Source: Ruminococcus sp. (lineage in GTDB: Bacteria > Bacillota > Clostridia > Oscillospirales > Ruminococcaceae). From it: 64,000 bases of DNA. Shown one piece after another: positions 1 through 64,000 of this stretch (position 1 is its first letter; each line of letters starts with the position of its first letter). The notes beneath the pieces were generated by a model. The model was not told the DNA's origin. It saw only the letters and a list, made by a program, of their open reading frames with translations, and made no database searches. Location: the NCBI GenBank assembly GCA_017542125.1, contig JAFXXU010000033.1, forward strand, positions 6,360 through 70,359, read 5' to 3'. The position numbers were made by a program, and so were the translations under genes.

Positions 1-17
1 ATTACCGTAGAGGTTCG

Positions 18-287
18 GTGCATTACCTTACGCTGATGTTTGCGATAGACGCTACCTTTATCACACAGTTCTGGACTTCCTCGATAGCTATCACCCTGCT
101 GGGCATAGTCGAGATAATCCTGCTGGGCTGCACCTTCTGGTTCGGGCATAAATACTCAAAGAAGGTCAAGGCTGAAACTGCCGCCAAGGAGGCTGCCCGC
201 AAGGAGGCTGAGGAAAGAGCCAAGGCCGCCGAAAAGGCCGAGGCCACCGAGAACGAGAAGCTGGTGGATAACGCCTTCGACGATTGA
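18..287 (+). CDS. small membrane protein with Lys/Glu/Ala-rich tail; possibly 5'-truncated by the window edge
   Basis: ORF track. Hydrophobic N-terminal half followed by a charged low-complexity tail. The frame stays open from nt 3 to the GTG at 18. Confidence 0.35.
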   Translation: MHYLTLMFAIDATFITQFWTSSIAITLLGIVEIILLGCTFWFGHKYSKKVKAETAAKEAARKEAEERAKAAEKAEATENEKLVDNAFDD

Positions 288-296
288 GGTAAGCTT

Positions 297-1250
297 ATGA
301 AGATAGTTATTCTCGATGCCGAGACCGTAACCCGGAACGATGTCTCGCTGGAGGGGATCACCTCCCAGGGGGAGGCGACGGTCTACGGCTTCACCCCCAA
401 CGATATGATCGCCGAGAGGATAGGCGATGCCGATGCGGTCATCTGCAACAAGTGCCTGATCACCAGAGAGGTGTTTGAAGCCTGCCCTGACCTGAAATAC
501 GTGGGGCTCTTCGCCACAGGCTACAACAACGTGGATGTAAAGGCCGCCCACGACCACGGAGCCGTGGTCTGCAACGTTCCCAGCTATTCCACAAATGCTG
601 TGGCGCAGCATACCTTCGCCTTCATCCTCGACAGATACAACAAGGTCTCGGAGTATTCCGCCACCGTAGATCGGGGGGATTGGGTGAACTACAAGCTGTT
701 CACCTATTTCGGCATACCCACCTTTGAGCTGGCGGGCAAGACCATAGGCATAGTCGGCTACGGCAGCATCGGCAGGCAGACCGCCGCCATTGCCAGAGCC
801 TTCAATATGAAGGTCGTCACCTGTACCCGCACCCCCGAAAAGGTAGAGGACGGCACCCCCTGCCTCCCGCTGGAGGAGCTGCTCCGTGTGAGCGATGTAG
901 TCACCCTCCATTGCCCGCTGACCGCCGATAACGAAAAAATGATAAATGCCCGGACACTCTCGCTGATGAAGCGGGATGCTCTGCTGATAAATACCGCAAG
1001 AGGCGGGCTCATCGACGAGCAGGCCCTCACCGAGGCCCTCAACAGCGGAGCCATCGGAGGCGCCTGCATAGATGTGCTCACTCTGGAGCCTATGAGGGAG
1101 GACTGCCCCCTCAGAAAGGCTAAGAACATAACGATCACCCCCCATATCGCCTGGGCGCCGAAGGAGACCAGGATAAGGCTGCTTGAAAAGGTGGCTGAGA
1201 ACCTGAGAGCCTGGGCGGCGGGCAGCCCCATAAATGCCGTTGAGCGGTAA
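297..1250 (+). CDS. D-isomer-specific 2-hydroxyacid dehydrogenase (glycerate dehydrogenase / hydroxypyruvate reductase-like)
   Basis: 317 aa. NAD-binding GxGxxG (GIVGYGSIGRQTA). Conserved ARG...D and PHIAW catalytic-region motifs typical of the family. Confidence 0.85.
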   Translation: MKIVILDAETVTRNDVSLEGITSQGEATVYGFTPNDMIAERIGDADAVICNKCLITREVFEACPDLKYVGLFATGYNNVDVKAAHDHGAVVCNVPSYSTNAVAQHTFAFILDRYNKVSEYSATVDRGDWVNYKLFTYFGIPTFELAGKTIGIVGYGSIGRQTAAIARAFNMKVVTCTRTPEKVEDGTPCLPLEELLRVSDVVTLHCPLTADNEKMINARTLSLMKRDALLINTARGGLIDEQALTEALNSGAIGGACIDVLTLEPMREDCPLRKAKNITITPHIAWAPKETRIRLLEKVAENLRAWAAGSPINAVER

Positions 1251-1264
1251 GGAGATGAGTTCCC

Positions 1265-1789
1265 TTGTCTGAACTGTTCGATCTTTACAATGAAAAGCTG
1301 ATCCCCCTGCGGGAGACTGCCGAGCGGGGAGATCCCATCCCTCCGGGGAAGTATCATCTGGTGATCAATGTGCTCTCGGTCAATTTCGAGGGGAAGGTGC
1401 TCATAACCCTCCGAAGCGCCGAAAAGCCCACCTACCCCAATCTCTGGGAGGTAACAGAGGGCGCGGTCATAGCCGGGGAGAAGCCCGCAATGGCGGCTAT
1501 CCGCGAGCTTAAGGAGGAAACGGGTCTCCGGGCGCTGCCGGAAGCCCTGGACTACCGGGGCCAGCTGGTGTTCAAGGGCGGCACCCATAACCATATCGTG
1601 CTGTTTTACCTCTTCCGCGCCGATTTCGGTGAGGAGGATGTGATCCTCCAGCCGGGTGAGACCGCCGCCGCAAGGCTGGTCTACCCCGCCGAGATAGAGC
1701 AGATGGCAAAGCAGGGCGAGTTCATCAGCTTCGTATATCAGCGAGCCAAGGCCTTCTACCCGGATATCTTCGGGGAGGCTATGCCGTAA
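1265..1789 (+). CDS. NUDIX hydrolase
   Basis: Nudix box GEKPAMAAIRELKEETGL (GX5EX7REUXEEXGU). TTG start. Confidence 0.8.
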   Translation: MSELFDLYNEKLIPLRETAERGDPIPPGKYHLVINVLSVNFEGKVLITLRSAEKPTYPNLWEVTEGAVIAGEKPAMAAIRELKEETGLRALPEALDYRGQLVFKGGTHNHIVLFYLFRADFGEEDVILQPGETAAARLVYPAEIEQMAKQGEFISFVYQRAKAFYPDIFGEAMP

Positions 1790-1825
1790 CGGGCAATACA
1801 TCAAAAACGAATTGAGGAAAGTATA

Positions 1826-2620
1826 ATGGACAGGGAAAGAAAAAGAATAGTAGTTAAGCTGGGTACCTCCACGCTGACCCATAAGACGGGCAAGCTCAAC
1901 ATCAGGCGTATCGAGCGCCTCGTCAAGAACCTTGCCGACCTGCACAACGCAGGCAACGAGCTGATAATCGTCTCCAGCGGAGCGGTGGGTCTGGGTATGG
2001 CAAAGCTCAACCTGATGCAGAAGCCCAAGGAGACACCTCTGAAGCAGGCCTGCGCCGCCATAGGCCAGTGCGAGCTGATGTATTTCTACGACAAGCTGTT
2101 CTCCGATTACAGCCTGAACGTAGCTCAGGTGCTCCTTACCAAGTATGTGCTGCTGGAGGACAGGAGAGTCAACGTCCAGAACGCTCTGGCGGAGCTGCTG
2201 GCTCATAATGTCATCCCCGTCGTCAACGAGAACGATACGGTGGCTATCGACGAGCTGGAGCTTGAGGTGGGCGAGAACGATTCCCTCGCCGCCACGGTGG
2301 CTACCCTTGTGAATGCCGACCTGCTCATAATAATGTCGGATATAGACGGCCTCTACGACTCCGACCCGAGATCGAACCCCGAAGCCAAGCTCATCCCCGT
2401 GGTCTATGAGATCACCGATGAGATCCGGGAGCTGGCAGGGGGCGCAGGCTCCAAGCTGGGCACCGGCGGTATGAAGACCAAGATCAACGCCGCCGAGATC
2501 GCCAACGCCAACGGCATAGATATGATAATCACCAACGGCCGCAACCCCGACAACCTCTACGCTGTCTTTGAGGGGGGCGCAGGCACGCTGTTCAAGGCAA
2601 AGGGTACAAATAACATGTAA
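1826..2620 (+). CDS. proB: glutamate 5-kinase (short form without PUA domain)
   Basis: 264 aa. N-terminal RIVVKLGTSTLT and amino-acid-kinase fold motifs (VSSGAV, NENDT, GTGGM.TK). Confidence 0.9.
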   Translation: MDRERKRIVVKLGTSTLTHKTGKLNIRRIERLVKNLADLHNAGNELIIVSSGAVGLGMAKLNLMQKPKETPLKQACAAIGQCELMYFYDKLFSDYSLNVAQVLLTKYVLLEDRRVNVQNALAELLAHNVIPVVNENDTVAIDELELEVGENDSLAATVATLVNADLLIIMSDIDGLYDSDPRSNPEAKLIPVVYEITDEIRELAGGAGSKLGTGGMKTKINAAEIANANGIDMIITNGRNPDNLYAVFEGGAGTLFKAKGTNNM

Positions 2621-3166
2621 ATGAAGAGCAGAAGAAAGGCTTTGATACTGATAATATCGGCGGCGGTGCTGCTTATCGGCGCTGGTCTGTTCCTGATATT
2701 TTCAAAACCGGATGCAAAAATAGTTTCAATAAAGATCGAGCCTCTTGAAAGCGACCTGATCGACACCGCCTGGGAGATCTGGGAGCAGGCTGACGGGCGC
2801 TATGAGCAGAAGCTCTGGAAGGGTGAGAAGCCGACGGGCTCCGATTATGTCAGAGTGACCTTTACTGTGAGGATCACCAATCTTTCGGTGCAGCACTGGT
2901 ATGCGGGCAAAGCGCTGATCGGCAGCTATGACAGCAAAAAGGACTTCTTCATCACCGAATGGAGCGAGCCTGCACCTTATGACATCGGCCGCATAAGCCG
3001 CAAGGATTATGAGTTCACAGCCCTCGCATACAGAGGCGGACGTACCGATGAGGAAATAAAGGATATCATCCGAGGAACATCCCTTAATATGGAGCTTTCA
3101 AAAGGCGAAACAACTACCCGTGCAGAGCTCCCTGCCGGGGATGCAGAGGCGGATATCACAGACTAG
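2621..3166 (+). CDS. hypothetical membrane-anchored protein
   Basis: ATG directly follows the proB stop (TAAATG). Single N-terminal TM segment. No motif recognised. Confidence 0.5.
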   Translation: MKSRRKALILIISAAVLLIGAGLFLIFSKPDAKIVSIKIEPLESDLIDTAWEIWEQADGRYEQKLWKGEKPTGSDYVRVTFTVRITNLSVQHWYAGKALIGSYDSKKDFFITEWSEPAPYDIGRISRKDYEFTALAYRGGRTDEEIKDIIRGTSLNMELSKGETTTRAELPAGDAEADITD

Positions 3167-3179
3167 GGGGCGGCAGTCA

Positions 3180-3974
3180 ATGGGAACGGCAGAGGTCACA
3201 TACTCTCTGAGCGCCCTTTGGGGATACGCCCTTGAGACTGTATTTTCCCTGTGCTTTCCGATAGTGCTGTTTCTGTATTTCAGAAAACGCTTCGGCGGGT
3301 TTTCGGTGAAGCCCCTGCTCGTGGGCTTCGGGACCTATCTGGCGGTCTCGCTGGTGAGGGCGGTGTTCCGCACCCTTATCCTCACCGACGGGGTAAAGGA
3401 GATACCTGCGCTTTTCTACTTCCTCTCGGCTCTGCTTTCGGGAGTTCTGGAGGAGCTGGGGCGGTATCTGGCCCTGAAATATGCCCTGGACGGCTTTGAC
3501 GGCTTCAAGGATGCCGTTGCCTACGGCATCGGTCACGGCGGCACCGAGTCCATACTCGGAATGATGCCCATAGCTCTGAACGGGCTGCTTGTGGGGCTGC
3601 GCTGCAACGATGTGGGCATCGCGGCTATGACGGCGGGGCTTGAACCCGACAGGGCGGCAGCCTATGCCGAAAAGATACAGGGCTTTGCCGACAATTCCGT
3701 ATTTGACAGCCTTTACACTGTGGCCTCTTGGATAAATTCCGCTTTTGCCTGTCACATCGCCCTTTCGGTGCTGGTGCTGATATCGGTGCATTACGTCGGG
3801 CAGCAGAAGCAGCTGTTTATCGCCATGGCGATACATACATTTTTCGATGTGCTGCCCCCGCTGATAGTGTGGACGGGCTTCCCCTTCCCGCTGCTGGGAG
3901 AGCTCATCTTTGGGGGGCTGACCATATACTACACCCGCAGAGTGTGGAAAAGCGTGAACGGCAGGGAGGCATAG
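3180..3974 (+). CDS. YhfC-like intramembrane metalloprotease family protein
   Basis: Polytopic membrane protein with EELGRY and GHGGTES motifs that I remember as YhfC-type. I chose the internal ATG at 3180 over the overlapping ORF-track start at 3120. Confidence 0.55.
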   Translation: MGTAEVTYSLSALWGYALETVFSLCFPIVLFLYFRKRFGGFSVKPLLVGFGTYLAVSLVRAVFRTLILTDGVKEIPALFYFLSALLSGVLEELGRYLALKYALDGFDGFKDAVAYGIGHGGTESILGMMPIALNGLLVGLRCNDVGIAAMTAGLEPDRAAAYAEKIQGFADNSVFDSLYTVASWINSAFACHIALSVLVLISVHYVGQQKQLFIAMAIHTFFDVLPPLIVWTGFPFPLLGELIFGGLTIYYTRRVWKSVNGREA

Positions 3975-3975
3975 C

Positions 3976-4608
3976 ATGGCTTCAAGGATGATCCATCTGG
4001 CGTTAGGATATGTCCTCTCGGAGCAGTTCGATGTGGGGGACAGGGAGAGCTTCCTGGCGGGCTCGGTGATACCCGACGCCTTCCCAAAGGAGCAAAGCCA
4101 CTTTTTCAGATATTTCGGCGAGGGCTCGGCCCGCAAGACCTACGCCCTCCGTCAGTTCCGGGAGCGCTTCGGGGACAGGCTCGGGGGCGGGCTGTTCCTC
4201 GGGTACTATATGCATTTAGTGGAGGATCTGGTTTTCAGAGACCACCTCTACCATAAGGTGGGGTACGTCCCCACAAAGGAAAAGCTGCCCCGGCTCCACC
4301 GGGATTATACCCTCCTGAACGGCATCATCAGCCGAAGCTGCGGCATAAAAGCCGTCCCCGCTCTGCCGGAGGGCTTTGAAAAGGAGCCCCTGGTGGGGGA
4401 GCATTCCGTGGAGATACGGGCTTTCCTTGAAGATATGAAAAACGACCTCACCGCCTCGCCGGAGGGGGAAACGGTCTACTACACACAGGCTATAGCCGAG
4501 GACTATATAACGACCGCATCGGAGATATGCGAAACGGAGCTCCGCGCTCTCAGAGGGCAGGGGGAGCATATCCGCGAGGAGGACTTCTCCTGGCTGCGGC
4601 ATAATTAA
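3976..4608 (+). CDS. hypothetical metal-dependent hydrolase-like protein (zinc phospholipase C-like His/Asp pattern)
   Basis: 210 aa. IHLALG...VIPDA...YYMHLVEDLVFRD pattern. Weak assignment. Confidence 0.4.
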   Translation: MASRMIHLALGYVLSEQFDVGDRESFLAGSVIPDAFPKEQSHFFRYFGEGSARKTYALRQFRERFGDRLGGGLFLGYYMHLVEDLVFRDHLYHKVGYVPTKEKLPRLHRDYTLLNGIISRSCGIKAVPALPEGFEKEPLVGEHSVEIRAFLEDMKNDLTASPEGETVYYTQAIAEDYITTASEICETELRALRGQGEHIREEDFSWLRHN

Positions 4609-4780
4609 GGCAACACCGCACGACCCGCGGCTAACGCCTCTGCACATCATCTGCTTGCCAGCTTTCCGTCATATTACCCAAATTCTCCTTGCCGGGCGCC
4701 AGCCCGCCTGCGTCGAATTTAGACAATCTGACGAAAACCTGGACTTCGCATCTGACGCACAGGGGTCGTGCGGTGTTGCC
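4609..4780. mobile_element. 172-bp MITE-like non-autonomous element
   Basis: 18-bp perfect terminal inverted repeats: GGCAACACCGCACGACCC (4609-4626) and GGGTCGTGCGGTGTTGCC (4763-4780). Flanked by TTAA at 4605-4608 and 4781-4784. No ORF inside. Removing it joins the upstream stop codon directly to the downstream Shine-Dalgarno. Confidence 0.55.
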
Positions 4781-4799
4781 TTAAAGGAGTGACAGTACT

Positions 4800-5381
4800 A
4801 TGCTTTACATTGGCGGGATCATCATACTTGCAGCACTGGCGTTTTTCACCGTCTACAATATACGGCATTCCGAAGGGAAGCTGCATAAGGCTGTCGTCGC
4901 GGTGAATATCGTTATCGCCGCCGCTGCGCTGCTGACGGTGATAACGGGCTATGTCGCTTTCAGGATCGACCGCAGCGACAGCAAAGCATATACCTCTCAC
5001 GGCGGGATGTTCCATAACATCACCTATAAGGGCACCGAGGACGGCTGTTATGTGTTCTCGGAATCGGGTTTTCTGACCGGCGGCAGAAGGTTTGCCGTTC
5101 CCGTAGAGGATGCCGAGCTGCCATCGCTGACCAAGAACCTTTCCCTGTTTGACAGCGTTATCATCTACACCGACGGTGATGATACACACTTGCCCGAACG
5201 CATCGCCCATACCTCTCAGGGCGACCTGCCCGTCTGGGGGAATACCGTAAAGATAAGTATGTACCTTTTAGGACCGCTGATACTCGCCGCGCTGCTGCTG
5301 CTCTCCGTTGACCTCATATTCGGGACCGCAGTATTCATAGCCGTGCTGCATTATCGGGATGCCGCAGAGGCAAAGCAGTGA
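4800..5381 (+). CDS. hypothetical integral membrane protein
   Basis: ORF with AAAGGAG Shine-Dalgarno at 4784-4790. Hydrophobic segments at both termini. Confidence 0.5.
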   Translation: MLYIGGIIILAALAFFTVYNIRHSEGKLHKAVVAVNIVIAAAALLTVITGYVAFRIDRSDSKAYTSHGGMFHNITYKGTEDGCYVFSESGFLTGGRRFAVPVEDAELPSLTKNLSLFDSVIIYTDGDDTHLPERIAHTSQGDLPVWGNTVKISMYLLGPLILAALLLLSVDLIFGTAVFIAVLHYRDAAEAKQ

Positions 5382-5385
5382 TCGG

Positions 5386-5432
5386 CGGAAAATGCTCTCC
5401 CCCGCTTCAGAGGTGGGGAGAAGCATTTTCCG
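5386..5432 (+). terminator. long GC-rich hairpin after the membrane-protein gene (putative terminator or processing site; no clear T-run)
   Basis: CGGAAAATGCTCTCCCC ... GGGGAGAAGCATTTTCCG; about 17 bp with one bulge. Confidence 0.35.
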
Positions 5433-5478
5433 TATTCGCCCGAGCCTTCTCAGAAGGCAAGGCTGATCATAAATCTTT

Positions 5479-5497
5479 ATGCATTGTGCATTGAATA
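5479..5497 (+). repeat. two units of the GCATTGT heptamer repeat directly upstream of the proA Shine-Dalgarno
   Basis: ATGCATTGTGCATTGAAT. The same motif occurs at 44555-44594 and, reverse-complemented, at 51397-51432. Confidence 0.7.
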
Positions 5498-5514
5498 ATA
5501 AGGGAGCTGATAGT

Positions 5515-6768
5515 ATGAGTTACATCGAAACACTCGGAATGAACGCAAAGGCCTGCAAGACCGAGCTTGCAAGCGCATCCTCGGCGCAGAAGAACGACGC
5601 GCTTATGGAGATCGCCCATATCCTGCGCAGATGCGCTCCGAAGATCATAGAGGCCAACGCCCTCGACCTTGAAAATGCCGTAAGACGCAATATGACCCCC
5701 GCTATGCAGGACAGGCTCCGCCTCGATGAAAAGCGTATCGAGGGTATCGCTGCTGCCTGCGAGAAGCTCATCGGTCTTGATGACCCGGTGGGTGAGATCA
5801 TCGGCGGAGGCACCCGCCCCAACGGGATGAGAGTCACCAAGGTCAGAGTTCCTATGGGCGTTGTGGGTATGATCTACGAGGCAAGGCCCAACGTTACCGT
5901 GGATGCGGCGGCTCTCTGCTTAAAGAGCGGAAACTGCGTGATCCTCCGGGGCGGCAAGGAAGCTATCAACTCCAATAAGATGCTGGCAGCGCTGATGCGT
6001 CAGGCTGTTAAGACCGCCGGCCTCGACCCCAACGTTATCCAGCTGGTGGAGGACACCGACAGAGGCATCGCCTCGGATATGATGAGAGCCAACGGCCTTA
6101 TCGACGTGCTCATCCCCAGAGGCGGAGCCCAGCTCATCAAGGCCGTGGTGCAGAACGCCACCGTCCCGGTCATTGAAACAGGCACAGGCAACTGCCACGT
6201 TTACGTTGACGAGAGCGCGGATGTGGAGATGGCTGTAAACATCGTGGATAACGGCAAGACCCAGCGCCCCTCTGTCTGCAACGCGATAGAGACGGTGCTT
6301 GTTCACCGCGACATAGCTGATGAATTCCTGCCGAGGATGATGCAGAGGCTTGACGAGCACAACGTTGAGCTGAGGGGCTGTCCGCTGACGAGGATGATAC
6401 TGGGAGTAAACAACGTCCGTCCTGCGGATGAGGATGATTATGCTACCGAGTTCCTTGACTACATCCTGGCTGTAAGGGTAGTTGACGACCTGGCGCAGGC
6501 TCTGGAGCACATAGCTAAGTATTCCACGGGTCACAGTGAGTGTATCGTTACCGAGAGCGTATTTGCGGCTGAGGAATTCAAAAAGAGGGTAGACTCGGCT
6601 TGTGTATATGTAAACTGCTCGACCAGGTTCACAGACGGAGAGCAGTTCGGCTTCGGGGCAGAGATAGGCATATCTACGCAGAAGCTGCACGCGAGGGGTC
6701 CGATGGGATTACGCGAGCTGACAACGGTAAAATACCTTATTGACGGCAACGGGCAGATAAGGGGATAA
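5515..6768 (+). CDS. proA: gamma-glutamyl phosphate reductase
   Basis: Aldehyde-dehydrogenase-type fold with CNA(I/M)ET catalytic Cys region (PSVCNAIETVLVH). ATG 5515 preceded by AGGGAG at 5501-5506. Confidence 0.9.
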   Translation: MSYIETLGMNAKACKTELASASSAQKNDALMEIAHILRRCAPKIIEANALDLENAVRRNMTPAMQDRLRLDEKRIEGIAAACEKLIGLDDPVGEIIGGGTRPNGMRVTKVRVPMGVVGMIYEARPNVTVDAAALCLKSGNCVILRGGKEAINSNKMLAALMRQAVKTAGLDPNVIQLVEDTDRGIASDMMRANGLIDVLIPRGGAQLIKAVVQNATVPVIETGTGNCHVYVDESADVEMAVNIVDNGKTQRPSVCNAIETVLVHRDIADEFLPRMMQRLDEHNVELRGCPLTRMILGVNNVRPADEDDYATEFLDYILAVRVVDDLAQALEHIAKYSTGHSECIVTESVFAAEEFKKRVDSACVYVNCSTRFTDGEQFGFGAEIGISTQKLHARGPMGLRELTTVKYLIDGNGQIRG

Positions 6769-6779
6769 CCGCACACAAA

Positions 6780-7142
6780 AAGCGTCAAGGTACAAAGCTC
6801 AATAGACCGCAGGTCCGGGGGCGGCCGGAAAGCGCCCGAAACGGGGCGTGCTCCCAGCCCGCCGCTCAACACGGCATTTTGGGAGGGTTACCTATTGCCG
6901 CCCGTACACGGATAGTCAGGGCACGGAAAATCGGTCACTGCGGGGGAATTGTCCCTAGCGGCATAGCAGAGATCGGACAGGGGGTGTCCCTTAATTTCTT
7001 TTGCGCAGCGCCTTGGTCGGAGCTGCGCTCCGAAATGGGGTTCTGCCCAAAACCCGCTTAGGGACGCTGTCCCTAAGAACCCTGCCAGGGGCCAGCGCGC
7101 CCCGCTTTATTCCGAGCGCAACCGAGGAATAAAGTTTGACCT
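6780..7142 (+). repeat. composite intergenic repeat, copy A (conserved core 6825-6960 plus 82-nt REP-like block 7061-7142)
   Basis: The 82-nt block is 80/82 identical to 11756-11837. The core is homologous to 62789-62920. Contains hairpin CTTTATTCC-N12-GGAATAAAG. Confidence 0.65.
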
Positions 7143-7166
7143 CGCAATATTTGGCTTTGTTTGCGC

Positions 7167-7203
7167 AAAAAAAGGCTGCTCGGTTTGAGCAGCCTTTTCT
7201 TTG
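7167..7203. terminator. bidirectional intrinsic terminator between proA and secDF
   Basis: AAAGGCTGCTC-GGTTT-GAGCAGCCTTT, with an A-run upstream and a T-run downstream. Confidence 0.75.
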
Positions 7204-7222
7204 TCTTATCTTGTTTTTGGCC

Positions 7223-9652
7223 TTATACCACCGCGCCGTTGTTCGGTCTCGGTGCCTTGGGCTGGTTCTTGCCCGCATTCTTCGGGCCCTGATGTGTCGC
7301 ATTGGTGCCGCGCTTCTTCTCAACGTGCTTCTGCCACAGTACCCAAAGTGTGGGAGCTATGCAGTTCGAGGAGTATACACCTGCGATCATACCGATGATC
7401 AGCGGGAACGCAAAGCTCATTATCGAGCTGATGCCCCAGATCGCACATACGATGCATACTGTTGTCATCGCAAGAACTGTTGTCACTGTCGTGTGGATCG
7501 ACCTGCCCAGGGTCTGGGTGATAGACATATCTACAAGCTCTTCTATGCTGTATTTCCTGCCGTAAAGCCTTCTGTTCTCACGGATACGGTCATATACTAT
7601 GATAGTCGCGTTGATGGAGTAGCCCAGAATGGTGAGCAGTACCGCCATAAAGTTGGCGTTGATGTCGAAACGGCAGATAACAAAGCAGCCGAATACCATT
7701 ATCATATCGTGGATAAGCGCAAGTACCGCAAAGCAGCCTGCCGAAAGACCGCCGATCTTCCTGAACCGGAAGCCGATGTAGATGACTGTGATCACCAGCG
7801 CGAATGCGCAGGCTACCAGACACTTGAAGAAGAACTCGATACCGTTTGACGCAGCAACGTCTGTGGATTCAAGTACCTCGATCTTGTTGTCGGTGAACTT
7901 CTCGTTCATTGCCTTGGCAAGATTGGTCTGCTTCTCGTTGCTTATGCCTTCGTCAGAGGAGAAGGAAAGCTTCAGAGTCTGCTTGCCGGAGGAGAAATCC
8001 TCTCCCTCTGTAACGATAGCCGTCTCACCGATGGATTCGGTGACCAGCTGCTCAACGTCAGACGTAGCAACGGTGCCCTCGTAGGTGTAGGTGATAATCG
8101 TACCGCCCTTGAATTCGATGGCTACGTTCAGCCCCACGAATATCGCAACACAGGCGAAGACAGCGAACAGCGAGCAGGATAAGGAGTAGAACAGCTTTCT
8201 GTGGCTGTTGGGCTTGATGACCTTCTTGCGCTTCTCGACCATAGCGGCTCTCTTGTCTGCATCCTCGGGAACTCCGTACCACTTGCGGTTGCGGAACACC
8301 TTGAACTTGGAAAGGGAGGTGAGCATAAGTCTTGAGCAGAATACGCCGAATACGAAGTTGAGTATGATGCCGACCAGCAGCGTATAACCCAGGGAGTAGA
8401 TAGTACCTGCGGTAGCTGCGCCGAACATAGAGAATATGGGCTTGAGAAGCTTGCCGAAGAGGCTGTCGGTGGGGCCGAAGGCACCCATCAGGATAACGGC
8501 AACGAACACAACGGTGATGTTTCCGTCAAATACGGCGCTCCAGGCACGCTTGTAGCCGGTCTCGATGGAATTGGTGAGGCTCTTGCCGGTGAGCAGCTCC
8601 TCCTTGATACGCTCTGCGGTGATAACGTTGGCGTCAACGCCCATACCTACCGCAAGTATGATACCCGCGATACCGGGGATCGTGAGGGTGAAGCTGTCGA
8701 TGTTCCCGAAGAAGCCCGAGATGCAGGCGATAGAGCCTATTACCTGACCTACCAGAGCTATCGAAGCAACGAAGCCGGGCAGCTTGTAGATGATCATCAT
8801 ATAGATAGCAACTACCGCGAATGCGATAATGCCGGCGATGAGCATTGCATCTCTTGCGCCCGAACCCAGAGTAGCCGAGATGATGTTGGTGTTGGTGGTC
8901 TCCAGCTTGAAGGGCAGTGCGCCGGCGTTGATCTTGTCGGCGAGAGCCTTAGCGCTGTCGTAGGTGAAGTTTCCGGAGATCTGAGCCTTGCCGTCGGTGA
9001 TGACCGCCTGAACGGTAGGAGCCGAGATCATAGTATCGTCCATCCAGATGGAGATCTGCCCGCCGGAGGAGTAAAGCTCCCTGGTGGCATCGGCAAACTT
9101 AGTGGTGCCCTCGTCCTTAAGGGTAAGGCTTACGACGTAGGTGGCCTGGTTGGTATTCTTATCCTGATACGGTACAGCCTCTGCACTCTCGACGTCGGTA
9201 CCTGTCAGCACCAGGTTGGCATCATCGTCGCCGGTGGCGGCGTTGGTGCCCTTGACAAATCTCAGGATAGCGGTCTCACCCAGCTCGGTAACGGCGGCTT
9301 CGGGGTCGAAGTCGGTCTCTTCAGCCTGCCAGGGGAAGGACACGATCACCCTGCCCTTGCTGTAATCGACATAGACCTCGCTGTCGGTGATATTCAGGCT
9401 CACGAGTCTCTGCTCGATGATAGCCTTTGCGGAATCCATTTCGTGTTCCGAGGCCTCATAGCCGTCGGCGGGCTCGAAGGTGGCGTTTACGCCTCCCTGG
9501 ATATCAATACCCCAGCGGATCTCATCCGCGCCCTTGATATAGGTGGTTCTGGTATCGCCGAAATAGGTATGGAACCCGAAGAAGGTAAAATACCCAAGTG
9601 CAAGAATGCACAGCAGCACGATAAAGAACACCGGTTTTTTGGTTCTTCGCAC
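7223..9652 (-). CDS. secDF: protein translocase subunit SecDF (fused)
   Basis: 809 aa. Two 6-TM blocks with a large periplasmic-type loop. Typical SecD (GLDLQGG-like IDIQGGV) and SecF segments. Confidence 0.9.
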   Translation of the reverse strand: MRRTKKPVFFIVLLCILALGYFTFFGFHTYFGDTRTTYIKGADEIRWGIDIQGGVNATFEPADGYEASEHEMDSAKAIIEQRLVSLNITDSEVYVDYSKGRVIVSFPWQAEETDFDPEAAVTELGETAILRFVKGTNAATGDDDANLVLTGTDVESAEAVPYQDKNTNQATYVVSLTLKDEGTTKFADATRELYSSGGQISIWMDDTMISAPTVQAVITDGKAQISGNFTYDSAKALADKINAGALPFKLETTNTNIISATLGSGARDAMLIAGIIAFAVVAIYMMIIYKLPGFVASIALVGQVIGSIACISGFFGNIDSFTLTIPGIAGIILAVGMGVDANVITAERIKEELLTGKSLTNSIETGYKRAWSAVFDGNITVVFVAVILMGAFGPTDSLFGKLLKPIFSMFGAATAGTIYSLGYTLLVGIILNFVFGVFCSRLMLTSLSKFKVFRNRKWYGVPEDADKRAAMVEKRKKVIKPNSHRKLFYSLSCSLFAVFACVAIFVGLNVAIEFKGGTIITYTYEGTVATSDVEQLVTESIGETAIVTEGEDFSSGKQTLKLSFSSDEGISNEKQTNLAKAMNEKFTDNKIEVLESTDVAASNGIEFFFKCLVACAFALVITVIYIGFRFRKIGGLSAGCFAVLALIHDMIMVFGCFVICRFDINANFMAVLLTILGYSINATIIVYDRIRENRRLYGRKYSIEELVDMSITQTLGRSIHTTVTTVLAMTTVCIVCAIWGISSIMSFAFPLIIGMIAGVYSSNCIAPTLWVLWQKHVEKKRGTNATHQGPKNAGKNQPKAPRPNNGAVV

Positions 9653-9719
9653 TTTACTTCCTCCTAATGTAGAATCATACTCTGCACCCGTTCATACGAG
9701 CATAAGCATTCACTATACT

Positions 9720-9748
9720 ATTATAATGCAAAGGCTTAAAAAAGTCAA
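9720..9748 (-). promoter_or_regulatory. sigma-70-type promoter for secDF
   Basis: Minus strand reads TTGACT-17 nt-TATAAT, about 60 nt upstream of the secDF start. Confidence 0.55.
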
Positions 9749-9829
9749 TAGGTTTAATAAAATAAACTGCCCTGCCGCCCCTTATCCGGAGTTCTTTTGT
9801 TTTTACGCCAAAAAAATGAGCCCGGGGTG

Positions 9830-9858
9830 TTGAAATTATCTTTTGGATGTGTTATAAT
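9830..9858 (+). promoter_or_regulatory. sigma-70-type promoter with extended -10
   Basis: TTGAAA (9830-9835), 17 nt spacer, TGtTATAAT (9850-9858). Confidence 0.6.
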
Positions 9859-9940
9859 CATATTGACGAATAACTGGCGGGGGCATCCCGCAGGACAAAA
9901 AGACCGCCTTGCGGCGAGACAGAGAGGGAGAGACCGGCTT

Positions 9941-10060
9941 ATGAAGGTATTTGTAAAGGTTCTTATCATACTTGCGGCTGTTGCGGCTGCGGCGGCTGCG
10001 GCGATCACCTGCACCCGCATCTTCGAGACGAAGATGACCAAGTATTATAAGGTATACTAA
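9941..10060 (+). CDS. 39-aa hydrophobic peptide (MKVFVKVLIILAAVAAAAAAAITCTRIFETKMTKYYKVY)
   Basis: GAGGGAG Shine-Dalgarno about 10 nt upstream. Has its own strong promoter and its own terminator. One TM helix plus a basic/aromatic tail. Confidence 0.45.
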   Translation: MKVFVKVLIILAAVAAAAAAAITCTRIFETKMTKYYKVY

Positions 10061-10077
10061 GCAGCTTAAAAGCATTT

Positions 10078-10109
10078 CGCCGCGCTGGGTCACAGCGCGG
10101 CGATTTTTT
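10078..10109 (+). terminator. intrinsic terminator
   Basis: CGCCGCGCTG-GGTCA-CAGCGCGGCG followed by ATTTTTTG. Confidence 0.8.
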
Positions 10110-10111
10110 GC

Positions 10112-10660
10112 TTATCCGACGGGATTGTCGTTATGTGTCACGGTGATGTTGGGTCTGCCCTCGGAGCTCTCGGGCTCCTTATTGTTCGCAGCTGCTTCCT
10201 TTGCCTTGATAAGGACGTTCTTTATGCCTGCCAGCATCTCCTTGGTATAGGGGAGCCTCTCCCGGTTGGGGTTGATGATAAAGCCGGAGGCCTGTTCGGT
10301 CTGCTCGGTGATGGCGGCGAGGTCGGCAAATCTCATAGCGAAGGGGCGGAAGCTGCCCTGCTGCTCCTTGATGAAATCCCTGAGGAGGTCAAGATCCGTA
10401 AAGGCGGGGAAGAAGGTGCCTTTCTCGGGGTGGTTGATGAGCATGAACTGGGCCTTGGGCTTCTCCTGGAACTCCAGCTTCTTCTGGGCGTTCTGCACCA
10501 GCTCGGTGGACTTGGACATCATCGCGGGGATGTAGAAGGATGACTTGATCGTCAGGTTGATGACCTTATTCTGGGTCTCGGGGACGAAATTCTCCCGCAT
10601 TGCGGCGATAGCCTCCACAAGCTCTGTGTTGTCGATCTCGACGGTATTCTGTTCTGCCAT
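10112..10660 (-). CDS. SseB-like family protein (tentative)
   Basis: 182 aa. Pattern FYIP...FFPAFTDLDLL...GFIINP resembles the SseB family as I remember it. Confidence 0.4.
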   Translation of the reverse strand: MAEQNTVEIDNTELVEAIAAMRENFVPETQNKVINLTIKSSFYIPAMMSKSTELVQNAQKKLEFQEKPKAQFMLINHPEKGTFFPAFTDLDLLRDFIKEQQGSFRPFAMRFADLAAITEQTEQASGFIINPNRERLPYTKEMLAGIKNVLIKAKEAAANNKEPESSEGRPNITVTHNDNPVG

Positions 10661-10662
10661 AT

Positions 10663-11658
10663 TCAGTTATCTCCTTTTCCGCCCGACGGCTGCTCCGCGG
10701 GCTTATTCTTTTCCTCCGCCTCGAGATCCCGTTCCAGCAGGAAGCTCGGGCGGTGCTTGGTCTCAAGATATATTTTCCCGATATACTCGCCTATGACTCC
10801 GATAGCCAGCAGCTGCAGGCCGCCCAGCGCCCAGACCGATACGACGGTGGTCGTCCAGCCCGCGACGGTTCGCCCCATACACCAGAGGACGAAGAAATAG
10901 ATGAGCATAAAAATGGATACAAGGAACACGGCAAGCCCCAGTGAGGTTATGAACCTTATGGGCTTGACCGAGAGGGAGGTTATCCCCTCGACGGCGAAGG
11001 AGAGCATCTTTTTGAGGGGGTATTTCGACTCCCCTGCCTGTCTCTCATTCCGGACGTAGCTTACGGTATCGCTTTTGAAGCCCAGCATAGGCACGAGCCC
11101 TCTGAGGAATAGGTTGACCTCGGTGAACTCAGCCAGCGCCTCCACGGCTCTGCGGCTCATAAGGCGGTAATCGGCGTGGTCGTAGGTGATCTCGACGCCC
11201 ATTTTGGCCAGCATTTTATAATAGGCTCTTGCGGTACCCCTTTTGAACTTGGAGTCCTTTTCCCTTGAAGAGCGGACGCCGTAGACTATCTCGCAGCCCT
11301 CGGCTCTCTTATCGAGGAAGCCGTCCACGGCATTGATATCGTCCTGGAGGTCGGCGTCCATTGAGACGATGATATCTGCGTACTCCTTTGCGGTCATCAT
11401 CCCTGCCAGGAGGGCGTTCTGGTGTCCTCTGTTCCGGGAGAGCTTGATCCCTGTAAAGAGGGGTGATGAGGCATGGAGCTTCTCGATGATCTCCCAGGTC
11501 TTATCCTTTGAGCCGTCATCGACGAACATCACCTTGCTCTCGGGAGAGATCCTCCCGCCGTTTATGAGCTGATCCATTTTCTCAATCAGCGCCTTTGCGG
11601 TAATGGGGAGCATTTCCTCCTCATTATAGCAGGGAATAACAAAATAAAGCGTTTCCAT
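10663..11658 (-). CDS. family 2 glycosyltransferase, polyprenyl-phosphate sugar transferase type (GtrB/ArnC-like)
   Basis: N-terminal PCYNEE, DDGSKD and DADLQDD motifs, plus two C-terminal TM helices. Confidence 0.85.
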   Translation of the reverse strand: METLYFVIPCYNEEEMLPITAKALIEKMDQLINGGRISPESKVMFVDDGSKDKTWEIIEKLHASSPLFTGIKLSRNRGHQNALLAGMMTAKEYADIIVSMDADLQDDINAVDGFLDKRAEGCEIVYGVRSSREKDSKFKRGTARAYYKMLAKMGVEITYDHADYRLMSRRAVEALAEFTEVNLFLRGLVPMLGFKSDTVSYVRNERQAGESKYPLKKMLSFAVEGITSLSVKPIRFITSLGLAVFLVSIFMLIYFFVLWCMGRTVAGWTTTVVSVWALGGLQLLAIGVIGEYIGKIYLETKHRPSFLLERDLEAEEKNKPAEQPSGGKGDN

Positions 11659-11755
11659 TTTGTTTCCTTTCGGGTTTGGTTTATAGTTTGTATTGGAACC
11701 TCTTTGGCTTTGGTGTGCTTGGGGACGGAAATAGCTTGCGAGACGAGCTCCGATT

Positions 11756-11837
11756 GGGACTCTGTCCCTAAGAACCCTGCCAGGGGCCAGCGCGCCCCGC
11801 TTTATTCCGAGCGCAGCCGAGGAATAAAGTTTGACCT
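11756..11837 (+). repeat. REP-like 82-nt block, copy B
   Basis: GGGACTCTGTCCCTAAGAACCCTGCCAGGGGCCAGCGCGCCCCGCTTTATTCCGAGCGCAGCCGAGGAATAAAGTTTGACCT; 80/82 identical to 7061-7142. Confidence 0.75.
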
Positions 11838-11865
11838 GCGGCCTATGGGATTTGCGCCTTGACGC

Positions 11866-12639
11866 TTATTTTAGCTTGAATAATCTTTTTATGTTCTCTG
11901 CCGAGATGTCCAGCAGCCTCTGCGGATCGGTATTTCTTAACTCCCCCGCATATTCCGCAATGTTCGCTATCATCCGGCTGTCACACCTCTGCCCCCTGTA
12001 GGGCTCCGGCGCCAGATAGGGGCAGTCAGTCTCAAACATGAATCTGTCCTCCGGGACAGCCATAAAGCTGTTCTTGACCTTCTTCGCGTTTTTAAAGGTC
12101 AGCACTCCCCCAAATCCCAGATATAATCCCAGCGAGAGCAGCTCCCTCGCTGTCTCAGCTGATCCGGAAAAGCAGTGTACCACGCCCTTCGGCTTGTATT
12201 CCTGCATCAGTGCCAGAAAGTCCGCCGTTGCGTCCCGGCAGTGGAAGATGAGCGGCAGGTCATACTCCGCCGCCAGCTCTATCTGCATCCGCAGCAGCTT
12301 TATCTGTAAATCTCTGTCATATCCCTCAAAGTGGTAGTCAAGCCCCACCTCGCCTATGGCAGCGATCTTGTCGGATGTCCCCAAAGCCTCGGTAAGCACC
12401 CTCTTCGGATCCTTCGGGAGAGTATCGCAGCATTCCGGGTGGAACCCGATCGAGGTGTAAAAGCCCTCATACCGCGCCGCCGTCTCGATCCCGAAACGTA
12501 TCGATGCCTCGTCAGTTGCCGCGTGCATAAGCCCTGTCACAGACGATCCGCTGCCCATAAGCTCGTCCAGGATCTCATAACGGTCAGCATCAAACCCCGC
12601 AGAGTCGTAATGACAGTGAGAATCAAATATCCCTCGCAC
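11866..12639 (-). CDS. TatD family metal-dependent hydrolase
   Basis: 257 aa. DSHCH at the N-terminus, plus HCR/HCFSG and ETDCPYL motifs. GTG start. Confidence 0.85.
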   Translation of the reverse strand: MRGIFDSHCHYDSAGFDADRYEILDELMGSGSSVTGLMHAATDEASIRFGIETAARYEGFYTSIGFHPECCDTLPKDPKRVLTEALGTSDKIAAIGEVGLDYHFEGYDRDLQIKLLRMQIELAAEYDLPLIFHCRDATADFLALMQEYKPKGVVHCFSGSAETARELLSLGLYLGFGGVLTFKNAKKVKNSFMAVPEDRFMFETDCPYLAPEPYRGQRCDSRMIANIAEYAGELRNTDPQRLLDISAENIKRLFKLK

Positions 12640-12641
12640 TC

Positions 12642-12669
12642 TTGCACCTCCGCGCTGATATGATATAAT
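12642..12669 (+). promoter_or_regulatory. sigma-70-type promoter with extended -10, facing away from tatD
   Basis: TTGCAC (12642-12647), 16 nt spacer, TGaTATAAT (12661-12669). The predicted start at about 12676 coincides with the base of the 12677-12823 helix. Confidence 0.55.
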
Positions 12670-12676
12670 GCTGTAC

Positions 12677-12823
12677 GGCTTTCCTCCTGCCCTTGCCTTT
12701 TGCGGGACACCGTTCTGTTGTGCTGGACTAACTGGGGGAGACCCTTTTGAAAAAGGGTCATCCCCAAATCAATTCTGCATAAGGGAATGACACCCCGCAA
12801 AAGGCAGGGGCAGGGGGAGAGCC
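12677..12823 (+). ncRNA. candidate long-hairpin ncRNA (6S-like architecture) or MITE
   Basis: 12677-12706 pairs with 12794-12823 over 30 consecutive bp, including 3 G-U pairs on the plus strand. Unpaired flanks of about 25 nt surround an apical hairpin at 12735-12765. No ORF. Confidence 0.35.
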
Positions 12824-13203
12824 ATATAGTATTATACCATATTAAAATGGATTTGTAAAGCGGAGTTTGGAAAAAGGGGGGAGGAGGCGGGTTTTTGCGC
12901 GGGGGAAATGGGGAAATTGATTTCTTAATCGTTTTCGTGACAGATCATGGGGATTTTTTTAGCCGATATGCAAGAAAATGAATATATATATTTGTGAAAA
13001 ACGCAACAAATGATGATCTGTTAAAAAAACTAAGCAAAAAAAGTGATGACAGATCATTCGTCATTTTGACGGGAGATGATTGTCAACTAACACAGGTTTA
13101 AAACGCAGGCAATGCTGCACAAAAGAGAAAGAGCGTGTTTGTGCAACACGCACAAACACGCGCGAACCGCGAAAAAACCTTTCCCGCAAACGTTTAACCC
13201 GCC

Positions 13204-13232
13204 TTGACAAAATCCCACGGGGGAGTTATAAT
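13204..13232 (+). promoter_or_regulatory. consensus sigma-70 promoter of the ABC locus
   Basis: TTGACA (13204-13209), 17 nt spacer, TATAAT (13227-13232). Leader of about 230 nt to the first ATG. Confidence 0.7.
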
Positions 13233-13470
13233 TAAGATTAGCTAAGTGAGCCCTTTAGGGGCAAATACTGCCCTTTTGTCATCAAAATGACGGATTTTTT
13301 GAGCCCGTTTTAGTTAAAATAACAACATATTGACGCTGTTGAGCCCTCAGGCACAATATGTTCGATCTGATTTTGTTATTATGACGAAAACGGCATCCGG
13401 CAGCCCCTTTAAAGCGAAATTACCATCGCCTTTGTGTATTTTGCATCATTGGCGGGAAGGCCGAGGATAT

Positions 13471-14148
13471 ATGGGAAGCATCATTACGACGAACGGACTA
13501 TGCCGTGATTTTAAGATAGGTGACGGCAGCACGGTCTCCGCTCTGAAAAATGTGAATATCGAGATCGAGCAAGGCAAGCTGACCATTCTCAGGGGACGCT
13601 CGGGCAGCGGAAAGACTACGCTGATAAACATTCTCGGCGCACTTGACAAGCCCACAAAGGGCAGCGTCATGTTTGACGGGAGGGATATCACCAAGCTCTC
13701 TGAGCGCAAGCGGGACGATCTGAGGCGCTACGAGATGAGCTTCGTGTTCCAGTCGGTGGCGCTGATGAGCAGCATGAACGCCTATGAGAATGTGGAGTTC
13801 GGGCTGAGGCTCTCCAAGTTCCCCTACAACGACCGCGACAAGCGGGTGCGTGAGGTGATGAGGAACGTGGGGCTTGAAAAGCGAATGTTCCACAGGCCCA
13901 GCGAGATGTCCGGAGGCGAGCAGCAGAGAGTTGCTATTGCCAGAGCGATAGCCCACGACCCCAAGGTCGTCTTTGCAGACGAGCCTACCGCCGAGCTGGA
14001 TACCGCCACCGCGCTGCACGTGGTCAAGCTCTTCAAGGAGCTGGTGGCCAAGCAGGGAATGACGATCATTATGACTACCCACGACCCCAGTATGATAGAC
14101 ATAGCTGACAGGGTCTACACACTTGAGGACGGTGAGATCGTTGAGTAA
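13471..14148 (+). CDS. ABC transporter ATP-binding protein, MacB/LolD/FtsE-like
   Basis: Walker A GRSGSGKTT, signature MSGGEQQRVAIARA, Walker B VVFADEPTAELD, H-loop THD. ATG 13471 chosen within the ORF 13330-14148. Confidence 0.85.
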   Translation: MGSIITTNGLCRDFKIGDGSTVSALKNVNIEIEQGKLTILRGRSGSGKTTLINILGALDKPTKGSVMFDGRDITKLSERKRDDLRRYEMSFVFQSVALMSSMNAYENVEFGLRLSKFPYNDRDKRVREVMRNVGLEKRMFHRPSEMSGGEQQRVAIARAIAHDPKVVFADEPTAELDTATALHVVKLFKELVAKQGMTIIMTTHDPSMIDIADRVYTLEDGEIVE

Positions 14149-14242
14149 GGCGGAGGAGCAGAAGCTGATCCGGGGCATCTACGATGAGATAGATGACAAT
14201 TCCCCAGACGATAACAGTGTAACACAGCAAGATGACAGCTAT

Positions 14243-15130
14243 ATGATACGCTGTGAAAACCTGGTGAAAATTTATAAGACCGACGAGGTCGAGGTCGTGG
14301 CGCTCCAGGGCCTTGATCTTGACGTAAAGCGCGGGGAGCTTATGGCGATAGTCGGCAATTCGGGAAGCGGTAAATCAACGCTGCTGAATATGCTGGGCGG
14401 CCTCGATAAGCCCTCGGCGGGAAGCCTTCTGGTGGACGGCAAGAACCTGCTGAAATTCACCGATAAGGACTATATGCAGTACAAGCGGGATACCGTCGGG
14501 TTCGTGTGGCAGAACAATGCAAGGAACCTGGTACCCTATCTGTCAGCCGTCCAGAACGTGGAGCTGCCTATGCTGCTTAAAGGCAAGAAGCAGAGGCGGG
14601 CAAGAGCACTGGAACTGCTGGAAAAGGTGGGGCTCTCCCACAGAAAGAACTCAAGGCTCGACCAGATGTCGGGCGGCGAGCAGCAGAGAGTTGCGATAGC
14701 CATAGCGCTGGCAAACGACCCCAAGCTGCTGCTGGCAGACGAGCCCACCGGCTCGGTGGATACCAAGACCTCGAATATGATCCTGGATATATTCAAGGAT
14801 CTTAACCAGACCGAAAGGCTCACCATTGTGATCGTTACCCACGATATAAAGCTCTCCAAGAGGATCGACCGGGTAGTCGCCATAAGAGACGGGCGGACGA
14901 GCTCGGAGATCATCAGGAAGAAATCCTACGCCCAGGAGCTGGATGAGCTGGGCGAGCTGGCCGGGGATATCAGCGAGACCCACGAGGAGCTTGTGGTGCT
15001 CGACCGCTCGGGAAGGCTGCAGCTCCCCAAGGATTATATGGAGCAGCTGGGTATCAAGGGCGGCGACAAGGTCAAGGTAGAGCTCGACGAGGAATCGGGA
15101 AAGATGTTCCTGTTCCGCTCGGGCGAATAA
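14243..15130 (+). CDS. ABC transporter ATP-binding protein (MacB/LolD-like) with C-terminal AbrB/SpoVT-like domain
   Basis: GNSGSGKST, MSGGEQQRVAIAIA, LLLADEPTGSVD, THD. Tail GRLQLPKDYMEQLGIKGGDKVKVEL matches the swapped-hairpin pattern. Start is uncertain: the in-frame upstream stretch 14123-14242 has low GC3 and looks non-coding. Confidence 0.75.
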   Translation: MIRCENLVKIYKTDEVEVVALQGLDLDVKRGELMAIVGNSGSGKSTLLNMLGGLDKPSAGSLLVDGKNLLKFTDKDYMQYKRDTVGFVWQNNARNLVPYLSAVQNVELPMLLKGKKQRRARALELLEKVGLSHRKNSRLDQMSGGEQQRVAIAIALANDPKLLLADEPTGSVDTKTSNMILDIFKDLNQTERLTIVIVTHDIKLSKRIDRVVAIRDGRTSSEIIRKKSYAQELDELGELAGDISETHEELVVLDRSGRLQLPKDYMEQLGIKGGDKVKVELDEESGKMFLFRSGE

Positions 15131-15248
15131 GAAAATGGTCATAAGCCCGCAGGGGCTGAATAGACGCCGGATGTAAATTGTATATTCTGAATAGTATAAA
15201 GGTGGATAGGAGTTTCATCGGCAATTTTTTACGAAAGGTGGAAGAAAA

Positions 15249-18152
15249 GTGAAAAACACATTTTTAAAACGTGTTATTTCATCTGCACTTGCATTGACGC
15301 TGGCGGCAACCTGCAGCCTGTCGGCGTTTGCGGCAGAGAGCGGCGACGGAAATACCAAGCTGGATCTCTCGGCAGAGATCATTGATGCAAGCAACCGTGA
15401 AAACGCATATTCCAATTATGTCAAGAAATATGCGGATGCGCCCAGACCTCAGAAAGAGGTCGTCATCAACGGCGCCGACTTTGTCAGCTTCGGCGACGGC
15501 GCTGATGTAACGGTGGCAGACGTTGACGGCGAAAAGGGCGTCGCCAAGTGGGCAAATCAGGAGGGCACCCTCGATTACGAAGTCGAGATACCCGAGACGG
15601 GCGTGTACAACATCGAGGCCAAGTATGAGGCTCTCGCAGGCGGTACCACATCCGTCGAGTTTGCGCTGCTCATAGACGGCGTGTGCCCCTTCACGACTGC
15701 TTCGAGAATAGTCCTCCCCAAGAGATGGGTCAACAAGACCGAGATCCTCCAGGATGTCAGGGGCAACGATATCCGTCCCGGACAGATCGAGGAGGTCTGC
15801 TGGCAGGTAAATCCCATCAAGGATACCGACGGACTTTACAATGAACCGCTCGGCTTCTACTTTGAGCAGGGCAAGCATAAGATCACCCTTCGCTCCGCAA
15901 AGGCTCAGTTCGCGCTGGGCTACCTGAAGCTCTATCAGGCCAAGCAGCCTGAGCCCTATCAGGTCCCCGACCCTTCGGCGGTAGCAGGCTCGCACGCAGA
16001 GAGGATCCTCCTCGAGGGCGAGGCCGCTGATTATAAGTCGGACAGAACACTGTTCCCGACGGCGGACAGAAACTCCTACCTTACATCGTCTATCAACGGG
16101 CAGAGCCCGACCAAGACAAGATATAACACCATCGGCAAGGATAACTGGAACAAGGCCACTCAGGCTGCGACCTGGAAGTTCACCGCTCCTGCCTCCGGAT
16201 ACTATAAAATAGGTATCCGCGCAAAGCAGGATACGATGAGAGGAATGTATTCCAACAGGCGCCTGCTGATCGACGGCGTCGTACCCTGCAAGGAGTGCGA
16301 TCAGGTCAAGTTCTTCTACGGCACCGATTGGGAGCTCACCGTTCCTTCAATGGGCGACGAGCCGCTGTACTTCTACCTCGAGCAGGGCGAGCACGAGCTC
16401 ACTCTTGAGGCAGTTCCCGGCGAGATCGGCGAGATCATGGGCGATATCGACGAGATCGTTTATCAGGTAAACTTCTATTACCGCAACGTCCGTGCCATCA
16501 CCGGTCCTAACCCCGATGAGTACAACAACTATAATATCAAGGGCGCTATGCCTGATATCCTCACCGATTTCTCCAAGTACGCCAAGCAGCTCAGAGAGCA
16601 GATGGATAAGATCGAGAAGCTCTCCGGCAGCGGCGGAACCGAGGCGGTGACCCTGGACAAGCTGGCTATCGTGCTCGATAAGTGCGCAGCCAAGTCCGAG
16701 AGAATACCCAGCATGATGGGTCAGATCAAGGATAACGTTACCTCGGTTTCCTCCTGGGTGAACCAGTACCGTGAGCAGCCTCTCGAGATAGATATGATCG
16801 AGATCCTCACCGACGACGAGGAATTCACCAGCGCCGACAAGAGCTTCTTCAAGTCGGTGGCATTCGGCTTCAGGTCCTTCATCGGCTCCTTCTTCGAGGA
16901 TTATAACTCCCTCGCAGAGGATGACGAATCCGCTATGATCTGCTGGATCACCCTCGGCCGTGATAACGCCACCGTGATCCAGAACCTCATCAGCAATGAG
17001 TACAACCAGACCGCAAAGACCAAGGTTAACCTCAAGCTCGTTCAGACGGGTATCATCGAGGCTACCTTCGCCGGCAAGGGCCCCGACCTGGCGCTCTTCC
17101 TCGGCGGCGACTTCCCGATACAGCTTGCCGCACGAGACGTTCTGGTCAACCTGAAACAGTTTGACGACTATGAGGAAGTCATGAAACGGTTCTCACCGCA
17201 GGCAGGCGTCCTCTACGAGTATAACGGCGGTGCATACGGCCTGCCCGTATCACAGACCTTCCCGATGCTCTTCTACCGTTCGGATGTACTGAGCGAGTAC
17301 GGCATCAATCCCAAGACGGATCTCGCCACCTGGGACGGGCTCCTCGGAGTTCTCCCAACTCTCCAGAGAAATTACATGGAGATCGGCCTTATCCTTCCCG
17401 CAGGAAGCGTTATCTCGCCTGTTACCGAGTCGGGCAACACCTTCGCTACACTGCTGCTCCAGCAGGGCATCAACTACTATAACGAAGACCTGACCAAGAC
17501 CAACTTCGACAAGCAGGAGGCTATCGACGCCTTCGATACCTGGACGAAGTTCTATACCACCTACAGCTTCCAGCAGGCTTACGACGCTCTGACAAGATTC
17601 AGACAGGGCGATATGCCTATACTGATCCAGAACTACACCTTCTTCAATCAGCTGACCGTTACCGCTCCCGAGATCAAGGGCTGCTGGAACTTCCAGCCGA
17701 TACCCGGAACCGTTCAGGCTGACGGCAGCATCAACCACAGCTCCTGTTCCGCAGGCGCCGCGGCCATCATCTTCTCCTCACTCTCCGAGGATAAGCAGAA
17801 GGATGCATGGGAGTTCCTCAAGTGGTTCACCTCCACCGAGGCTCAGGTAAGCTACGGCAACGACATCGAGTCTATCGTTGGTACTCTCGGACGTTTCGAT
17901 ACCGCTAACCTCGAGGCTCTCGAGCAGCTCTCCTGGACCACCAGCGAGGTCGCTCTCCTTAAGGAGCAGCTCCTCTCGCAGGTAGAGATCCCCGTTATCC
18001 CCGCTTCCTACGGCGTAACGAGAAACCTGATGAACGCATTCAGAGAGACCGTCAACAACTCCGAGAATGCAAGAGATACCCTCTTCTGGTACAACAAGGA
18101 CATCAACGATGAGATCACTCGTAAGCGTGAGGATCTCGGACTCAACAAGTAA
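15249..18152 (+). CDS. secreted fusion protein: two CBM-like beta-sandwich modules plus family-1 extracellular solute-binding domain
   Basis: Signal peptide ending SAFA/AE. Two segments with a G.Y.I..(K/R)Y....G....(L)LIDGV pattern. The C-terminal ~430 aa look like a sugar solute-binding protein. GTG start with AAAGGTGGAAG Shine-Dalgarno. Confidence 0.7.
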   Translation: MKNTFLKRVISSALALTLAATCSLSAFAAESGDGNTKLDLSAEIIDASNRENAYSNYVKKYADAPRPQKEVVINGADFVSFGDGADVTVADVDGEKGVAKWANQEGTLDYEVEIPETGVYNIEAKYEALAGGTTSVEFALLIDGVCPFTTASRIVLPKRWVNKTEILQDVRGNDIRPGQIEEVCWQVNPIKDTDGLYNEPLGFYFEQGKHKITLRSAKAQFALGYLKLYQAKQPEPYQVPDPSAVAGSHAERILLEGEAADYKSDRTLFPTADRNSYLTSSINGQSPTKTRYNTIGKDNWNKATQAATWKFTAPASGYYKIGIRAKQDTMRGMYSNRRLLIDGVVPCKECDQVKFFYGTDWELTVPSMGDEPLYFYLEQGEHELTLEAVPGEIGEIMGDIDEIVYQVNFYYRNVRAITGPNPDEYNNYNIKGAMPDILTDFSKYAKQLREQMDKIEKLSGSGGTEAVTLDKLAIVLDKCAAKSERIPSMMGQIKDNVTSVSSWVNQYREQPLEIDMIEILTDDEEFTSADKSFFKSVAFGFRSFIGSFFEDYNSLAEDDESAMICWITLGRDNATVIQNLISNEYNQTAKTKVNLKLVQTGIIEATFAGKGPDLALFLGGDFPIQLAARDVLVNLKQFDDYEEVMKRFSPQAGVLYEYNGGAYGLPVSQTFPMLFYRSDVLSEYGINPKTDLATWDGLLGVLPTLQRNYMEIGLILPAGSVISPVTESGNTFATLLLQQGINYYNEDLTKTNFDKQEAIDAFDTWTKFYTTYSFQQAYDALTRFRQGDMPILIQNYTFFNQLTVTAPEIKGCWNFQPIPGTVQADGSINHSSCSAGAAAIIFSSLSEDKQKDAWEFLKWFTSTEAQVSYGNDIESIVGTLGRFDTANLEALEQLSWTTSEVALLKEQLLSQVEIPVIPASYGVTRNLMNAFRETVNNSENARDTLFWYNKDINDEITRKREDLGLNK

Positions 18153-18169
18153 GAAAGGAGGAGAATTCT

Positions 18170-19096
18170 ATGGACAATACCCCTGTTAATAAGCAAAGCA
18201 AGTTTCGTTATACATGGCATATGATGAAGGTCAACAAGGGCTGCTACGGACTTCTCGCTCCGTTCATGATCCTGTTCACGATCTTCACCGTCATCCCCGT
18301 AGTAATGTCACTTCCTATGGGCTTTACGAACTTCAACATGATCCAGACCCCCAAGTGGGTAGGCTTCTCCAACTTCTATACGCTGTTCCTTAACGACGAC
18401 GTATTCCTGATCGCCATCAGGAACACCCTGATCTTCGCGATCTTCACCGGCCCGTTCTCTTACGTTCTCAGCTTCTTCATCGCATGGCTGATCAACGAGA
18501 TGCACCCCTTCCTCAAAACATTCTTCACCTTCGTGTTCTACGCTCCTTCGATGACTACCTCCGTATACGTTACCTGGCAGCTGATCCTCTCGGGCGACTC
18601 CTACGGATACCTGAACGCGATCATGATGGATATCGGGCTTTTCAATTCTCCCGTACAGTTCCTGACCGATACCAACTACATCTTACCCGTAGTTATCATC
18701 GTTCAGCTGTGGATCTCGATGGGCGCAGGCTTCCTTGCGATCCGTGCAGGCTTCCAGAACATCGACAAGTCGATGTACGAGGCGGGCGCTATCGAGGGCA
18801 TCAAGAACCGCTGGCAGGAGCTCTTTACGATCACTATCCCCTCGATGGGACCCCAGCTCCTGTTCGCAGCCGTAATGCAGATCTCCGCTTCCTTTACCGT
18901 AGGTCAGGTAGGTCAGATGCTCGTAGGTCTTCCTTCGACAGACTATGCGGCTCATACCATTATGAACCACGCCACCGACTACGGCTCGATACGATACGAA
19001 ATGGGTTATGCATCGGCGATATGCTTCGTACTGTTCATGGCCATGCTCCTAGCCAATAAGGGAGTTAACTGGCTGCTGGCCAAATACATTGATTAA
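18170..19096 (+). CDS. carbohydrate ABC transporter permease (MalF/UgpA-like)
   Basis: 6 TM segments. EAA loop YEAGAIEGIKNRWQELFTITIP. Confidence 0.85.
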   Translation: MDNTPVNKQSKFRYTWHMMKVNKGCYGLLAPFMILFTIFTVIPVVMSLPMGFTNFNMIQTPKWVGFSNFYTLFLNDDVFLIAIRNTLIFAIFTGPFSYVLSFFIAWLINEMHPFLKTFFTFVFYAPSMTTSVYVTWQLILSGDSYGYLNAIMMDIGLFNSPVQFLTDTNYILPVVIIVQLWISMGAGFLAIRAGFQNIDKSMYEAGAIEGIKNRWQELFTITIPSMGPQLLFAAVMQISASFTVGQVGQMLVGLPSTDYAAHTIMNHATDYGSIRYEMGYASAICFVLFMAMLLANKGVNWLLAKYID

Positions 19097-19113
19097 AGGG
19101 GGGAGAACTGAAG

Positions 19114-20013
19114 ATGGCAAGAAAAAAGAAAAAGCAGGTCTCTATCGACAAGCTGAAGGTCAAGAATAAGAAAAAGCGCATTAACGGTTCTCTCGGCGGG
19201 GATATAGTGATATTCATATTCCTTGCTCTGCTCGGACTCTTTATGATCTTCCCGATCTACTACTCCTTCATCCAGTCGATAAAGCCTATTGAGGAGCTGT
19301 TCGTGTTCCCGCCCAAGCTCTACGTCCTGAACCCCACGACCAAGAGCTTCTCGGATATGTTCACCGTAGCGGCTTCGCTGTGGGTACCTCTTTCGAGATA
19401 CATATTCAACAGCGTGTTCATCACCATCGTAATATGTGTCTGCAACCTCTTCGTATGCTGCTGCGCAGGCTTTGCACTTTCAAAGTGCAAGTTCCCCGGA
19501 GCTACGTTCTTCAATAAGCTGATCGTAACAGCCCTGCTGTTCGCTTCCAACGCGATCTGGATCATGCAGTTCCTGGTATATTCCAAGCTGCATATGATAG
19601 ATACCTACTGGGTACTTATCCTCCCCAACATCGCAACTCCTCTCGGACTGTTCCTTATGAGACAGTCGATGTCCACTATCCACGACTCGATGATCGAGGC
19701 TGCAAAGGTGGACGGCGCAGGACTCTTCAGGATCTGCTGGCAGATAGTTGTTCCCAACTCGAAGCCCGCGATCATGACACTGATCATCTTCGCCTTCCAG
19801 GGTGCATGGAACCTGCAGGGCGGCTCGCTGATCTACTCCGAGGAGCTCAAGACCCTGCCTACCATCGTTCAGCAGATCGCTGCCGTCGGTCTGGCAAGAC
19901 AGGGCGTGACCTTCGCCTCGGCTGTACTGCTTCTTATTCCGCCGCTTGTTGTATTCCTCATTGCTCAGAGCAACGTTATGGAGACCATGGCGAACTCCGG
20001 TATCAAGGATTAA
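19114..20013 (+). CDS. carbohydrate ABC transporter permease (MalG/UgpE-like) with Lys-rich N-terminal tail
   Basis: EAA loop IEAAKVDGAGLFRICWQIVVP. N-terminus MARKKKKQVSIDKLKVKNKKKR. Confidence 0.85.
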   Translation: MARKKKKQVSIDKLKVKNKKKRINGSLGGDIVIFIFLALLGLFMIFPIYYSFIQSIKPIEELFVFPPKLYVLNPTTKSFSDMFTVAASLWVPLSRYIFNSVFITIVICVCNLFVCCCAGFALSKCKFPGATFFNKLIVTALLFASNAIWIMQFLVYSKLHMIDTYWVLILPNIATPLGLFLMRQSMSTIHDSMIEAAKVDGAGLFRICWQIVVPNSKPAIMTLIIFAFQGAWNLQGGSLIYSEELKTLPTIVQQIAAVGLARQGVTFASAVLLLIPPLVVFLIAQSNVMETMANSGIKD

Positions 20014-20059
20014 AAACAGGCTGACAGTATTAAAACGGAAAGGAAACAGGTGATAAGCA

Positions 20060-21670
20060 GTGAATAAAGCACTAAAAAGACTACTCAGCCTGACAATGGC
20101 AGCTGTCACCGCAATGACGATGACTCTGACTGCTTTTGCGGATGAGCCGTACAATTCCTATAACTACGATTCCTGGGATGATGCGATCCCCTCGCAGAGC
20201 GCTTACAGGGTAGAGACCACTATCACCGGCGCCGAGATGAAGATCGACCGCCTCAGGGATCCCGCAGACCCGCTCTATATGGGCGAGGATGCCCCCCTTA
20301 CCCTCAGCGAAGCAAGAGATATGTTCTGCTATGAGGACGACAAGGAGATCTGGATCGCAGATTCCAAGAACAACCGCCTCCTTGTTATCGACACCGATAC
20401 ATATGAGCTTACGGCGGTGTATACCGGCGTTGCAGGCTCCTCTGCCGACGGCTTCAACTCGCCCCAGGGCGTGTTCGTAACACACAGCGCTTCCCTCGAT
20501 AAGAAGGTAGTGTTCATCGCGGATACCGAAAACAGCAGAGTGGTCAAGGCCACTATCAAGGATAACAGGACCCTTGAGTGCGTTTACGAGTATACCAAGC
20601 CTACCAAGGAACTCTACACCGTACAGACCTTCAACCCCAAGAAGGTGCTGGTCGATAAGGCCGAGAATGTTTACTGCGTAGTTAATGCAGTAAATACCGG
20701 TTCGGTGCTCTTCGCCGTGAACGGCGACTTCAAGGGCTTCTACGGCGCAAACCGTGTTCAGGTAACTGCCGCGGTAATCGCTCAGAAGATCTGGAGAGCT
20801 ATCGCCTCCGAGGAACAGCTCCAGGGTATGAAGCGTAACGTTCCTGTTGAGTATGCAAACTTCGATATCGACAACCTCGGCTTCATCTATACCGTTACCG
20901 AGCAGAACATCGATACCGATGCCGTTAAGAAGCTCAACCCCGCAGGCTATAACATCTGGAACAACGTAAGGGGCAACAACTATCAATTCGGCGACCTCGT
21001 CGGATATATGTATGACCCCGTTACCAACGGTAACCACAGCTCGACGCTGACCGATATCGACATCAGCTCCACGGGCTTCATCAATGTTCTCGACTTTGAG
21101 ACGGGCAAGGTATTCCAGTACGATAAGGAATGTAACCTCGTTTGCCTCTTCGGAACAAAGAACTCCACCTCCGACCAGAGAGGTTCGCTGCTGAACCCCA
21201 GCGCGGTGGAGACAATGGGCAACAGAGTATTCGTGCTCGACAGCGCCAAGAACGATATCACCGTATTCAAGGAGACTCAGTTCGGTAAATACGTCCACAG
21301 CGCATTTATGCTCTACGACGAAGGCCGCTATGTTGAGGCCAAGGCCGACTGGGACGAGGTCATCAAGAGAGACGGCGGCTATACCTACGCCTACGTCGGC
21401 CTCGGAAAGGCTGCCCTGAATAACGAGGAGTATAACAAGGCTCTTAAGTATTTCAAGACCGCATATGACCAGGAGGACTACGATAAGGCCTTCAAGTATG
21501 CGAGAGAGGCTTTCCTGAGAGATCACTTCGTTCTGATCATCGTGATCGTCGTGCTGCTGATAGCGCTGATCGTCACAAAGAACATCCTGAAGAAGAAGGG
21601 CATAAAGATCTTCAGGAAGAGATCTAAACCAAAACCGCGCCGTATTTCAGGCGGAGAAGGGGAGGGATAA
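20060..21670 (+). CDS. secreted NHL-repeat beta-propeller / TPR-like protein with C-terminal TM anchor
   Basis: Signal peptide. Repeated ADSKNNRLLVID / ADTENSRVVKA / LDSAKNDITVF motifs. TPR-like helical segment, then a TM helix and a basic tail. Confidence 0.6.
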   Translation: MNKALKRLLSLTMAAVTAMTMTLTAFADEPYNSYNYDSWDDAIPSQSAYRVETTITGAEMKIDRLRDPADPLYMGEDAPLTLSEARDMFCYEDDKEIWIADSKNNRLLVIDTDTYELTAVYTGVAGSSADGFNSPQGVFVTHSASLDKKVVFIADTENSRVVKATIKDNRTLECVYEYTKPTKELYTVQTFNPKKVLVDKAENVYCVVNAVNTGSVLFAVNGDFKGFYGANRVQVTAAVIAQKIWRAIASEEQLQGMKRNVPVEYANFDIDNLGFIYTVTEQNIDTDAVKKLNPAGYNIWNNVRGNNYQFGDLVGYMYDPVTNGNHSSTLTDIDISSTGFINVLDFETGKVFQYDKECNLVCLFGTKNSTSDQRGSLLNPSAVETMGNRVFVLDSAKNDITVFKETQFGKYVHSAFMLYDEGRYVEAKADWDEVIKRDGGYTYAYVGLGKAALNNEEYNKALKYFKTAYDQEDYDKAFKYAREAFLRDHFVLIIVIVVLLIALIVTKNILKKKGIKIFRKRSKPKPRRISGGEGEG

Positions 21671-21674
21671 TAAT

Positions 21675-22304
21675 ATGTATGAATTTACTCAAATGGGCTG
21701 GCTTAAACATGTTATTTTCCACCCCGTAGAAGGCTTTGAGGATCTCAGGTGGAAAAAGCAGGGCTCAATAAAGATCGCAATGATCATCGTATTCCTGCTC
21801 TTCGTTGCAATGGTAGCTGACAGACAGCTGACAGGCTTCCAGTTCAATACCGCTTATGTAAAGGTGTTCAACATAGTTCCGCTGCTGGTGCAGTCGGTAG
21901 TCTACTTCTTCACCTGGGTAATAGGCAACTGGGCGCTCTGTACGCTGTTCGACGGTGAAGGAACACTGAAAAAGATCTGCATATATTCGGCTTACGCACT
22001 GGTGCCGTATATCGTATGCACATTCCTTGCCGTATTCGTTTCCAATTTCATAGTTCAGGAAGAAAGCATCTGGATGAACGCGATCTCCTACCTCGGGATC
22101 ATCTGGTCGGTAGTCCTGATGGTGCAGGCAATGAAGGCTGCCCACCAGTACACCTTCGGCAAGACGCTGGTATCGATGTTCTTCACGATCGTAGCAATGC
22201 TGCTGATACTCTTCCTGGCGATCCTGCTGCTCTCGCTCTTCCAGCAGGTATACGCATTCGGATATTCGATCTATACCGAGATCTCTTATCGAATCAGAGG
22301 CTGA
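21675..22304 (+). CDS. Yip1-like integral membrane protein
   Basis: 209 aa with about 5 TM segments. The N-terminal HP.EGFEDL segment is typical of bacterial Yip1-domain proteins as I remember them. Confidence 0.5.
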   Translation: MYEFTQMGWLKHVIFHPVEGFEDLRWKKQGSIKIAMIIVFLLFVAMVADRQLTGFQFNTAYVKVFNIVPLLVQSVVYFFTWVIGNWALCTLFDGEGTLKKICIYSAYALVPYIVCTFLAVFVSNFIVQEESIWMNAISYLGIIWSVVLMVQAMKAAHQYTFGKTLVSMFFTIVAMLLILFLAILLLSLFQQVYAFGYSIYTEISYRIRG

Positions 22305-22325
22305 TAAAGAATGGTGGTGTAAAAA

Positions 22326-24716
22326 ATGGCTGACAGAAAATTCAAAAAAGCAATAGTGTTTGCCCTGGTACTTTCCATGATGATGCCTCTTGGTTCGATG
22401 GCCGCATCCTCCTCCGAGGACGAGGCAACTACAGCAACGGCCGATGCAGCCGCTGCCAGCGAGGGTGACAGCTCCGAAAAGCCTGAGAAGGAAGAAAAGG
22501 AATCCAAGCTCACCGAAAGGATCTCCGATGAGGAAGCCATCGCGCTTGAGACTTGCGAGCAGGTAGCCTCCAACGATTACCTTACGATGTATATGGATTC
22601 AAAGAACGACAGATGGGGCGTAAAGGTTAATAAATCCGGCGCGTTCTTCTGGAGCTCTCCTATCAACGTAAGAGCTGAGGAGACCATCGTCGATCCAGTA
22701 AAGAATTCGATGATGAAGGATACCAAGCGCCAGCAGATCGCTTCGAGCTGCGCTATCAGAGTCGGCGACCTGAGGCAGGAGAAGAGGACTGAGTCCCCCG
22801 CTCCCGTTTACTCCAACAAGGCATCCATCAAGTATACCAAGGAAAACGACGGTATCGCTATCAAGTACAACTACAAGGGTCAGGGCGTGTCCTTCACGAT
22901 GCACGTTAAGCTGGAGGATGACCACGTTTACGCCTATGTGGACAGCGCAGATGTCGTTGAGGAGAATACCAGCTCGACAGACGGTATGATCCTTACCAAG
23001 CTGCTCATCGCTCCCAGCTTCGGCGCGGTCAGCATCGAGAACATGGACGGCTCCGAGTCCGAGGGCTATATGATAGTTCCCGATGGAAGCGGCGCGGTCA
23101 TCAAGTACAATAACGGCAGACAGAACTACGCACAGTATTCGCAGAAGATCTACGGCAGAGACTATACTCCCGTTCCTCTTACCGCTCCCCGTGTAACAGA
23201 GCAGGCATTCCTGCCCGTTATCGCTTCGGTATCCGGCAAGAACGGCTTCGTGGCAGTAGCCTCCGACGGCGATGCGAATGTCTACGCAAAGGCAAAGGTC
23301 GGCAGGCAGGATAATCAGGTTTACAATAACGTATACTTCGAGTTTGAAGCCAAGAGTACCGACTCCTTCTTCATGAGCGGTGATAACTCCAACAAGATCA
23401 ACGTTTTCGAGAAGGGCGATATCAAGACTCCCCGCTTCGGCGTTAAGTATTATCCCATAAGCCTCGACCGTGATATCAACTACGCTGACTGCGCAGAGGT
23501 CTACAGGAACTACCTTATAAAGGAAAAGGGCCTTACCTCCAGCGTCAGTGCAAATGACAACAAGTTCTACGTTGACTTCTACGGCGGCGTCCTCAAGAGG
23601 ACTTCCATCCTGGGTCTCCCCTTCAACCTAAAGACCGAGATAACCGGCTTTGACCAGGCAGGCGAGATCATCAGCAAGCTCCGTGACCTCGGCGTGGGCG
23701 ATGCAGTCGTTGACTACAATGACTGGACCAACAACTCCATCAAGAAGAAGATCTCAGTAAGCGCCAGCGCCTCGGGTACCCTCGGCGGCAACGGCGACCT
23801 GAAGGACCTTATGGGCACCTCGGGCGTTGATCTCTTCCCCTCGATGGATAACTTCACCATGGAATCCGGTACCTGGGGCTACCTGACATTCACGAATACC
23901 GCAACGAGAATATCGAACGCTTATTCAAGACAGGTAGAGTACAGCCCCGCCTACGGCGTTGCTCTTAACGGAGTTTCGCCCGCCCTCGTAGCTCCCGGCA
24001 CATATGTTGATATCTTCGACGATATGATCGATAGCTATAAGGACAAGGGCTATGACAAGATCGGCTTCGGTAAGCTCTCTAGGGGCCTCGTAAGTGACTT
24101 CTCAACTAAGAACGGTGCTTCGAGAAACGATGCGATGAACATCCTCATTGACGGCTATAAGAGAGCAAAGGAGGAGATAGGCTCTGTCATCTGCGACGGT
24201 GCGAACGCTTATCTGATCCCCTATGCTTCTCAGATCACCGATATCCCCGTTTACTCCAGCGGATATAACCTGGTAGATTACGACATCCCCTTCTATCAGA
24301 TGGTCGTTCACGGCTATGTGCCTTATGCGACCAAGGCTATCAATGCAAGCTCCAGCACCGGCGAGACCTTTATGCTCGCGCTGGCAGCAGGCTCGGCAGT
24401 CCACTACGATATGACCTATGTGGAGTCCTCCGAGCTGCAGGATACCGCCTATAACGATCTCTACTATACCAATTACGAGGGCTGGCTGGAGATGTCCGCC
24501 AACCAGTACAAGATCGCCAACGAGCTGCTCGCACCGGTATCGGATATGATAATATCCAAGTATGAGATCTCCGAGGACGGTAACGTATTCACCACCACCT
24601 ATACTAAGGATGGCAAGGACGTTGTGGTCGAGGTAGATAAGGCGAATATGACAGCCAAGTGCAACGGCAAGACCATTGATCTGGCAGATGCCATCGAAGG
24701 AGGTGCGGAAGGCTGA
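22326..24716 (+). CDS. large secreted protein, DUF5696-like (possible glycoside-hydrolase-like barrel)
   Basis: 796 aa. Signal peptide plus acidic linker. C-terminal DYDIPFYQMVVHGYVPYAT-type motif. Family name from memory only. Confidence 0.5.
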   Translation: MADRKFKKAIVFALVLSMMMPLGSMAASSSEDEATTATADAAAASEGDSSEKPEKEEKESKLTERISDEEAIALETCEQVASNDYLTMYMDSKNDRWGVKVNKSGAFFWSSPINVRAEETIVDPVKNSMMKDTKRQQIASSCAIRVGDLRQEKRTESPAPVYSNKASIKYTKENDGIAIKYNYKGQGVSFTMHVKLEDDHVYAYVDSADVVEENTSSTDGMILTKLLIAPSFGAVSIENMDGSESEGYMIVPDGSGAVIKYNNGRQNYAQYSQKIYGRDYTPVPLTAPRVTEQAFLPVIASVSGKNGFVAVASDGDANVYAKAKVGRQDNQVYNNVYFEFEAKSTDSFFMSGDNSNKINVFEKGDIKTPRFGVKYYPISLDRDINYADCAEVYRNYLIKEKGLTSSVSANDNKFYVDFYGGVLKRTSILGLPFNLKTEITGFDQAGEIISKLRDLGVGDAVVDYNDWTNNSIKKKISVSASASGTLGGNGDLKDLMGTSGVDLFPSMDNFTMESGTWGYLTFTNTATRISNAYSRQVEYSPAYGVALNGVSPALVAPGTYVDIFDDMIDSYKDKGYDKIGFGKLSRGLVSDFSTKNGASRNDAMNILIDGYKRAKEEIGSVICDGANAYLIPYASQITDIPVYSSGYNLVDYDIPFYQMVVHGYVPYATKAINASSSTGETFMLALAAGSAVHYDMTYVESSELQDTAYNDLYYTNYEGWLEMSANQYKIANELLAPVSDMIISKYEISEDGNVFTTTYTKDGKDVVVEVDKANMTAKCNGKTIDLADAIEGGAEG

Positions 24717-25894
24717 TGAGTGAATTTGAAAAGGACCTGTTAGAGCAGGAGGACGAAGCAAAGGAAGCTTTGGAAGAAGCTGAAGATGCTGTGACCGAGC
24801 AGGCTGAGGACGCTGTCCGGGAGGCAGAGGACGAAGCCGCCGAGGCTGCCGAAGAGGCTGCTGAGGAGCTTGTAGAGGCTGCCGAAGAAGCTGAAGAGCT
24901 TTCCGTCATCCCCGAGGAGACCGTTCAGGAGCTCGCCGAGATCCCGGACGATGAGCCTGAAAGCAGCTCCGTCAGGAGCGGAAAGGCTGCCAAGGGCGCC
25001 AGGATCTCTTACGAGAGAAAGAAGCGTCTCTACGGCTACGGCTTCATAGCACTCTGGTTCGTCGGAACAGTTTACTTCTTCCTCTACCCGCTGATCGTAT
25101 CTCTCGTTTACTCCTTCCACAAGACTACGGTCGGCACCAGCGGAATGGAGCTCTCCGACAGAGGCTTCGACAACTACATCAGAGCGTTCAGGCGTGACCC
25201 CAACTACACCAAGGCGCTCGTTGACACACTTTCCAACACCGCACTCAAAACACCTCTGATCTTGGTATTCTCGATCTTCATCGCTGTAATACTCAATCAG
25301 AAGTTCAGAGGAAGGACCTTCGCAAGAGCAGTATTCTTCCTCCCCGTTATCATCGCTACCGGACCGGTTATCGATATCATCACCGGTAATATGTCCACCA
25401 GCGGTACTTCGGGCACCGCTGAGCAGTTCTCCACTCTGTTCGAGGCTAATCTCGTTGACGAGCTGCTGAACTTCCTCGGCATCTACAACATAAGCGAGCG
25501 ACTTACAGAAATAATAAACACACTGACTTCGGATATATTCAATCTGGTGTGGAACTCGGGTATCCAGATACTACTGTTCCTGTCAGCCCTGCAGGGCATA
25601 CCATTCTCCGCGAAGGAGGCAGCCCAGATGGAGGGTGCCACCGGATGGGAGTATTTCTGGAAGATCACGATCCCGTACATCAGCCCGCAGATCCTTACCT
25701 GTCTCGTATATACCGTTGTCGACTCCTTCGTAGACCCCGGCAACCAGGTAATGGAGATAGTTCTTTCCAAGGCAAGCAACTGGGAGCATGGCTACATGGC
25801 AGCTATGGCTTGGGCGTACTTCGCGATCATCGGAATTGCGCTTGCGATAATCGTGGCGATCGTCAACAAGTTTGTTTACTATGAAGTTGAGTAA
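24716..25894 (+). CDS. carbohydrate ABC transporter permease (MalF-like) with ~90-aa highly acidic N-terminal extension
   Basis: TGATG overlap with the upstream gene. EAA loop KEAAQMEGATGWEYFWKITIP. N-terminal E/A/D-rich stretch. Confidence 0.8.
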   Translation: MSEFEKDLLEQEDEAKEALEEAEDAVTEQAEDAVREAEDEAAEAAEEAAEELVEAAEEAEELSVIPEETVQELAEIPDDEPESSSVRSGKAAKGARISYERKKRLYGYGFIALWFVGTVYFFLYPLIVSLVYSFHKTTVGTSGMELSDRGFDNYIRAFRRDPNYTKALVDTLSNTALKTPLILVFSIFIAVILNQKFRGRTFARAVFFLPVIIATGPVIDIITGNMSTSGTSGTAEQFSTLFEANLVDELLNFLGIYNISERLTEIINTLTSDIFNLVWNSGIQILLFLSALQGIPFSAKEAAQMEGATGWEYFWKITIPYISPQILTCLVYTVVDSFVDPGNQVMEIVLSKASNWEHGYMAAMAWAYFAIIGIALAIIVAIVNKFVYYEVE

Positions 25895-25906
25895 GGGGGG
25901 ATTATA

Positions 25907-26932
25907 GTGGCAACTAAAAAAGAAGAAAAACAGTTTGAAAAAGAGCGCAAGGCCGCTATAAAAGCCCGTCATAAGAGAATGAAGGAAGAGGGTCTCGAAA
26001 AATACCTGACCCCGGAACAGATAAGATACAACAGGAATAAGGCTATCGTGGGTTCGGTTTGGCCCATATTCAGATTCCTGATCCTGTTCGGACTCTGCTT
26101 CGTAATCCTTTACCCTCTGATCTACATGATATCCACCGCATTCAGACCCAATGAGCAGATGAATGACCCTTCGGTCATCTGGCTGCCCAAGAGCTTCACG
26201 CTCGACAACATCAAGCAGACCTGGAAGGTCATGAAGTTTGAGGAGACTATCCTCACAACTCTGAGAATGAACGTCATCGCGTCGATACTTCAGGTGATCA
26301 CCTGCGCTATCACCGGCTACGGCTTCGCAAGATTCCAGTTCAAGTTCAAGGGACTCCTCTTTGCGATAGTTGTAATGATGATCATCGTACCTCCCCAGAT
26401 CATCACCATCCCGCTGTATATGCAGTTCAGATTCTTCTTCGGCAGCACCAGCATTTCCCTGATCGACACCGGTTGGGCGATGTATATGCCTGCGATGTTT
26501 GCCAACGGTCTGAGAGCAGGTCTGTTCATCTTCATCTTCCGACAGTTCTTCCGAGGGCTGCCTAAGGAGCTGGAGGATGCTGCGTATCTGGACGGATGCG
26601 GGCCCTTCAAGACCTTCCTTGTGATCATGGTACCTAATGCAAGGACTGCGTTCCTGACAGTATTCCTGTTCTCGATAGTTTGGTACTGGAATGACTTCTA
26701 TGTATCGAGCTCGTTCTTCAACAACACCCACACGGTATCGCTGATGCTTAAAAACCTCGGCGCACAGCTGAGCGTTGACCTGTTCAACAATCAGACACCG
26801 TCAGCCAGACAGCTTATTGTATGGCTGGAAGCGGGCTGCGTGCTTTCGATAACGCCGCTGCTGGTAATGTACATATTCCTGCAAAGGTACTTCATCGAAG
26901 GTATAGAGCGTTCCGGTATCACCGGTATGTAA
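25907..26932 (+). CDS. carbohydrate ABC transporter permease (MalG-like) with Lys/Glu-rich N-terminal tail
   Basis: EAA loop LEDAAYLDGCGPFKTFLVIMVP. GTG start. Confidence 0.85.
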   Translation: MATKKEEKQFEKERKAAIKARHKRMKEEGLEKYLTPEQIRYNRNKAIVGSVWPIFRFLILFGLCFVILYPLIYMISTAFRPNEQMNDPSVIWLPKSFTLDNIKQTWKVMKFEETILTTLRMNVIASILQVITCAITGYGFARFQFKFKGLLFAIVVMMIIVPPQIITIPLYMQFRFFFGSTSISLIDTGWAMYMPAMFANGLRAGLFIFIFRQFFRGLPKELEDAAYLDGCGPFKTFLVIMVPNARTAFLTVFLFSIVWYWNDFYVSSSFFNNTHTVSLMLKNLGAQLSVDLFNNQTPSARQLIVWLEAGCVLSITPLLVMYIFLQRYFIEGIERSGITGM

Positions 26933-26941
26933 TACTGAACC

Positions 26942-26972
26942 AAAGGCTCTCCGAAAGGGGAGCCTTTTTGTT
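26942..26972 (+). terminator. intrinsic terminator closing the ABC locus
   Basis: AAAGGCTCTCC-GAAA-GGGGAGCCTTT followed by TTGTT. Confidence 0.8.
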
Positions 26973-27100
26973 ATGGGAGGAAAGCCGCTGACGCGCATAA
27001 TATTATCTTCCCCCGAAAAAGTCCTCTAAAGCTATTGAAATAAATAAAATAATGTGTTATAATAATACTAATAATGTGCCTGATAAGGAGGGGCCTGCCA

Positions 27101-27646
27101 TTGATACACTTCGACCGCAGCAAGACCTGCTGCTTTACAGGCCACAGGGGCAGAGACCTCCCTTTTGAGGGCGACCGCAATAAAATGGGTATGAAGCACC
27201 TGGTCAGCACCATCCAGCTTAAAATAGAGGAGGCTGCCGAGGACGGCTACGATACCTTTATCTCGGGTATGGCAGAGGGCATAGACCTTATCTGCGCCGA
27301 GTGCGTCCACGGGCTGATCTCCAGAGGCGCCAAGCTCAGGCTCATCTGCGCCAAGCCCTACCCCAAGCAGGAGCGGGAGATCAAAAGCATCCGGGATAAG
27401 TACCTCTATTCCATGCTGACCGAGCTGTATCCCGTTATCTTCGTCAGCCGGTTTTATACCAAGGATTGCTATAAGCTGAGGAATATCTTTATGGTCGAAA
27501 GGTCTTCAAGGCTCATCGGCGTATATAAGGATAAGGAGAAGGGCTCCGGCACTATGCAGACTATCCGGATGGCTCAGAACGCCGGTCTCGACTGCCGCCT
27601 CATAAAGCTGGACGGCAACCCGATATTCTATCTGGATAATGAATAA
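27101..27646 (+). CDS. DUF1273 / YpsA-like SLOG-fold protein
   Basis: CCFTGHR near the N-terminus and FISGMAEGIDL motif. TTG 27101 sits 9 nt after AAGGAGG; the ORF-track ATG 27074 lacks a Shine-Dalgarno. Confidence 0.55.
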   Translation: MIHFDRSKTCCFTGHRGRDLPFEGDRNKMGMKHLVSTIQLKIEEAAEDGYDTFISGMAEGIDLICAECVHGLISRGAKLRLICAKPYPKQEREIKSIRDKYLYSMLTELYPVIFVSRFYTKDCYKLRNIFMVERSSRLIGVYKDKEKGSGTMQTIRMAQNAGLDCRLIKLDGNPIFYLDNE

Positions 27647-27685
27647 CTCCGCCGATGCGCGGCGAACATAAAGGAGTAAAGACAA

Positions 27686-28618
27686 ATGGGCAAGGCTAAG
27701 AAAAAGAGATCCCAGGCACCTGTGGCATTGGTGTATTTTACTACGCTGCTGGTGTTTATGGCGGTGTTCGGGTTCGTGGCGTATCAGCTGGTGAAAAAGC
27801 TCACTATCACCCACACCGAGGATGAAAGCTCGGAGGTCTATGTCGATAAGAGCTTCAGCATAATGTTTTCCAGAGTCAACCGCTTAGGCGGTCTTGCCGA
27901 TCTGGCTGTGGTAAAGTTCGTCCCCGAGGAGAACAGGGTCATAGTCGTACCCCTCCCCGCCCAGACGGTCAGCAGCTCAACAGGAAGCATCTTCAAGGAT
28001 ATCTATGCCTCCGGCGGCCCCAAGACCCTTAAACAGGCTGTTGAGAAGACTCTCGATATCAGCATAGATTATTATACCACGGTCAGCGACGCCACCTTTG
28101 AGGACGTCTACGACCTTATCGGAGGTGTTATATTCACCCCCCAGGAGGAGCTCTACCGCCTCTCCGAGAAAAACGATGAGGACGATATCTCCTACCGTGC
28201 CGGCGTAGCCGTTACGATATCCGGTAAGCAGGCTATCACGCTGCTTGCCGCCGATGTGTTCTCCGGCGGAAGAGCCGAGAACCTGGAGCTGCTGGGCTCT
28301 GTTCTGACACAGCTGATAAACAATGCCTTCCAGCAGCCCAGCGCTACAAGAAATTCGCTGGATAATTACTTCTCCAAGCTGTTCTCGGAGAGCGGCACCA
28401 ACTACACCTCCGCCAAGTACAGAGAGAATAAGGACAGTATTCTGGAAATGCTCGACCGCAACCTGAAGCCCGTCCTGCTCAAGAAGCCCGATGGCGTGTG
28501 GGAGGATACCACCAAGTTTACCGTCTCCTCCACCTTCAAGAATGAGCTGCTGGAGATATACGGCTATAAGGCCGTGAGCACACCTGTGGAACAGAGTGCG
28601 GAAGAAATCATCGAATGA
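27686..28618 (+). CDS. LytR-CpsA-Psr (LCP)-like membrane-anchored protein, apparently degenerate
   Basis: N-terminal TM. GGPKTLKQAVEKTLDISIDYYTTVSDATFEDVYDLIGGV resembles the LCP core. I did not see the canonical RSDT-type motif. Confidence 0.45.
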   Translation: MGKAKKKRSQAPVALVYFTTLLVFMAVFGFVAYQLVKKLTITHTEDESSEVYVDKSFSIMFSRVNRLGGLADLAVVKFVPEENRVIVVPLPAQTVSSSTGSIFKDIYASGGPKTLKQAVEKTLDISIDYYTTVSDATFEDVYDLIGGVIFTPQEELYRLSEKNDEDDISYRAGVAVTISGKQAITLLAADVFSGGRAENLELLGSVLTQLINNAFQQPSATRNSLDNYFSKLFSESGTNYTSAKYRENKDSILEMLDRNLKPVLLKKPDGVWEDTTKFTVSSTFKNELLEIYGYKAVSTPVEQSAEEIIE

Positions 28619-28633
28619 CGGGAGGTCCTTGGC

Positions 28634-29026
28634 TTGAAGCTGATGGTCATGATCTTGAATAAGCTCGATTCGCTGGAATATCTGCTGGAGGGGCTCTCTG
28701 CGGCGGGTATAGGCGGAGCGACGATCATCGAATCCTCCGGAATGGCAATGACCCTCTCGAAGCTGGACAGCTCCTTTGTCAGCGCTTCCATCAGAGCGCT
28801 TTTCAGCGCCGCCGGCAGCGACGATAACAGAACGATCTTCTCCGTCATCAGGGACGATCAGCTGGAGATAGCCAGAAAGGTCATTTACAGCACCGTCGGC
28901 GATCTTTCGATGCCGAATACCGGCGTGCTTTTCACCCTCCCGATAGATTTCGCCGAGGGCATCCGCAAGAACCGGGGCTCGATAATGAGCACCGAAAAGG
29001 CGGATGAGAGCAAGGATAAGGCTTAG
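28634..29026 (+). CDS. hypothetical small protein (P-II-like beta-alpha-beta pattern, tentative)
   Basis: ORF track. MKLMVMILNK...GIGGATIIESSGM pattern. TTG start uncertain. Confidence 0.3.
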   Translation: MKLMVMILNKLDSLEYLLEGLSAAGIGGATIIESSGMAMTLSKLDSSFVSASIRALFSAAGSDDNRTIFSVIRDDQLEIARKVIYSTVGDLSMPNTGVLFTLPIDFAEGIRKNRGSIMSTEKADESKDKA

Positions 29027-29072
29027 TTTACGAAAAATTAACAAATTTTCGTTAAAAATCAGCCTTTACCCC

Positions 29073-29101
29073 TTGAAAAACCCGCTGAAGCGTGTTATAC
29101 T
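29073..29101 (+). promoter_or_regulatory. sigma-70-type promoter of the nusA operon
   Basis: TTGAAA (29073-29078), 17 nt spacer, TGtTATACT (29093-29101). Confidence 0.6.
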
Positions 29102-29118
29102 TGTGTATGATATAGGAG

Positions 29119-29153
29119 AAAGGCTGGAAACAAAAAATTCCGGCCTTTTTTAT
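29119..29153 (+). terminator. leader intrinsic terminator (attenuator) between promoter and nusA
   Basis: AGGCTGGAA-ACAAAAAA-TTCCGGCCT (9 bp, one G-U) followed by TTTTTTATT. It starts about 13 nt after the predicted transcription start. Confidence 0.55.
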
Positions 29154-29244
29154 TGGCGGCACCGCCGATATATCCCCCCCGGTAAGGGAAAAGTAAAGAT
29201 AACAGAGCAGGCAAGCCCTGCCGTGAAAGGATTGGTTGAGAAAA

Positions 29245-30312
29245 ATGAACAAGGAGTTTTTTGAGGCGCTTGGCCTGCTGGCTAAGGAGAACGACATCGA
29301 GGCGGATACGCTCATCGAAACAGTCCGCTCGGGAATAATGAAGGCTATCAAAAAGGATTATCCCAACTGCGAGAACATCGCCGTGGAGATCGACCCCGAG
29401 ACCGGCAAGTTCGAGATGAAGATCTTAAAGGAGATCGTCGAGGGTGAGCCCGAGGATCCCGATAACCAGATCAGCCTCGACGAGGCAAGGACCCTCTCCA
29501 AGAGAGCAAGAGTGGGGGGTACCGCCGAGATCAAGCTCAACCCCGCCAAGTTCGGCAGAGTAGCCGCGCAGAACGCAAAGCAGTCCATCAAGCACGAGAT
29601 CAAGAGCTTTGAGAGAGATAAGCTCATCGAGCAGTACAAGGACAAGGTCTTTGAGTGCGTGCCCGCAACAGTTCAGAAGGTGGAGCCCGCTACCCTCAAT
29701 GCGGTAGTCACCATCGACAAGAACGAGGTATATTTCATCAGAAAAGAACAGATACCCGGTGAGGTGCTCAAGCCGGGAGATGTTATACAGGTCTATGTGG
29801 TGGGCGTTTCCCAGCCCGACAAGAAGCCCTCGATCAGGATCTCGAGAACTCACCGCGAGCTGGTCAAGAGGCTCTTTGAAAGAGAGATCCCCGAGATCGC
29901 AGACGGCATCGTAGAGGTCAAGGCGATCTCGAGAGTCGCCGGCTCGAGGAGCAAGATCGCCGTTGTCAGCAACGATCCCAACGTTGATGCCATAGGCGCC
30001 TGCATCGGACCTGCCAAGTCAAGGATCACCGCCATAGTAAACGAGCTCAAGGGAGAAAAGATCGACATCATCCCCTGGAGCGAGGATCCCGAGGAGTTCA
30101 TCGCAAAGGCCCTGGCTCCCGCCGAGGTCAGGAGCGTTGAGGTCTACGAGGACGAGGAGATCAGGGAATGCAAGGTGGTCGTTCCCAACAATCAGCTCTC
30201 GCTGGCAATAGGCAACAAGGGACAGAACGCCAAGCTGGCTGCGGGTCTTACAGGCTACAGGATCGACATCCTGCCCGAGGATCCCGTCCCCGGAGATGAC
30301 GAAGAGGAATAA
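29245..30312 (+). CDS. nusA: transcription termination/antitermination factor NusA
   Basis: N-terminal MNKEFFEAL..LAKE, S1 and two KH domains (GACIGPAKSRI, AIGNKGQNAKLA). Confidence 0.92.
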   Translation: MNKEFFEALGLLAKENDIEADTLIETVRSGIMKAIKKDYPNCENIAVEIDPETGKFEMKILKEIVEGEPEDPDNQISLDEARTLSKRARVGGTAEIKLNPAKFGRVAAQNAKQSIKHEIKSFERDKLIEQYKDKVFECVPATVQKVEPATLNAVVTIDKNEVYFIRKEQIPGEVLKPGDVIQVYVVGVSQPDKKPSIRISRTHRELVKRLFEREIPEIADGIVEVKAISRVAGSRSKIAVVSNDPNVDAIGACIGPAKSRITAIVNELKGEKIDIIPWSEDPEEFIAKALAPAEVRSVEVYEDEEIRECKVVVPNNQLSLAIGNKGQNAKLAAGLTGYRIDILPEDPVPGDDEEE

Positions 30313-30315
30313 GCT

Positions 30316-30585
30316 ATGAAGCAGAAGAAGATCCCCATGAGGATGTGCCTGGGCTGCGGCGAGATGAAGCCGAAAAAGGAGCTCATCCGCGCTGTAAAGA
30401 GCAAGGAGGGGGAGATATCCCTGGACCTTACCGGCAGAAAGGCAGGCAGGGGCGCATATATATGTAAGGACATCGAGTGCTTCAGAAAGGCGCGCAAGGC
30501 AAGAAGATTTGAAAAGAGCTTTGAGTGCCGTATAGATGACGCTGTTTACGACAGCATGGAGGCGGAGCTCAGTGAAGAAGAATAA
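30316..30585 (+). CDS. ylxR: YlxR/RnpM family RNA-binding protein (DUF448)
   Basis: PMRMCLGCGEMKPKKELIR and GRGAY motifs. Confidence 0.85.
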   Translation: MKQKKIPMRMCLGCGEMKPKKELIRAVKSKEGEISLDLTGRKAGRGAYICKDIECFRKARKARRFEKSFECRIDDAVYDSMEAELSEEE

Positions 30586-30913
30586 AACGGGTCTGCTGAC
30601 CATGTGCCTGAAGGCGGGAAGGCTCACGCTGGGTATGGATGTTGCAAAGGACGGCTGCCGCAGCGGCGCTGCGGTGAGCGTGTTCACAGCCAGCGACCTT
30701 TCGGAGAAAAGCCTGAAGGAAATGAAATACTACTGCGGGCGATACGGCGTCCCGCTCTACGACCTCGGTATGACGATGGACGAGATAGGGACGGCGCTGG
30801 GCAAGCGGAGCGGCATCATAGCGATGACCGACAAGGGCTTCGCCAAAAGCTGCGCCGAGGGGCTCACAAAGCTCCCGACCGCGGATACAGATCGAATGGA
30901 GGAACTTGACTAA
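30572..30913 (+). CDS. ylxQ: L7Ae-family ribosome-associated protein YlxQ-like
   Basis: Position between ylxR and inf[15 protein letters not shown] motif. GTG 30572 overlaps the ylxR stop. Confidence 0.7.
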
Positions 30914-33408
30914 TGGCAGCAATTAAGAAATATAAACTGAACGAGCTGGCTAAGGATCTCAAGCTGACGAGCAGTCAGCTGGTGGAGTGTCTGGCGGCGC
31001 TGGGCGGCGAGCCCAAGAAGACCGTCTCGGCCCTCACCCCCGAGGAGGTCAGCTATGTTCTGGATTACTTTACTCTGAACAATCAGGTGGAGAGCTTCGA
31101 TGCTTTCTTTGCCAACAACGTAAGGCCTGAGGGCGAGCCCGAGCGCAAGCAGAAGACCGTCAAGAAGCCTGCGAAGGAGGCCGAGAAGCCGGCTGAGCCC
31201 CCCAAGGAGGAAAAGCCTGCGGAGCAGCCCGCAAAGCAGGAGCAGAAGCCCGCAGAGAAGAAGCCCGAGCCCGTAAAGGCAGAGGAAAAGAAGCCCGAGA
31301 AGCGAAAGGAGCCCAAGAAGGCTGCCAAGAAGCAGGAGCACGGCGTCAAGACCGTTATCGGCGGCTCGAAGTCGGGTGCCGACGAGGGCTATACCGTCTC
31401 CGAGGCCAACGAGACCCGCGGCGGCAAGAACGTGGATACCAGAGGCAGCTATGTCGAGCTGGATAAGTACAACGAGAAATACGATAACCTTGCCAACACC
31501 AAGCAGAACCGCAGCAAGGAGAACTTCCAGAAGAAGCAGAAGCTCACCCAGAAGTCTCAGCAGTACAAGAAGCAGCAGAACCAGGGTGCCAGAAAGCGCG
31601 AGGCCGAGACCGAGAAGGAGAGGCTGCGTCGTCTCGAGCTGGAGAAGGCCAGAAAGCAGCAGCTCAAGGTACTTATCCCCGACGAGATCGTGGTATCCGA
31701 GCTGGCTACAAGGCTGAAGGTTACTGTTACCGAGGTCATCAAGAAGCTGATGGGTCTCGGAGTTATGGCTTCGATAAACGAGACCATCGACTTTGACACC
31801 GCTGCACTCGTTGCCGAGGAGCTGGGCGCAAAGGTGGAGAAGGAAGTCATCGTCACCATCGAGGAGAGGCTCATCACCGACGAGCAGGATTCCGAGGAGG
31901 ATCTGGAGGAGAGATGCCCCGTCGTAGTAGTTATGGGTCACGTCGATCACGGCAAGACCTCTATCCTCGACCGCATCAGGAACGCCAATGTTGCTGAGGG
32001 TGAGGCCGGCGGCATCACCCAGCATATAGGCGCTTATCAGGTATATTACAAGAACAAGAAGATCACCTTCCTGGACACCCCGGGTCACGAGGCATTCACC
32101 GCTATGAGAGCAAGAGGTGCGAATATCACCGATATCGCCATCCTCGTTGTTGCCGCAGATGACGGCATCATGCCCCAGACCGTTGAGTCCATCAACCATG
32201 CCAAGGCAGCCGGAGTATCCATCATCGTTGCCATCAACAAGATGGATAAGGAGGGCGCCGACGCCGAGAGAGTAAAGCAGGAGCTCACCGAGCACAGCCT
32301 CGTAGTAGAGGAATGGGGCGGCGACGTTATCGCTGTACCCGTATCCGCAAAGACCGGTATGGGCATCGACGACCTGCTTGAGAACATCCTGCTGGTAGCC
32401 GAGGTCAAGGAGCTCCGCGCCAACCCCAACAAAGCGGCAAAGGGTACCGTTATCGAGGCCAAGCTGGATAAGGGCAAGGGCCCGACTGCTACCGTACTCG
32501 TTGAAGGCGGTACGCTCCACGCAGGCGATGTCATCATCGCAGGCACCGCTGTGGGCAGAGTAAGAACAATGACCAACGACAAGGGTCACAAGATAGACAA
32601 GGCGGGCCCCTCCACACCTGTTGAGATCACGGGCCTTGCCGAGGTCCCTATGAGCGGCGATACCTTCAATGCCGTTGCCGATGAGAAGCTGGCAAGAGAG
32701 CTTGTTGAGCAGAGACGTCATCAGGCTAAGGAGGAGGAGTTCAAGAAGGCAAGCAAGGTAACTCTTGACAACCTCTTCAGCCAGATCAGCGAGGGCGAGA
32801 TGAAGGAGCTGCCTATCATCGTCAAGGCGGACGTTCAGGGCTCGGTAGAGGCTGTAAAGCAGAGCCTGGAGAAGATCTCCAACGACGAGGTAAGAGTAAG
32901 AGTTATCCACGGTGCGGTAGGTGCCGTAAACGAGAGCGACGTTATGCTGGCCAATGCCTCCAACGCGATCATCGTCGGCTTCAATGTAAGACCCGACCCC
33001 GTTGCCAAGGAGAACGCCGAGAGAGACGGCGTGGATATCCGCCTTTACAGGATAATCTACGATGCTATCGAGGAGATAACCACCGCTATGAAGGGTATGC
33101 TCGCACCCAAGTTCCGCGAGACCGATACCGCAAGAGTAGAGGTAAGACAGGTCTACAGGATCTCCAACGTCGGAAACGTTGCGGGTGCCTATGTGCTCTC
33201 CGGCAAGATCGGCAGAAACGATCTTATCAGAGTTGTGCGTGACGGCATCATCATCGCCGACGACAAGATGTCCTCCCTCAAGCGCTTCAAGGACGACGTC
33301 AAGGAGGTCGCCGAGGGCTATGAGTGCGGCATCACTCTGGAGAAGTTCACCGACATCAAGGAAGGCGATATCTTCGAGGCCTACCGTATGGAGGAATATC
33401 AGGAATAA
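30913..33408 (+). CDS. infB: translation initiation factor IF-2
   Basis: 831 aa. K/E/P-rich N-terminal region. GTPase motifs [18 protein letters not shown]. Confidence 0.95.
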
Positions 33409-33872
33409 TGAATACTGCTGACAAGGTAAGAGAGCTTGCAGAGCCCCTCTGCGACGAGCTGGGTCTCTTCCTCTGGGACGTAAGGTTCGAGAAGGAGGGC
33501 GCAAGCTGGTATCTCCGGGTGCTGATCGACAAGGACGGCGGCGTTGATATGAACGACTGTGAGGCCATGACCCGTCCCCTCAACAAGCTCCTGGACGAAA
33601 AAGACCCCATAGAGCAGAGCTATATCTTAGAGGTCGGGAGCCCCGGCCTGGGCCGCGATCTGCGCAGACCCGAGCATTTCCTCGCCTGCATAGGCGACGA
33701 GGTGCGGGTACGCACCATAAGGCCGGTAGACGGCGAGCGGGATTTTATCGGCATACTTTACAGCTATGAGAAAAACGAGTTCGTCATCGCGCAGTCGGAG
33801 GACGAGGCCGACAGGCTCACCTTCAAGACCGCCGACTGCTCCTATGTGAAGCTCAACGACGACCAGTTCTGA
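33408..33872 (+). CDS. rimP: ribosome maturation factor RimP
   Basis: LGLFLWDVRFEKEG..WYLRVLID and LEVGSPGLGRDL motifs. ATG overlaps the infB stop (TAATG). Confidence 0.85.
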   Translation: MNTADKVRELAEPLCDELGLFLWDVRFEKEGASWYLRVLIDKDGGVDMNDCEAMTRPLNKLLDEKDPIEQSYILEVGSPGLGRDLRRPEHFLACIGDEVRVRTIRPVDGERDFIGILYSYEKNEFVIAQSEDEADRLTFKTADCSYVKLNDDQF

Positions 33873-33890
33873 TAAACGGGAGGGACAGGT

Positions 33891-34313
33891 ATGCCCGAAA
33901 GCAAAGTCATATTCAGCGACACCATACCCGTGGAGGACTTTCTGCGCCTCCGGGCGGAGGTCAAATGGGCAGAGCTGCCTGTCGAACAGGCTCAGGCAGG
34001 GCTTGATCATACCTTTGCGGGCGTTGCTGCGATCCTTGACGGCGAGGTCGTGGGGATGGCGAGAGTCCTGTGGGACGGCTGCTACTGCGCTTTCCTGACC
34101 GATGTTATTGTGACGGAGAAGTGCCGCCATAACGGGATAGCCACCGCTATGGTGCAGAGGCTCATCGACAGGCTCAGAGCCGAGAAGAAGGAGGGCTGGA
34201 AGATCAAGCTCTACCTTATGGCAGGCCACGGCAGAGAGAGCTTCTACCAGCGCTTCGGCTTCAACACCCGTCCTCAGGGTGAAGAGGGTGCCGGGATGAA
34301 TATGTGGCTATGA
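33891..34313 (+). CDS. GNAT family N-acetyltransferase
   Basis: 140 aa. Acetyl-CoA motif region VTEKCRHNGIATAMV. Confidence 0.75.
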   Translation: MPESKVIFSDTIPVEDFLRLRAEVKWAELPVEQAQAGLDHTFAGVAAILDGEVVGMARVLWDGCYCAFLTDVIVTEKCRHNGIATAMVQRLIDRLRAEKKEGWKIKLYLMAGHGRESFYQRFGFNTRPQGEEGAGMNMWL

Positions 34314-34834
34314 TCTGTACGGACAGGCTCATCCTGCGGGAAATGACCGGAGAGGACCTTGAGGCGCTTTTCAGAGTGCTGGGCGACCCGGACAATATGA
34401 AGCACTACCCCTGTGCCTTTGATGAGGCGCGGGTGCGGAGCTGGATAGAGCGAAACAAAGAGCGTTACCGCACCTTCGGCTTCGGGTTGTGGGCGGTATG
34501 CCTCAGAGAAACGGGGGAGCTGATCGGCGACTGCGGGCTCACTATGCAGGAGATCGGCGGCGTTATAAGGCCCGAGATAGGCTACCACATCAGGCGGGAC
34601 TGTCAGCGGAGAGGCTATGCCTCCGAGGCTGCCCGCGCAGTGCGGGACTGGACGTTTGAAAACACGCCCTTCGGGGCAGTATATTCGTATATGAAGAACA
34701 CAAACCTTCCCTCTGCAAGGACGGCGCTTTCCTACGGCTGCCGGCCGGCGGGCGGGTATGAGGACGGCGTTAACGGCCTTACCTCGGTATTCGTCCTCAC
34801 CAGAGAGGAATGGGAAAGAATAAAGGAGAAATAA
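34304..34834 (+). CDS. GNAT family N-acetyltransferase (RimJ/RimL-like)
   Basis: TDRLILREMT..D N-terminal signature and QRRGYASEA motif. Start is either GTG 34304 or ATG 34310. Confidence 0.75.
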   Translation: MAMICTDRLILREMTGEDLEALFRVLGDPDNMKHYPCAFDEARVRSWIERNKERYRTFGFGLWAVCLRETGELIGDCGLTMQEIGGVIRPEIGYHIRRDCQRRGYASEAARAVRDWTFENTPFGAVYSYMKNTNLPSARTALSYGCRPAGGYEDGVNGLTSVFVLTREEWERIKEK

Positions 34835-35226
34835 TGGCAGGCATTAAGGCTGGGCGTATGTCCGAGGACATACGCAGGATAATCTCGGGCAAGATGAGAG
34901 ACCTCAAGGATCCGAGGATAAACGGCGGAGAGCTGCTCACGGTCGTCAGGTGCGAGGTCGCGGGCGACGGCAGCTTCTGCAAGGTGTATATATCGAGCCT
35001 GGAGGGCTTTGACAGGGCAAAGGAAGCCGTCAAGGGCTTCGAGAGCGCCTCGGGCTTTCTGAAAAGGGAGATCTCGAACGTGCTGAAGCTCAGGAAGGCT
35101 CCCGACCTGAAATTCGTAGCGGACGATTCCGCGGAATACTCCGCAAGGATCTCCGAGAAGCTGAGAAGGCTCGGAGCTTCCGAAGCCGGCACCGATGACG
35201 GGGACGAAGAAAGCGATGAAGCCTGA
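34834..35226 (+). CDS. rbfA: ribosome-binding factor A
   Basis: R.R..E.IRRIIS...DLKDPR and LRKAPDLKF motifs. ATG overlaps the upstream stop. Confidence 0.85.
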   Translation: MAGIKAGRMSEDIRRIISGKMRDLKDPRINGGELLTVVRCEVAGDGSFCKVYISSLEGFDRAKEAVKGFESASGFLKREISNVLKLRKAPDLKFVADDSAEYSARISEKLRRLGASEAGTDDGDEESDEA

Positions 35227-35989
35227 GTATATAGACATCGGGCTCAACCTGTTCTGCTCGCAGTTTCGTGAGCCGGAGAGGATAATGAGAGAGGCTCACG
35301 AGGCGGGAGTGCAGTTTATCATAACCGGCGCGGATATGAAAAGCAGCGAGGCGGCGGCAAGGTTCGTCCGCACAAGGAACTGCTACGCTACGGCGGGTAT
35401 CCACCCTCACGACGCCGACAGGGCCCGTCCCGAGGACTTCAAAAGGCTCCGGGAGCTTTACTCTCAGGAGAGAGTGGTGGCAGTAGGCGAGTGCGGCCTT
35501 GACTACAACAGGATGTTCTCGACCGTAGAAAACCAGCTTGACTGTCTTAAAAGGCAGATAGAGCTGGCGGAGGAAACGGGCTTGCCCATGTTCCTCCACG
35601 AGCGGGACGCTTTTGAGGAGCTGGTGAAGTCCTTCGAGGGGCATGAGGAGCTCTGCAAAAGATCGGTGGTACACTGCTTTACAGGCACCGCCGGAGAAGT
35701 GAAGAAGTACCTTGATATGGGTTTTCATATCGGCATAACCGGCTGGATCTGTGATGACAGGAGAGCCGAAGCGCTGCGGGAGGCGGTAAAGCATATCCCC
35801 GCAGACAGGCTGATGATCGAGACCGACGCCCCCTATCTTACCCCCAGAAACGTGAAGGGTCTGGGGAGGGTGAACCTCCCGCAGAACATAGTCTACGTTG
35901 CGGCGGAGCTGGCAAGGTACAAGGGCATACCCGAAGAGGAGCTCAAAGCCCGGCTTCTGGAGAATACTAAGAGGTTTTTTAAACTGTAA
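35216..35989 (+). CDS. TatD family hydrolase (second copy)
   Basis: GIHPH, GECGLDY, FLHERDA, HCFTG and ETDAPYL motifs. Confidence 0.8.
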   Translation: MKPEYIDIGLNLFCSQFREPERIMREAHEAGVQFIITGADMKSSEAAARFVRTRNCYATAGIHPHDADRARPEDFKRLRELYSQERVVAVGECGLDYNRMFSTVENQLDCLKRQIELAEETGLPMFLHERDAFEELVKSFEGHEELCKRSVVHCFTGTAGEVKKYLDMGFHIGITGWICDDRRAEALREAVKHIPADRLMIETDAPYLTPRNVKGLGRVNLPQNIVYVAAELARYKGIPEEELKARLLENTKRFFKL

Positions 35990-36009
35990 CAAACAGGAAG
36001 TGGTATCAG

Positions 36010-36957
36010 ATGGAACTTGAACAGATCGGCAAATACCTTGAAGAGCATGACTGCTATACGATACTGACCCACAAGAGCCCCGACGGAGATACGCTGGGAG
36101 CGGGCTTTGCCCTATGCGAATATCTCAGGAGGATGGGCAAGAAGGCCAACGTCCTTAACGGCGAAGGCTTCCCCGACAGGTACAGCTTCATGTACATGGG
36201 CTGTGAGCCCCAGGAGTTTGAGGAGCAGTGCGTCATCGCGGTGGATATAGCCGACACCAACCTGCTGGGCAGCGGTCTTGCCAGGTATGCGGGGGAGGGT
36301 ATGATCGACCTCTGTATCGACCACCATATCTCAAACAAATACTATGCAAAAGAGAGCTACGTTGACGGCAGAGCTTCGGCTGCCTGCCTGATACTCTACG
36401 AGCTCTTCAAGCTGATGGGCAGGCCGATAAACAGCCATATCGCAATGTGCCTCTATACGGGCATCGCCACCGATACCGGCTGCTTCAAGTATGAGAACAC
36501 CATCCCCGAGGCGCATATCGCGGCTTCGGAGCTGATAAAATACGATTTCGGCTTCTCTGTGGTAAACAGGAAGATGTTCGATATCAAGAGCAAGGGCAGG
36601 ATCCAGGCGGAGAACTTCGCCACCGATAATATGGAGTTCTTCTGCGGCGACAAGTGCGCAGTCATCGTGCTGACCACCGAGATGATGGACAGCTGCGGCA
36701 TCGAGCCTGCGGAGTTCGAGGGAATGGCTTCCATACCCCTTTCCGTTGAGGGCGTCGAGATAGGCATCACCATCAGGCAGCGCCACGAGCAGGTCTACAA
36801 GCTCTCGGTCAGGACCACCGAGACCCTTGATGCTTCCGCATTCTGCCGGCAGTTCGGCGGCGGCGGACATATCCGCGCTGCGGGCTGCGAGATACGCGGA
36901 ACTCTTGATGAGGTGCGCGAGAAGGTAATGGAGGCAGTCGGGAGGCTCGGACTGTGA
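36010..36957 (+). CDS. nrnA: DHH/DHHA1 family phosphoesterase (NrnA-like oligoribonuclease / pAp phosphatase)
   Basis: HKSPDGDTLG, DHH (IDHH) and GGGGH motifs. Confidence 0.8.
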   Translation: MELEQIGKYLEEHDCYTILTHKSPDGDTLGAGFALCEYLRRMGKKANVLNGEGFPDRYSFMYMGCEPQEFEEQCVIAVDIADTNLLGSGLARYAGEGMIDLCIDHHISNKYYAKESYVDGRASAACLILYELFKLMGRPINSHIAMCLYTGIATDTGCFKYENTIPEAHIAASELIKYDFGFSVVNRKMFDIKSKGRIQAENFATDNMEFFCGDKCAVIVLTTEMMDSCGIEPAEFEGMASIPLSVEGVEIGITIRQRHEQVYKLSVRTTETLDASAFCRQFGGGGHIRAAGCEIRGTLDEVREKVMEAVGRLGL

Positions 36958-37853
36958 GCGAGCAGACAGAGCTCTGCGGCGTGCTGCCGGTATTTAAGCC
37001 GGAGGGCTGGACCTCCTTTGACGTGATAGCCAAGCTGCGGGGGATACTGCATATCAGGCGCCTCGGCCACGCGGGGACCCTTGACCCTATGGCAACGGGG
37101 GTGCTGCCCGTATTCGTAGGCAAGGCCACCAAGGCCTGCGACATACTCCCCGACAGCGACAAGGCTTACGAGGCGGGGTTCCGGCTGGGGCTCTCCACCG
37201 ATACCCAGGACATCACCGGAAAGGTGATCACCGAGTGCGGGGATAAGGTCTCGGAGGCGCTGGTGCTTACGGCGCTGGAAGGCTTCCGGGGTGAGATAAT
37301 GCAGCTGCCGCCCATGTATTCCGCTGTGAAGGTCGGGGGGCAGAGGCTCTACGACCTGGCCCGTCAGGGCAAAGAGGTGGAGCGTGAGCCAAGAAGGATA
37401 ACCGTCTACAAGGCGGAGCTTACAGAGTATAACGAAAGCACCCGGGAGGGCAGGCTGTATATCAGCTGCTCAAAGGGGACGTATATCAGGACCATAATCC
37501 ACGACCTCGGCGCGGCGCTGAGCTGCGGCGGGGCTATGACCTCTCTGTGCAGAGTGTCGGCTGCGGGTTTTGACCTTGAGGACTGCTTCACTATGGAGCA
37601 GCTGGGGGAGATACCTCTTGAGACCGCACTGCGGCCTCTGCTGACAGTCTTTGAGGGGTACACAAGGGTGAGGCTCGATGAGCACTGCACCGCGATGTAT
37701 AAAAACGGCGTCAAGCTGGGCTGCGAGCAGGTAGGTATAAGCAGGAGCTATGATAAAGATTTCTGCGTCATCGGCTGCGGCGGAGGGCTGCTGGGGCTGG
37801 CAAGGGTCGTCCCGGCGGAGGGCGTTGTCAGAGCGGTGAAGAATTTTTACTGA
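36954..37853 (+). CDS. truB: tRNA pseudouridine(55) synthase
   Basis: GHAGTLDPMATGVLP catalytic Asp motif and PPMYSAVKV. Confidence 0.9.
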   Translation: MSEQTELCGVLPVFKPEGWTSFDVIAKLRGILHIRRLGHAGTLDPMATGVLPVFVGKATKACDILPDSDKAYEAGFRLGLSTDTQDITGKVITECGDKVSEALVLTALEGFRGEIMQLPPMYSAVKVGGQRLYDLARQGKEVEREPRRITVYKAELTEYNESTREGRLYISCSKGTYIRTIIHDLGAALSCGGAMTSLCRVSAAGFDLEDCFTMEQLGEIPLETALRPLLTVFEGYTRVRLDEHCTAMYKNGVKLGCEQVGISRSYDKDFCVIGCGGGLLGLARVVPAEGVVRAVKNFY

Positions 37854-37869
37854 GCATTAAAGCGGTGAT

Positions 37870-38787
37870 ATGATGAAGGATATCACAACCGAATATAACC
37901 CCCTGCCCGAAAGGACAGCGGTGGCTCTGGGCGTGTTCGACGGAGTGCATCTGGGGCACAGGCTGGTCATCGACAGAGCGGTCTCCTTAAGCGGGGAGGG
38001 CTTAGGCTCGGCGGTGTTCACCTTCCGCTCGGATACGGTGGTCAACAAGGGCAGCGAAAGGCTGCTGACCGATGCCGAAAAGCTGCGGAGGATATCCCAG
38101 AGGCGTGTGGACTACGTCTGCTCCCCCTCCTTTGACGAGATGCGGGATATGACCGCCGAGGATTTCGTCAGGCGGGTGCTGGCAGGCAGGCTCAACTGCC
38201 GCTATGCCGTCTGCGGGAAGGATTTCCGCTTCGGCAAGGGCACTCAGGGCAATGCGGAGCTGCTGGCCCGTCTGGGTGAGGAATACGGCTTTGAGGCTAT
38301 CGTGCTGGACAAGCTGGCTCTCCGGGGCGAGACCGTCAGCTCGACGGTGATAAAGGAGCATATCCGTCAGGGAGAGCTGCTTCGGGCAAACGAGCTGCTG
38401 GGCTACCGCTTCGGCTACCGCGAGCCGGTCATCCACGGCAGCGAGCTGGGCAGGAAGTGGGGCTTCCCCACCGTGAACCAACTGCTCCCCAGAGGCGTTA
38501 CCGTGCCCAGGTTCGGGGTCTACTGCTCATCCGTCAAGGCGGAGGGCAGGACCTATACGGGTGTTACCAACATAGGCGTCAAGCCGACGGTGGGGAACGC
38601 GAGCGTCCCACTGGCGGAGACATATATAATCGGCTTCAACGGCGACCTCTACGGCAAGACCGTCCGGGTGGGGCTGGAGAGGTTTATCAGACCCGAGCAG
38701 AAATTCTCCTCGGAGGAGGAGCTGCGCCGGCAGATCGCCAGGGATACCGAGGAGGCTGCAAGGTCTGATCTGGCAATTAACGGCTGA
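37870..38787 (+). CDS. ribF: bifunctional riboflavin kinase / FMN adenylyltransferase
   Basis: GVFDGVHLGH N-terminal motif. C-terminal kinase GFPT(V/A)N and E....F.GDLYG motifs. Confidence 0.9.
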   Translation: MMKDITTEYNPLPERTAVALGVFDGVHLGHRLVIDRAVSLSGEGLGSAVFTFRSDTVVNKGSERLLTDAEKLRRISQRRVDYVCSPSFDEMRDMTAEDFVRRVLAGRLNCRYAVCGKDFRFGKGTQGNAELLARLGEEYGFEAIVLDKLALRGETVSSTVIKEHIRQGELLRANELLGYRFGYREPVIHGSELGRKWGFPTVNQLLPRGVTVPRFGVYCSSVKAEGRTYTGVTNIGVKPTVGNASVPLAETYIIGFNGDLYGKTVRVGLERFIRPEQKFSSEEELRRQIARDTEEAARSDLAING

Positions 38788-38884
38788 TTTTTTCAAGGCT
38801 GTCACCTGCTTTTCACAATTGGGTGATAGGCTTTACAATGGGAATATTTTCGCGGGCTCTGTCCGCAAGGGAGGAATAAGGACA

Positions 38885-39841
38885 ATGATCGAGGTGCAGA
38901 ACCTTTCAAAGCACTACGGTGACAAAAAGGCTGTAAACAACATCTCATTCAGAGCCGAGGACGGAGAGATACTTGGCTTCCTGGGGCCCAACGGCGCCGG
39001 AAAGTCGACCACTATGAATATCCTGACCGGGTATATCTCATCCACCTCAGGCAAGGCGCTCATCGACGGCATAGACATCCTGGAGGACCCGATAAAGGCC
39101 AAATCCAAGATCGGCTACCTGCCCGAGCTGCCGCCGCTCTATCTGGATATGACGGTCAAGGAGTATCTCTGCTTCATATACGACCTGAAAAAGTGCAAGC
39201 TGCCCCGGAACACTCATCTTAAGGATATTTGCAGCTTGGTAAAGATCGAGCACGTTTACAACCGTCTGATAAAGAACCTTTCAAAGGGCTACCGGCAGAG
39301 AGTCGGGCTGGCGCAGGCGCTGGTGGGCAACCCCAACGTGCTGATACTCGATGAGCCTACGGTAGGTCTCGACCCCAAGCAGATCATCGAGATCAGAACT
39401 CTGATCAAGAAGCTGGGGCGCAACCATACGGTCATCCTTTCCTCGCATATACTCTCCGAGGTGCAGGCGGTCTGCGATAAGATCGTGGTCATCAACGAGG
39501 GCAGGATCGTGGCTGACGATACCGAGGACAACCTTTCAAAGAAGCTCTCCTCCGACCACCGCCTGACGGTGAGGATCGAGGGGGATCAGGACAAGGTAGT
39601 CAAGCTGATCGAGGGCATCAAGGATGTGGAGACAGTTGATATCGGCGCCAAGCACGATGCTGCGGTGTGGGAATACCGCATCGAAGCCAAGGAGGGCTCC
39701 GACATCAGGCGCGAGCTCTTTACCCGCTGCGCCGACAGGGGCTTTATAATTCTTGAAATGAAATCGAGCGAGCTCTCGCTCGAGGATATCTTCCTGCGCC
39801 TTACTATGGGCGACGGTATCGGGGACGGAGGTGAGGACTGA
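38885..39841 (+). CDS. ABC-2-type transporter ATP-binding protein (GldA-like)
   Basis: GPNGAGKST, LSKGYRQRVGLA and LILDEPTVGLD motifs. Confidence 0.85.
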   Translation: MIEVQNLSKHYGDKKAVNNISFRAEDGEILGFLGPNGAGKSTTMNILTGYISSTSGKALIDGIDILEDPIKAKSKIGYLPELPPLYLDMTVKEYLCFIYDLKKCKLPRNTHLKDICSLVKIEHVYNRLIKNLSKGYRQRVGLAQALVGNPNVLILDEPTVGLDPKQIIEIRTLIKKLGRNHTVILSSHILSEVQAVCDKIVVINEGRIVADDTEDNLSKKLSSDHRLTVRIEGDQDKVVKLIEGIKDVETVDIGAKHDAAVWEYRIEAKEGSDIRRELFTRCADRGFIILEMKSSELSLEDIFLRLTMGDGIGDGGED

Positions 39842-40719
39842 TGGGAGCAGTATTCAGAAGAGAGACCCTATCCTATTTCACCTCGCCTATCGGGTATATA
39901 TTCTTAGCGGCATTCTACGCCTTCTCGGCCTTCAGCTTTGCCTCCAACGCCCTGCAGTACAGCACCACCAAAATGGACGGGCTGTTCCAGCAGCTTATGA
40001 TAATCCTGATAGTCCTTATCCCCATACTCACCATGAGAACTCTTTCCGAGGATAAGAAGAACAAGACCGATCAGTGCCTGCTGACGGCTCCCGTAAGCCT
40101 GGGCGGCATAGTTGCGGGCAAGTTCCTGGCGGCATTCCTCATTTACATCCTGGGCGTTGCCATCACGCTGGTATATGCCATCGTGGTATCCGCCTTCGCT
40201 GCTCCCGACTGGAGCGTTATCTTCGGCAACATCGTAGGACTTGTGCTGGTGGGCGGCGCATTCATTGCCGTGGGCATATTCTTCTCGTCCCTGACCGAAA
40301 ATCAGGTGGTATCGGCGGTCATCAGCTTTATCGCCCTGATCGCTCTCTATATGCTGACTACTATCGGCGAGGTCATCCCCTCGGATTTCATCGAGGATCT
40401 TATGCCCGACCTGGGCCCTGTGTGGAGGACGGTCATCACCGAAGCCCTTGTCATAGGCCTGACGCTGGGTATATTCTTCCTCTTCGGCAAAAAGGCGGGA
40501 GTGCTGATCTTCGGCTTTATCGCTATGCTGGTGTTCGGAGTGTTCGCCGCCAAGGGCGAGCTCATGCCGATGATCTTTGAGAAGCTCTCCTTCTGGGAGA
40601 GATATGTAGGCTTCACCTACGGACTTTTCGATATGTCGAACGCGCTGTTCTTCATCAGCGCGATGGTGGTATTCCTGTTCCTGACGGTCAGGGTGCTTGA
40701 AAAACGCCGCTGGGCTTAA
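39841..40719 (+). CDS. ABC-2 family permease (GldF-like)
   Basis: Polytopic membrane protein. N-terminal FRRE...YF.SPIGYI motif. Translationally coupled to the ATPase. Confidence 0.7.
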   Translation: MGAVFRRETLSYFTSPIGYIFLAAFYAFSAFSFASNALQYSTTKMDGLFQQLMIILIVLIPILTMRTLSEDKKNKTDQCLLTAPVSLGGIVAGKFLAAFLIYILGVAITLVYAIVVSAFAAPDWSVIFGNIVGLVLVGGAFIAVGIFFSSLTENQVVSAVISFIALIALYMLTTIGEVIPSDFIEDLMPDLGPVWRTVITEALVIGLTLGIFFLFGKKAGVLIFGFIAMLVFGVFAAKGELMPMIFEKLSFWERYVGFTYGLFDMSNALFFISAMVVFLFLTVRVLEKRRWA

Positions 40720-40734
40720 GGGAGGAGGATCACT

Positions 40735-42498
40735 GTGTCGGATAAGAAGAACAAGACCGGGGAAAACACCCCCGAGGAGGAGAAGGTAAGCTCCTCCGCT
40801 CCCGAGACGGAGGCTGAGGCTGAAAAGCCTGCCGAAAAGGTCTCGGCTCCCATAGGCGATCTCCTTAAGGATGCCGTCAAGGCCCAGAAGGAAGGCACCC
40901 TCAAAAAGAGCAAGGCTCCCGAGGACGAGGAAGAGGACGAGGATGAGCCCGTAAAGAAAAAGGAAAAGGCAAAGACCAACGCCAAGGTGCTCAAGCACGG
41001 TATGGAGTCCACCATACTCACTATCGTGTTCATTGCGGCGGTGGTGCTGGTAAACGTCATAGCTACGGTGCTCTTTGACCGCTACCCGCTGACCTTTGAC
41101 CTCACCAAGGAGAAGAAATACTCCATCTCCGAGCAGTCGGAGGAATATATCAAGAATATCGACACCGATGTTCTCGTAACCATCTTCGCTACCGAGGATC
41201 AGTTCAGAGCCCTCTCGGACTATACTGTCCAGTCGCTGGAGGTGCTCAAGACCTATAAGAAATACAACAGCAGGATCGACTTCCGCTTTGTTGAGATCGA
41301 CTCCAACCCCGATATCGTGGCTGATTACGGCACCGAGAATGTCTCCCAGTACGGGATAATGTTCGAGACCAATCCCACCGATACGGTCAAGAGGACGAGA
41401 AGAGTAAGACTCACCGATCTGGTCAAGTTCAGCGACGAGCTGCTGGACTATATAAACCAGATCCATATGACTATGGATAACTACATCACGATGTACGGTG
41501 AGGTCAGGGTTATGCAGAGCTTTGCCCCCTACATCGACGGCTCCCGCGCTGACGAGGCGTTCATGTCGGCGCTGATGGCAGTTACCGACCCCACCCCCAC
41601 CACCGCGGTGTTCCTCACCGGGCGTCAGGAGGCTAACGAGCTCTACTATCTCAGCACGCTGCTGGAAGCCAACGGCTATTTCGTAAAGACCATCGACATC
41701 ACCACCGAGGAGATCCCCTCGGATGCATCGCTGATCATCGCTGCGGCTCCCAAGGTGGATTACCTCCCCGAGGAGATCGAGAAGATTGATAAGTTCCTGG
41801 ACAACAACGGCGCTATGGGCAAGCAGATGCTCTACTGCGCTTCCGTGACCCAGGGCGATACCCCCAACTTCGACGAGTTCCTGGCGGAGTACGGCATCGA
41901 GATCGGCAAGGGCGTGGTATGCGAGCAGAACGGCGACCATTACTACACCTTCCCCTACTATACGCTGACCGATCAGGTATCCTCACAGTTCAGGCAGGAT
42001 GTTTCCACCGAGGCTCCCGTGCTGCTCAACTGTATGTCCCGCCCCATCAAGCTGCTCTTTGACGAGAGAGGCTTCAACGGCACCGAGGCTTATGTTACCT
42101 CATCGGATAACGCCTATATCCTCGACAGCAAGACCGGCGAGACCATAGGCAAGGGCAAGCAGATCTATACCGCAGTTGCCTCAAAGGCTGTGTTCTCCAG
42201 CGAGGACGGTCACGGCACTTACAGCAATATCGTGGTCTACGGCGCGGTGGAGACTCTGGACGACCGCTACCTCAGCTACCCGCAGTTCAATAACCGCGAG
42301 TATGTCCTGAGCCTGCTCAACGGCGTTACCGGCAAGACCAGGAGCGGCATCGTTATCGAGCCCAAGGTCATTGCGGGCAATGTATTCGACATCACCTCCA
42401 GACAGAGGTCTATCCTCCAGTGGACGTTCATCCTTATCATTCCTGCCATAGTTCTTATCGTCGGCGGAGTGATCTGGCTGAGAAGAAAGAACAGATAA
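40735..42498 (+). CDS. GldG-like ABC transport auxiliary protein
   Basis: 587 aa. Acidic N-terminal region, TM segments near both ends, and gene context after GldA/GldF-like genes. Confidence 0.55.
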   Translation: MSDKKNKTGENTPEEEKVSSSAPETEAEAEKPAEKVSAPIGDLLKDAVKAQKEGTLKKSKAPEDEEEDEDEPVKKKEKAKTNAKVLKHGMESTILTIVFIAAVVLVNVIATVLFDRYPLTFDLTKEKKYSISEQSEEYIKNIDTDVLVTIFATEDQFRALSDYTVQSLEVLKTYKKYNSRIDFRFVEIDSNPDIVADYGTENVSQYGIMFETNPTDTVKRTRRVRLTDLVKFSDELLDYINQIHMTMDNYITMYGEVRVMQSFAPYIDGSRADEAFMSALMAVTDPTPTTAVFLTGRQEANELYYLSTLLEANGYFVKTIDITTEEIPSDASLIIAAAPKVDYLPEEIEKIDKFLDNNGAMGKQMLYCASVTQGDTPNFDEFLAEYGIEIGKGVVCEQNGDHYYTFPYYTLTDQVSSQFRQDVSTEAPVLLNCMSRPIKLLFDERGFNGTEAYVTSSDNAYILDSKTGETIGKGKQIYTAVASKAVFSSEDGHGTYSNIVVYGAVETLDDRYLSYPQFNNREYVLSLLNGVTGKTRSGIVIEPKVIAGNVFDITSRQRSILQWTFILIIPAIVLIVGGVIWLRRKNR

Positions 42499-42508
42499 GG
42501 GTGGAGCG

Positions 42509-43975
42509 ATGAACAAGAAATTACAGGGTATAATAATAGGAGGAGTAGTGGTGGCTGCCCTGGGCGGCACCCTCGCCGTCCTGGAGCTCACAGGCAAGGA
42601 CCCCGGCACCAAGACCGACGACAGCTCCTCGCAGGTGGTGGCAAGCGTCCCCGATGAGGCCGAGAACCTCTCCCTCATCAATGTGGATGCCAAGGCCATA
42701 ACCTCCGTGAGCGTCCAAAACGAGTCGGGCGGATACTTCCTGGAGCGTCCCAGCTCCGGCAAGAGCGAGTTCAACATTAAGGAGCTCACCGGTATAAATC
42801 AGAATTCCTCCAAGATCGCAGGCATCGTTGAGGACCTGGCCTCACTTGAGGCTTACAAGACCGTTGAGGAGAATGCTCAGGATCTTTCAAAGTTCGGCCT
42901 CGACGAGCCGGCTGCAAGCTTCACCGTTACCTTCTCGGACGGCACCGAGCGCAGCTTCGAGATCGGAGACATTTCCACCAAGAAGCGCTACCGCTATTTC
43001 CGTGAGAGCGGGAAGAACACCGTCTATATGGTGCTGGAGACCTGCCTCTCGGATATGATCGGACGCAAGGAGGAGTTGGTGCAGCTCTCGCTGTTCGGAT
43101 CACAGACCGACGAAAGCTACGGCAGGCTGGAGGTCGAGCGGAAGGATCTGGGCTACACCCTCGCCTTTGAGGATATCTCGGAGGAGCAGCAGGTCATTTC
43201 TTCCCAGGTAATGGTGGAGCCCATATTCTCACACCTGAACATCACCACCTCGGGAGATGTGACTCACGGGCTGTTCAACCTCTCGGCGGGACGCTGCGAG
43301 GCGGTGTTCCCCACCGATGAGCAGAAGGAGGAGTACGGCATCACCGACCCCACCGCCAGAGTACACTACAAGAACTCCAACGAGGAATTCACCCTCATCA
43401 TCGGCAAGCCCATATACAGGCAGAACGATGAGGGCGTCGATATCGACGAGATCGGCTCCTACTACTGTATGACCGAAGGAATGGCGGGCGAGGACTGCAT
43501 CTGGGAGATACCTGCGGATTCGCTGCCCTGGGCGACCTTCCTGCCGGGAGATATCGTTTCGATGATGACCTCCAACAAGATATTCGATGTGTGTGAGGTA
43601 AAGGTCACCGCTAACGGCGAGCTCCACGACTACACTCTCAGCGCCGATGAGGAGGAGAGCGAGGTCTACTGGGTCAAGAAGAACGGCACCGACGTCAGCG
43701 TCGATCTGTTCAAGGGGCTTTATAAGTACCTGCTCTCGTTCCCGACCAAGGAGATCTACTTCGACGGCGTGGAGGGCGAGCCCTTCCTGACCATCGAGGT
43801 CATCCGCACCGATGAGGGCGGCGACAAGATCGAGTTCTACAAGGACAGCTCAAGGCGCGTCATCGCGGCGGTCAACGGCAGACCGTCCTACAGGCTCCAG
43901 TCCCGCTGGACCGACACCTTCATCGAGAATATCGCCCGTCTCGACAGAGGCGAGGAAATCAGAGAAACGCCGTAA
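42509..43975 (+). CDS. DUF4340-like membrane-anchored protein
   Basis: N-terminal TM. Position after the GldG-like gene is the usual context for DUF4340 as I recall it. Confidence 0.45.
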   Translation: MNKKLQGIIIGGVVVAALGGTLAVLELTGKDPGTKTDDSSSQVVASVPDEAENLSLINVDAKAITSVSVQNESGGYFLERPSSGKSEFNIKELTGINQNSSKIAGIVEDLASLEAYKTVEENAQDLSKFGLDEPAASFTVTFSDGTERSFEIGDISTKKRYRYFRESGKNTVYMVLETCLSDMIGRKEELVQLSLFGSQTDESYGRLEVERKDLGYTLAFEDISEEQQVISSQVMVEPIFSHLNITTSGDVTHGLFNLSAGRCEAVFPTDEQKEEYGITDPTARVHYKNSNEEFTLIIGKPIYRQNDEGVDIDEIGSYYCMTEGMAGEDCIWEIPADSLPWATFLPGDIVSMMTSNKIFDVCEVKVTANGELHDYTLSADEEESEVYWVKKNGTDVSVDLFKGLYKYLLSFPTKEIYFDGVEGEPFLTIEVIRTDEGGDKIEFYKDSSRRVIAAVNGRPSYRLQSRWTDTFIENIARLDRGEEIRETP

Positions 43976-44102
43976 GAATTGCGACAGCTTTCGCGGGAGG
44001 GACTTGTTAGTATATTCATTGGGTTCCCCCGCAGACCCGCCGGCTAGCCGGCACAAGATATGATTCTCCGCCCGAGTGCGGATCGAAAAGGAGATGCTTG
44101 AA

Positions 44103-44381
44103 ATGGCAGATAAGAAGTCACCGTTCTTCACTTACAAGGGTATGCCCCTGGTAAGGAAGGGAAATGTAATCTATTTCGGGAATATGTATGATGAGTTCGT
44201 GGTAATGATCGAGATACTCGGCACCGAGAAAAAGGGCGAGATCGACGTTGCCAACAAGGTGCGCCTCAGAAAGATGGCCACCGACATCAACATCCCCCCC
44301 ACAGAGGCCATCGTCAAGATGACCGAGCGCGGCAGCCTCTACGAGGCGCTGGACATCGCCTGCGCATGGCTGAAAGTCTGA
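44103..44381 (+). CDS. hypothetical small protein (92 aa)
   Basis: ATG 44103 lies 9 nt after AAAAGGAG. Followed by a terminator. Confidence 0.4.
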   Translation: MADKKSPFFTYKGMPLVRKGNVIYFGNMYDEFVVMIEILGTEKKGEIDVANKVRLRKMATDINIPPTEAIVKMTERGSLYEALDIACAWLKV

Positions 44382-44389
44382 AATGACAT

Positions 44390-44425
44390 AAAGCGGAGAG
44401 CGTTATGCTTTCCGCTTTTGTTTTG
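44390..44425 (+). terminator. intrinsic terminator
   Basis: AAAGCGGAGAGC-GTTAT-GCTTTCCGCTTT followed by TGTTTTG. Confidence 0.75.
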
Positions 44426-44471
44426 TGTATAGCCGACAGATATCCTGCGGAAAAAGCACTCCCCCGGGGAC

Positions 44472-44500
44472 TTGAAATCCTCGGGAGAGTGTGGTATAAT
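44472..44500 (+). promoter_or_regulatory. sigma-70-type promoter with extended -10
   Basis: TTGAAA (44472-44477), 17 nt spacer, TGgTATAAT (44492-44500). Confidence 0.7.
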
Positions 44501-44554
44501 ACAATATGTGCGGTCTTCCGTAAAGCTATTGCAGATACATCGCCGCAGGCGATA

Positions 44555-44594
44555 CATTCATTGTGCATTGTGCATTGTGAATTGTGCATTGAAT
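44555..44594 (+). repeat. about 5 tandem units of heptamer GCATTGT in the 5' leader of the CobD/CbiB-like gene
   Basis: CATTCATTGTGCATTGTGCATTGTGAATTGTGCATTGAATG, ending 4 nt before the AAAGGA Shine-Dalgarno. Confidence 0.85.
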
Positions 44595-44610
44595 GAAAGG
44601 ATAAGTCCGA

Positions 44611-45585
44611 ATGCTGATGAACACCTTTGCCGCGCTCTGCGCGGGCTTTGCTCTTAATATAACCGTAGGCTCGCCCCCGGGGATACTCAATCCCGAGAAC
44701 TCGGTGCCGAGGCTGCTGATGTGGATAGAGAAGCACCTCAAACGCAGCTACCAGAACAATTCCGAGGCTCACCGGATGGCAGGTCTCGTGCTGCTGCTGG
44801 TCTCGCTGATGATCTTCGTCGGGATACCCGGCGTGCTGATCTGGCTGCTCTATTCCGCCTCGCCGGTGCTGGCGCTGGCGATAGATTACTACCTGGCCTG
44901 GGCCTCCTTCACTATGGTGGGCAAGAAGCGTGGGCTCGACCGCCTCGCCAGAGCCCTGGAAACGGGCAGGACGGAACAGGTGCGGATAAGCCTGGCCAAG
45001 CTCACCGGCTTCCGCTGTGACGATATGACCGAGGACGAGCTTATCAGGCGCGGCGTGGAGTATGCCGCCGACTGCACCGCCGATAACGTGGCGGGCGTGC
45101 TGTTCTATACTGCCATATTCGGAGGGCTGGGAGGCATCTTCTACCGAACGGTATCCATACTCCGCAGAACATATTCCGTCCGCAGCAGCGCCTCCGACGA
45201 CTTCGGAACGGCTGTGCATAAGCTCTGGACGGTGCTGGATCTCGTCCCCGCCCATATAGCGGCCTTCGTGTCGGTGCTGCCCGCAAACATCCTGGGCTTC
45301 CCCACTGAGGAATGCCTCGATATGTATAAGCGTGACCGTAAAAAGCTGCAGGCCGTGGTGCTGGCACCCTGCCGCTGCGTGTTCGCTTCGGCCCTGGGGA
45401 TATCCCTTACCCCCAAGAGCGTCTTCCAGGACGGGAACATCATCTTCCTCACCATAGGCGACGAGGAGGAGCCCGCCGCCCCCGAGGACGTTGAGGCCGC
45501 CGGGGAGATAATGTATGAGACCGCCTTCTTCCTTTTCCTGCTCTTCGGTTTCATAAAGCTGATGCTGACCCTCTTCGTCTTCTGA
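44611..45585 (+). CDS. CobD/CbiB family membrane protein
   Basis: 324 aa polytopic protein with family-like N-terminus and length. I did not see the canonical HP..L motif, so this may be a divergent subfamily. Confidence 0.6.
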   Translation: MLMNTFAALCAGFALNITVGSPPGILNPENSVPRLLMWIEKHLKRSYQNNSEAHRMAGLVLLLVSLMIFVGIPGVLIWLLYSASPVLALAIDYYLAWASFTMVGKKRGLDRLARALETGRTEQVRISLAKLTGFRCDDMTEDELIRRGVEYAADCTADNVAGVLFYTAIFGGLGGIFYRTVSILRRTYSVRSSASDDFGTAVHKLWTVLDLVPAHIAAFVSVLPANILGFPTEECLDMYKRDRKKLQAVVLAPCRCVFASALGISLTPKSVFQDGNIIFLTIGDEEEPAAPEDVEAAGEIMYETAFFLFLLFGFIKLMLTLFVF

Positions 45586-45825
45586 AGCCCCGGACCCCCG
45601 AAATACCGCCGTTGTCCTGTTTTTTGGATAATTGATATAACAAAAGCCCCCGAAAAACCGTGGTTTGTATAAATGTTGCACAATCATTTTGAAATATATT
45701 TGTGCAGGTTTTTTTCGGATAATTATATACAAATCAGAAATAATATGCTATAATAATTTAGGGTGCTGAGAATATGTTTATATACTCAGAGGAGCCCCGG
45801 ATGTGACGGAAAAGGAGGTCCTGCT

Positions 45826-46446
45826 ATGAAGTCTATCATTACGATAAGCCGTGAGTTCGGAAGCGGCGGGCGCGAGATCGGCAAGACGCTTGCCGAAAAG
45901 CTGGGCATAGATTTCTATGACAAGGAGCTTCTTGAGATCGCATCCAAGCAGAGCGGCATCACTCAGGAGCTGTTCGTCAAGCACGATGAGAATTACACTA
46001 ATTCGTTTCTGTATTCTCTCGTTATGGGCAACTACCCCGTTACCCCCGACGGCAGGATAAACCCCGAGCTCCCGCTCAATCAGAAGATATTCCTGGCACA
46101 GTTCGAGACGATCCGTTCCCTGGCCGAGAAAGGCCCCTGCGTTATCGTCGGAAGGTGCGCCGACTATGTTCTGAAAAACAACGACAATGTCATCAACTTC
46201 TTCATTACCGGCTCGATGCCCCAGAAGCGCCGCAGGATCCTGGAGCGCTATGACATCGAGAAAAACAAGGTGGAGGACTTTATCCGCAAGACGGATAAGC
46301 GCCGCGCCAGCTATTATAACTACTACACCGATATGAAGTGGGGCGAGGCAAAGAACTACGACCTCTGCATAAATTCCTCCAAGGCGGGGATAGCGGGCGC
46401 CGTAGAGCTTATGGAGGCTTACATCCGCATCAAGGAGAGCCTCTGA
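45826..46446 (+). CDS. cytidylate kinase-like family protein
   Basis: IITISREFGSGGREIGK..A..LG..FYD signature. AAAGGAGG Shine-Dalgarno at 45810-45817. Confidence 0.75.
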   Translation: MKSIITISREFGSGGREIGKTLAEKLGIDFYDKELLEIASKQSGITQELFVKHDENYTNSFLYSLVMGNYPVTPDGRINPELPLNQKIFLAQFETIRSLAEKGPCVIVGRCADYVLKNNDNVINFFITGSMPQKRRRILERYDIEKNKVEDFIRKTDKRRASYYNYYTDMKWGEAKNYDLCINSSKAGIAGAVELMEAYIRIKESL

Positions 46447-46503
46447 ACATCTGGCTTACGAGTTAATCTTTTTCAATTCATTTTACTTTCCTTACTTTTT
46501 GAG

Positions 46504-46531
46504 AAAGCCGTCCCCCCGGGGACGGCTTTTT
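46504..46531. terminator. bidirectional intrinsic terminator between convergent genes
   Basis: AAAGCCGTCCC-CCCG-GGGACGGCTTT flanked by A/T runs. Confidence 0.75.
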
Positions 46532-46534
46532 CAT

Positions 46535-46996
46535 TCACTCTGCTTTTCTGAGCCCCTGCATAAAGCCTCCCAGCTCTGTGCAGCACACATCTCCGCCGAT
46601 GAGCTCCCCGCCGCAGACCATAAGGGTCAGCTGCATACAGTCCTTGTCGGTGTGCCCCTCGTAATTTAGGACGGGGTAGGTGTAGATCTCTACCGTCCTG
46701 CCCTTGTACTTTTCGAGATCGAAGCCCTGCTGCTTCTGCAGGCTGTTGTACTGCTCGTAGACCTCGTTCCATTCCTCGGGCAGCGTCACCGACCTGCACT
46801 CGGAGTATTTTTCGGCGGTCTTCCAGCCCATATCCTCGATGAAGCGCTGGCGCTCGGCTTCGGTGTTCATGCTGTAAACGGGCTTATCCGGCTTCTTCAC
46901 CGCTCCCACAAGCAGTATCACCGCCGCCGCAAGGATCACAGCGGCAAGGATCAGCCACAGCGCAGGCTTTTTCAGTTTTACCGATCTGATGAACAT
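46535..46996 (-). CDS. DUF4830-like membrane-anchored protein
   Basis: N-terminal TM, then ..F(I)ED(M)GW......V.LPEEW.EVYEQYN.LQK.QGFDL.KYKGK.V..YTY pattern remembered as DUF4830. Confidence 0.55.
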   Translation of the reverse strand: MFIRSVKLKKPALWLILAAVILAAAVILLVGAVKKPDKPVYSMNTEAERQRFIEDMGWKTAEKYSECRSVTLPEEWNEVYEQYNSLQKQQGFDLEKYKGRTVEIYTYPVLNYEGHTDKDCMQLTLMVCGGELIGGDVCCTELGGFMQGLRKAE

Positions 46997-47361
46997 TATC
47001 CTCCCTCTTTCTGTCAGGTTTTGCCGTTTTCTGCCCCCGTAAATCGTCAGAGGGCTCGGTCTGCTAATATATATGAGGACTTGCCGCCCGTGAGAACAAA
47101 AAGCAGTAAAAATATCCCGCTTCGGCTGGGCGTTGCCGCAAATGTTGTTTTACCCTGCCCTCTGCCTGATCTACTGAGGGAAACCTTTCTGAAGAAAGGT
47201 CTCCCCCAACAGACCACACTAAGGCAGGATAGATCATCGTTAGCGGCAATGCACAGCCGGAGCGGGAAATTTTTCTGATTTTTTTGCGTTTATCCCTTTT
47301 CAAAGCGGGTGAAATGTGGTATAATGAAAATAATAATACCCTTTTGAGAGGAGAAGTCATT

Positions 47362-47823
47362 ATGAAACAGGAAGTAACCGTAAAGATATTCAACCGGGAG
47401 TACAAGCTGCTCACAGATGAGAGCCGGGAGTACACCAACGAGCTGGCTGCGGCCCTCAATCACAGGCTGGAGGATCTGCTCAAGGGCAAGAGCACCCTTT
47501 CCGCGCAGGACGGGGCTGCGCTTATCGCACTTGAGGCCTGCGACGATCTCTACAAGACCCGCTCGAACCTGGAAAACATCCGCTCGCAGATAAAGGTGTA
47601 TTTCGACGACGCCTCCAAGGCCAAGGCCAGAGCCGAGGCTGCCGAGAAGGAGAACCAGCAGCTCCGGGAGAAGGTTGAGCAGCTCCAGAAGGAGCTCCGC
47701 CTCCGCAACAGCTTCACTCCCGAGGAGACGGTCTCTGCCAAAGATATGATCGCCAAGGATATCTCAGATGCTCTGGGTGGGAACAACGTGACCGGCTACG
47801 GCTACGGGAAGAAGAATGGCTGA
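47362..47823 (+). CDS. zapA: cell division protein ZapA
   Basis: V.I..REY.L....SREY...LA..L..RL N-terminal domain plus a coiled-coil tail. GAGGAGAAG Shine-Dalgarno. Confidence 0.7.
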   Translation: MKQEVTVKIFNREYKLLTDESREYTNELAAALNHRLEDLLKGKSTLSAQDGAALIALEACDDLYKTRSNLENIRSQIKVYFDDASKAKARAEAAEKENQQLREKVEQLQKELRLRNSFTPEETVSAKDMIAKDISDALGGNNVTGYGYGKKNG

Positions 47824-49864
47824 GATACTTGCTCCCTGCGGCTCTCCCGAGGCGCTGGAGGCTGCCCTCAGAACGGGCTGCGATGCCGTCTACTTAGGGG
47901 GCGAGAGCTTCTCTGCGAGGCAGAGCGCCGCCAATTTCTCCGAAACGGAGCTTGAAGAGGCGGTCAGGCGCTGCCATATCCGCGGGGTTAAGGTCTATCA
48001 GGCGATAAATACCGTCATCACCGACAAGGAGCTGCCTGAGTGCATAAAAGCCGTCAGAACAGCCTGCCGCCTTGGTGTGGACGGGCTCATAACCCAGGAC
48101 CTGGCTCTCGCTGTCATAGTCAGGGAGATGTGCCCCGATATGGAGCTCCACGCCTCCACGCAGATGACCCTGCACACAAGGCAGGGAATGCTCTTTGCCG
48201 GGGAGCTGGGCTTTTCCAGGGGCGTTGCGTCCAGAGAGCTGCCGGAGAGGATACTCCGGGAGCTTTGTAAGCTGCCCATCGAGATAGAGGTGTTCGTTCA
48301 CGGAGCGCTTTGTATGTCGGTGTCGGGGCAGTGCTATATGTCGGCGGTGATAGGTCAGCGGAGCGCCAACAGGGGCCGCTGCGCACAGGCTTGCCGTCTG
48401 CCCGCAGCCGGCGTAAAGGGCTCGGAGCGGCACGGGCTGTCCCTTAAGGATATGTCATACATCCCCCACCTGAAAAAGCTGGAGGCTATGGGCGCTGCCT
48501 CTCTGAAAATAGAGGGACGGATGAAGCGCCCGGAGTACGTCGCAGCTGCAGTAACGGCTGTCAGGACGGAGCTTTCCGGCGGGAAAAGCGATAAAGCCCT
48601 GCTGGAGGGCGTGTTCTCACGCTCCGGCTTCACTGACGGCTATTTCACCGGTAAAACCGGTGCGGATATGTTCGGCTTCCGCCGAAAAGAGGACGTTGAG
48701 GCCTCTGCTGCGGCGCTGCCCGCCCTCCACGAGCTTTACCGCCGCGAGTACAAGCGCTCGGAGGTAAAGGCATTTGTCAGGATGAAAAGCGGTGAGCCGC
48801 TGTATATAGCCTTTGAGGACAGCTGCGGCCTCCGGGCCGAGCATTACGGCAGCGAGCCCCGGAAGGCTCTGAACCGCCCCGCCGATAAGGATCATCTTGA
48901 AAAACAGCTCTCCAAGCTGGGGGATACGATCTATACCCTGGCCTCTGTGGAGTTTGAGCTCGGTGAGGGGCTGACCGTCCCCGCGGCGGAGCTGAACGCT
49001 GCCAGGCGGGAGCTCTGCGGGAAGCTGGATGAGCTGCGGTTTGAACGGTTCACCAAGCGCCCGAGCTTTGAGGAGAAGGAGCTGTCATTCGCTCCCCAGA
49101 AAAGGCAGGGCAGGCAGGCGCTTCGGCTGTACGTCCGTAAAGCGGAGCAGCTGAAAGAAGCCGACCTCGGCGCGGTGGAGCTGATACTTGCAGACCTCGG
49201 TACCTGCAAAACGCTGCTCGATGAGGGCTATGCCCCCGAGAAGCTCTGCGCCGTTATGCCGAGATTTACCTTTGACGAAGAGAAAGATATATCCCGCCTG
49301 CGTGAGCTTGCAGAGCGGGGGTTAAAGCATATTGAATGTACGAACTACGCCCATATCCCCATAGGACGGGAGCTTGGGCTCATCCTCCACGGAGGATACG
49401 GGCTCAACGTCACCAACAGCCTGGCGGCGGGCGAGCTGAAAAGGCTGGGCTTTGCCGACTTCACCGCTTCCTTTGAGCTCAGAGCCGGGGAGATAGCCTC
49501 CCTCGGGGGAGAGTTTCCGTACAGCGTGTTCGGCTACGGGCGCATCCCGATGATGCTCACCGTAAACTGTCCCATAAAAGCGGAGCGGGGCTGCTCCGGC
49601 TGCACGGGAGCCCTGTTTGACAGAACGGGCAGGCGTTTCCCCGTAAGGTGCAGCAGGGAGCAGGGCTATACAGAGCTCCTGAACTCGGATATACTGAGCA
49701 TCGCCGGCAGGGAGAAAGATTTTGCCGGTGCCGACAGCATCAGGCTTGAAATGTATGACGAAAGCCCCGAAAGAGTTAGAGAGACGATCGGGGCGTTCAC
49801 GGGAGGGGAAGCCCTCTTTGCAGAGGGGCTCACAAAGGGGCTCTATTACAGAGGGGTGAAATAG
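47816..49864 (+). CDS. U32 family peptidase (collagenase-like / RlhA-TrhP-type)
   Basis: E.LAPCGS N-terminus and the E(V)FVHGALC.S.SGQC.(M)S signature. Confidence 0.85.
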   Translation: MAEILAPCGSPEALEAALRTGCDAVYLGGESFSARQSAANFSETELEEAVRRCHIRGVKVYQAINTVITDKELPECIKAVRTACRLGVDGLITQDLALAVIVREMCPDMELHASTQMTLHTRQGMLFAGELGFSRGVASRELPERILRELCKLPIEIEVFVHGALCMSVSGQCYMSAVIGQRSANRGRCAQACRLPAAGVKGSERHGLSLKDMSYIPHLKKLEAMGAASLKIEGRMKRPEYVAAAVTAVRTELSGGKSDKALLEGVFSRSGFTDGYFTGKTGADMFGFRRKEDVEASAAALPALHELYRREYKRSEVKAFVRMKSGEPLYIAFEDSCGLRAEHYGSEPRKALNRPADKDHLEKQLSKLGDTIYTLASVEFELGEGLTVPAAELNAARRELCGKLDELRFERFTKRPSFEEKELSFAPQKRQGRQALRLYVRKAEQLKEADLGAVELILADLGTCKTLLDEGYAPEKLCAVMPRFTFDEEKDISRLRELAERGLKHIECTNYAHIPIGRELGLILHGGYGLNVTNSLAAGELKRLGFADFTASFELRAGEIASLGGEFPYSVFGYGRIPMMLTVNCPIKAERGCSGCTGALFDRTGRRFPVRCSREQGYTELLNSDILSIAGREKDFAGADSIRLEMYDESPERVRETIGAFTGGEALFAEGLTKGLYYRGVK

Positions 49865-49884
49865 CAGCAAAGTGCGGTGATAGG

Positions 49885-51435
49885 ATGGATATGCCGAATA
49901 AAAGCGGCGGGCGCAGCCTGCTACGGGAGTTTCTGCGCAGGCGGCAGCATCCCGTAAAGATAATCGGCTATACCTCAAAGACCCTATGGCTGCTGGTGAT
50001 ACCCATTGCCAAGAATATCGTGGCTTCAAACTTCGATATACAGGGCTGGCTGCGTACCTACTGGCTCGAATTCATAACCATACTCGTCATCGTGGGCTGG
50101 GCGGTGTTCCGATGGCTGTTCGTGTTTTACCGCATCTACGGGGACAGGATAACCGTTCACGCCGGGCCCTTCGGGCTTATCCGCACCACGGTCTACTTCG
50201 GTGAGATAACTGCTCTGCGTACCGAGCAGGGCTATCTCTACCGGGCGGTGAAAGCCTGCACCCTCTATATCGAGACCCAGGCGGTCTCGCTGACAAACAA
50301 CGAGATCAAGCTGGTCATCTCAAAGAAAAGCACCGATGAGATCTTCAAGGTGGTCTCGGGCAGGAGCGAGGGGGAGCCCGCCTTCACCGTCGCCCCTCGG
50401 AGACGGCATATGCTGGTCTTTTCGCTGATTTTTTCTTCGACCCTCTCGGGGATAATAGTCTTCGGAGCTGTGACCTTCCAGATGTACCGCATAGTCGGCG
50501 GAGAGCTGGAGCGGCAGGTAGCCAATAAGGTCAACAGCGGGCTTACCGAGATAGACAGCCACCTGCTGGGGCTCTCAAAGACCGTCCCCCAGGCGGTGCT
50601 GTTCGTGGGAGCGGTGATAGCAGGGGGATGGCTCATCTCCTTTGTGTCCAGCCTGCTGGAGAACTGGAGCTTCCGCGCCACCAGACGGGGCGGGCAGCTG
50701 TTGGTCGAGTCGGGAGCGGTAAAGAGCGTAAGAAAGGTCATCGAGCGGCACAGCATCAGCTGCTTCGATCTCCACCAGACACTGCTTATGAAGTTCACAC
50801 GCATTTGCTCCGTCCATATCCTCTGCGCGGGATACTCAAAGAGCAAAAGACAGACCGCCGCCCTTATCCCCATAGCTACCTACGGCGAAATGGCAGCCTC
50901 GATGAGGCTCCTCGCCCCGGAGCTGGGCAAGCACCGTACCGTTATCTACCCTGCCAGGGGCGCTCTGCGGCGCTATACCATAGTACCGTTGATAATGAGT
51001 ACCCTGCCCATAGTCCTCGGCACCATAGCTAAACAGTTTTCCGACAGATGGCACAGCGAGATCAATATTTTCATGCTGGCCGTGACTGTCCCCATAGTGT
51101 GGAAAACGGTGGTCGCGGGGTTCGCTTCAAAGCTCACCTCCTTTGGCATCACCAAGGATACCCTGACGGTATCCTATTGCAAGGGCTATCAGTTCCACAG
51201 GGTAGTGGTGCCTAGAGGGAATATAACCGAGATGACCGTGGTGCAGAACTTCTTCCAAAGGAAGAACGGCACCTGTACCCTGCTGGTCTGCACAGATTCG
51301 GAGACCGTCAAGCAGCACCGTGTCTACGGGCTGCCCTATAAAGAGACCGCAGAATGCCTCGCCGCCGAGTTCACCGGCATGGCAGAGGCGCTGCTTTGCA
51401 ATGCACAATGCACAATTCACAATGCACAATTATGA
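49885..51435 (+). CDS. bacterial PH-domain (bPH_2) membrane protein, YdbT-like
   Basis: 516 aa with repeated (TM pair + ~80 aa soluble) modules. The C-terminal 12 aa are encoded by the heptamer repeat. Confidence 0.55.
   Translation: MDMPNKSGGRSLLREFLRRRQHPVKIIGYTSKTLWLLVIPIAKNIVASNFDIQGWLRTYWLEFITILVIVGWAVFRWLFVFYRIYGDRITVHAGPFGLIRTTVYFGEITALRTEQGYLYRAVKACTLYIETQAVSLTNNEIKLVISKKSTDEIFKVVSGRSEGEPAFTVAPRRRHMLVFSLIFSSTLSGIIVFGAVTFQMYRIVGGELERQVANKVNSGLTEIDSHLLGLSKTVPQAVLFVGAVIAGGWLISFVSSLLENWSFRATRRGGQLLVESGAVKSVRKVIERHSISCFDLHQTLLMKFTRICSVHILCAGYSKSKRQTAALIPIATYGEMAASMRLLAPELGKHRTVIYPARGALRRYTIVPLIMSTLPIVLGTIAKQFSDRWHSEINIFMLAVTVPIVWKTVVAGFASKLTSFGITKDTLTVSYCKGYQFHRVVVPRGNITEMTVVQNFFQRKNGTCTLLVCTDSETVKQHRVYGLPYKETAECLAAEFTGMAEALLCNAQCTIHNAQL
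51397..51432 (-). repeat. about 5 units of the GCATTGT heptamer (reverse orientation) forming the 3' end of the YdbT-like CDS
   Basis: Plus strand reads TGCAATGCACAATGCACAATTCACAATGCACAATTA. Confidence 0.85.
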
Positions 51436-51486
51436 TGCGCCTGCGGCGCAACGGCTGAACGCATAAAGCCCAAAACGCAATACCGC

Positions 51487-52106
51487 ACGCCTCACTATAG
51501 CAATGCGAGCAAGCAATGCTCCGGCGGCACTCAAACCAAAGACGCGGAGCCAATGACCGTTCGCCACTACAACTGTTAGCGACGTCAGGAGCGCGGCGTG
51601 ATGTAAAAAAACGCCTCACCATAGCAATGCGAGCAAGCAATGCTCCGGCGGCACTCAAACCAAAGACGCGGAGCCAAAGACTGTTCGCCACTACAACTGT
51701 TAGCGACGTCAGGAGCGTGGCGTGATGTAAAAAAACGCCTCACCATAGTTATGCGAGCAAGCAATGCTCCGGCGGCACTCAAATCAGAGACGCGGAGCCA
51801 ATGACCGTTCGCCAACACAATTGTTAGCGACGTCAGGAGCGTGGCGTGATGTAAAAAAACGCCTCACTATAGCAATGCGAGCAAGCAATGCTCCGGCGGC
51901 ACTCAAACCAAAGACGCGGAGCCAATGACCGTTCGCCACTACAACTGTTAGCGACGTCAGGAGCGTGGCGTGATGTAAAAAAACGCCTCACTATAGCGAT
52001 GCGAGCAAGCAATGCTCCGGCGGCACTCAAACCAAAGACGCGGAGCCAAAGACTGTTCGCCACTGCGAATGTTAGCGACGTCAGGAGCGTGGCGTGACGT
52101 AAAAAA
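51487..52106 (+). repeat. tandem array: 5 x 124-bp units, head-to-tail, no spacers
   Basis: Units start at 51487, 51611, 51735, 51859 and 51983. Each begins ACGCCTCAC and ends GATGTAAAAAA. Units differ from unit 4 by 1, 3, 8 and 7 substitutions (hand count). Confidence 0.95.
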
Positions 52107-52123
52107 AGAAGGAGGGGATATTT

Positions 52124-54478
52124 GTGAGTAAGTTTGATGCGGGTATGGAATCGATGCTGGATACCTTTGTGTTTGAATCCACAGAGCTGCTGGAAAACCT
52201 CGACGATATACTGATGCGTACCGAGAGCAGCGAGCTTACTGCCGACGATATAGCCGAGATATTCAGAGTAATGCATACGATAAAGGGCTCCGCCGCTATG
52301 ATGGGGCTCAAGAACCTGTCCGAGCTGGCCCACGCGGTGGAGGACATCTATTTCGTCGTGCGTGAAAATCCCGAGCTGCAGTTTGACCGCCCAAAGCTCT
52401 ATGAGCTCTCCTTCAAGACCTCGGACTACCTTAAATACGATATAGAGAACCTGGCTGACGATTCGGTGGAGCTCACCGATTTCTCGGAGTTCATCCCCCA
52501 GCTCCACGAGTTCGCGGCTTACCTGACCGCCCTCTCCAAGGGGGAGGAAGCCGCCGCACCCGCAGCTCACCACGAGATATTCTCAGCCGATGAGCCGGAG
52601 GGCGTAAGAACGGTAAAGATCACCTTCTCCGACAGCTGTATGATGCCCTCCATCAGAGCTATGGTGCTGGTGAATTCCGTGGGCGCGGATGCTGAGGTGC
52701 TCTCCACCATCCCCCCCGACCTGGAGGCGGACAGCGCCGACGACGAGATCAGAGCCCAGGGCTTTATCATCAAGCTCAGCTGCGATGATATCGACCCGGT
52801 CATAGCCCAGCTTAAGGACGGCGTTGACGTCGAGACCGTGGAGGAGCTGAAACGCCCCGCATCCCAGGCACCCAAGGCCGAGCCGGCTAAGCCAGCCCTG
52901 CCCGCAGGCTCTTCGGAGGAGGGTGTCACCACATTCCTCATCAGGTTCGAGGAGGGCTGCCTTATGCCCTCTATCAGAGCTATGGTGCTGAAAAACTCCC
53001 TCAACTCCTACGGCCAGATAGTAAAGACCGTCCCCGACGACCTGGAAAAGGACAGCGCCGAGGACGAGATCGCCAAGAACGGCTTCCGTGTCGAGATAAA
53101 GACCGAGCACGCCGAGGAAGCCCTGGCTATGCTCAAGGAGGGCGTGAACGTCCTCACAGCGGATAAGCTGGAGGCTGCAAAGCCTGAGGCCGAGGCAGAG
53201 GCCAAGCCAGCAGCTGAGGCTCCCAAGGCTGCCCAGAAGAAGGACGCTCCCGCAGCAGGCGGCGCCCACGGCAGCGGCAGCATGATCTCGGTAAGGCTGG
53301 AAAAGCTGGACAGGCTCCTTGACCTGGTGGCCGAGATAGTTATAACCGAGTCGGGCGTTACTTCAAGCCCCGACCTCAGAGAGATCAGCTCCGGCCTCGA
53401 CCGGTTCCAGAAATCGGCCCGTGAGCTGAAAAAGCTCACCGATGAGCTCCAGGACGTTGTTATGTCCATACGAATGGTGCCGGTGCAGACCGCATTCTCC
53501 AAGATGAGCCGGGTGGTCAGGGATATGAACCAGACCCTGGGCAAAAACGTGGACCTTGTATTCGTGGGAGCCGATACCGAAGCGGATAAATCCGTGGTGG
53601 ATATCCTGGGCGACCCTCTGATGCATATTGTGAGAAACGCTGTTGACCACGGCATTGAGATGCCGGAGGAGCGTGCCGCCGCAGGCAAGACCGAAAGGGC
53701 CACCGTTACCCTCTCGGCAGGCTATGAGAGCGGAGAAGTCGTGATCTCCTGCGAGGATAACGGCGCGGGTATGGACCCAAAGAAGCTGCTGGCAAAGGCA
53801 AAGAAGAACGGCATCCTCACCAAGCCGGAGAATGAGTACACCGACTCGGAATGCTACGAGCTGATAATGTCGGCAGGCTTCTCCACCAACGAGACCGTGA
53901 CCCAGTATTCCGGCCGCGGCGTAGGTATGGATGTTGTAAGGAAGAATATCGAAAAGGTCGGAGGGAAAATGTACATCGACTCCGAGTTGGGCAAGGGCTC
54001 GAAGTTCACTATCAGGATACCCCTCTCACTTTCGATCATTGACGTTCTGGGCGTTGAAGCCAACGGCGCTGAGCTCTCGGTGCCTATATCCTCCGTCAAA
54101 GAGATCTTCCGGGCAGAGCCCTCACAGCTCATAAAGGATCCCGACGGGACGGAGCTGGTGATGCTCAGAGAGAAGTGCCTGCGTGTCATAAGGCTCGCCG
54201 ATGCCTTTGAGCTCACGGGCGAGCGGATGCCTCTGGAGGAGGGCATACTCCTCTATTGCAGTGAGGACGGGCGCGAGGCTGCGATCTTTGCCGATGCCCT
54301 GACTGCGGATCAGCAGGTGGTCGTAAAGCCCCTGTCGATACTGCTCAACAAGTATGATCTGAAAAGCAAGGGGCTTTCGGGCTGCTCTATCCTGGCAGAC
54401 GGAAGCATAACCCTTATAACCGATATCAACGAGCTGTTCATCCATAACGGGGTGCGTCAGCTCGAAGCCGCAAAGTAA
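52124..54478 (+). CDS. cheA: chemotaxis histidine kinase CheA (with two tandem P2-like domains)
   Basis: Hpt motif HTIKGSAAMMG, HATPase N/G boxes (NAVDHGIE, DNGAGM, GRGVGMD) and a C-terminal CheW-like domain. GTG start 6 nt after GAAGGAGGGG. Confidence 0.9.
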   Translation: MSKFDAGMESMLDTFVFESTELLENLDDILMRTESSELTADDIAEIFRVMHTIKGSAAMMGLKNLSELAHAVEDIYFVVRENPELQFDRPKLYELSFKTSDYLKYDIENLADDSVELTDFSEFIPQLHEFAAYLTALSKGEEAAAPAAHHEIFSADEPEGVRTVKITFSDSCMMPSIRAMVLVNSVGADAEVLSTIPPDLEADSADDEIRAQGFIIKLSCDDIDPVIAQLKDGVDVETVEELKRPASQAPKAEPAKPALPAGSSEEGVTTFLIRFEEGCLMPSIRAMVLKNSLNSYGQIVKTVPDDLEKDSAEDEIAKNGFRVEIKTEHAEEALAMLKEGVNVLTADKLEAAKPEAEAEAKPAAEAPKAAQKKDAPAAGGAHGSGSMISVRLEKLDRLLDLVAEIVITESGVTSSPDLREISSGLDRFQKSARELKKLTDELQDVVMSIRMVPVQTAFSKMSRVVRDMNQTLGKNVDLVFVGADTEADKSVVDILGDPLMHIVRNAVDHGIEMPEERAAAGKTERATVTLSAGYESGEVVISCEDNGAGMDPKKLLAKAKKNGILTKPENEYTDSECYELIMSAGFSTNETVTQYSGRGVGMDVVRKNIEKVGGKMYIDSELGKGSKFTIRIPLSLSIIDVLGVEANGAELSVPISSVKEIFRAEPSQLIKDPDGTELVMLREKCLRVIRLADAFELTGERMPLEEGILLYCSEDGREAAIFADALTADQQVVVKPLSILLNKYDLKSKGLSGCSILADGSITLITDINELFIHNGVRQLEAAK

Positions 54479-54494
54479 AGGAGGGGGGGAGCAT

Positions 54495-54923
54495 ATGGCA
54501 GCCATAGGATTTGATATGGGTCAGCTCCTGACCTTCGACTGCGGCGGGCAGGTCTATGCCTTCGACCTCACCGATGTTACAGACATCATCGAGGTGCCGG
54601 AGATCACGGTGCTGCCCATGGTGGCGGATTATATCCTGGGGATAATGAACCTCCGCGGCAAGGTGGTGCCCGTAATGGAATTTGCGGGCAGGATGGGCTT
54701 CCCGCAGCCGGAGTACGATGAGCACAGCTGTATCATCGTGGTGGACTGCGAGGGGGCGCTGCTGGGGATAAAGGTGCCCAGAGTTATCGATGCCGAGGCC
54801 TATGAAAAGGATCAGCTCAGCCCCTCGCCTGTGGATAATTCCTGCGTGAGAGGGTATATCGAGCTGAAAGAAAGAAGAGTAACGGTCATCGACTGCGTAA
54901 GGCTGTCCGAGAAGAACAGATAA
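54495..54923 (+). CDS. cheW: chemotaxis coupling protein CheW
   Basis: 142 aa. GIMNLRGKVVPV motif. Confidence 0.85.
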   Translation: MAAIGFDMGQLLTFDCGGQVYAFDLTDVTDIIEVPEITVLPMVADYILGIMNLRGKVVPVMEFAGRMGFPQPEYDEHSCIIVVDCEGALLGIKVPRVIDAEAYEKDQLSPSPVDNSCVRGYIELKERRVTVIDCVRLSEKNR

Positions 54924-54939
54924 GAGGTGATCTGCATTG

Positions 54940-55770
54940 ATGGAACTCAGCAATGAGGATTTTATAAGGCTCGCCAAGACCATAAAAGCCAAATACGGCC
55001 TCAACCTCACCGAGAAGAAATACCTCATCGAGTCGAGGCTGACCAACTATGTCCTTGACTGCGGCTTCGATAATTTCACCGAGTATCTCGACAGCGTATA
55101 TGCCGACCGCAGCGGCATCGAGATGACCAATATAATCAGCAGGCTCACCACCAACTATACATACTTTATGCGTGAGAGCGAGCATTTCCGTCACTTCACC
55201 GAGGTGTTCCTGAAGGAAGCCGAGGAGCGCATAGAGGATAAGGATCTGCGCATCTGGAGCGCGGGCTGCTCCTACGGCAACGAGCCCTATAACTTCGCTA
55301 TGTGCCTCTATGAGTATTTCGGTGATAAGGCTATGTCCTGGGATTCAAGGATACTTGCTACCGATATTTCCTTCAATGCTTTGCGGATGGCAAAGCACGG
55401 CGTTTTCACCGAGCAGGCTTTGCAGGAGCTCCCGGATGAATGGCAAAGGAAGTATTTTACGAGGCACGTCAACGGCACCTACCAGGTGACGGACGACCTT
55501 CGCAGCAATGTGGTGTTCAAGTACCATAACCTTATGGACCCCATCTGCTTCAAGAAGAAATTCGACCTGATCGTCTGCCGCAACGTTATGATCTACTTTG
55601 ACGAGCAGACCAAGGAGGAGCTGGTAAACAAGTTCTACGACGCCACGGAGCCGGGGGGCTACCTCTACATCGGCCACGCCGAGAGCGCCCCGAAGAATAT
55701 GCGCTACGAGATAGTCCAGCCTGCAATACTCAGAAAGCCTTTGGAGAAGGGAGATGAGGACGATGAATGA
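54940..55770 (+). CDS. cheR: chemotaxis protein methyltransferase CheR
   Basis: TNYTYFMRE, IWSAGCSYGNEPY and CRNVMIYFD motifs. Confidence 0.9.
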   Translation: MELSNEDFIRLAKTIKAKYGLNLTEKKYLIESRLTNYVLDCGFDNFTEYLDSVYADRSGIEMTNIISRLTTNYTYFMRESEHFRHFTEVFLKEAEERIEDKDLRIWSAGCSYGNEPYNFAMCLYEYFGDKAMSWDSRILATDISFNALRMAKHGVFTEQALQELPDEWQRKYFTRHVNGTYQVTDDLRSNVVFKYHNLMDPICFKKKFDLIVCRNVMIYFDEQTKEELVNKFYDATEPGGYLYIGHAESAPKNMRYEIVQPAILRKPLEKGDEDDE

Positions 55771-56788
55771 GATCCGGATTCTTATAGCCGATGATTCGGT
55801 GCTGTTTTCAAAGTTTTTGAAAAGCGTTGTGGATTCGGCGGAGGGCTTCACCTGCATCTCCTGCGCGGGCAATGCCTTTGATGCCAGGGACGAGATCGAA
55901 AAGCTCCGCCCCGATATGCTCATCCTCGATATCGAGATGCCCAAGATGAACGGTATAGCCTTTCTGAGGCAGCTCATCCCGCAGTACACGGTGCCTGTCA
56001 TAGTCTGCTCCTCCAGAAAGGATCTGATACTCCAGGCAATGCAGGCGGGGGCCGCAGATTTCCTCCCCAAGCCCGAGGAGGGCGGCTACGACGAGTTCAA
56101 GCAGAAGCTGCTCAAATCTTTGAGAGCCGCAGCCAACATCAGGCGGGTAAAGAGCGGCTGCAAGTTCTATAACATCAGGAATTCCGCAATAAAACAGCTC
56201 CCCGATCAAGGGAATACGCGCAAGCTCATAGCCATAGGCGGCTCGGCGGGCAGCACAGAGGCTCTGCCTGCCATACTCTCGGCGCTGGACAAAAGCTCGC
56301 CCCCTGTGGCGGTGGTGCTGCATATGCCCGAGGGCTATACCTCCCTCTACGCCAAGCGTATGGATAAGGCCTTCCCACAGCTGAATATCGTTGAGGCGAC
56401 CCATGGGCTCTATCTGGAGAACGGTATGGTGGTCATCGCCCAGGGCGATAAGCATATGAGGCTCTTCAAGGACGCCAAGGGCTATTTCGTCACCTGCGAG
56501 TTCGGACCCAAGGTTTCGGGTCACTGCCCCAGCGTTGACGTGTTCTTTGAGTCAGTAGCCTTTTGCGCCGGGGATGAGGCCATAGGCGTCATCCTGACGG
56601 GAATGGGCAAGGACGGTGCCCGGGGTATGTCTCAGATGCGCCACGCAGGAGCCTACACCATAGGTCAGAACGAAAAGACCTCGGCGGTGTACGGTATGCC
56701 CAAGGCAGCCTTTGAGCTGGGTGCGGTCATCAAGCAGTGCGATCTGGAGCGCATAGGCGCAGTGATCAATTCGCACCTGAAAAAGTGA
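55763..56788 (+). CDS. cheB: protein-glutamate methylesterase/glutaminase CheB (REC + esterase)
   Basis: REC domain (ILIADDS ... DMLILDIEMPKMNG). Esterase motifs IGGSAGSTEAL, GKDGA and the H/D triad region. ATG 55763 lies 10 nt after GGAGAAGGGAGA. Confidence 0.9.
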   Translation: MNEIRILIADDSVLFSKFLKSVVDSAEGFTCISCAGNAFDARDEIEKLRPDMLILDIEMPKMNGIAFLRQLIPQYTVPVIVCSSRKDLILQAMQAGAADFLPKPEEGGYDEFKQKLLKSLRAAANIRRVKSGCKFYNIRNSAIKQLPDQGNTRKLIAIGGSAGSTEALPAILSALDKSSPPVAVVLHMPEGYTSLYAKRMDKAFPQLNIVEATHGLYLENGMVVIAQGDKHMRLFKDAKGYFVTCEFGPKVSGHCPSVDVFFESVAFCAGDEAIGVILTGMGKDGARGMSQMRHAGAYTIGQNEKTSAVYGMPKAAFELGAVIKQCDLERIGAVINSHLKK

Positions 56789-56802
56789 GAGGTGAGCGCT
56801 GA

Positions 56803-57297
56803 ATGGAGATAGTTAAATACCTGACCTTTATATCTGCCGGCAGGAAGTTCGCCATACCCTTTTACGATATCAGAACGGTGCTCATCGCCGACAGATTACA
56901 GGAGATACCTGAGTTCCCCGATTATTTCGCCGGGAGCTGCCTCTGGAACGGCACCACCGTCCCCGTCATAGATTCGAGAGCCAGGTTCGGCTTCGAGCGT
57001 GCGCCTCTCACCGACCGCAGCTGCATAATAGTCTGCGAGACCAAGTTCACCGTAAGGCAGAAGCTGGGGCTCATAGGCATCCTCACCGATACGGTGGCGG
57101 AGATGACCGAGATCGACCCCGAAAAGCTCCAGCCCGTGGAGGCGGTCAACAGCGAGGCCAACACCCGCTACCTTACGGGCGTATTTGCCGACGGCAAGGA
57201 TATCTGCTATATCGTGGATACGGGAATGATGGTCAACGATACCGATGCCGACCCGGTAAGAGCTCTGGGCGGAGAGAACGCCCCTCCGGAAGAATGA
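56803..57297 (+). CDS. CheW-like domain protein (second copy)
   Basis: 164 aa. YLTF..GR.FAIP and G......G..VPVID pattern. Confidence 0.7.
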   Translation: MEIVKYLTFISAGRKFAIPFYDIRTVLIADRLQEIPEFPDYFAGSCLWNGTTVPVIDSRARFGFERAPLTDRSCIIVCETKFTVRQKLGLIGILTDTVAEMTEIDPEKLQPVEAVNSEANTRYLTGVFADGKDICYIVDTGMMVNDTDADPVRALGGENAPPEE

Positions 57298-57371
57298 TAA
57301 ATGCACCTCCCTCTGCCCCGGGCGGGGGAGTTGCTTTTCCTGCGGCAGCGGAGAGATAAGTGAGGAAGAAA

Positions 57372-57716
57372 ATGAAGATATGTATTGAAAACGAGGACAC
57401 GGTTTTTGTAAAAAACAACTGCATAGAGATACATACCGAAAGCGAAGACTACTGCTTTGACGGCTCGGAGATACAGGAGATAAATATCATCACAAGTGCT
57501 ATGGGGCCATTTTATGACGATATGTGCTTAGCCATCGAGATAGGCAAAGGGGAGCCCGCAGTGGTGTTCATTATGTCAGAACACCCGTTATACAGCAGCC
57601 TGCTGTTTGACGGGCTGAAGCAGCTGGTCGAACTGAACTATAAGGCCGTCATCGAGGCTTCCTCCTGCACGGAGGAAAAGCTGTTCCCGATCTACAGGCG
57701 GGAGGCCGAGGTCTGA
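57372..57716 (+). CDS. hypothetical protein (114 aa)
   Basis: ORF track. AT-richer 5' half. No motif recognised. Confidence 0.35.
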
Positions 57717-57769
57717 GCACCGCGGCAGCAAAACCAAATAGGAACTATGAAAAAGGAAAGAAAGAGCAA

Positions 57770-59650
57770 ATGAGTCAGACAGAGAATTACGACGTAGTCG
57801 TTATAGGAGCGGGTCACGCGGGCTGCGAGGCAGCACTTGCGGCAGCGAGGCTCGGTATGAAGACGGCGATCTTCACCATCTCCCTTGACGGGATAGCCAA
57901 TATGCCCTGCAACCCCTCTATCGGAGGAACTGCCAAGGGGCACCTCGTCCGTGAGATAGATGCCCTGGGCGGCGAGATGGGCAGGGCGGCGGACGCCACC
58001 TTCCTCCAAAGCCGCATACTCAACCGGGGCAAGGGTCCAGCCGTTCACAGCCTGAGAGTTCAGGCGGACAGAGTAAAATACCATATCTATATGAAGCAGG
58101 CGCTGGAGCGCTGTGAGGGGCTGCGCATCAAGCAGGACGAGATCTGCGAGGTGCTGGCCGAGAACGGGTGCGTCTGCGGAGTCAAGACCCGCCTGGGCAC
58201 CGTTTACGGCGCAAGGGCGGTCATCGTTGCCAGCGGAACATATTTAAACGGCAGGATACACGTGGGGTCGGTCAGCTACGAGAGCGGCCCCGATTCGGTG
58301 CTGCCTGCGAAATTCCTCTCCGACTCCCTCCGGGGGCTGGGCGTTACCCTCCGCCGCTTCAAGACCGGCACCCCTGCCAGAGTCCACCGCAGGTCGATAA
58401 ACTTCGACGTCCTCGAGCGGCAGGACGGCGACGAGCAGATCACCCCATTCTCCTTTGACAATCACGAGCAGCTCACCAACAAGGTCAGCTGCTATGTGGC
58501 ATACACCAACGCCGAGACCCATAAGGTGATACTGGATAACATCCACCTCTCGCCCATGTATTCGGGACAGATCGAGGGCGTGGGCCCCCGTTACTGCCCC
58601 TCCATCGAGGATAAGATCAAGCGCTTCTCGGATAAGCCGAGGCACCAGCTCTTTATCGAGCCCATGGGTCTGGATACGGATGAATATTACCTCCAGGGGA
58701 TGTCCTCATCGCTGCCGGAATGGGTGCAGCTGAAATTCCTGAGGACGATCAAGGGTCTTGAAAATGTTGAGATAATGCGCAACGCCTACGCCATAGAGTA
58801 CGACTGCTGCGACCCCACCGAGCTGCTGGCGACCCTGGAGTTCAAGAGCATTTCAGGGCTTTACGGAGCAGGGCAGTTCAACGGCACCTCCGGCTACGAG
58901 GAGGCAGCCGCCCAAGGCCTTGTGGCGGGCATCAACGCCGCCCTGAAATTAAAGGGAGAGGAGCCCCTCGTCCTTGACAGAGCCTCCTCCTATATTGGGA
59001 CGCTCATTGATGACCTGGTCACCAAGGGCTGCTCAGACCCTTACAGGATGATGACCTCCCGCAGCGAGTACAGGCTGCTGCTGCGTCAGGACAACGCCGA
59101 TATACGCCTTACCCCCGAAGGCCACCGGGTAGGGCTCATCTCCGACGAAAGGTATGAGGCTCTCCGGGAAAAGGAGCGGCAGATCGCCGAGGAGACCGAG
59201 CGCATCTCCCACGTTAATCTGGGGCCTTCACCCGACTTGAACGCTTATCTCGAAAGCGTGGGCACCGAGCCCCTCTCCACGGGGATAAAGCTCTCGCAGC
59301 TGCTCCGCCGTCCCCAGGTGAGCTATGACGGCCTCGCCCCCTTTGACCCCTTCCGTCCCGAGCTGGATGTTCAGGTCAGGGAGCAGGTGGAGCTGAATGT
59401 CAAGTACGAGGGCTACATCAAGATCCAGCAGGAGCAGGTGGAGATCATGAGGAAGCTGGAAAGCAAAGCCCTTCCCCCCGACACCGATTACACCAAGCTG
59501 CGGGGCCTGCGCCTGGAGGCAGCCGAGAAGCTCAACAAGATCAGGCCGCTGAACGTGGGGCAGGCGGGAAGGATATCGGGAGTAAACCCCGCGGACGTAG
59601 GCGTGCTGCTGATCTGGCTGGCGAGCCTGCGCGGAAAGGACGAGGAATGA
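57770..59650 (+). CDS. mnmG: tRNA uridine-5-carboxymethylaminomethyl modification enzyme MnmG (GidA)
   Basis: [19 protein letters not shown] motif. [20 protein letters not shown] and [14 protein letters not shown] motifs. Confidence 0.95.
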
Positions 59651-60366
59651 AGCTGACAGAGTTTACCGCCCTGCAAAGGCTTTTCGCCGAGGGCGGCATA
59701 GAGGTCTCGGAGGGGCAGTACGGGCGGCTTTCGGAGTACGCCGAGCTGCTCTGCGACTGGAACGAGAGAATGAACCTCACCGCCATAACCGACCCGGAGG
59801 GCATTGCCGAAAAGCACTTTTTCGACAGCGTTTATCCCTTTCTCTCGGAGGAGATAGTCCCCCGGGGCGCAAGGGTCATAGACGTGGGCACCGGGGCAGG
59901 GTTCCCCTCCTGCCCGCTGAAAGTATTCAGAGAGGATATCTCCCTTACGCTGCTTGACAGCCTGCAAAAGCGGATAGGCTTCCTCACCGAGCTTTCGGAA
60001 AGGCTCTCCCTCGGAGCCGAGTGCATCCACGGCAGAGCAGAGGAGCTGGGCCGTCAGGAGGGCTTCCGCGAGAGCTTTGATATCGCAACCGCAAGAGCGG
60101 TGGCGGCGCTTCCCGTGCTCTGCGAGTATTGCCTGCCTTTCGTTAAGGTGGGAGGGGTATTCGCCGCATTAAAGGGCAGCGACGGCGCTTCGGAGCTTGC
60201 CTCGGCGAAGAATGCCGTCGGCATCCTCGGGGGCAAAACGGAGCTTTGCAGGGAATACGCCCTCCCCGGCGGCGATAAGCGGACGCTCATCGTCATCAGG
60301 AAGCTCAAGCCCACCCCGGAGAAGTACCCCCGCAACAAGGGTCAGATGAATAAAAGACCGCTGTAA
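59647..60366 (+). CDS. rsmG: 16S rRNA (guanine527-N7)-methyltransferase RsmG
   Basis: NLT(A)I.....I..KHF.DS and DVGTGAGFP motifs. Overlaps the mnmG stop. Confidence 0.9.
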
Positions 60367-60460
60367 AAGAAACGCACGGAGATAATAAAGTCGGTACTCA
60401 TATAGAAGCATTAAGCCATAGTATTTCTGATGTAAAGTCAGAAGTATTATGGCGTTTCTA

Positions 60461-60489
60461 TTGACAGTGCAGCAAAGTCGTGATATAAT
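60461..60489 (+). promoter_or_regulatory. consensus sigma-70 promoter of the GNAT islet
   Basis: TTGACA (60461-60466), 17 nt spacer, TATAAT (60484-60489), with TGa immediately upstream. Confidence 0.65.
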
Positions 60490-60634
60490 CGTTACTTAGT
60501 TAAATCGGAATTTGCAGGGGCGTGCCCCTGCACCCAACGCCCTCGCCCTCGACTTCGTGCTGAATTGTCGCTCTGTTTGGCTCGGGGCAGACTATTGATT
60601 GGGGTTATAAATCGGAATTTAGAGGTGGATGATT

Positions 60635-61117
60635 ATGATATTTGAAAAAGCAAATACAGAGGATACAGCAGATCTGGTTGCGTTAAGAATCGCCTATTTA
60701 TCAGAGGATTACGGTGAGATACTGCCGGAAAAGCTCGCAGTGATCGCGGACAAGCTCCCCTCCTATTTTCAGAAGCATCTCAATCATGACCTGTTTGCGT
60801 TTGTATGCAGAGAGGATGACAGCATCGTGGGCTGCTGCTTTCTGTATCTGTCAGAAAAGCCGTCCAACCCTACGTTTATCAACGGGAAAACCGGTACGGT
60901 GCTGAATGTGTATACAAAGCCGCAGTTCCGGAAACGAGGGATCGCGGGTGAACTTATCCGACTGCTTCTCGCAGAATCCCAGAATCATGGTCTGGACTAT
61001 GTGGAACTGAAAGCGACAGATGCAGGATATTCCCTCTACAAATCGCTGGGCTTTGAAGATGTCGTTTCAAAATACCATGACATGAAATACATCATTGATA
61101 GCCGTAATAACTTCTGA
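60635..61117 (+). CDS. GNAT family N-acetyltransferase in a low-GC islet
   Basis: FRKRGIAGEL acetyl-CoA motif. ATG 60635 lies 6 nt after AGAGGTGG. Visibly lower GC than its neighbours. Confidence 0.75.
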   Translation: MIFEKANTEDTADLVALRIAYLSEDYGEILPEKLAVIADKLPSYFQKHLNHDLFAFVCREDDSIVGCCFLYLSEKPSNPTFINGKTGTVLNVYTKPQFRKRGIAGELIRLLLAESQNHGLDYVELKATDAGYSLYKSLGFEDVVSKYHDMKYIIDSRNNF

Positions 61118-61145
61118 TTTATCTGAGCAAATCCAATAAATACAA

Positions 61146-61177
61146 TGCCCCGAAGCACTTTGAAATGCTTCGGGGCA
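61146..61177. terminator. hairpin terminator between convergent GNAT and mnmE genes (T-rich tract on the minus-strand side)
   Basis: TGCCCCGAAGCA-CTTTGAAA-TGCTTCGGGGCA. Confidence 0.7.
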
Positions 61178-61221
61178 AAACTTCTATATGGGTATTCGTC
61201 ATACTCCGTGCGTTGTTGTTT

Positions 61222-62595
61222 TTATTTCCCTACGCAGAATTTTGAGAATACCTCGTTGGCTACTGCTTCGGTGATACGCTCGCCCGTAAGCTCCATAAGC
61301 TCCGATGCTGCCGCGTCGATCATCACCGTTACCGCATCAAGGGTCTCTCCGAGAGCTGCCGCCTCGGATGCGGCGCGAAGCCTTTCAAGGGCTGCCTCTG
61401 CGCATCGCTTCTGGCGCTCGTTGGCGAAGATGGTGGAGTCGGCATCGTAGTCCTTTGCACCGAACAGCTTTCCCACCGCTGCCGTCAGCTCGGGAAGGCC
61501 CTCGCCGTTCTTTGCGGAAAGCTCCAGTATCTCCGCGCCCATACCCTCGAAGGCTGACCTGTCCGCAGAGGCGCCCAGGTCGCTCTTGTTGAGGACGATT
61601 ATCAGCTTCTTGCCAAGCTCTTTGAGCAGCGCCAGCAGCTCTCTGTCCTCGGCATCAAGCTCCGCAGAGGTGTCAAACACCGCTATGACCAGGGCACATT
61701 CCCGCAGACGCTTTTTCGCCCGGGACACGCCCAGCTTCTCCACCGCGTCCTCAGCATCGCGGATGCCTGCGGTGTCGGAGAGGCGCAGCTCAAGCTCACC
61801 GAGGCGAGCCGTTTCCTCGATAACATCACGGGTGGTGCCCGCAGCCTCGGTGACGATCGAGCGCTCGTAACCCAGCAGGGTGTTCATCAGGGTAGACTTC
61901 CCGACGTTGGGCTTTCCTGCGATGACCGTGTCGATCCCTGTCCGCAGCACCATACCGCTGTCGAAGTCCCGTAGGAGGCGTTCAAGCTCCGAGGAGGCGG
62001 TGTTGAGAGTCTTCAGCAGGGCTGTGTTTTCCACGGCGGGGAGGTCTTCCTCCGGGTAATCCACCCAGGCGGCGAGGCTCCCCAGGAGGGTGATGAGCTG
62101 CTGTTTTACGCCGTCTATCCGCTGAAACAGCCTGCCCTCACGGGTAAGCCTTGCAGAGCGGAGAGACTGCTCGCCCTTGGCGGAAATAAGCTCCATGACC
62201 GATTCCGCCTGAGTGAGGGAGAGCTTGCCGTTGACGAAAGCTCGCTTGGTAAACTCGCCGCGGTCGGCCTGGGAGCAGCCGTTGGCGAGGCAGAGCCGGA
62301 GGATGCTCTTGGTGATATACACGCCCCCGTGGCAGGAGATCTCGGCGGTATCCTCGCCGGTATAGGAATGGGGTGCGCGGAAGACGGTAAGCATAGCGTC
62401 GTCCACGACTCTGCCGTCGGCGGGGTCGATGACACGGCCGTAGGCGCAGGTATAGCCGTTCATTTCGGGAACGGGGGTACCGTTAAAGGGCTTGAATATT
62501 TTAGCAGCGCAGGGGATGGCATCGGGGCCGCTGATACGTATAACGGCGAGGCCGCCCTCTGCGAGGGGAGTAGAGACAGCGCACACGGTTGACAT
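61222..62595 (-). CDS. mnmE: tRNA modification GTPase MnmE (TrmE)
   Basis: 457 aa. G-domain GKPNVGKSTL, DTAGIR and NKSD motifs. C-terminal FCVGK. Confidence 0.92.
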   Translation of the reverse strand: MSTVCAVSTPLAEGGLAVIRISGPDAIPCAAKIFKPFNGTPVPEMNGYTCAYGRVIDPADGRVVDDAMLTVFRAPHSYTGEDTAEISCHGGVYITKSILRLCLANGCSQADRGEFTKRAFVNGKLSLTQAESVMELISAKGEQSLRSARLTREGRLFQRIDGVKQQLITLLGSLAAWVDYPEEDLPAVENTALLKTLNTASSELERLLRDFDSGMVLRTGIDTVIAGKPNVGKSTLMNTLLGYERSIVTEAAGTTRDVIEETARLGELELRLSDTAGIRDAEDAVEKLGVSRAKKRLRECALVIAVFDTSAELDAEDRELLALLKELGKKLIIVLNKSDLGASADRSAFEGMGAEILELSAKNGEGLPELTAAVGKLFGAKDYDADSTIFANERQKRCAEAALERLRAASEAAALGETLDAVTVMIDAAASELMELTGERITEAVANEVFSKFCVGK

Positions 62596-62667
62596 AGGAT
62601 CATTCCTTTCGGAGAAAGAATAAGCAAAAGCCAGAAGACCAAGGGCGGAGCAATTGCGAGGTCCATT

Positions 62668-63017
62668 TTTATTCCTCGGCTACGCTCGGAATAAAGCGGG
62701 GCGCGGAGCAGAGTCCCGTTCGGAGCGTCAGCGACCGATTATCCGTACCACAGCTCGCCGGGAGCGGGCCGAAGGGGTTCGGGGGCGACCGGAAAGCCCC
62801 CGAAACGGGGCGTGCTCTTAGCCTGCCTCTCAATACGTTATTACGGGCGGGTTGCCTGTTGCCGACCTGAGTTAGGTGAGCTGCGGTACGGAAATGTTCA
62901 GGAGCACGCGGCGATGCGGGATATGTGTCCCTTGTTCTATTGCGTTGGGAATAAAGAGAAACCCCGCAAGGGGGCTGACCGCGCCCCGCTTTATTCCGAG
63001 CGTAGCCGAGGAATAAA
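62668..63017. mobile_element. 350-bp MITE-like element bounded by 39-bp perfect inverted repeats (repeat family copy C)
   Basis: 62668-62706 is the exact reverse complement of 62979-63017. Each arm carries the CTTTATTCC/GGAATAAAG hairpin module. The interior shares a conserved core with 6825-6960. Confidence 0.55.
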
Positions 63018-63065
63018 GTTGGAACCGCGGTCTATGCTCCGCGTTTGCGTTGCCGGCTTTCTGCG

Positions 63066-64000
63066 CTATTTCAGCTCTATCTCCGCGCCCGCTCTCATTG
63101 CCTCTCTCGTGATCTTTCCCTTTCCCGTTAACTCTGCTTCACCCTTCGTCAGTGTAAGCATCTTCCCGTTAGCCGAGACTCTGTACCCGTCTTCCGTCCT
63201 GGTCACAACAAGCTCCCCTATCTCCGCAGACATCCCTGCCTCAAAGGGCTCGCTGTAATATCCGTACTCCGTCCTCAAAGTCTCAAATGCCGGGTATATC
63301 TCCGTCTTGTAGCTGTAAGCCCCAAGGTCATCGGCTATAAAGGCGTTACCGCAGCGGGTGATCCCGTTTCGGCTGAGGTATTCCTGCACCCCGTAGCTGT
63401 AGCTCCCCTTTGCCCCGATGTCGATGACCTCTGCGCTGCCTCCGTGTATCAGCACTGCACAGCTTTTCCTGCCGTTGGAGAAGATCTTCACCCTCACATC
63501 GCCACGCTCAAACACCTGCACCGCCGACTGCCATGCCCAAAGCATGATGAACGTCCCCAGCGCCGAAAGCGCGAAGATGCCCACTTTCTTCCGGAGTATC
63601 GCCGTTACCAGAGCCGTGATAAGTACCGCCGAGGCGATAAGCAGGGCTGCGGTGTGTCTGCTGCCTATGGAGGCAAAGCTCAGTGAGGCGAAAAAGTCGC
63701 TCAGGCGGAGCAGCAGCTTTATCAGCAGGTCGGCAAAGCGGAATATTATCCTCGCGGGGAGGGTGGTGCCGCCCAGTATCAGAGCCATTGGGCAGAGGGC
63801 CAGCGCCGCGGTGCAGATCGGCACCAGCAGAGGCTGTGTTATCACCGCGATGATCGAGACCTCGTCGAACATCAGAGCCATTGCCGGCATCATCACCGCC
63901 AGGATGACCGCAGTATCAACGGCGGGTACTGTCAGGAACGCGAGGCGGTGCTTTTTCAAGGGTTCGGTCAGCTTCGGTGCGACTGCTCCCAGGGCATAGC
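63066..64000 (-). CDS. ComEC/Rec2-like membrane protein, C-terminal part (5' end lies beyond the window)
   Basis: The frame stays open past 63959 to the window edge. Multiple TM helices followed by a ~150-aa soluble domain (..CAVLIHGGSAEVIDIG..). Confidence 0.45.
   Translation of the reverse strand, partial: YALGAVAPKLTEPLKKHRLAFLTVPAVDTAVILAVMMPAMALMFDEVSIIAVITQPLLVPICTAALALCPMALILGGTTLPARIIFRFADLLIKLLLRLSDFFASLSFASIGSRHTAALLIASAVLITALVTAILRKKVGIFALSALGTFIMLWAWQSAVQVFERGDVRVKIFSNGRKSCAVLIHGGSAEVIDIGAKGSYSYGVQEYLSRNGITRCGNAFIADDLGAYSYKTEIYPAFETLRTEYGYYSEPFEAGMSAEIGELVVTRTEDGYRVSANGKMLTLTKGEAELTGKGKITREAMRAGAEIELK

What the first reader, a model, noticed from the sequence alone, without database searches (positions are those of the whole stretch)
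13204..26972. Ten-gene composite ABC locus mixing exporter-type ATPases with importer-type permeases and three unassigned envelope proteins
One apparent operon runs from a consensus promoter (13204) to a terminator (26942), with mostly tiny or overlapping gene junctions. It encodes two MacB/LolD/FtsE-type ATPases but no FtsX/MacB-type permease. It also encodes one giant secreted CBM-like + solute-binding fusion and two separate pairs of MalF/MalG-type permeases; all four carry EAA loops. Between the two permease pairs sit a secreted NHL-propeller/TPR protein with a C-terminal anchor, a Yip1-like polytopic protein and a 796-aa DUF5696-like secreted protein. CUT1-type sugar importers normally use a MalK/MsmK-type ATPase with a C-terminal regulatory domain, and one permease pair per binding protein. 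Here the ATPase type, the stoichiometry (2 ATPases, 4 permeases, 1 binding protein) and the three embedded envelope proteins do not fit that textbook architecture. No glycoside hydrolase of a named family and no transcription regulator is present. I believe similar gene sets occur in other Clostridia or Paenibacillus, but I know of no functional description.
Basis: partly seen in the sequence, partly recalled or inferred. Interest (0 to 1): 0.75.

Follow-up and report, generated by a model that had tools for sequence, protein, structure and literature searches.

The report
Twin sugar importer plus orphan pump ATPases
The ten-gene operon is real, but it is two things joined: a widespread, biochemically untested eight-gene cassette for capturing and importing plant-fibre sugars, and two ATPase genes that belong to a separate MacB-type pump whose membrane parts are encoded elsewhere.

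Summary
The ten genes, promoter and terminator are as described. The only correction is that ATPase A starts at ATG 13471. The "one odd ABC machine" reading does not hold.

Genes 3-10 form an ancient eight-gene cassette: giant CBM+SBP, MalF/G pair 1, NHL-TPR propeller, Yip1 anchor, DUF5696, MalF/G pair 2. It is colinear in Oscillospiraceae, Lachnospiraceae and Paenibacillaceae. By gene order and annotation it also matches Caldicellulosiruptor bescii xloEFG-NHL-"GH129"-axoFGE, which is xylan-induced and lies in a genome where CUT1 transport depends on shared MsmK. DUF5696 models as a GH129/GH31-like glycosidase fold.

The two ATPases occur with the cassette only in some Oscillospiraceae lineages. 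Their closest relatives elsewhere flank an MFP plus a roughly 970-aa double FtsX permease (Paenibacillus), or two giant FtsX permeases (Streptomyces). In two Ruminococcus-type lineages, an ATPase-less MFP-FtsX pair lies directly downstream of the cassette. The permease EAA loops do not differ between lineages with and without these ATPases.

So the ATPases are most likely type VII pump motors co-transcribed with a CUT1 twin importer that uses an MsmK-type ATPase. Why they head this operon is unresolved.

The parts
13188..13195 (.). Palindrome AAACGTTT (within gcAAACGTTTaac) abutting the -35 box. It is a candidate LacI-family/cre-type operator.
   Evidence: It is conserved as T/G-AAACGTTT-A/T directly upstream of -35 in about 40 related loci whose upstream flanks differ. 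It resembles the experimentally bound XynR operator GTAAACGCTTAC upstream of the C. bescii cassette (PMC12285236). Binding here is inferred.
13204..13232 (+). Sigma-70-type promoter: TTGACA, 17 nt, TATAAT.
   Evidence: It matches 12 of 12 positions. The -35 and -10 boxes are conserved across relatives.
13233..13470 (+). A leader of about 230 nt with a conserved start (TAAGATTAGCTAAGTGAGCCC) and the inverted repeat ACATATTG (13325-13332) / CAATATGT (13354-13361).
   Evidence: Alignment of relatives. The stem has 2 of 8 pairs with compensatory changes but weak energy. There is no Rfam match. Its function is unknown.
13471..14148 (+). ATPase A (226 aa from ATG 13471). It is a LolD/MacB-type NBD with intact Walker A, signature, Walker B-Glu and H-loop motifs.
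   Evidence: Domain and profile hits. It is 48% identical to the first ATPase of the P. cellulosilyticus A-MFP-FtsX2-B operon. It is 62-95% identical in all A/B-carrying relatives.
14123..15130 (+). ATPase B. It is a LolD/MacB-type NBD with an acidic N-terminal tail and a C-terminal SpoVT/AbrB-like module (residues about 286-332). The exact start codon is uncertain (14123 or 14141).
   Evidence: Domain and profile hits. It is 61% identical over its full length to P. cellulosilyticus B, and 52% identical to Streptomyces B encoded next to giant FtsX permeases. The AF2 model has low confidence; its C-terminal secondary-structure order fits the AbrB type.
15249..18152 (+). Giant secreted binding protein: signal peptide, two tandem CBM-like beta-sandwich repeats, a helical linker, and a family-1 SBP domain (about 560-900).
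   Evidence: The SBP domain is nearest to the oligosaccharide-binding proteins CbpB, Lin1841 and MBP. Orthologues of 965-1030 aa head the cassette in every lineage.
18170..19096 (+). Permease F1 (MalF/UgpA-like) with an EAA loop, YEAGAIEGIKNRWQE.
   Evidence: It is 45-48% identical to F1 of Paenibacillus and Butyrivibrio but only about 24% identical to F2.
19114..20013 (+). Permease G1 (MalG/UgpE-like) with an EAA loop, EAAKVDGAG.
20060..21670 (+). Extracytoplasmic NHL beta-propeller + TPR protein with a signal peptide and a C-terminal TM anchor.
   Evidence: It is fused to the Yip1 domain in Paenibacillus (697-719 aa proteins). Its apparent counterpart in C. bescii is Athe_0177, annotated 'NHL repeat-containing protein'.
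21675..22304 (+). Yip1-family 5-TM membrane protein. It is the likely membrane base for the NHL-TPR protein.
   Evidence: The gene is always adjacent to, or fused with, the NHL gene.
22326..24716 (+). DUF5696 protein. It has a signal peptide or anchor, an acidic linker, an N-terminal beta-sandwich, a (beta/alpha)8 barrel and a C-terminal beta-sandwich. It is a predicted glycosidase-like enzyme.
   Evidence: Pfam E = 7e-151. AF2 gives pLDDT 74 and pTM 0.79. Foldseek best matches are GH129 entries 8rzk and 5wzn (E 1e-22 to 1e-19; TM 0.54-0.56 normalised to the query, 0.64-0.71 to the target), then GH36, GH31 and GH97. Conserved carboxylates are D253 (41/41), D279, D591 and D651.
24716..25894 (+). 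Permease F2 (MalF/UgpA-like) with an acidic N-terminal extension of about 90 aa and an EAA loop, EAAQMEGATGWEYFWKITIP.
25907..26932 (+). Permease G2 (MalG/GlcU-like) with an EAA loop, DAAYLDGCGPFKTF.
26942..26967 (+). Intrinsic terminator closing the operon.
   Evidence: It has an 11-bp stem with 6 GC pairs, followed by a T-run. The next genes (YpsA, LytR, NusA, IF-2) are unrelated housekeeping genes.

Best explanation
The operon is a composite of two systems.

(1) Genes 3-10 are an ancient eight-gene "twin CUT1" cassette for capture and uptake of hemicellulose-type oligosaccharides.
- Capture (inferred): a giant surface binding protein with two CBM-like modules, and an NHL-TPR propeller held on a Yip1 membrane base, capture glycan at the cell surface.
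- Trimming (inferred from fold): a tethered DUF5696 enzyme with a GH129/GH31-like fold trims it.
- Import (inferred from family membership and from the C. bescii data): two distinct MalF/MalG-type permease dimers import the products.
- Energy (inferred): as in the other lineages that carry the cassette, the permeases are most likely energised by a shared MsmK/UgpC-type ATPase encoded outside the window.

(2) Genes 1-2 are the two different nucleotide-binding subunits (A, and B with an AbrB-like tail) of a separate type VII (MacB-like) ABC transporter. Its membrane parts are a membrane-fusion protein and a roughly 950-990-aa double FtsX permease. These are not in this window. They lie immediately downstream of the cassette in two related lineages.

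All ten genes are transcribed from one promoter that carries a LacI-type operator-like box. The pump's motor is therefore made together with the sugar cassette.

What is shown: gene content, colinearity, orthology of A/B with FtsX-linked NBDs, and fold similarity.
What is inferred: substrate class, hydrolase activity, which ATPase drives which permease, and regulation.
For: The cassette is an ancient unit.
- All ten genes are colinear in about 40 Ruminococcus/Oscillospiraceae loci with different flanks.
- Genes 3-10 are colinear at 24-48% identity in Butyrivibrio, other Lachnospiraceae, Paenibacillus and Gorillibacterium. F1/G1 and F2/G2 are each separately orthologous across these taxa.
- DUF5696 covers 4,433 clusters at 50% identity.

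The context is carbohydrate use.
- Neighbours include GH43, GH35, GH42, GH26, GH2, GH130, LacI and histidine kinase/AraC regulators.
- The SBP domain is nearest to oligosaccharide-binding proteins.
- C. bescii Athe_0174-0181 has the same order (SBP-F-G-NHL-GH129-F-G-SBP). It is xylan-induced and XynR-bound, in a genome where no CUT1 system has its own ATPase and deleting msmK severely impairs growth on xylan and other oligo- and polysaccharides.
- DUF5696 has a glycosidase-like fold.

The ATPases belong to a different transporter family.
- Their best profiles are LolD, FtsE, DevA and MacB.
- The best hit of ATPase B among 72,556 plasmids is 61% identical over the full length. It lies in a P. 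cellulosilyticus operon A-MFP-FtsX2(971 aa)-B. Streptomyces and Kitasatospora have A-FtsX-FtsX-B.
- The Ruminococcus-type FtsX2 has that same Paenibacillus operon as its only plasmid hit.
- An ATPase-less MFP-FtsX2 pair lies directly downstream of G2 in the human-gut species group and in the distant locus L096.

The ATPases are not needed by the cassette elsewhere.
- They are absent in L102, Lachnospiraceae and Paenibacillaceae. One Paenibacillus locus has UgpC.
- The EAA coupling loops of all four permeases are the same in lineages with and without A/B.
Against: - In every lineage that has A/B, they are the first two genes of the cassette operon. They are 31-118 nt from the SBP gene where this was measured (window, L096, L097), behind a conserved promoter and operator.
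- The presumed cognate MFP-FtsX2 is adjacent in only 2 of about 13 lineages. It is absent from the 37 kb downstream and 13 kb upstream here. NBD genes are rarely separated from their permease genes unless they are shared between transporters.
- No MsmK-type ATPase was seen for this organism, because only 64 kb is available.
- The presence of MFP-FtsX2 elsewhere in this genome is not shown.
- Homology of C. bescii Athe_0178/0177 to DUF5696/NHL-Yip1 rests on annotation and gene order, not on a sequence comparison made here.
- Hydrolase activity of DUF5696 is untested. No GH profile matches by sequence.
Confidence: 0.6

Rival explanations
1. Co-option or sharing. In the Ruminococcus-type lineages the LolD/MacB-type ATPases have become the dedicated, or additional, motors of the two MalF/MalG permease pairs. 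Examples would be an A-homodimer on one pair and a B-homodimer (joined by its AbrB-like tails) on the other, or an A/B heterodimer on both. This would replace or supplement MsmK. It would be the first CUT1-type importer driven by a type VII-family NBD.
For: - A/B always head the cassette operon and are never found apart from it in the lineages that have them. MFP-FtsX2 is usually not adjacent.
- Two ATPase genes match two permease pairs.
- Both NBDs have complete catalytic motifs.
- By sequence, importer NBDs (Mtb OppD/DppD, MetN, MalK-like) score only about 4-50 bits below the best MacB/LolD-type hits. Compatibility is therefore not excluded.
- The promoter carries a sugar-regulator-type box.
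Against: - The EAA loops show no change correlated with the presence of A/B.
- The same cassette works without such ATPases elsewhere, and the shared MsmK is needed for oligo- and polysaccharide growth in C. bescii.
- The orthologues of A/B are encoded with FtsX permeases.
- To my knowledge there is no precedent for a type I importer using this NBD family.
Confidence: 0.2
2. One integrated 12-component machine. The type VII transporter (A/B + FtsX2 + MFP) works physically with the cassette. It would use ATP-driven mechanotransmission on the outside of the membrane to activate or position the tethered DUF5696 enzyme, the NHL-Yip1 unit or the giant binding protein. This would resemble FtsEX activating PcsB/CwlO/EnvC, or YknYZ working with YknX and the Yip1 protein YknW.
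For: - The NBD genes and the MFP-FtsX2 genes bracket the cassette in two distant lineages.
- All four YknWXYZ component types (Yip1, MFP, MacB-type NBD, FtsX) are then present in one locus.
- The independent Paenibacillus A-MFP-FtsX2-B operon ends with a family-1 sugar-type SBP gene 5 nt after B.
Against: - The cassette, including Yip1, exists in many lineages without any type VII genes nearby.
- The type VII system exists without the cassette in Paenibacillus and actinomycetes.
- Adjacency of MFP-FtsX2 is lost in most lineages.
- There is no interaction evidence.
Confidence: 0.12
3. The cassette does not acquire nutrients. Instead it processes or recycles the cell's own envelope or extracellular glycans. 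The flanking genes here include a GT2 glycosyltransferase, LytR-CpsA-Psr and SecDF.
For: The window's flanks carry envelope-related genes and no CAZyme or sugar-catabolic genes.
Against: - The flanks are not conserved among relatives.
- In other lineages the neighbours are plant-polysaccharide CAZymes and sugar regulators.
- The C. bescii counterpart is induced by xylan.
Confidence: 0.05

Closest known systems
Caldicellulosiruptor (Anaerocellum) bescii xylan degradation locus, Athe_0174-0181: xloEFG - Athe_0177 (NHL repeat protein) - Athe_0178 (putative GH129) - axoFGE (Rodionov et al. 2021, PMC8579813; PMC12285236)
   Same: - The order is the same: SBP, permease pair, NHL protein, GH129-like secreted protein, second permease pair.
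- Both are CUT1-type permeases.
- A LacI-family operator of GTAAACGCTTAC type lies upstream.
- The context is polysaccharide use.
   Different: - C. bescii has a second SBP (AxoE) after the second pair and no ATPase gene in the locus. There MsmK is shared, and its deletion severely impairs growth on oligo- and polysaccharides.
- The window has one SBP and two LolD/MacB-type ATPase genes in front.
- Sequence orthology to the C. bescii proteins could not be computed here. It is inferred from annotation and gene order.
- The C. bescii functions are themselves predictions supported by transcriptomics.
CUT1-family ABC sugar importers (MalEFGK2, UgpBAEC, MsmEFGK; shared MsmK/MsmX ATPases in Firmicutes)
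   Same: - A family-1 SBP.
- MalF/MalG-type six-TM permeases with EAA loops.
- An ATPase that is often encoded elsewhere and shared between systems.
   Different: - Two permease pairs in one cassette.
- A binding protein of about 970 aa with CBM-like modules.
- Three conserved extracytoplasmic or membrane accessory proteins sit between the pairs.
- The only ATPases in the operon are not of MalK type and lack a TOBE domain.
MFP-dependent MacB-type (type VII) ABC transporters of Gram-positives: S. pneumoniae Spr0693-0695 (PDB 5xu1) and B. subtilis YknWXYZ
   Same: - ATPase A's best PDB sequence hit is 5xu1.
- LolD, MJ0796, MacB and YtrE follow for both ATPases.
- Relatives encode an HlyD/YknX-like MFP and an FtsX permease with a MacB periplasmic core domain.
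- A Yip1 protein (like YknW) is in the locus.
   Different: - There are two different NBDs, one with an AbrB-like tail.
- The permease is a fused double FtsX of about 950-990 aa.
- The NBD genes are separated from the MFP/FtsX genes by a 12-kb sugar cassette, or the MFP/FtsX genes are absent from the neighbourhood, as here.
- The Yip1 protein belongs to the cassette, not to the pump.
GH129 glycoside hydrolases (B. bifidum NagBb alpha-N-acetylgalactosaminidase; Zobellia ZgGH129 3,6-anhydro-D-galactosidase) and clan GH-D relatives (GH31, GH36, GH97)
   Same: - The three-part architecture matches: N-terminal beta-sandwich, (beta/alpha)8 barrel, C-terminal beta-sandwich.
- Foldseek E is 1e-22 to 1e-19.
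- Conserved Asp residues follow predicted barrel strands 4 and 6 (D591, D651). This is where clan D enzymes carry the nucleophile and the acid/base. This placement is an inference from the secondary structure.
   Different: - Identity is 10-14%.
- There is no hit to any GH Pfam model or to any PDB sequence.
- Catalytic residues were not mapped by structural alignment.
- The substrate is unknown.

Membership tests
CUT1 ABC sugar importer | Extracytoplasmic family-1 solute-binding protein | tested here: met
   SBP_bac_8 E = 1e-20 and SBP_bac_1 E = 3e-14 on residues about 577-881. The nearest PDB sequences are oligosaccharide SBPs.
CUT1 ABC sugar importer | MalF/MalG-type permease pair with EAA coupling loops | tested here: met
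   There are two pairs. They match BPD_transp_1 and the UgpA/UgpE/GlcT/GlcU/MalG profiles, below the equivalog cut-offs. EAA loops are present in all four.
CUT1 ABC sugar importer | MalK/MsmK/UgpC-type ATPase with a C-terminal TOBE-like regulatory domain | tested here: not met
   Neither ATPase has such a domain. They are only 33% identical to the Paenibacillus UgpC, and their best profiles are LolD, FtsE and MacB. There is no MalK-type gene in the window. Such an ATPase may be encoded elsewhere, as is usual in Firmicutes.
CUT1 ABC sugar importer | Demonstrated SBP-dependent sugar uptake | not testable with these tools
   This needs transport assays.
Type VII (MacB/LolCDE/FtsEX-like) ABC transporter | NBD of the LolD/MacB/FtsE clade | tested here: met
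   Top NCBIfam and PDB hits are of this clade. No equivalog cut-off is reached, and the Mtb OppD/DppD importer NBDs score about the same. Orthology to NBDs encoded with FtsX permeases is shown.
Type VII (MacB/LolCDE/FtsEX-like) ABC transporter | FtsX-type permease with an extracytoplasmic MacB_PCD domain encoded with the NBDs | tested here: not met
   There is none in the 64-kb window. One is present directly downstream of the cassette in the L015 group and in L096, and between A and B in Paenibacillus.
Type VII (MacB/LolCDE/FtsEX-like) ABC transporter | Membrane-fusion (HlyD/YknX-like) adaptor | tested here: not met
   It is absent from the window. It is present in relatives L015 and L096 and in Paenibacillus L098.
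Glycoside hydrolase family 129 | Sequence membership (match to a family profile or to characterised members) | tested here: not met
   There is no GH Pfam hit, even at E = 10. A profile of 32 DUF5696 sequences finds no PDB sequence at E = 1.
Glycoside hydrolase family 129 | Fold: beta-sandwich + (beta/alpha)8 + beta-sandwich, similar to NagBb/ZgGH129 | tested here: met
   The AF2 model has pTM 0.79. Foldseek top 9 hits are all GH129, with E 2e-22 to 1e-18 and TM 0.53-0.71.
Glycoside hydrolase family 129 | Catalytic carboxylate pair in register with NagBb/ZgGH129 | tested here: inconclusive
   D253, D279, D591 and D651 are conserved in 35-41 of 41 diverse members. No residue-level structural alignment was available.
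B. subtilis YknWXYZ-type system | Yip1 protein + MFP + MacB-type ATPase + FtsX permease in one operon | tested here: not met
   The window has Yip1 and the ATPases but no MFP or FtsX. Yip1 travels with the sugar cassette, not with the pump genes.
C. bescii XDL-type twin CUT1 cassette (xloEFG-NHL-GH129-axoFGE) | Gene order SBP - F - G - NHL(/Yip1) - GH129-like - F - G | tested here: met
   Window genes 3-10 compared with Athe_0174-0180 as annotated in the supplement of PMC8579813.
C. bescii XDL-type twin CUT1 cassette (xloEFG-NHL-GH129-axoFGE) | Sequence orthology of each component to Athe_0174-0181 | not testable with these tools
C. bescii XDL-type twin CUT1 cassette (xloEFG-NHL-GH129-axoFGE) | Second SBP after the second permease pair | tested here: not met
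   A terminator follows G2 here. Extra SBPs of 440-580 aa are present next to the cassette in most Lachnospiraceae and Paenibacillus loci examined.

The most novel reading that the evidence does not exclude
A type VII (MacB/FtsEX-like) mechanotransmitting ABC system is functionally coupled to a twin CUT1 importer in fibre-degrading Oscillospiraceae. The system consists of heterodimeric NBDs A/B, a fused double FtsX permease and an MFP. The coupling could take either of two forms. Its NBDs could be shared with MalF/MalG-type permeases, which would be cross-class NBD sharing. Alternatively, it could use ATP to drive an extracellular step, such as activating or positioning the tethered GH129-like DUF5696 enzyme or the NHL-Yip1 unit. 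That would explain why the pump's motor genes are locked to the head of the sugar operon, and why its membrane genes bracket the cassette in two distant lineages.
Probability: 0.25. Interest if true: 0.85.

Novelty: new variant of a known kind. Interest (0 to 1): 0.5.

Why it matters
- The eight-gene cassette is one of the most widely conserved carbohydrate-uptake modules of Bacillota that still lacks biochemistry. DUF5696 alone spans about 4,400 clusters at 50% identity.
- It pairs two importers with a candidate new glycosidase family (GH129-like fold) and an NHL-Yip1 surface unit.
- Defining its substrate and the roles of the accessory proteins would improve annotation of rumen and gut fibre degraders such as Ruminococcus albus-like bacteria, Butyrivibrio, Roseburia relatives, Paenibacillus and Caldicellulosiruptor.
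- The Ruminococcus-type arrangement, with pump ATPase genes welded to the front of the cassette, is a clean natural test of two questions. Can ABC motor subunits be shared across transporter classes? Does a MacB-like pump take part in polysaccharide use?

Tried and rejected
1. Homologue search with ATPase B in the 5.8-billion-protein set returned only relatives of at least 79% identity. It gave no view of distant contexts. The plasmid tblastn supplied that view instead.
2. The single-sequence genome scan for DUF5696 found only 4 close loci. The metagenome scan kept only relatives of at least 50% identity.
3. The AF2 model of ATPase B had low confidence (pLDDT 53), so it was not used for fold search. 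The AbrB-like assignment rests on the Pfam MazE_antitoxin hit and the conserved motif.
4. ECF-type EcfA/EcfA' pair: rejected. The ECF profile scores are lower and there is no EcfT.
5. Riboswitch or other known RNA in the 230-nt leader: no Rfam match. The conserved inverted repeat has only weak covariation support.
6. Literature searches for DUF5696, 'YIP1 family protein' + SBP, NHL + Ruminococcus, and MsmK + Ruminococcus found nothing relevant.
7. Envelope-glycan role suggested by the flanking GT2, LytR and SecDF genes: rejected because the flanks are not conserved.
8. The SBP of the Paenibacillus type VII operon shows no specific similarity to the cassette SBPs.

Full report
**Observation**

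The region holds ten + strand ORFs with short or overlapping junctions. A perfect 12/12 sigma-70 promoter lies at 13204-13232 and a strong intrinsic terminator at 26942-26967. No terminator lies in the only sizeable gap, the 118 nt between ATPase B and the binding-protein gene.

- two ABC ATPases, whose best profiles are LolD, FtsE, DevA and MacB, all below the curated cut-offs;
- a 967-aa family-1 solute-binding protein;
- four MalF/MalG-class permeases;
- an NHL+TPR protein;
- a Yip1 protein;
- a DUF5696 protein (E = 7e-151).

All four permeases carry EAA-type loops. The NHL protein has a signal peptide and a C-terminal TM. Yip1 has five TMs. DUF5696 and the binding protein have N-terminal signal or anchor segments. 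The N-terminal half of the binding protein contains two tandem CBM-like repeats. Its C-terminal half is closest to the oligosaccharide-binding proteins CbpB, Lin1841 and MBP.

Two corrections apply. ATPase A almost certainly starts at ATG 13471, with a GAGG RBS, giving 226 aa. Orthologues are 225-231 aa and upstream alignments converge on that ATG. ATPase B ends in a conserved SpoVT/AbrB(MazE)-like module, EELVVLDRSGRLQLPKDYMEQLGIKGGDKVKVELDEE.

The flanking genes are housekeeping: SecDF, SseB-like, GT2 and TatD upstream, and YpsA, LytR, NusA and IF-2 downstream. No FtsX permease or MalK-type ATPase is encoded in the 64-kb window.

**Conservation of the ten genes**

All ten genes are colinear in about 40 loci from rumen and gut Ruminococcus/Oscillospiraceae, including R. 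albus. DUF5696 identity to the window's copy runs from 50% to 70% in these loci. The flanks are not conserved: only one locus shares the downstream genes. The block therefore moves as a unit. The membrane and cytoplasmic parts are much better conserved (ATPases 72-95%, F1/G1 77-96%) than the extracytoplasmic proteins (51-81%).

**The eight-gene core is much older than the ten-gene block**

A tblastn of DUF5696 against plasmids found two distant copies. Both lie in the same order: giant SBP (977-986 aa), F1, G1, NHL, Yip1, DUF5696, F2, G2.
- On Butyrivibrio fibrisolvens pNP243, a GH43 gene and a histidine kinase/response regulator lie in front and two ordinary SBPs behind. There is no ATPase.
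- On a Paenibacillus cellulosilyticus chromid, NHL and Yip1 are fused into one 719-aa protein. A UgpC/MalK-type ATPase gene lies directly upstream.

F1, G1, F2 and G2 are each orthologous across these taxa (33-48% identity), whereas F1 against F2 is only about 24%. The two permease pairs are therefore an ancient, fixed feature and not a recent duplication.

Six more contexts show the same core next to GH43, GH35, GH42, LacI, GH26, GH2, a GDSL esterase, extra SBPs and two-component regulators, and without ATPase genes. They come from an Acetatifactor-like organism, other Lachnospiraceae-type metagenome contigs, Paenibacillus aceti, a second NHL::Yip1-fusion (Paenibacillus-type) contig, and Gorillibacterium. 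An exhaustive profile search counts 4,433 DUF5696 clusters at 50% identity.

**What DUF5696 is**

An AlphaFold2 model built on 32 homologues (pLDDT 74, pTM 0.79) shows an N-terminal beta-sandwich, a (beta/alpha)8 barrel and a C-terminal beta-sandwich. Foldseek against the PDB returns GH129 enzymes as the nine best matches: Zobellia ZgGH129 and Bifidobacterium NagBb. E-values are 2e-22 to 1e-18, with TM-scores of 0.53-0.56 normalised to the query and 0.64-0.71 normalised to the target. GH36, GH31 and GH97 follow.

Sequence methods see nothing. There is no PDB hit with a family profile and no GH Pfam hit even at E = 10.

Across 41 diverse members the conserved carboxylates are D253 (invariant, in the motif GY-VPDGSGA), D279, D591 and D651. 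D591 and D651 follow predicted barrel strands 4 and 6, where clan GH-D enzymes place the nucleophile and the acid/base. This is an inference from secondary structure, not from a residue-level alignment.

DUF5696 is thus best described as a candidate new glycosidase family with a GH129-like fold. Its activity is untested.

**Literature**

No paper in the library mentions DUF5696. However, Rodionov et al. 2021 (PMC8579813) describe the C. bescii xylan degradation locus as xloEFG - X - GH129 - axoFGE. [quoted passage not shown] Both transporters are predicted CUT1 systems for xylo- and arabinoxylo-oligosaccharides.

According to the authors:
- The proximal genes of the locus are among those induced about 10-100-fold on xylan.
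- No CUT1 system in that genome has its own ATPase.
- Deleting the shared msmK severely impairs growth on xylan, cellulose, cellobiose and pectin, but not on monosaccharides.
- The LacI-family regulator XynR binds the operator actaGTAAACGCTTACgata upstream of Athe_0174 with Kd 161 nM (PMC12285236).

The gene order and annotations match the core found here. I could not retrieve the C. bescii sequences, so this orthology is inferred.

**The promoter region**

In the Ruminococcus-type loci, the sequence directly upstream of the -35 box of the ATPase A promoter is a conserved palindrome. It reads (T/G)(T/C)AAACGTTT(A/T); in the window it is gcAAACGTTTaac, with its core at 13188-13195. The -35 and -10 boxes are conserved too. 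The box is of the same type as the XynR operator, and also cre-like. This suggests sugar-responsive control of the whole operon, ATPase genes included.

The leader of about 230 nt has a conserved start and an inverted repeat, ACATATTG/CAATATGT. Covariation support for that repeat is only weak, and there is no Rfam match.

**The ATPases**

By profile and by PDB sequence search, both ATPases sit with the MacB-like/MJ0796/LolD/YtrE group. For ATPase A the best hit is 5xu1, the S. pneumoniae MacAB-like pump. The margin over importer NBDs is modest:
- The M. tuberculosis OppD/DppD importer NBDs score about the same.
- MetN and MalK-like proteins score about 15-50 bits lower.

Sequence class alone is therefore weak evidence. 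Gene context is stronger.

1. Two distant lineages carrying the cassette also have the A+B pair directly upstream of the giant SBP: L096 (DUF5696 34% identical) and L097 (32%). Another lineage at the same distance, L102 (32%; SBP 45%, F1 60%), has the cassette without them.
2. In L096, and in a human-gut species group (L015-L066, L050, L084), a membrane-fusion protein and a 945-991-aa double FtsX permease lie just downstream of G2. The fusion protein is HlyD/YknX-like and the permease has a MacB periplasmic core domain. No ATPase gene of their own accompanies them. In L015 no terminator separates them from G2.
3. The best hit of ATPase B among 72,556 plasmids is a P. cellulosilyticus gene that is 61% identical over the full length, AbrB-like tail included. 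It lies in the operon A-like ATPase (48% identical to A) - MFP - 971-aa double FtsX - B-like ATPase - SBP. Streptomyces and Kitasatospora have A - FtsX (about 1,100 aa) - FtsX (900-990 aa) - B.
4. Conversely, the Ruminococcus-type FtsX2 has exactly one plasmid homologue, and it is that same Paenibacillus permease.

A and B are therefore orthologues of the two NBDs of a conserved type VII transporter built on giant or double FtsX permeases.

**Do A/B nevertheless drive the MalF/MalG permeases here?**

Arguments for:
- They are never separated from the cassette in the lineages that have them.
- They are its first genes, behind a conserved sugar-type promoter.
- Their presumed FtsX partner is adjacent in only 2 of about 13 lineages, and is absent from 13 kb upstream and 37 kb downstream here.

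Arguments against:
- The cassette functions without them in many lineages. The C. bescii genome relies on MsmK for CUT1 transport, and one Paenibacillus locus has UgpC beside the cassette.
- The EAA coupling loops of all four permeases are the same in lineages with and without A/B. For G2, the window has LEDAAYLDGCGPFKTF and L102, which lacks A/B, has LEDAAYLDGCSPLKTF. There is therefore no sign that the docking partner changed.

I rate "MsmK-type ATPase elsewhere; A/B serve FtsX2" at about 0.6. I rate co-option or sharing at about 0.2, a physically integrated 12-component machine at about 0.12, and an envelope-glycan role for the cassette at about 0.05.

**Working model**

Inferred steps are marked.
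1. A LacI-type regulator or CcpA controls one transcript from 13204 (inferred).
2. The giant binding protein, with its CBM-like modules and SBP, and the NHL-TPR propeller on its Yip1 base hold hemicellulose fragments at the membrane surface (inferred). In Paenibacillus the propeller and Yip1 are fused.
3. The tethered DUF5696 glycosidase-like enzyme trims these fragments (inferred from fold).
4. Two different MalF/MalG dimers import the products (family assignment is shown; substrates are inferred). Context elsewhere points to xylan or arabinoxylan (C. bescii, and GH43 in Lachnospiraceae) or to mannan (GH26, GH2, GH130), so specificity probably varies by lineage. For this window it is unknown.
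5. ATPases A/B are made at the same time and most likely power an MFP-FtsX2 pump encoded elsewhere. The purpose of that pump is unknown.

**Novelty and interest**

The core is a known kind: a CUT1 importer within a Gram-positive polysaccharide-utilisation locus. It has been annotated and studied by transcriptomics in Caldicellulosiruptor. Its constant eight-gene architecture, its breadth across Bacillota and the GH129-like nature of DUF5696 have not been analysed as such in the literature I could search. None of the accessory proteins has been characterised.

The Oscillospiraceae variant, with type VII NBD genes fused to the front of the operon and the pump's membrane genes sometimes at its end, appears to be undescribed. 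It is a new variant of a known kind. It is of moderate interest as it stands. It would be of high interest if NBD sharing across ABC classes, or pump-assisted extracellular glycan processing, were shown.

Noticed in passing
window 13233-13470: The ATPase A gene has a 5' leader of about 230 nt whose first ~30 nt are conserved (TAAGATTAGCTAAGTGAGCCCTTT). It contains a conserved inverted repeat, ACATATTG..N21..CAATATGT, at 13325-13361. Relatives also carry repeated TTGTACAAA/TGCACAAA boxes. There is no Rfam family match. Two of the 8 stem pairs show compensatory changes. It could be an operator pair or an RNA hairpin.
   Followed up: partly
L098 (P. cellulosilyticus plasmid NZ_CP054609.1, 244038-251165); L099, L100 and L101 (Streptomyces, Kitasatospora): There is an apparently uncharacterised, widely distributed type VII ABC family. 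It has two different NBDs, the second with a C-terminal AbrB/SpoVT-like tail, flanking giant (900-1,100 aa) or double FtsX permeases, with or without an MFP. In Paenibacillus the operon ends with a family-1 sugar-type SBP gene 5 nt after the B gene.
   Followed up: partly
window 24716-24990 (first ~90 codons of permease F2): Permease F2 has an acidic, low-complexity cytoplasmic N-terminal extension of about 90 aa, rich in E, A and D. Its sequence is poorly conserved among relatives: most tblastn alignments start at residue 88.
   Followed up: no
window 21640-21670 and 24690-24716: The NHL protein and DUF5696 both end in Gly/Glu-rich tails (…SGGEGEG and …EGGAEG). G792 and G793 of DUF5696 are invariant. 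The simplest explanation is that the GGAGG ribosome-binding site of the next, translationally coupled gene lies inside the coding sequence.
   Followed up: partly
window 38819-43975: A second, unrelated ABC system is present: ATPase, ABC-2 permease, ABC_transp_aux (GldG-like)/DUF7088 protein and DUF4340 protein. This is a four-gene set of the 'gliding-type' ABC-2 architecture.
   Followed up: no
window 11866-12639 (-) and 35195-35989 (+): Two TatD-family DNase paralogues lie within 23 kb of each other.
   Followed up: no
window 44314-45732 (-): This 472-aa ORF has no Pfam match at E <= 1e-5. An ORF on the opposite strand (44611-45585) overlaps it, so it is not clear which one is real.
   Followed up: no
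window 52124-56788: A chemotaxis gene cluster (CheA, CheR, CheB) is present, so the organism is probably motile or chemotactic.
   Followed up: no
L096 14491-15480; L102 13021-13575: A GH130 (mannoside phosphorylase-type) gene directly follows the cassette in two distant lineages. This hints at mannan-type substrates there, in contrast to the GH43 gene in front of the Lachnospiraceae cassettes.
   Followed up: no

Follow-up and report, generated by a model that had tools for sequence, protein, structure and literature searches.

A non-coding array of five 124-bp tandem units between a PH-domain gene and cheA in a Ruminococcus sp. contig

The bPH–cheA junction and its tandem array

The window, which is the whole 64,000-nt stretch of Ruminococcus sp. 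DNA that was analysed, carries a set of chemotaxis genes in which cheA (52124..54478, + strand) is followed by cheW, cheR, cheB and a second cheW. Upstream of cheA lies a gene for a bacterial PH-domain protein (bPH_2, YdbT-like; 49885..51435, + strand), which we refer to as bPH. A YdbT-like gene and cheA had already been named as the two flanks in a sequence-only reading of this DNA, and Pfam agrees: the upstream protein matches PF03703 with an E-value of 4e-21, CheA carries the Hpt, P2, H-kinase_dim, HATPase_c and CheW domains, and the genes that follow match CheW, CheR and CheB. An exact-sequence look-up of the bPH protein of the window returned no record. The bPH stop (51435) and the GTG of cheA (52124) are separated by a gap of 688 bp, most of which is taken up by a tandem array.

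The array (51487..52106, no strand assigned) consists of five 124-bp units, which start at positions 51487, 51611, 51735, 51859 and 51983 and run head-to-tail with zero spacers. It was delimited with TRF, an alignment of the units and an nhmmer profile of the unit. The TRF call covers 51487-52107 with a period of 124, 5.0 copies, 94% matches, 0% indels and a score of 1109, and a gap-free alignment of the five units has a mean column identity of 97%, which bears out the five tandem units first described from the sequence. The substitutions that separate the other units from unit 4, previously counted by hand as 1, 3, 8 and 7, came out identical when we recounted them. We also confirmed in the sequence that the final A-run of the array abuts the Shine-Dalgarno sequence of cheA. 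This element, GAAGGAGGGG at 52108-52117, is near-perfect and is followed by a 6-nt spacer and the GTG start codon at 52124-52126, so that the whole start region occupies 52108..52126 on the + strand. The CheA N-terminus, MSKFDAGMES, agrees with its orthologues. The GC content of the array is 54% and that of the window 55%, and this similarity fits an endogenous origin.

Over the eight units that could be observed, namely those of the window together with those of the same-species strain L003 described below, 15 columns are variable, and columns 10, 15 and 16 are the most variable of the unit. Long stretches elsewhere, such as positions 17-49 and 88-107, do not vary among the eight units. Three small stems can be drawn in the unit and the 15 variable columns all lie outside them, a count that has to be read in the light of stems picked after the variation had been seen and of few independent substitution events. 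The invariant blocks and the variation that spares the stems could mean constraint rather than youth or homogenisation, the independent events being too few for significance. Each unit also holds a direct repeat, AGCAATGC, with a spacing of 13 nt, and the ends of the unit form an imperfect inverted repeat of 7-9 nt (ACGCCTCAC ... GTGGCGT). Clusters of CAATGC/GCATTG occur in the window only in the array and in two heptamer elements.

A 372-bp higher-order duplication had been proposed from variants shared between units. In its favour, divergence by our own count is lowest at a lag of 372 (2.8%, compared with 5.6% at 124 and 6.7% at 248), yet unit 2 is nearer to unit 4, from which it has three differences, than to unit 5, from which it has six. 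We therefore treat the duplication as tentative.

The array forms part of a lineage-specific segment of ~0.7 kb (51397..52107, no strand assigned), which is absent from the orthologous loci of relatives and which comprises a heptamer-encoded tail of bPH, a small hairpin, a 36-nt spacer and the array itself. Its left boundary, at about 51397, is placed where the alignment of the bPH C-terminus ends. The heptamer microsatellite, (CATTGTG)n, lies on the - strand at 51399..51430, where it was detected both by TRF and as part of inverted repeat I1. Read on the + strand, the tract encodes the last 12 codons of bPH, and those codons are lineage-specific. Its sequence recurs in inverted orientation at 44559-44591 (inverted repeat I1, 32 nt, 94% complementary), and when the alignment of the two heptamer copies is extended it takes in the adjacent hairpin. 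The partner of the inverted copy beside the array is a sense-orientation hairpin-plus-heptamer copy in the leader of a CobD/CbiB gene (44537..44593, + strand). This hairpin-plus-heptamer element is dispersed, with three copies in 64 kb.

The small hairpin, TGCGCC-TGC-GGCGCA (51436..51450, + strand), is located directly 3' of the bPH stop; it has no T-run and was not called as a terminator. A similar hairpin, GCGCC-GA-GGCGC, follows the bPH stop of the related locus L006.

Same-species strains and relatives without the array

Three further scaffolds belong to the same species. Two of them, L001 and L002, are ruminant-gut metagenome scaffolds whose flanks are 100% identical to the window, and the third, L003, comes from another study and has flanks 99.0% identical. 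All three have the array but are interrupted within it by a run of N, from which it follows that short-read assembly could not close the array. The copy number of five is accordingly that of one assembly, the three other scaffolds being N-gapped within the array. The inability of these assemblies to close the region is also the point in favour of an assembly artefact, in which a shorter repeat would have been inflated or would have undergone chimeric collapse or expansion. Against this, the independent scaffolds bear gap-flanking units that match the variants of window units 1-2 on the left and 4-5 on the right, the second strain shows three or more distinct units, and the five units of the window are distinguishable by their variants. 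We regard an artefact as highly improbable.

The distinct units of L003 are mosaics of window variants. Its unit 1, for instance, is a mix of states found in window units 1, 2, 3 and 5. One unit junction in L003 reads A6 where the window has A7, and the A-run that ends the array at the Shine-Dalgarno sequence is A13 and not A7. Mosaic units and a changed A-run are the behaviour of a recombining minisatellite, and the idea of a variable minisatellite, one of those put forward in the sequence-only reading, holds good as far as the reshuffling of unit variants between two strains and the change in A-run length are concerned. Between strains, cheA differs by 18 synonymous and 5 non-synonymous codons. 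The che genes are thus still under purifying selection with the array in place, and such selection on cheA would require read-through across the array.

By its CheA homologues the organism falls within a group of rumen Ruminococcus-like bacteria, in which Ruminococcus sp. MAGs and Ruminococcaceae bacterium FB2012 are the best relatives that bear a name. The window and the next relatives have in common the gene string zapA, U32 peptidase, bPH, cheA, cheW, cheR, cheB and cheW. In these relatives the bPH–cheA junction is short: it measures 16 nt in L004 (CheA 88% identical), 33 nt in L006/L007 (84%) and 15 nt in L013 (80%), and in L012, the isolate Ruminococcaceae bacterium FB2012 (79%), bPH and cheA overlap by 14 nt. 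The nhmmer unit profile found no match in the orthologous loci of these relatives (L004, L006/L007, L012 and L013). Since the junction is tight or overlapping in the relatives, the array belongs to an insertion of ~0.7 kb specific to this lineage, and its absence from close relatives speaks against a regulatory device of long standing that is maintained by selection. The ancestral junction was tight and probably translationally coupled.

A different picture is seen in L014/L019 (CheA 78% identical), where an unrelated element of ~95 nt is present once in the junction and once more immediately upstream of bPH. Taken together, these loci indicate that the bPH–cheA junction has been invaded at least twice independently. 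The words shared by the unit and the L014 element are just 8-13 nt long and are not significant, and the score of the unit against the leaders that bear the heptamer element is inside the range of shuffles. An origin of the unit from local sequence, whether the junctions of relatives, the heptamer leaders or the L014 element, was rejected for lack of any significant match.

Further copies, coding potential, structure and signals

No other full or partial copy of the unit was found in the 64-kb window with the nhmmer unit profile; the copy search within this genome covers these 64 kb, so a few distant copies are possible. Exact-word scans were carried out against GTDB genomes (two scans), JGI metagenomes (one) and IMG/VR (two), using words of 19-21 nt that are blind to diverged relatives. 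The most conserved 21-mer had no exact match in either GTDB species genomes or IMG/VR. A 20-mer had two matches in JGI metagenomes and a 19-mer from the second block had three in GTDB genomes, in every case extending over ~20-24 nt around the seed and in unrelated taxa, and these are about the number of matches that chance would be expected to give. A blastn search of the unit against plasmids and phages gave no match. The sequence-only reading had named as the finding that would count against it an ordinary dispersed repeat present at many loci, and no such repeat emerged from the 64-kb window, GTDB, JGI, IMG/VR, plasmids or phages.

The same searches bear on the possibility of a MITE- or REP-like origin, in which the unit would be a small mobile element with copies dispersed in the genome and the array a local pile-up of it. 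The short inverted repeat at the unit ends would suit such an element, as would the dispersal of the neighbouring hairpin-plus-heptamer element and the different repeated element held by the same junction of a relative. However, the 64-kb window has no further copy, there were no true matches in the collections searched, and the borders of the array show no target-site duplication. The multiple copies expected of a MITE were likewise not found within 64 kb of the genome or in the public collections. The REP/BIME sequences of enterobacteria are palindromes of ~35 nt present in hundreds of copies. The array is like them in being non-coding, in containing a hairpin and in lying between operon genes, but it differs in its 124-nt unit, in the one locus found and in not being notably structured. 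We consider a mobile element unlikely.

The array had been described as non-coding, and this assessment stands. Its period of 124 is not a multiple of 3, stops are present in every frame of both strands, and among ORFs beginning within a unit the longest (54-69 aa on the + strand and 51-106 aa on the - strand) overlap one another and shift frame from unit to unit. The translations of the array ORFs had no match among 5.8 billion predicted proteins, and an origin of the array from a coding gene or called ORF was rejected on this ground.

Nor does the array correspond to an RNA family in Rfam, in keeping with the earlier failure to recognize one: Rfam 15 gave 0 matches at gathering score over the whole window. 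When matches to the array with E-values up to 10 were allowed, only RT-19 appeared, in one unit, with 19.6 bits, where the gathering score is 78.3, and an E-value of 0.32. It was rejected as a chance-level score in a single unit with no reverse transcriptase nearby. A tRNA/tmRNA scan found none.

The sequence-only reading had described in each unit a 33-nt hairpin with an invariant stem. This segment occurs five times in the array and never in shuffled sequences, the hairpin alone has a folding energy of about -12 kcal/mol, and the sole changes within it, at positions 50 and 53 of unit 3, are both in the loop. The description of the hairpin is thus correct in its occurrence, its invariant stem and its loop-only changes, but the hairpin is not part of the minimum free energy (MFE) fold of the whole unit. 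Single-unit MFE z-scores range from -0.2 to +0.3 (three phases, both strands, dinucleotide shuffles) and whole-array folding gives z-scores of +1.45 on the + strand and +0.33 on the - strand. The suggestion of a structured repeated leader is therefore not borne out, as neither the unit nor the array folds better than its dinucleotide shuffles.

A second structural claim was that every unit has a GGA in a mini-hairpin, formed by a 3-bp ACG/CGT stem around TCAGGAG. It is true of four of the five window units; unit 1 has CGC instead of CGT at positions 106-108, and the stem is broken there and in unit 1 of L003. The mini-hairpin is the basis for reading the array as a repeated structured leader or intercistronic RNA that titrates CsrA through its GGA loops and so ties the che genes to a CsrA–FliW circuit. 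The Shine-Dalgarno sequence of cheA after the last unit would accord with such a role, and the array, having no + strand terminator, would probably be co-transcribed with cheA. The numbers, however, point the other way. GGA occurs 10 times in the array where 13.3 are expected from the frequency in the window, or about once per 62 nt, and the motif A-N-GGA is absent from the array. No csrA was found in the window by tblastn, for which the query was B. subtilis CsrA. CsrB/Rsm-type RNAs have roughly one GGA per 15-20 nt. The array resembles CsrB, RsmY and RsmZ in having a repeated module that contains GGA, but unlike them it is not enriched in GGA, lacks stable stem-loops as well as a promoter and terminator of its own, and has no match in Rfam. 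It is also absent from all the close relatives that have the same che operon. A CsrA-type sponge, which had been offered as a hypothesis, thus finds no support in the enrichment, the motif, the stem broken in unit 1 or the gene content of the window, and we hold this reading to be very unlikely.

The sequence-only reading had seen no convincing promoter or terminator inside a unit, and our consensus scan likewise detected neither a terminator-like site nor an internal promoter in any of them. In the whole region it gave a single sigma-70-like match, TGCACA-16-TATGAT with 9 of 12 positions (51409..51436, + strand), which is inside the heptamer tract. One match found compared with 1.2 expected in shuffles is chance level; if this promoter were active, the array would be the 5' leader of cheA. 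A hand search of the units for sigma-D/sigma-28 sites (TAAA-N15-CCGATAT) and sigma-70 sites gave weak partial matches on variable columns, which were rejected. The lack of a + strand terminator fits read-through transcription from bPH into cheA. On the - strand, a run of T7 is in a hairpin loop and not 3' of a stem. Tandem sRNA gene arrays such as Listeria LhrC1-4 have their own promoter and intrinsic terminator for each copy, and in this the present array is unlike them, as the scan found neither per unit and the T7 run of the - strand is in a loop.

The array might instead act at the DNA level, its units forming a series of promoter elements or binding sites that would drive or modulate the transcription of cheA or of an antisense RNA into bPH. 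The AGCAATGC direct repeat of each unit and the confinement of the CAATGC/GCATTG clusters to the array and two heptamer elements could be taken in this sense. By our own reading, the - strand of units 1 and 4 also has an extended -10-like motif, TGCTATAGT, but it spans columns 10, 15 and 16, the most variable of the unit, and units 2, 3 and 5 have lost it. A precedent is BrickBuilt of Porphyromonas gingivalis, a minisatellite-in-MITE with a 23-nt unit and 19 copies per genome, for which promoter activity has been demonstrated and is reported to be bidirectional (PMC4596501). Like BrickBuilt, the array is species-specific, intergenic and spacer-free, has flanking leader or tail pieces and small inverted repeats and is near a gene start. 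It is unlike BrickBuilt in its 124-bp unit, in being a single-copy locus in 64 kb and in the absence of any promoter found by the scan inside a unit. There is moreover no known candidate regulator, and the relatives do without the array. Action at the DNA level is in our view an unlikely explanation.

A further feature of the units is a two-codon mini-ORF. In the last unit (52083..52102, + strand) an SD-like AGGAG is followed after 6 nt by GTG-ACG-TAA; any function for it is speculative. The same layout is found in every unit of the window, with GTG-ATG-TAA in units 1-4, and L003 has the variants GTG-ACG-TAA and GTG-AAC-TAA. The pattern AGGAG-N6-GTG-NNN-TAA is therefore intact in all eight observed units with ATG, ACG or AAC as the middle codon, and this combination of AGGAG and two-codon ORF, kept by every unit, could be functional. 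The nearest in-unit stops before the cheA GTG are the TAA at 52100-52102, at a distance of 21 nt, and the TGA at 52095-52097, at 26 nt.

Such an arrangement recalls the MIRUs, which are shorter than the present unit (~46-101 bp), are dispersed at ~40 loci per genome and have an ORF that overlaps the downstream start by 4 nt. The array is like a MIRU in having tandem units at an intercistronic junction just before a start codon, with small ORFs inside. It is unlike a MIRU in that one locus and no dispersal was found in the 64-kb window and the public collections, and in that the distance is 21 nt with no -4 coupling. The tolerance of MIRUs, which have small ORFs within their units, is attributed to the preservation of downstream translation, the next gene being kept expressed through the coupled internal ORF (PMC12548453). 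By analogy, ribosomes loading or terminating on the last mini-ORF might keep the ribosome-binding site of cheA open and so replace the coupling to bPH. The constancy of the SD, GTG and TAA in all eight units, with a middle codon that varies, would be in line with this proposal. The constancy is statistically unconvincing, however: with about four substitution events in 24 nt, we estimate the chance that all miss the 11 key positions at P ~0.09. The stop-to-cheA distance of 21 nt is not the -4 overlap typical of MIRUs, and cheA already owns a near-perfect SD. We find this relay quite unlikely. We rate just as low an extension of it in which the units would be a modular relay or standby platform, with ribosomes captured along the 0.6-kb spacer and handed to cheA, and the number of units and the A-run setting the level of CheA. 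If this extension were true, the species would possess a heritable and rapidly mutable dial on its chemotaxis signalling.

The array as a probable young minisatellite

We favour, with moderate confidence, the reading of the array as a young, species-restricted, non-coding minisatellite (VNTR) that is crossed by transcription on its way to cheA. In this species a segment of ~0.7 kb was added to a bPH–cheA junction that was ancestrally 15-33 nt long or overlapping, within the conserved zapA–U32 peptidase–bPH–cheAWRBW string, and it includes an inverted copy of the hairpin-plus-heptamer element that is present elsewhere in the same genome. In our account, a 124-bp piece of the segment would then have been amplified head-to-tail, and unequal recombination, slippage or gene conversion may have kept the units similar. 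The array would have no sequence-specific job; it would have lengthened the untranslated spacer to 688 nt and abolished the ancestral translational coupling between bPH and cheA, if there was any. It would be tolerated because it has no + strand terminator and because cheA keeps its own strong Shine-Dalgarno sequence. Copy number and the adjacent A-run would be expected to vary by strain, and the expression of cheA may shift modestly as a result.

Le Fleche and colleagues in 2001 and Denoeud and Vergnaud in 2004 are said to have catalogued bacterial minisatellite or VNTR loci for MLVA typing. The array, a spacer-free tandem that is non-coding, is best classed with these intergenic minisatellites of bacteria. 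It shares with such VNTRs the head-to-tail non-coding units without spacers, the high similarity of the units, the restriction to one species, the short-read assemblies that break on the array and, as far as the window and L003 show it, the reshuffling of unit variants between strains. The strain differences seen are those of unit content and A-run length, copy number being masked by the N-gaps of L001-L003. It is unlike the usual VNTR in that 124 bp is long for a unit of this class and in that it sits in an otherwise tightly packed operon junction.

If the minisatellite reading is true, the locus would be a clean natural case of a tightly coupled operon junction that tolerates a non-coding insertion of 0.7 kb together with tandem amplification, and the array would be useful as a strain-typing marker for one uncultured rumen Ruminococcus-like species. 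If the number of units tuned cheA expression or motility, this would be a contingency-like chemotaxis locus in a gut anaerobe. Users of short-read metagenome assemblies should be warned that these break at the bPH–cheA array.

Gene string around cheA

At window positions 47284-57297, the genes are ordered zapA, U32 peptidase (with DUF3656), bPH_2 (a YdbT-like PH-domain gene, here bPH), cheA, cheW, cheR, cheB and cheW, and this order is kept in every relative that we examined. Very short junctions within the zapA-to-cheW string suggest that, in this clade, the chemotaxis genes are transcribed as a single unit together with a cell-division gene, a peptidase and a PH-domain gene. Upstream of the string, between convergent genes, there is a near-perfect 16-nt inverted repeat (TGAGAAAGCCGTCCCC / GGGGACGGCTTTTTCA, 46500-46533), which looks like a bidirectional intrinsic terminator.

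Array and A-run at the bPH-cheA junction

The junction between bPH and cheA holds the array of five head-to-tail 124-bp units (51487-52106). An N-gap falls inside this array in all three public metagenome scaffolds of the species, namely L001 (3688-3787) and L002 (3777-3875), whose flanks are 100% identical to the window, and L003 (3780-3878), a second strain with flanks 99.0% identical. Across these three scaffolds, the locus is systematically left unresolved by short-read assembly. The A-run directly 5' of the cheA Shine-Dalgarno sequence differs in length, with A7 in the window (52101-52107) versus A13 in L003 (3964-3976). In this comparison of the window with a single strain with 99% identical flanks, the difference is a second length polymorphism at the junction, at the mononucleotide level.

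Small hairpin elements

The 64-kb window has three copies of a small element, without a match in Rfam, in which a GC hairpin (CGCC-GCA-GGCG) precedes a heptamer microsatellite, (CATTGTG)n. Two copies are in the sense orientation on the + strand, 10-20 nt upstream of the Shine-Dalgarno sequences of two unrelated genes, CobD/CbiB (44537-44593) and an Aldedh/proA-like gene (5475-5495). The third is inverted (51397-51453, - strand) and lies close beside the array at the 3' end of bPH, whose final 12 codons and stop codon it provides. Together with the copy before CobD/CbiB (44.5 kb), this inverted copy (51.4 kb) makes up a 32-nt inverted repeat with 94% complementarity, its arms 6.8 kb apart. Clusters of GCATTG/CAATGC are confined, within the window, to these sites and to the 124-bp units, with two per unit.

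In a related species (L014/L019, CheA 78% identical), bPH and cheA each have a ~95-nt element immediately upstream of the ribosome-binding site. Apart from the word CATTGTGCA, which it has in common with the heptamer element of the window, this ~95-nt element shows no relation to the 124-bp unit. Only two copies are found in 13 kb (L019 8196-8300 and 9901-9983, equivalent to L014 1196-1300 and 2901-2983), and they are 94% identical to each other. Each copy has two hairpins, one of them perfect over 12 bp (ACGCAAAGGCAG-CACA-CTGCCTTTGCGT) and the other reading GCGAAC-TT-GTTCGC, along with the motif GCATTGTGCAC.
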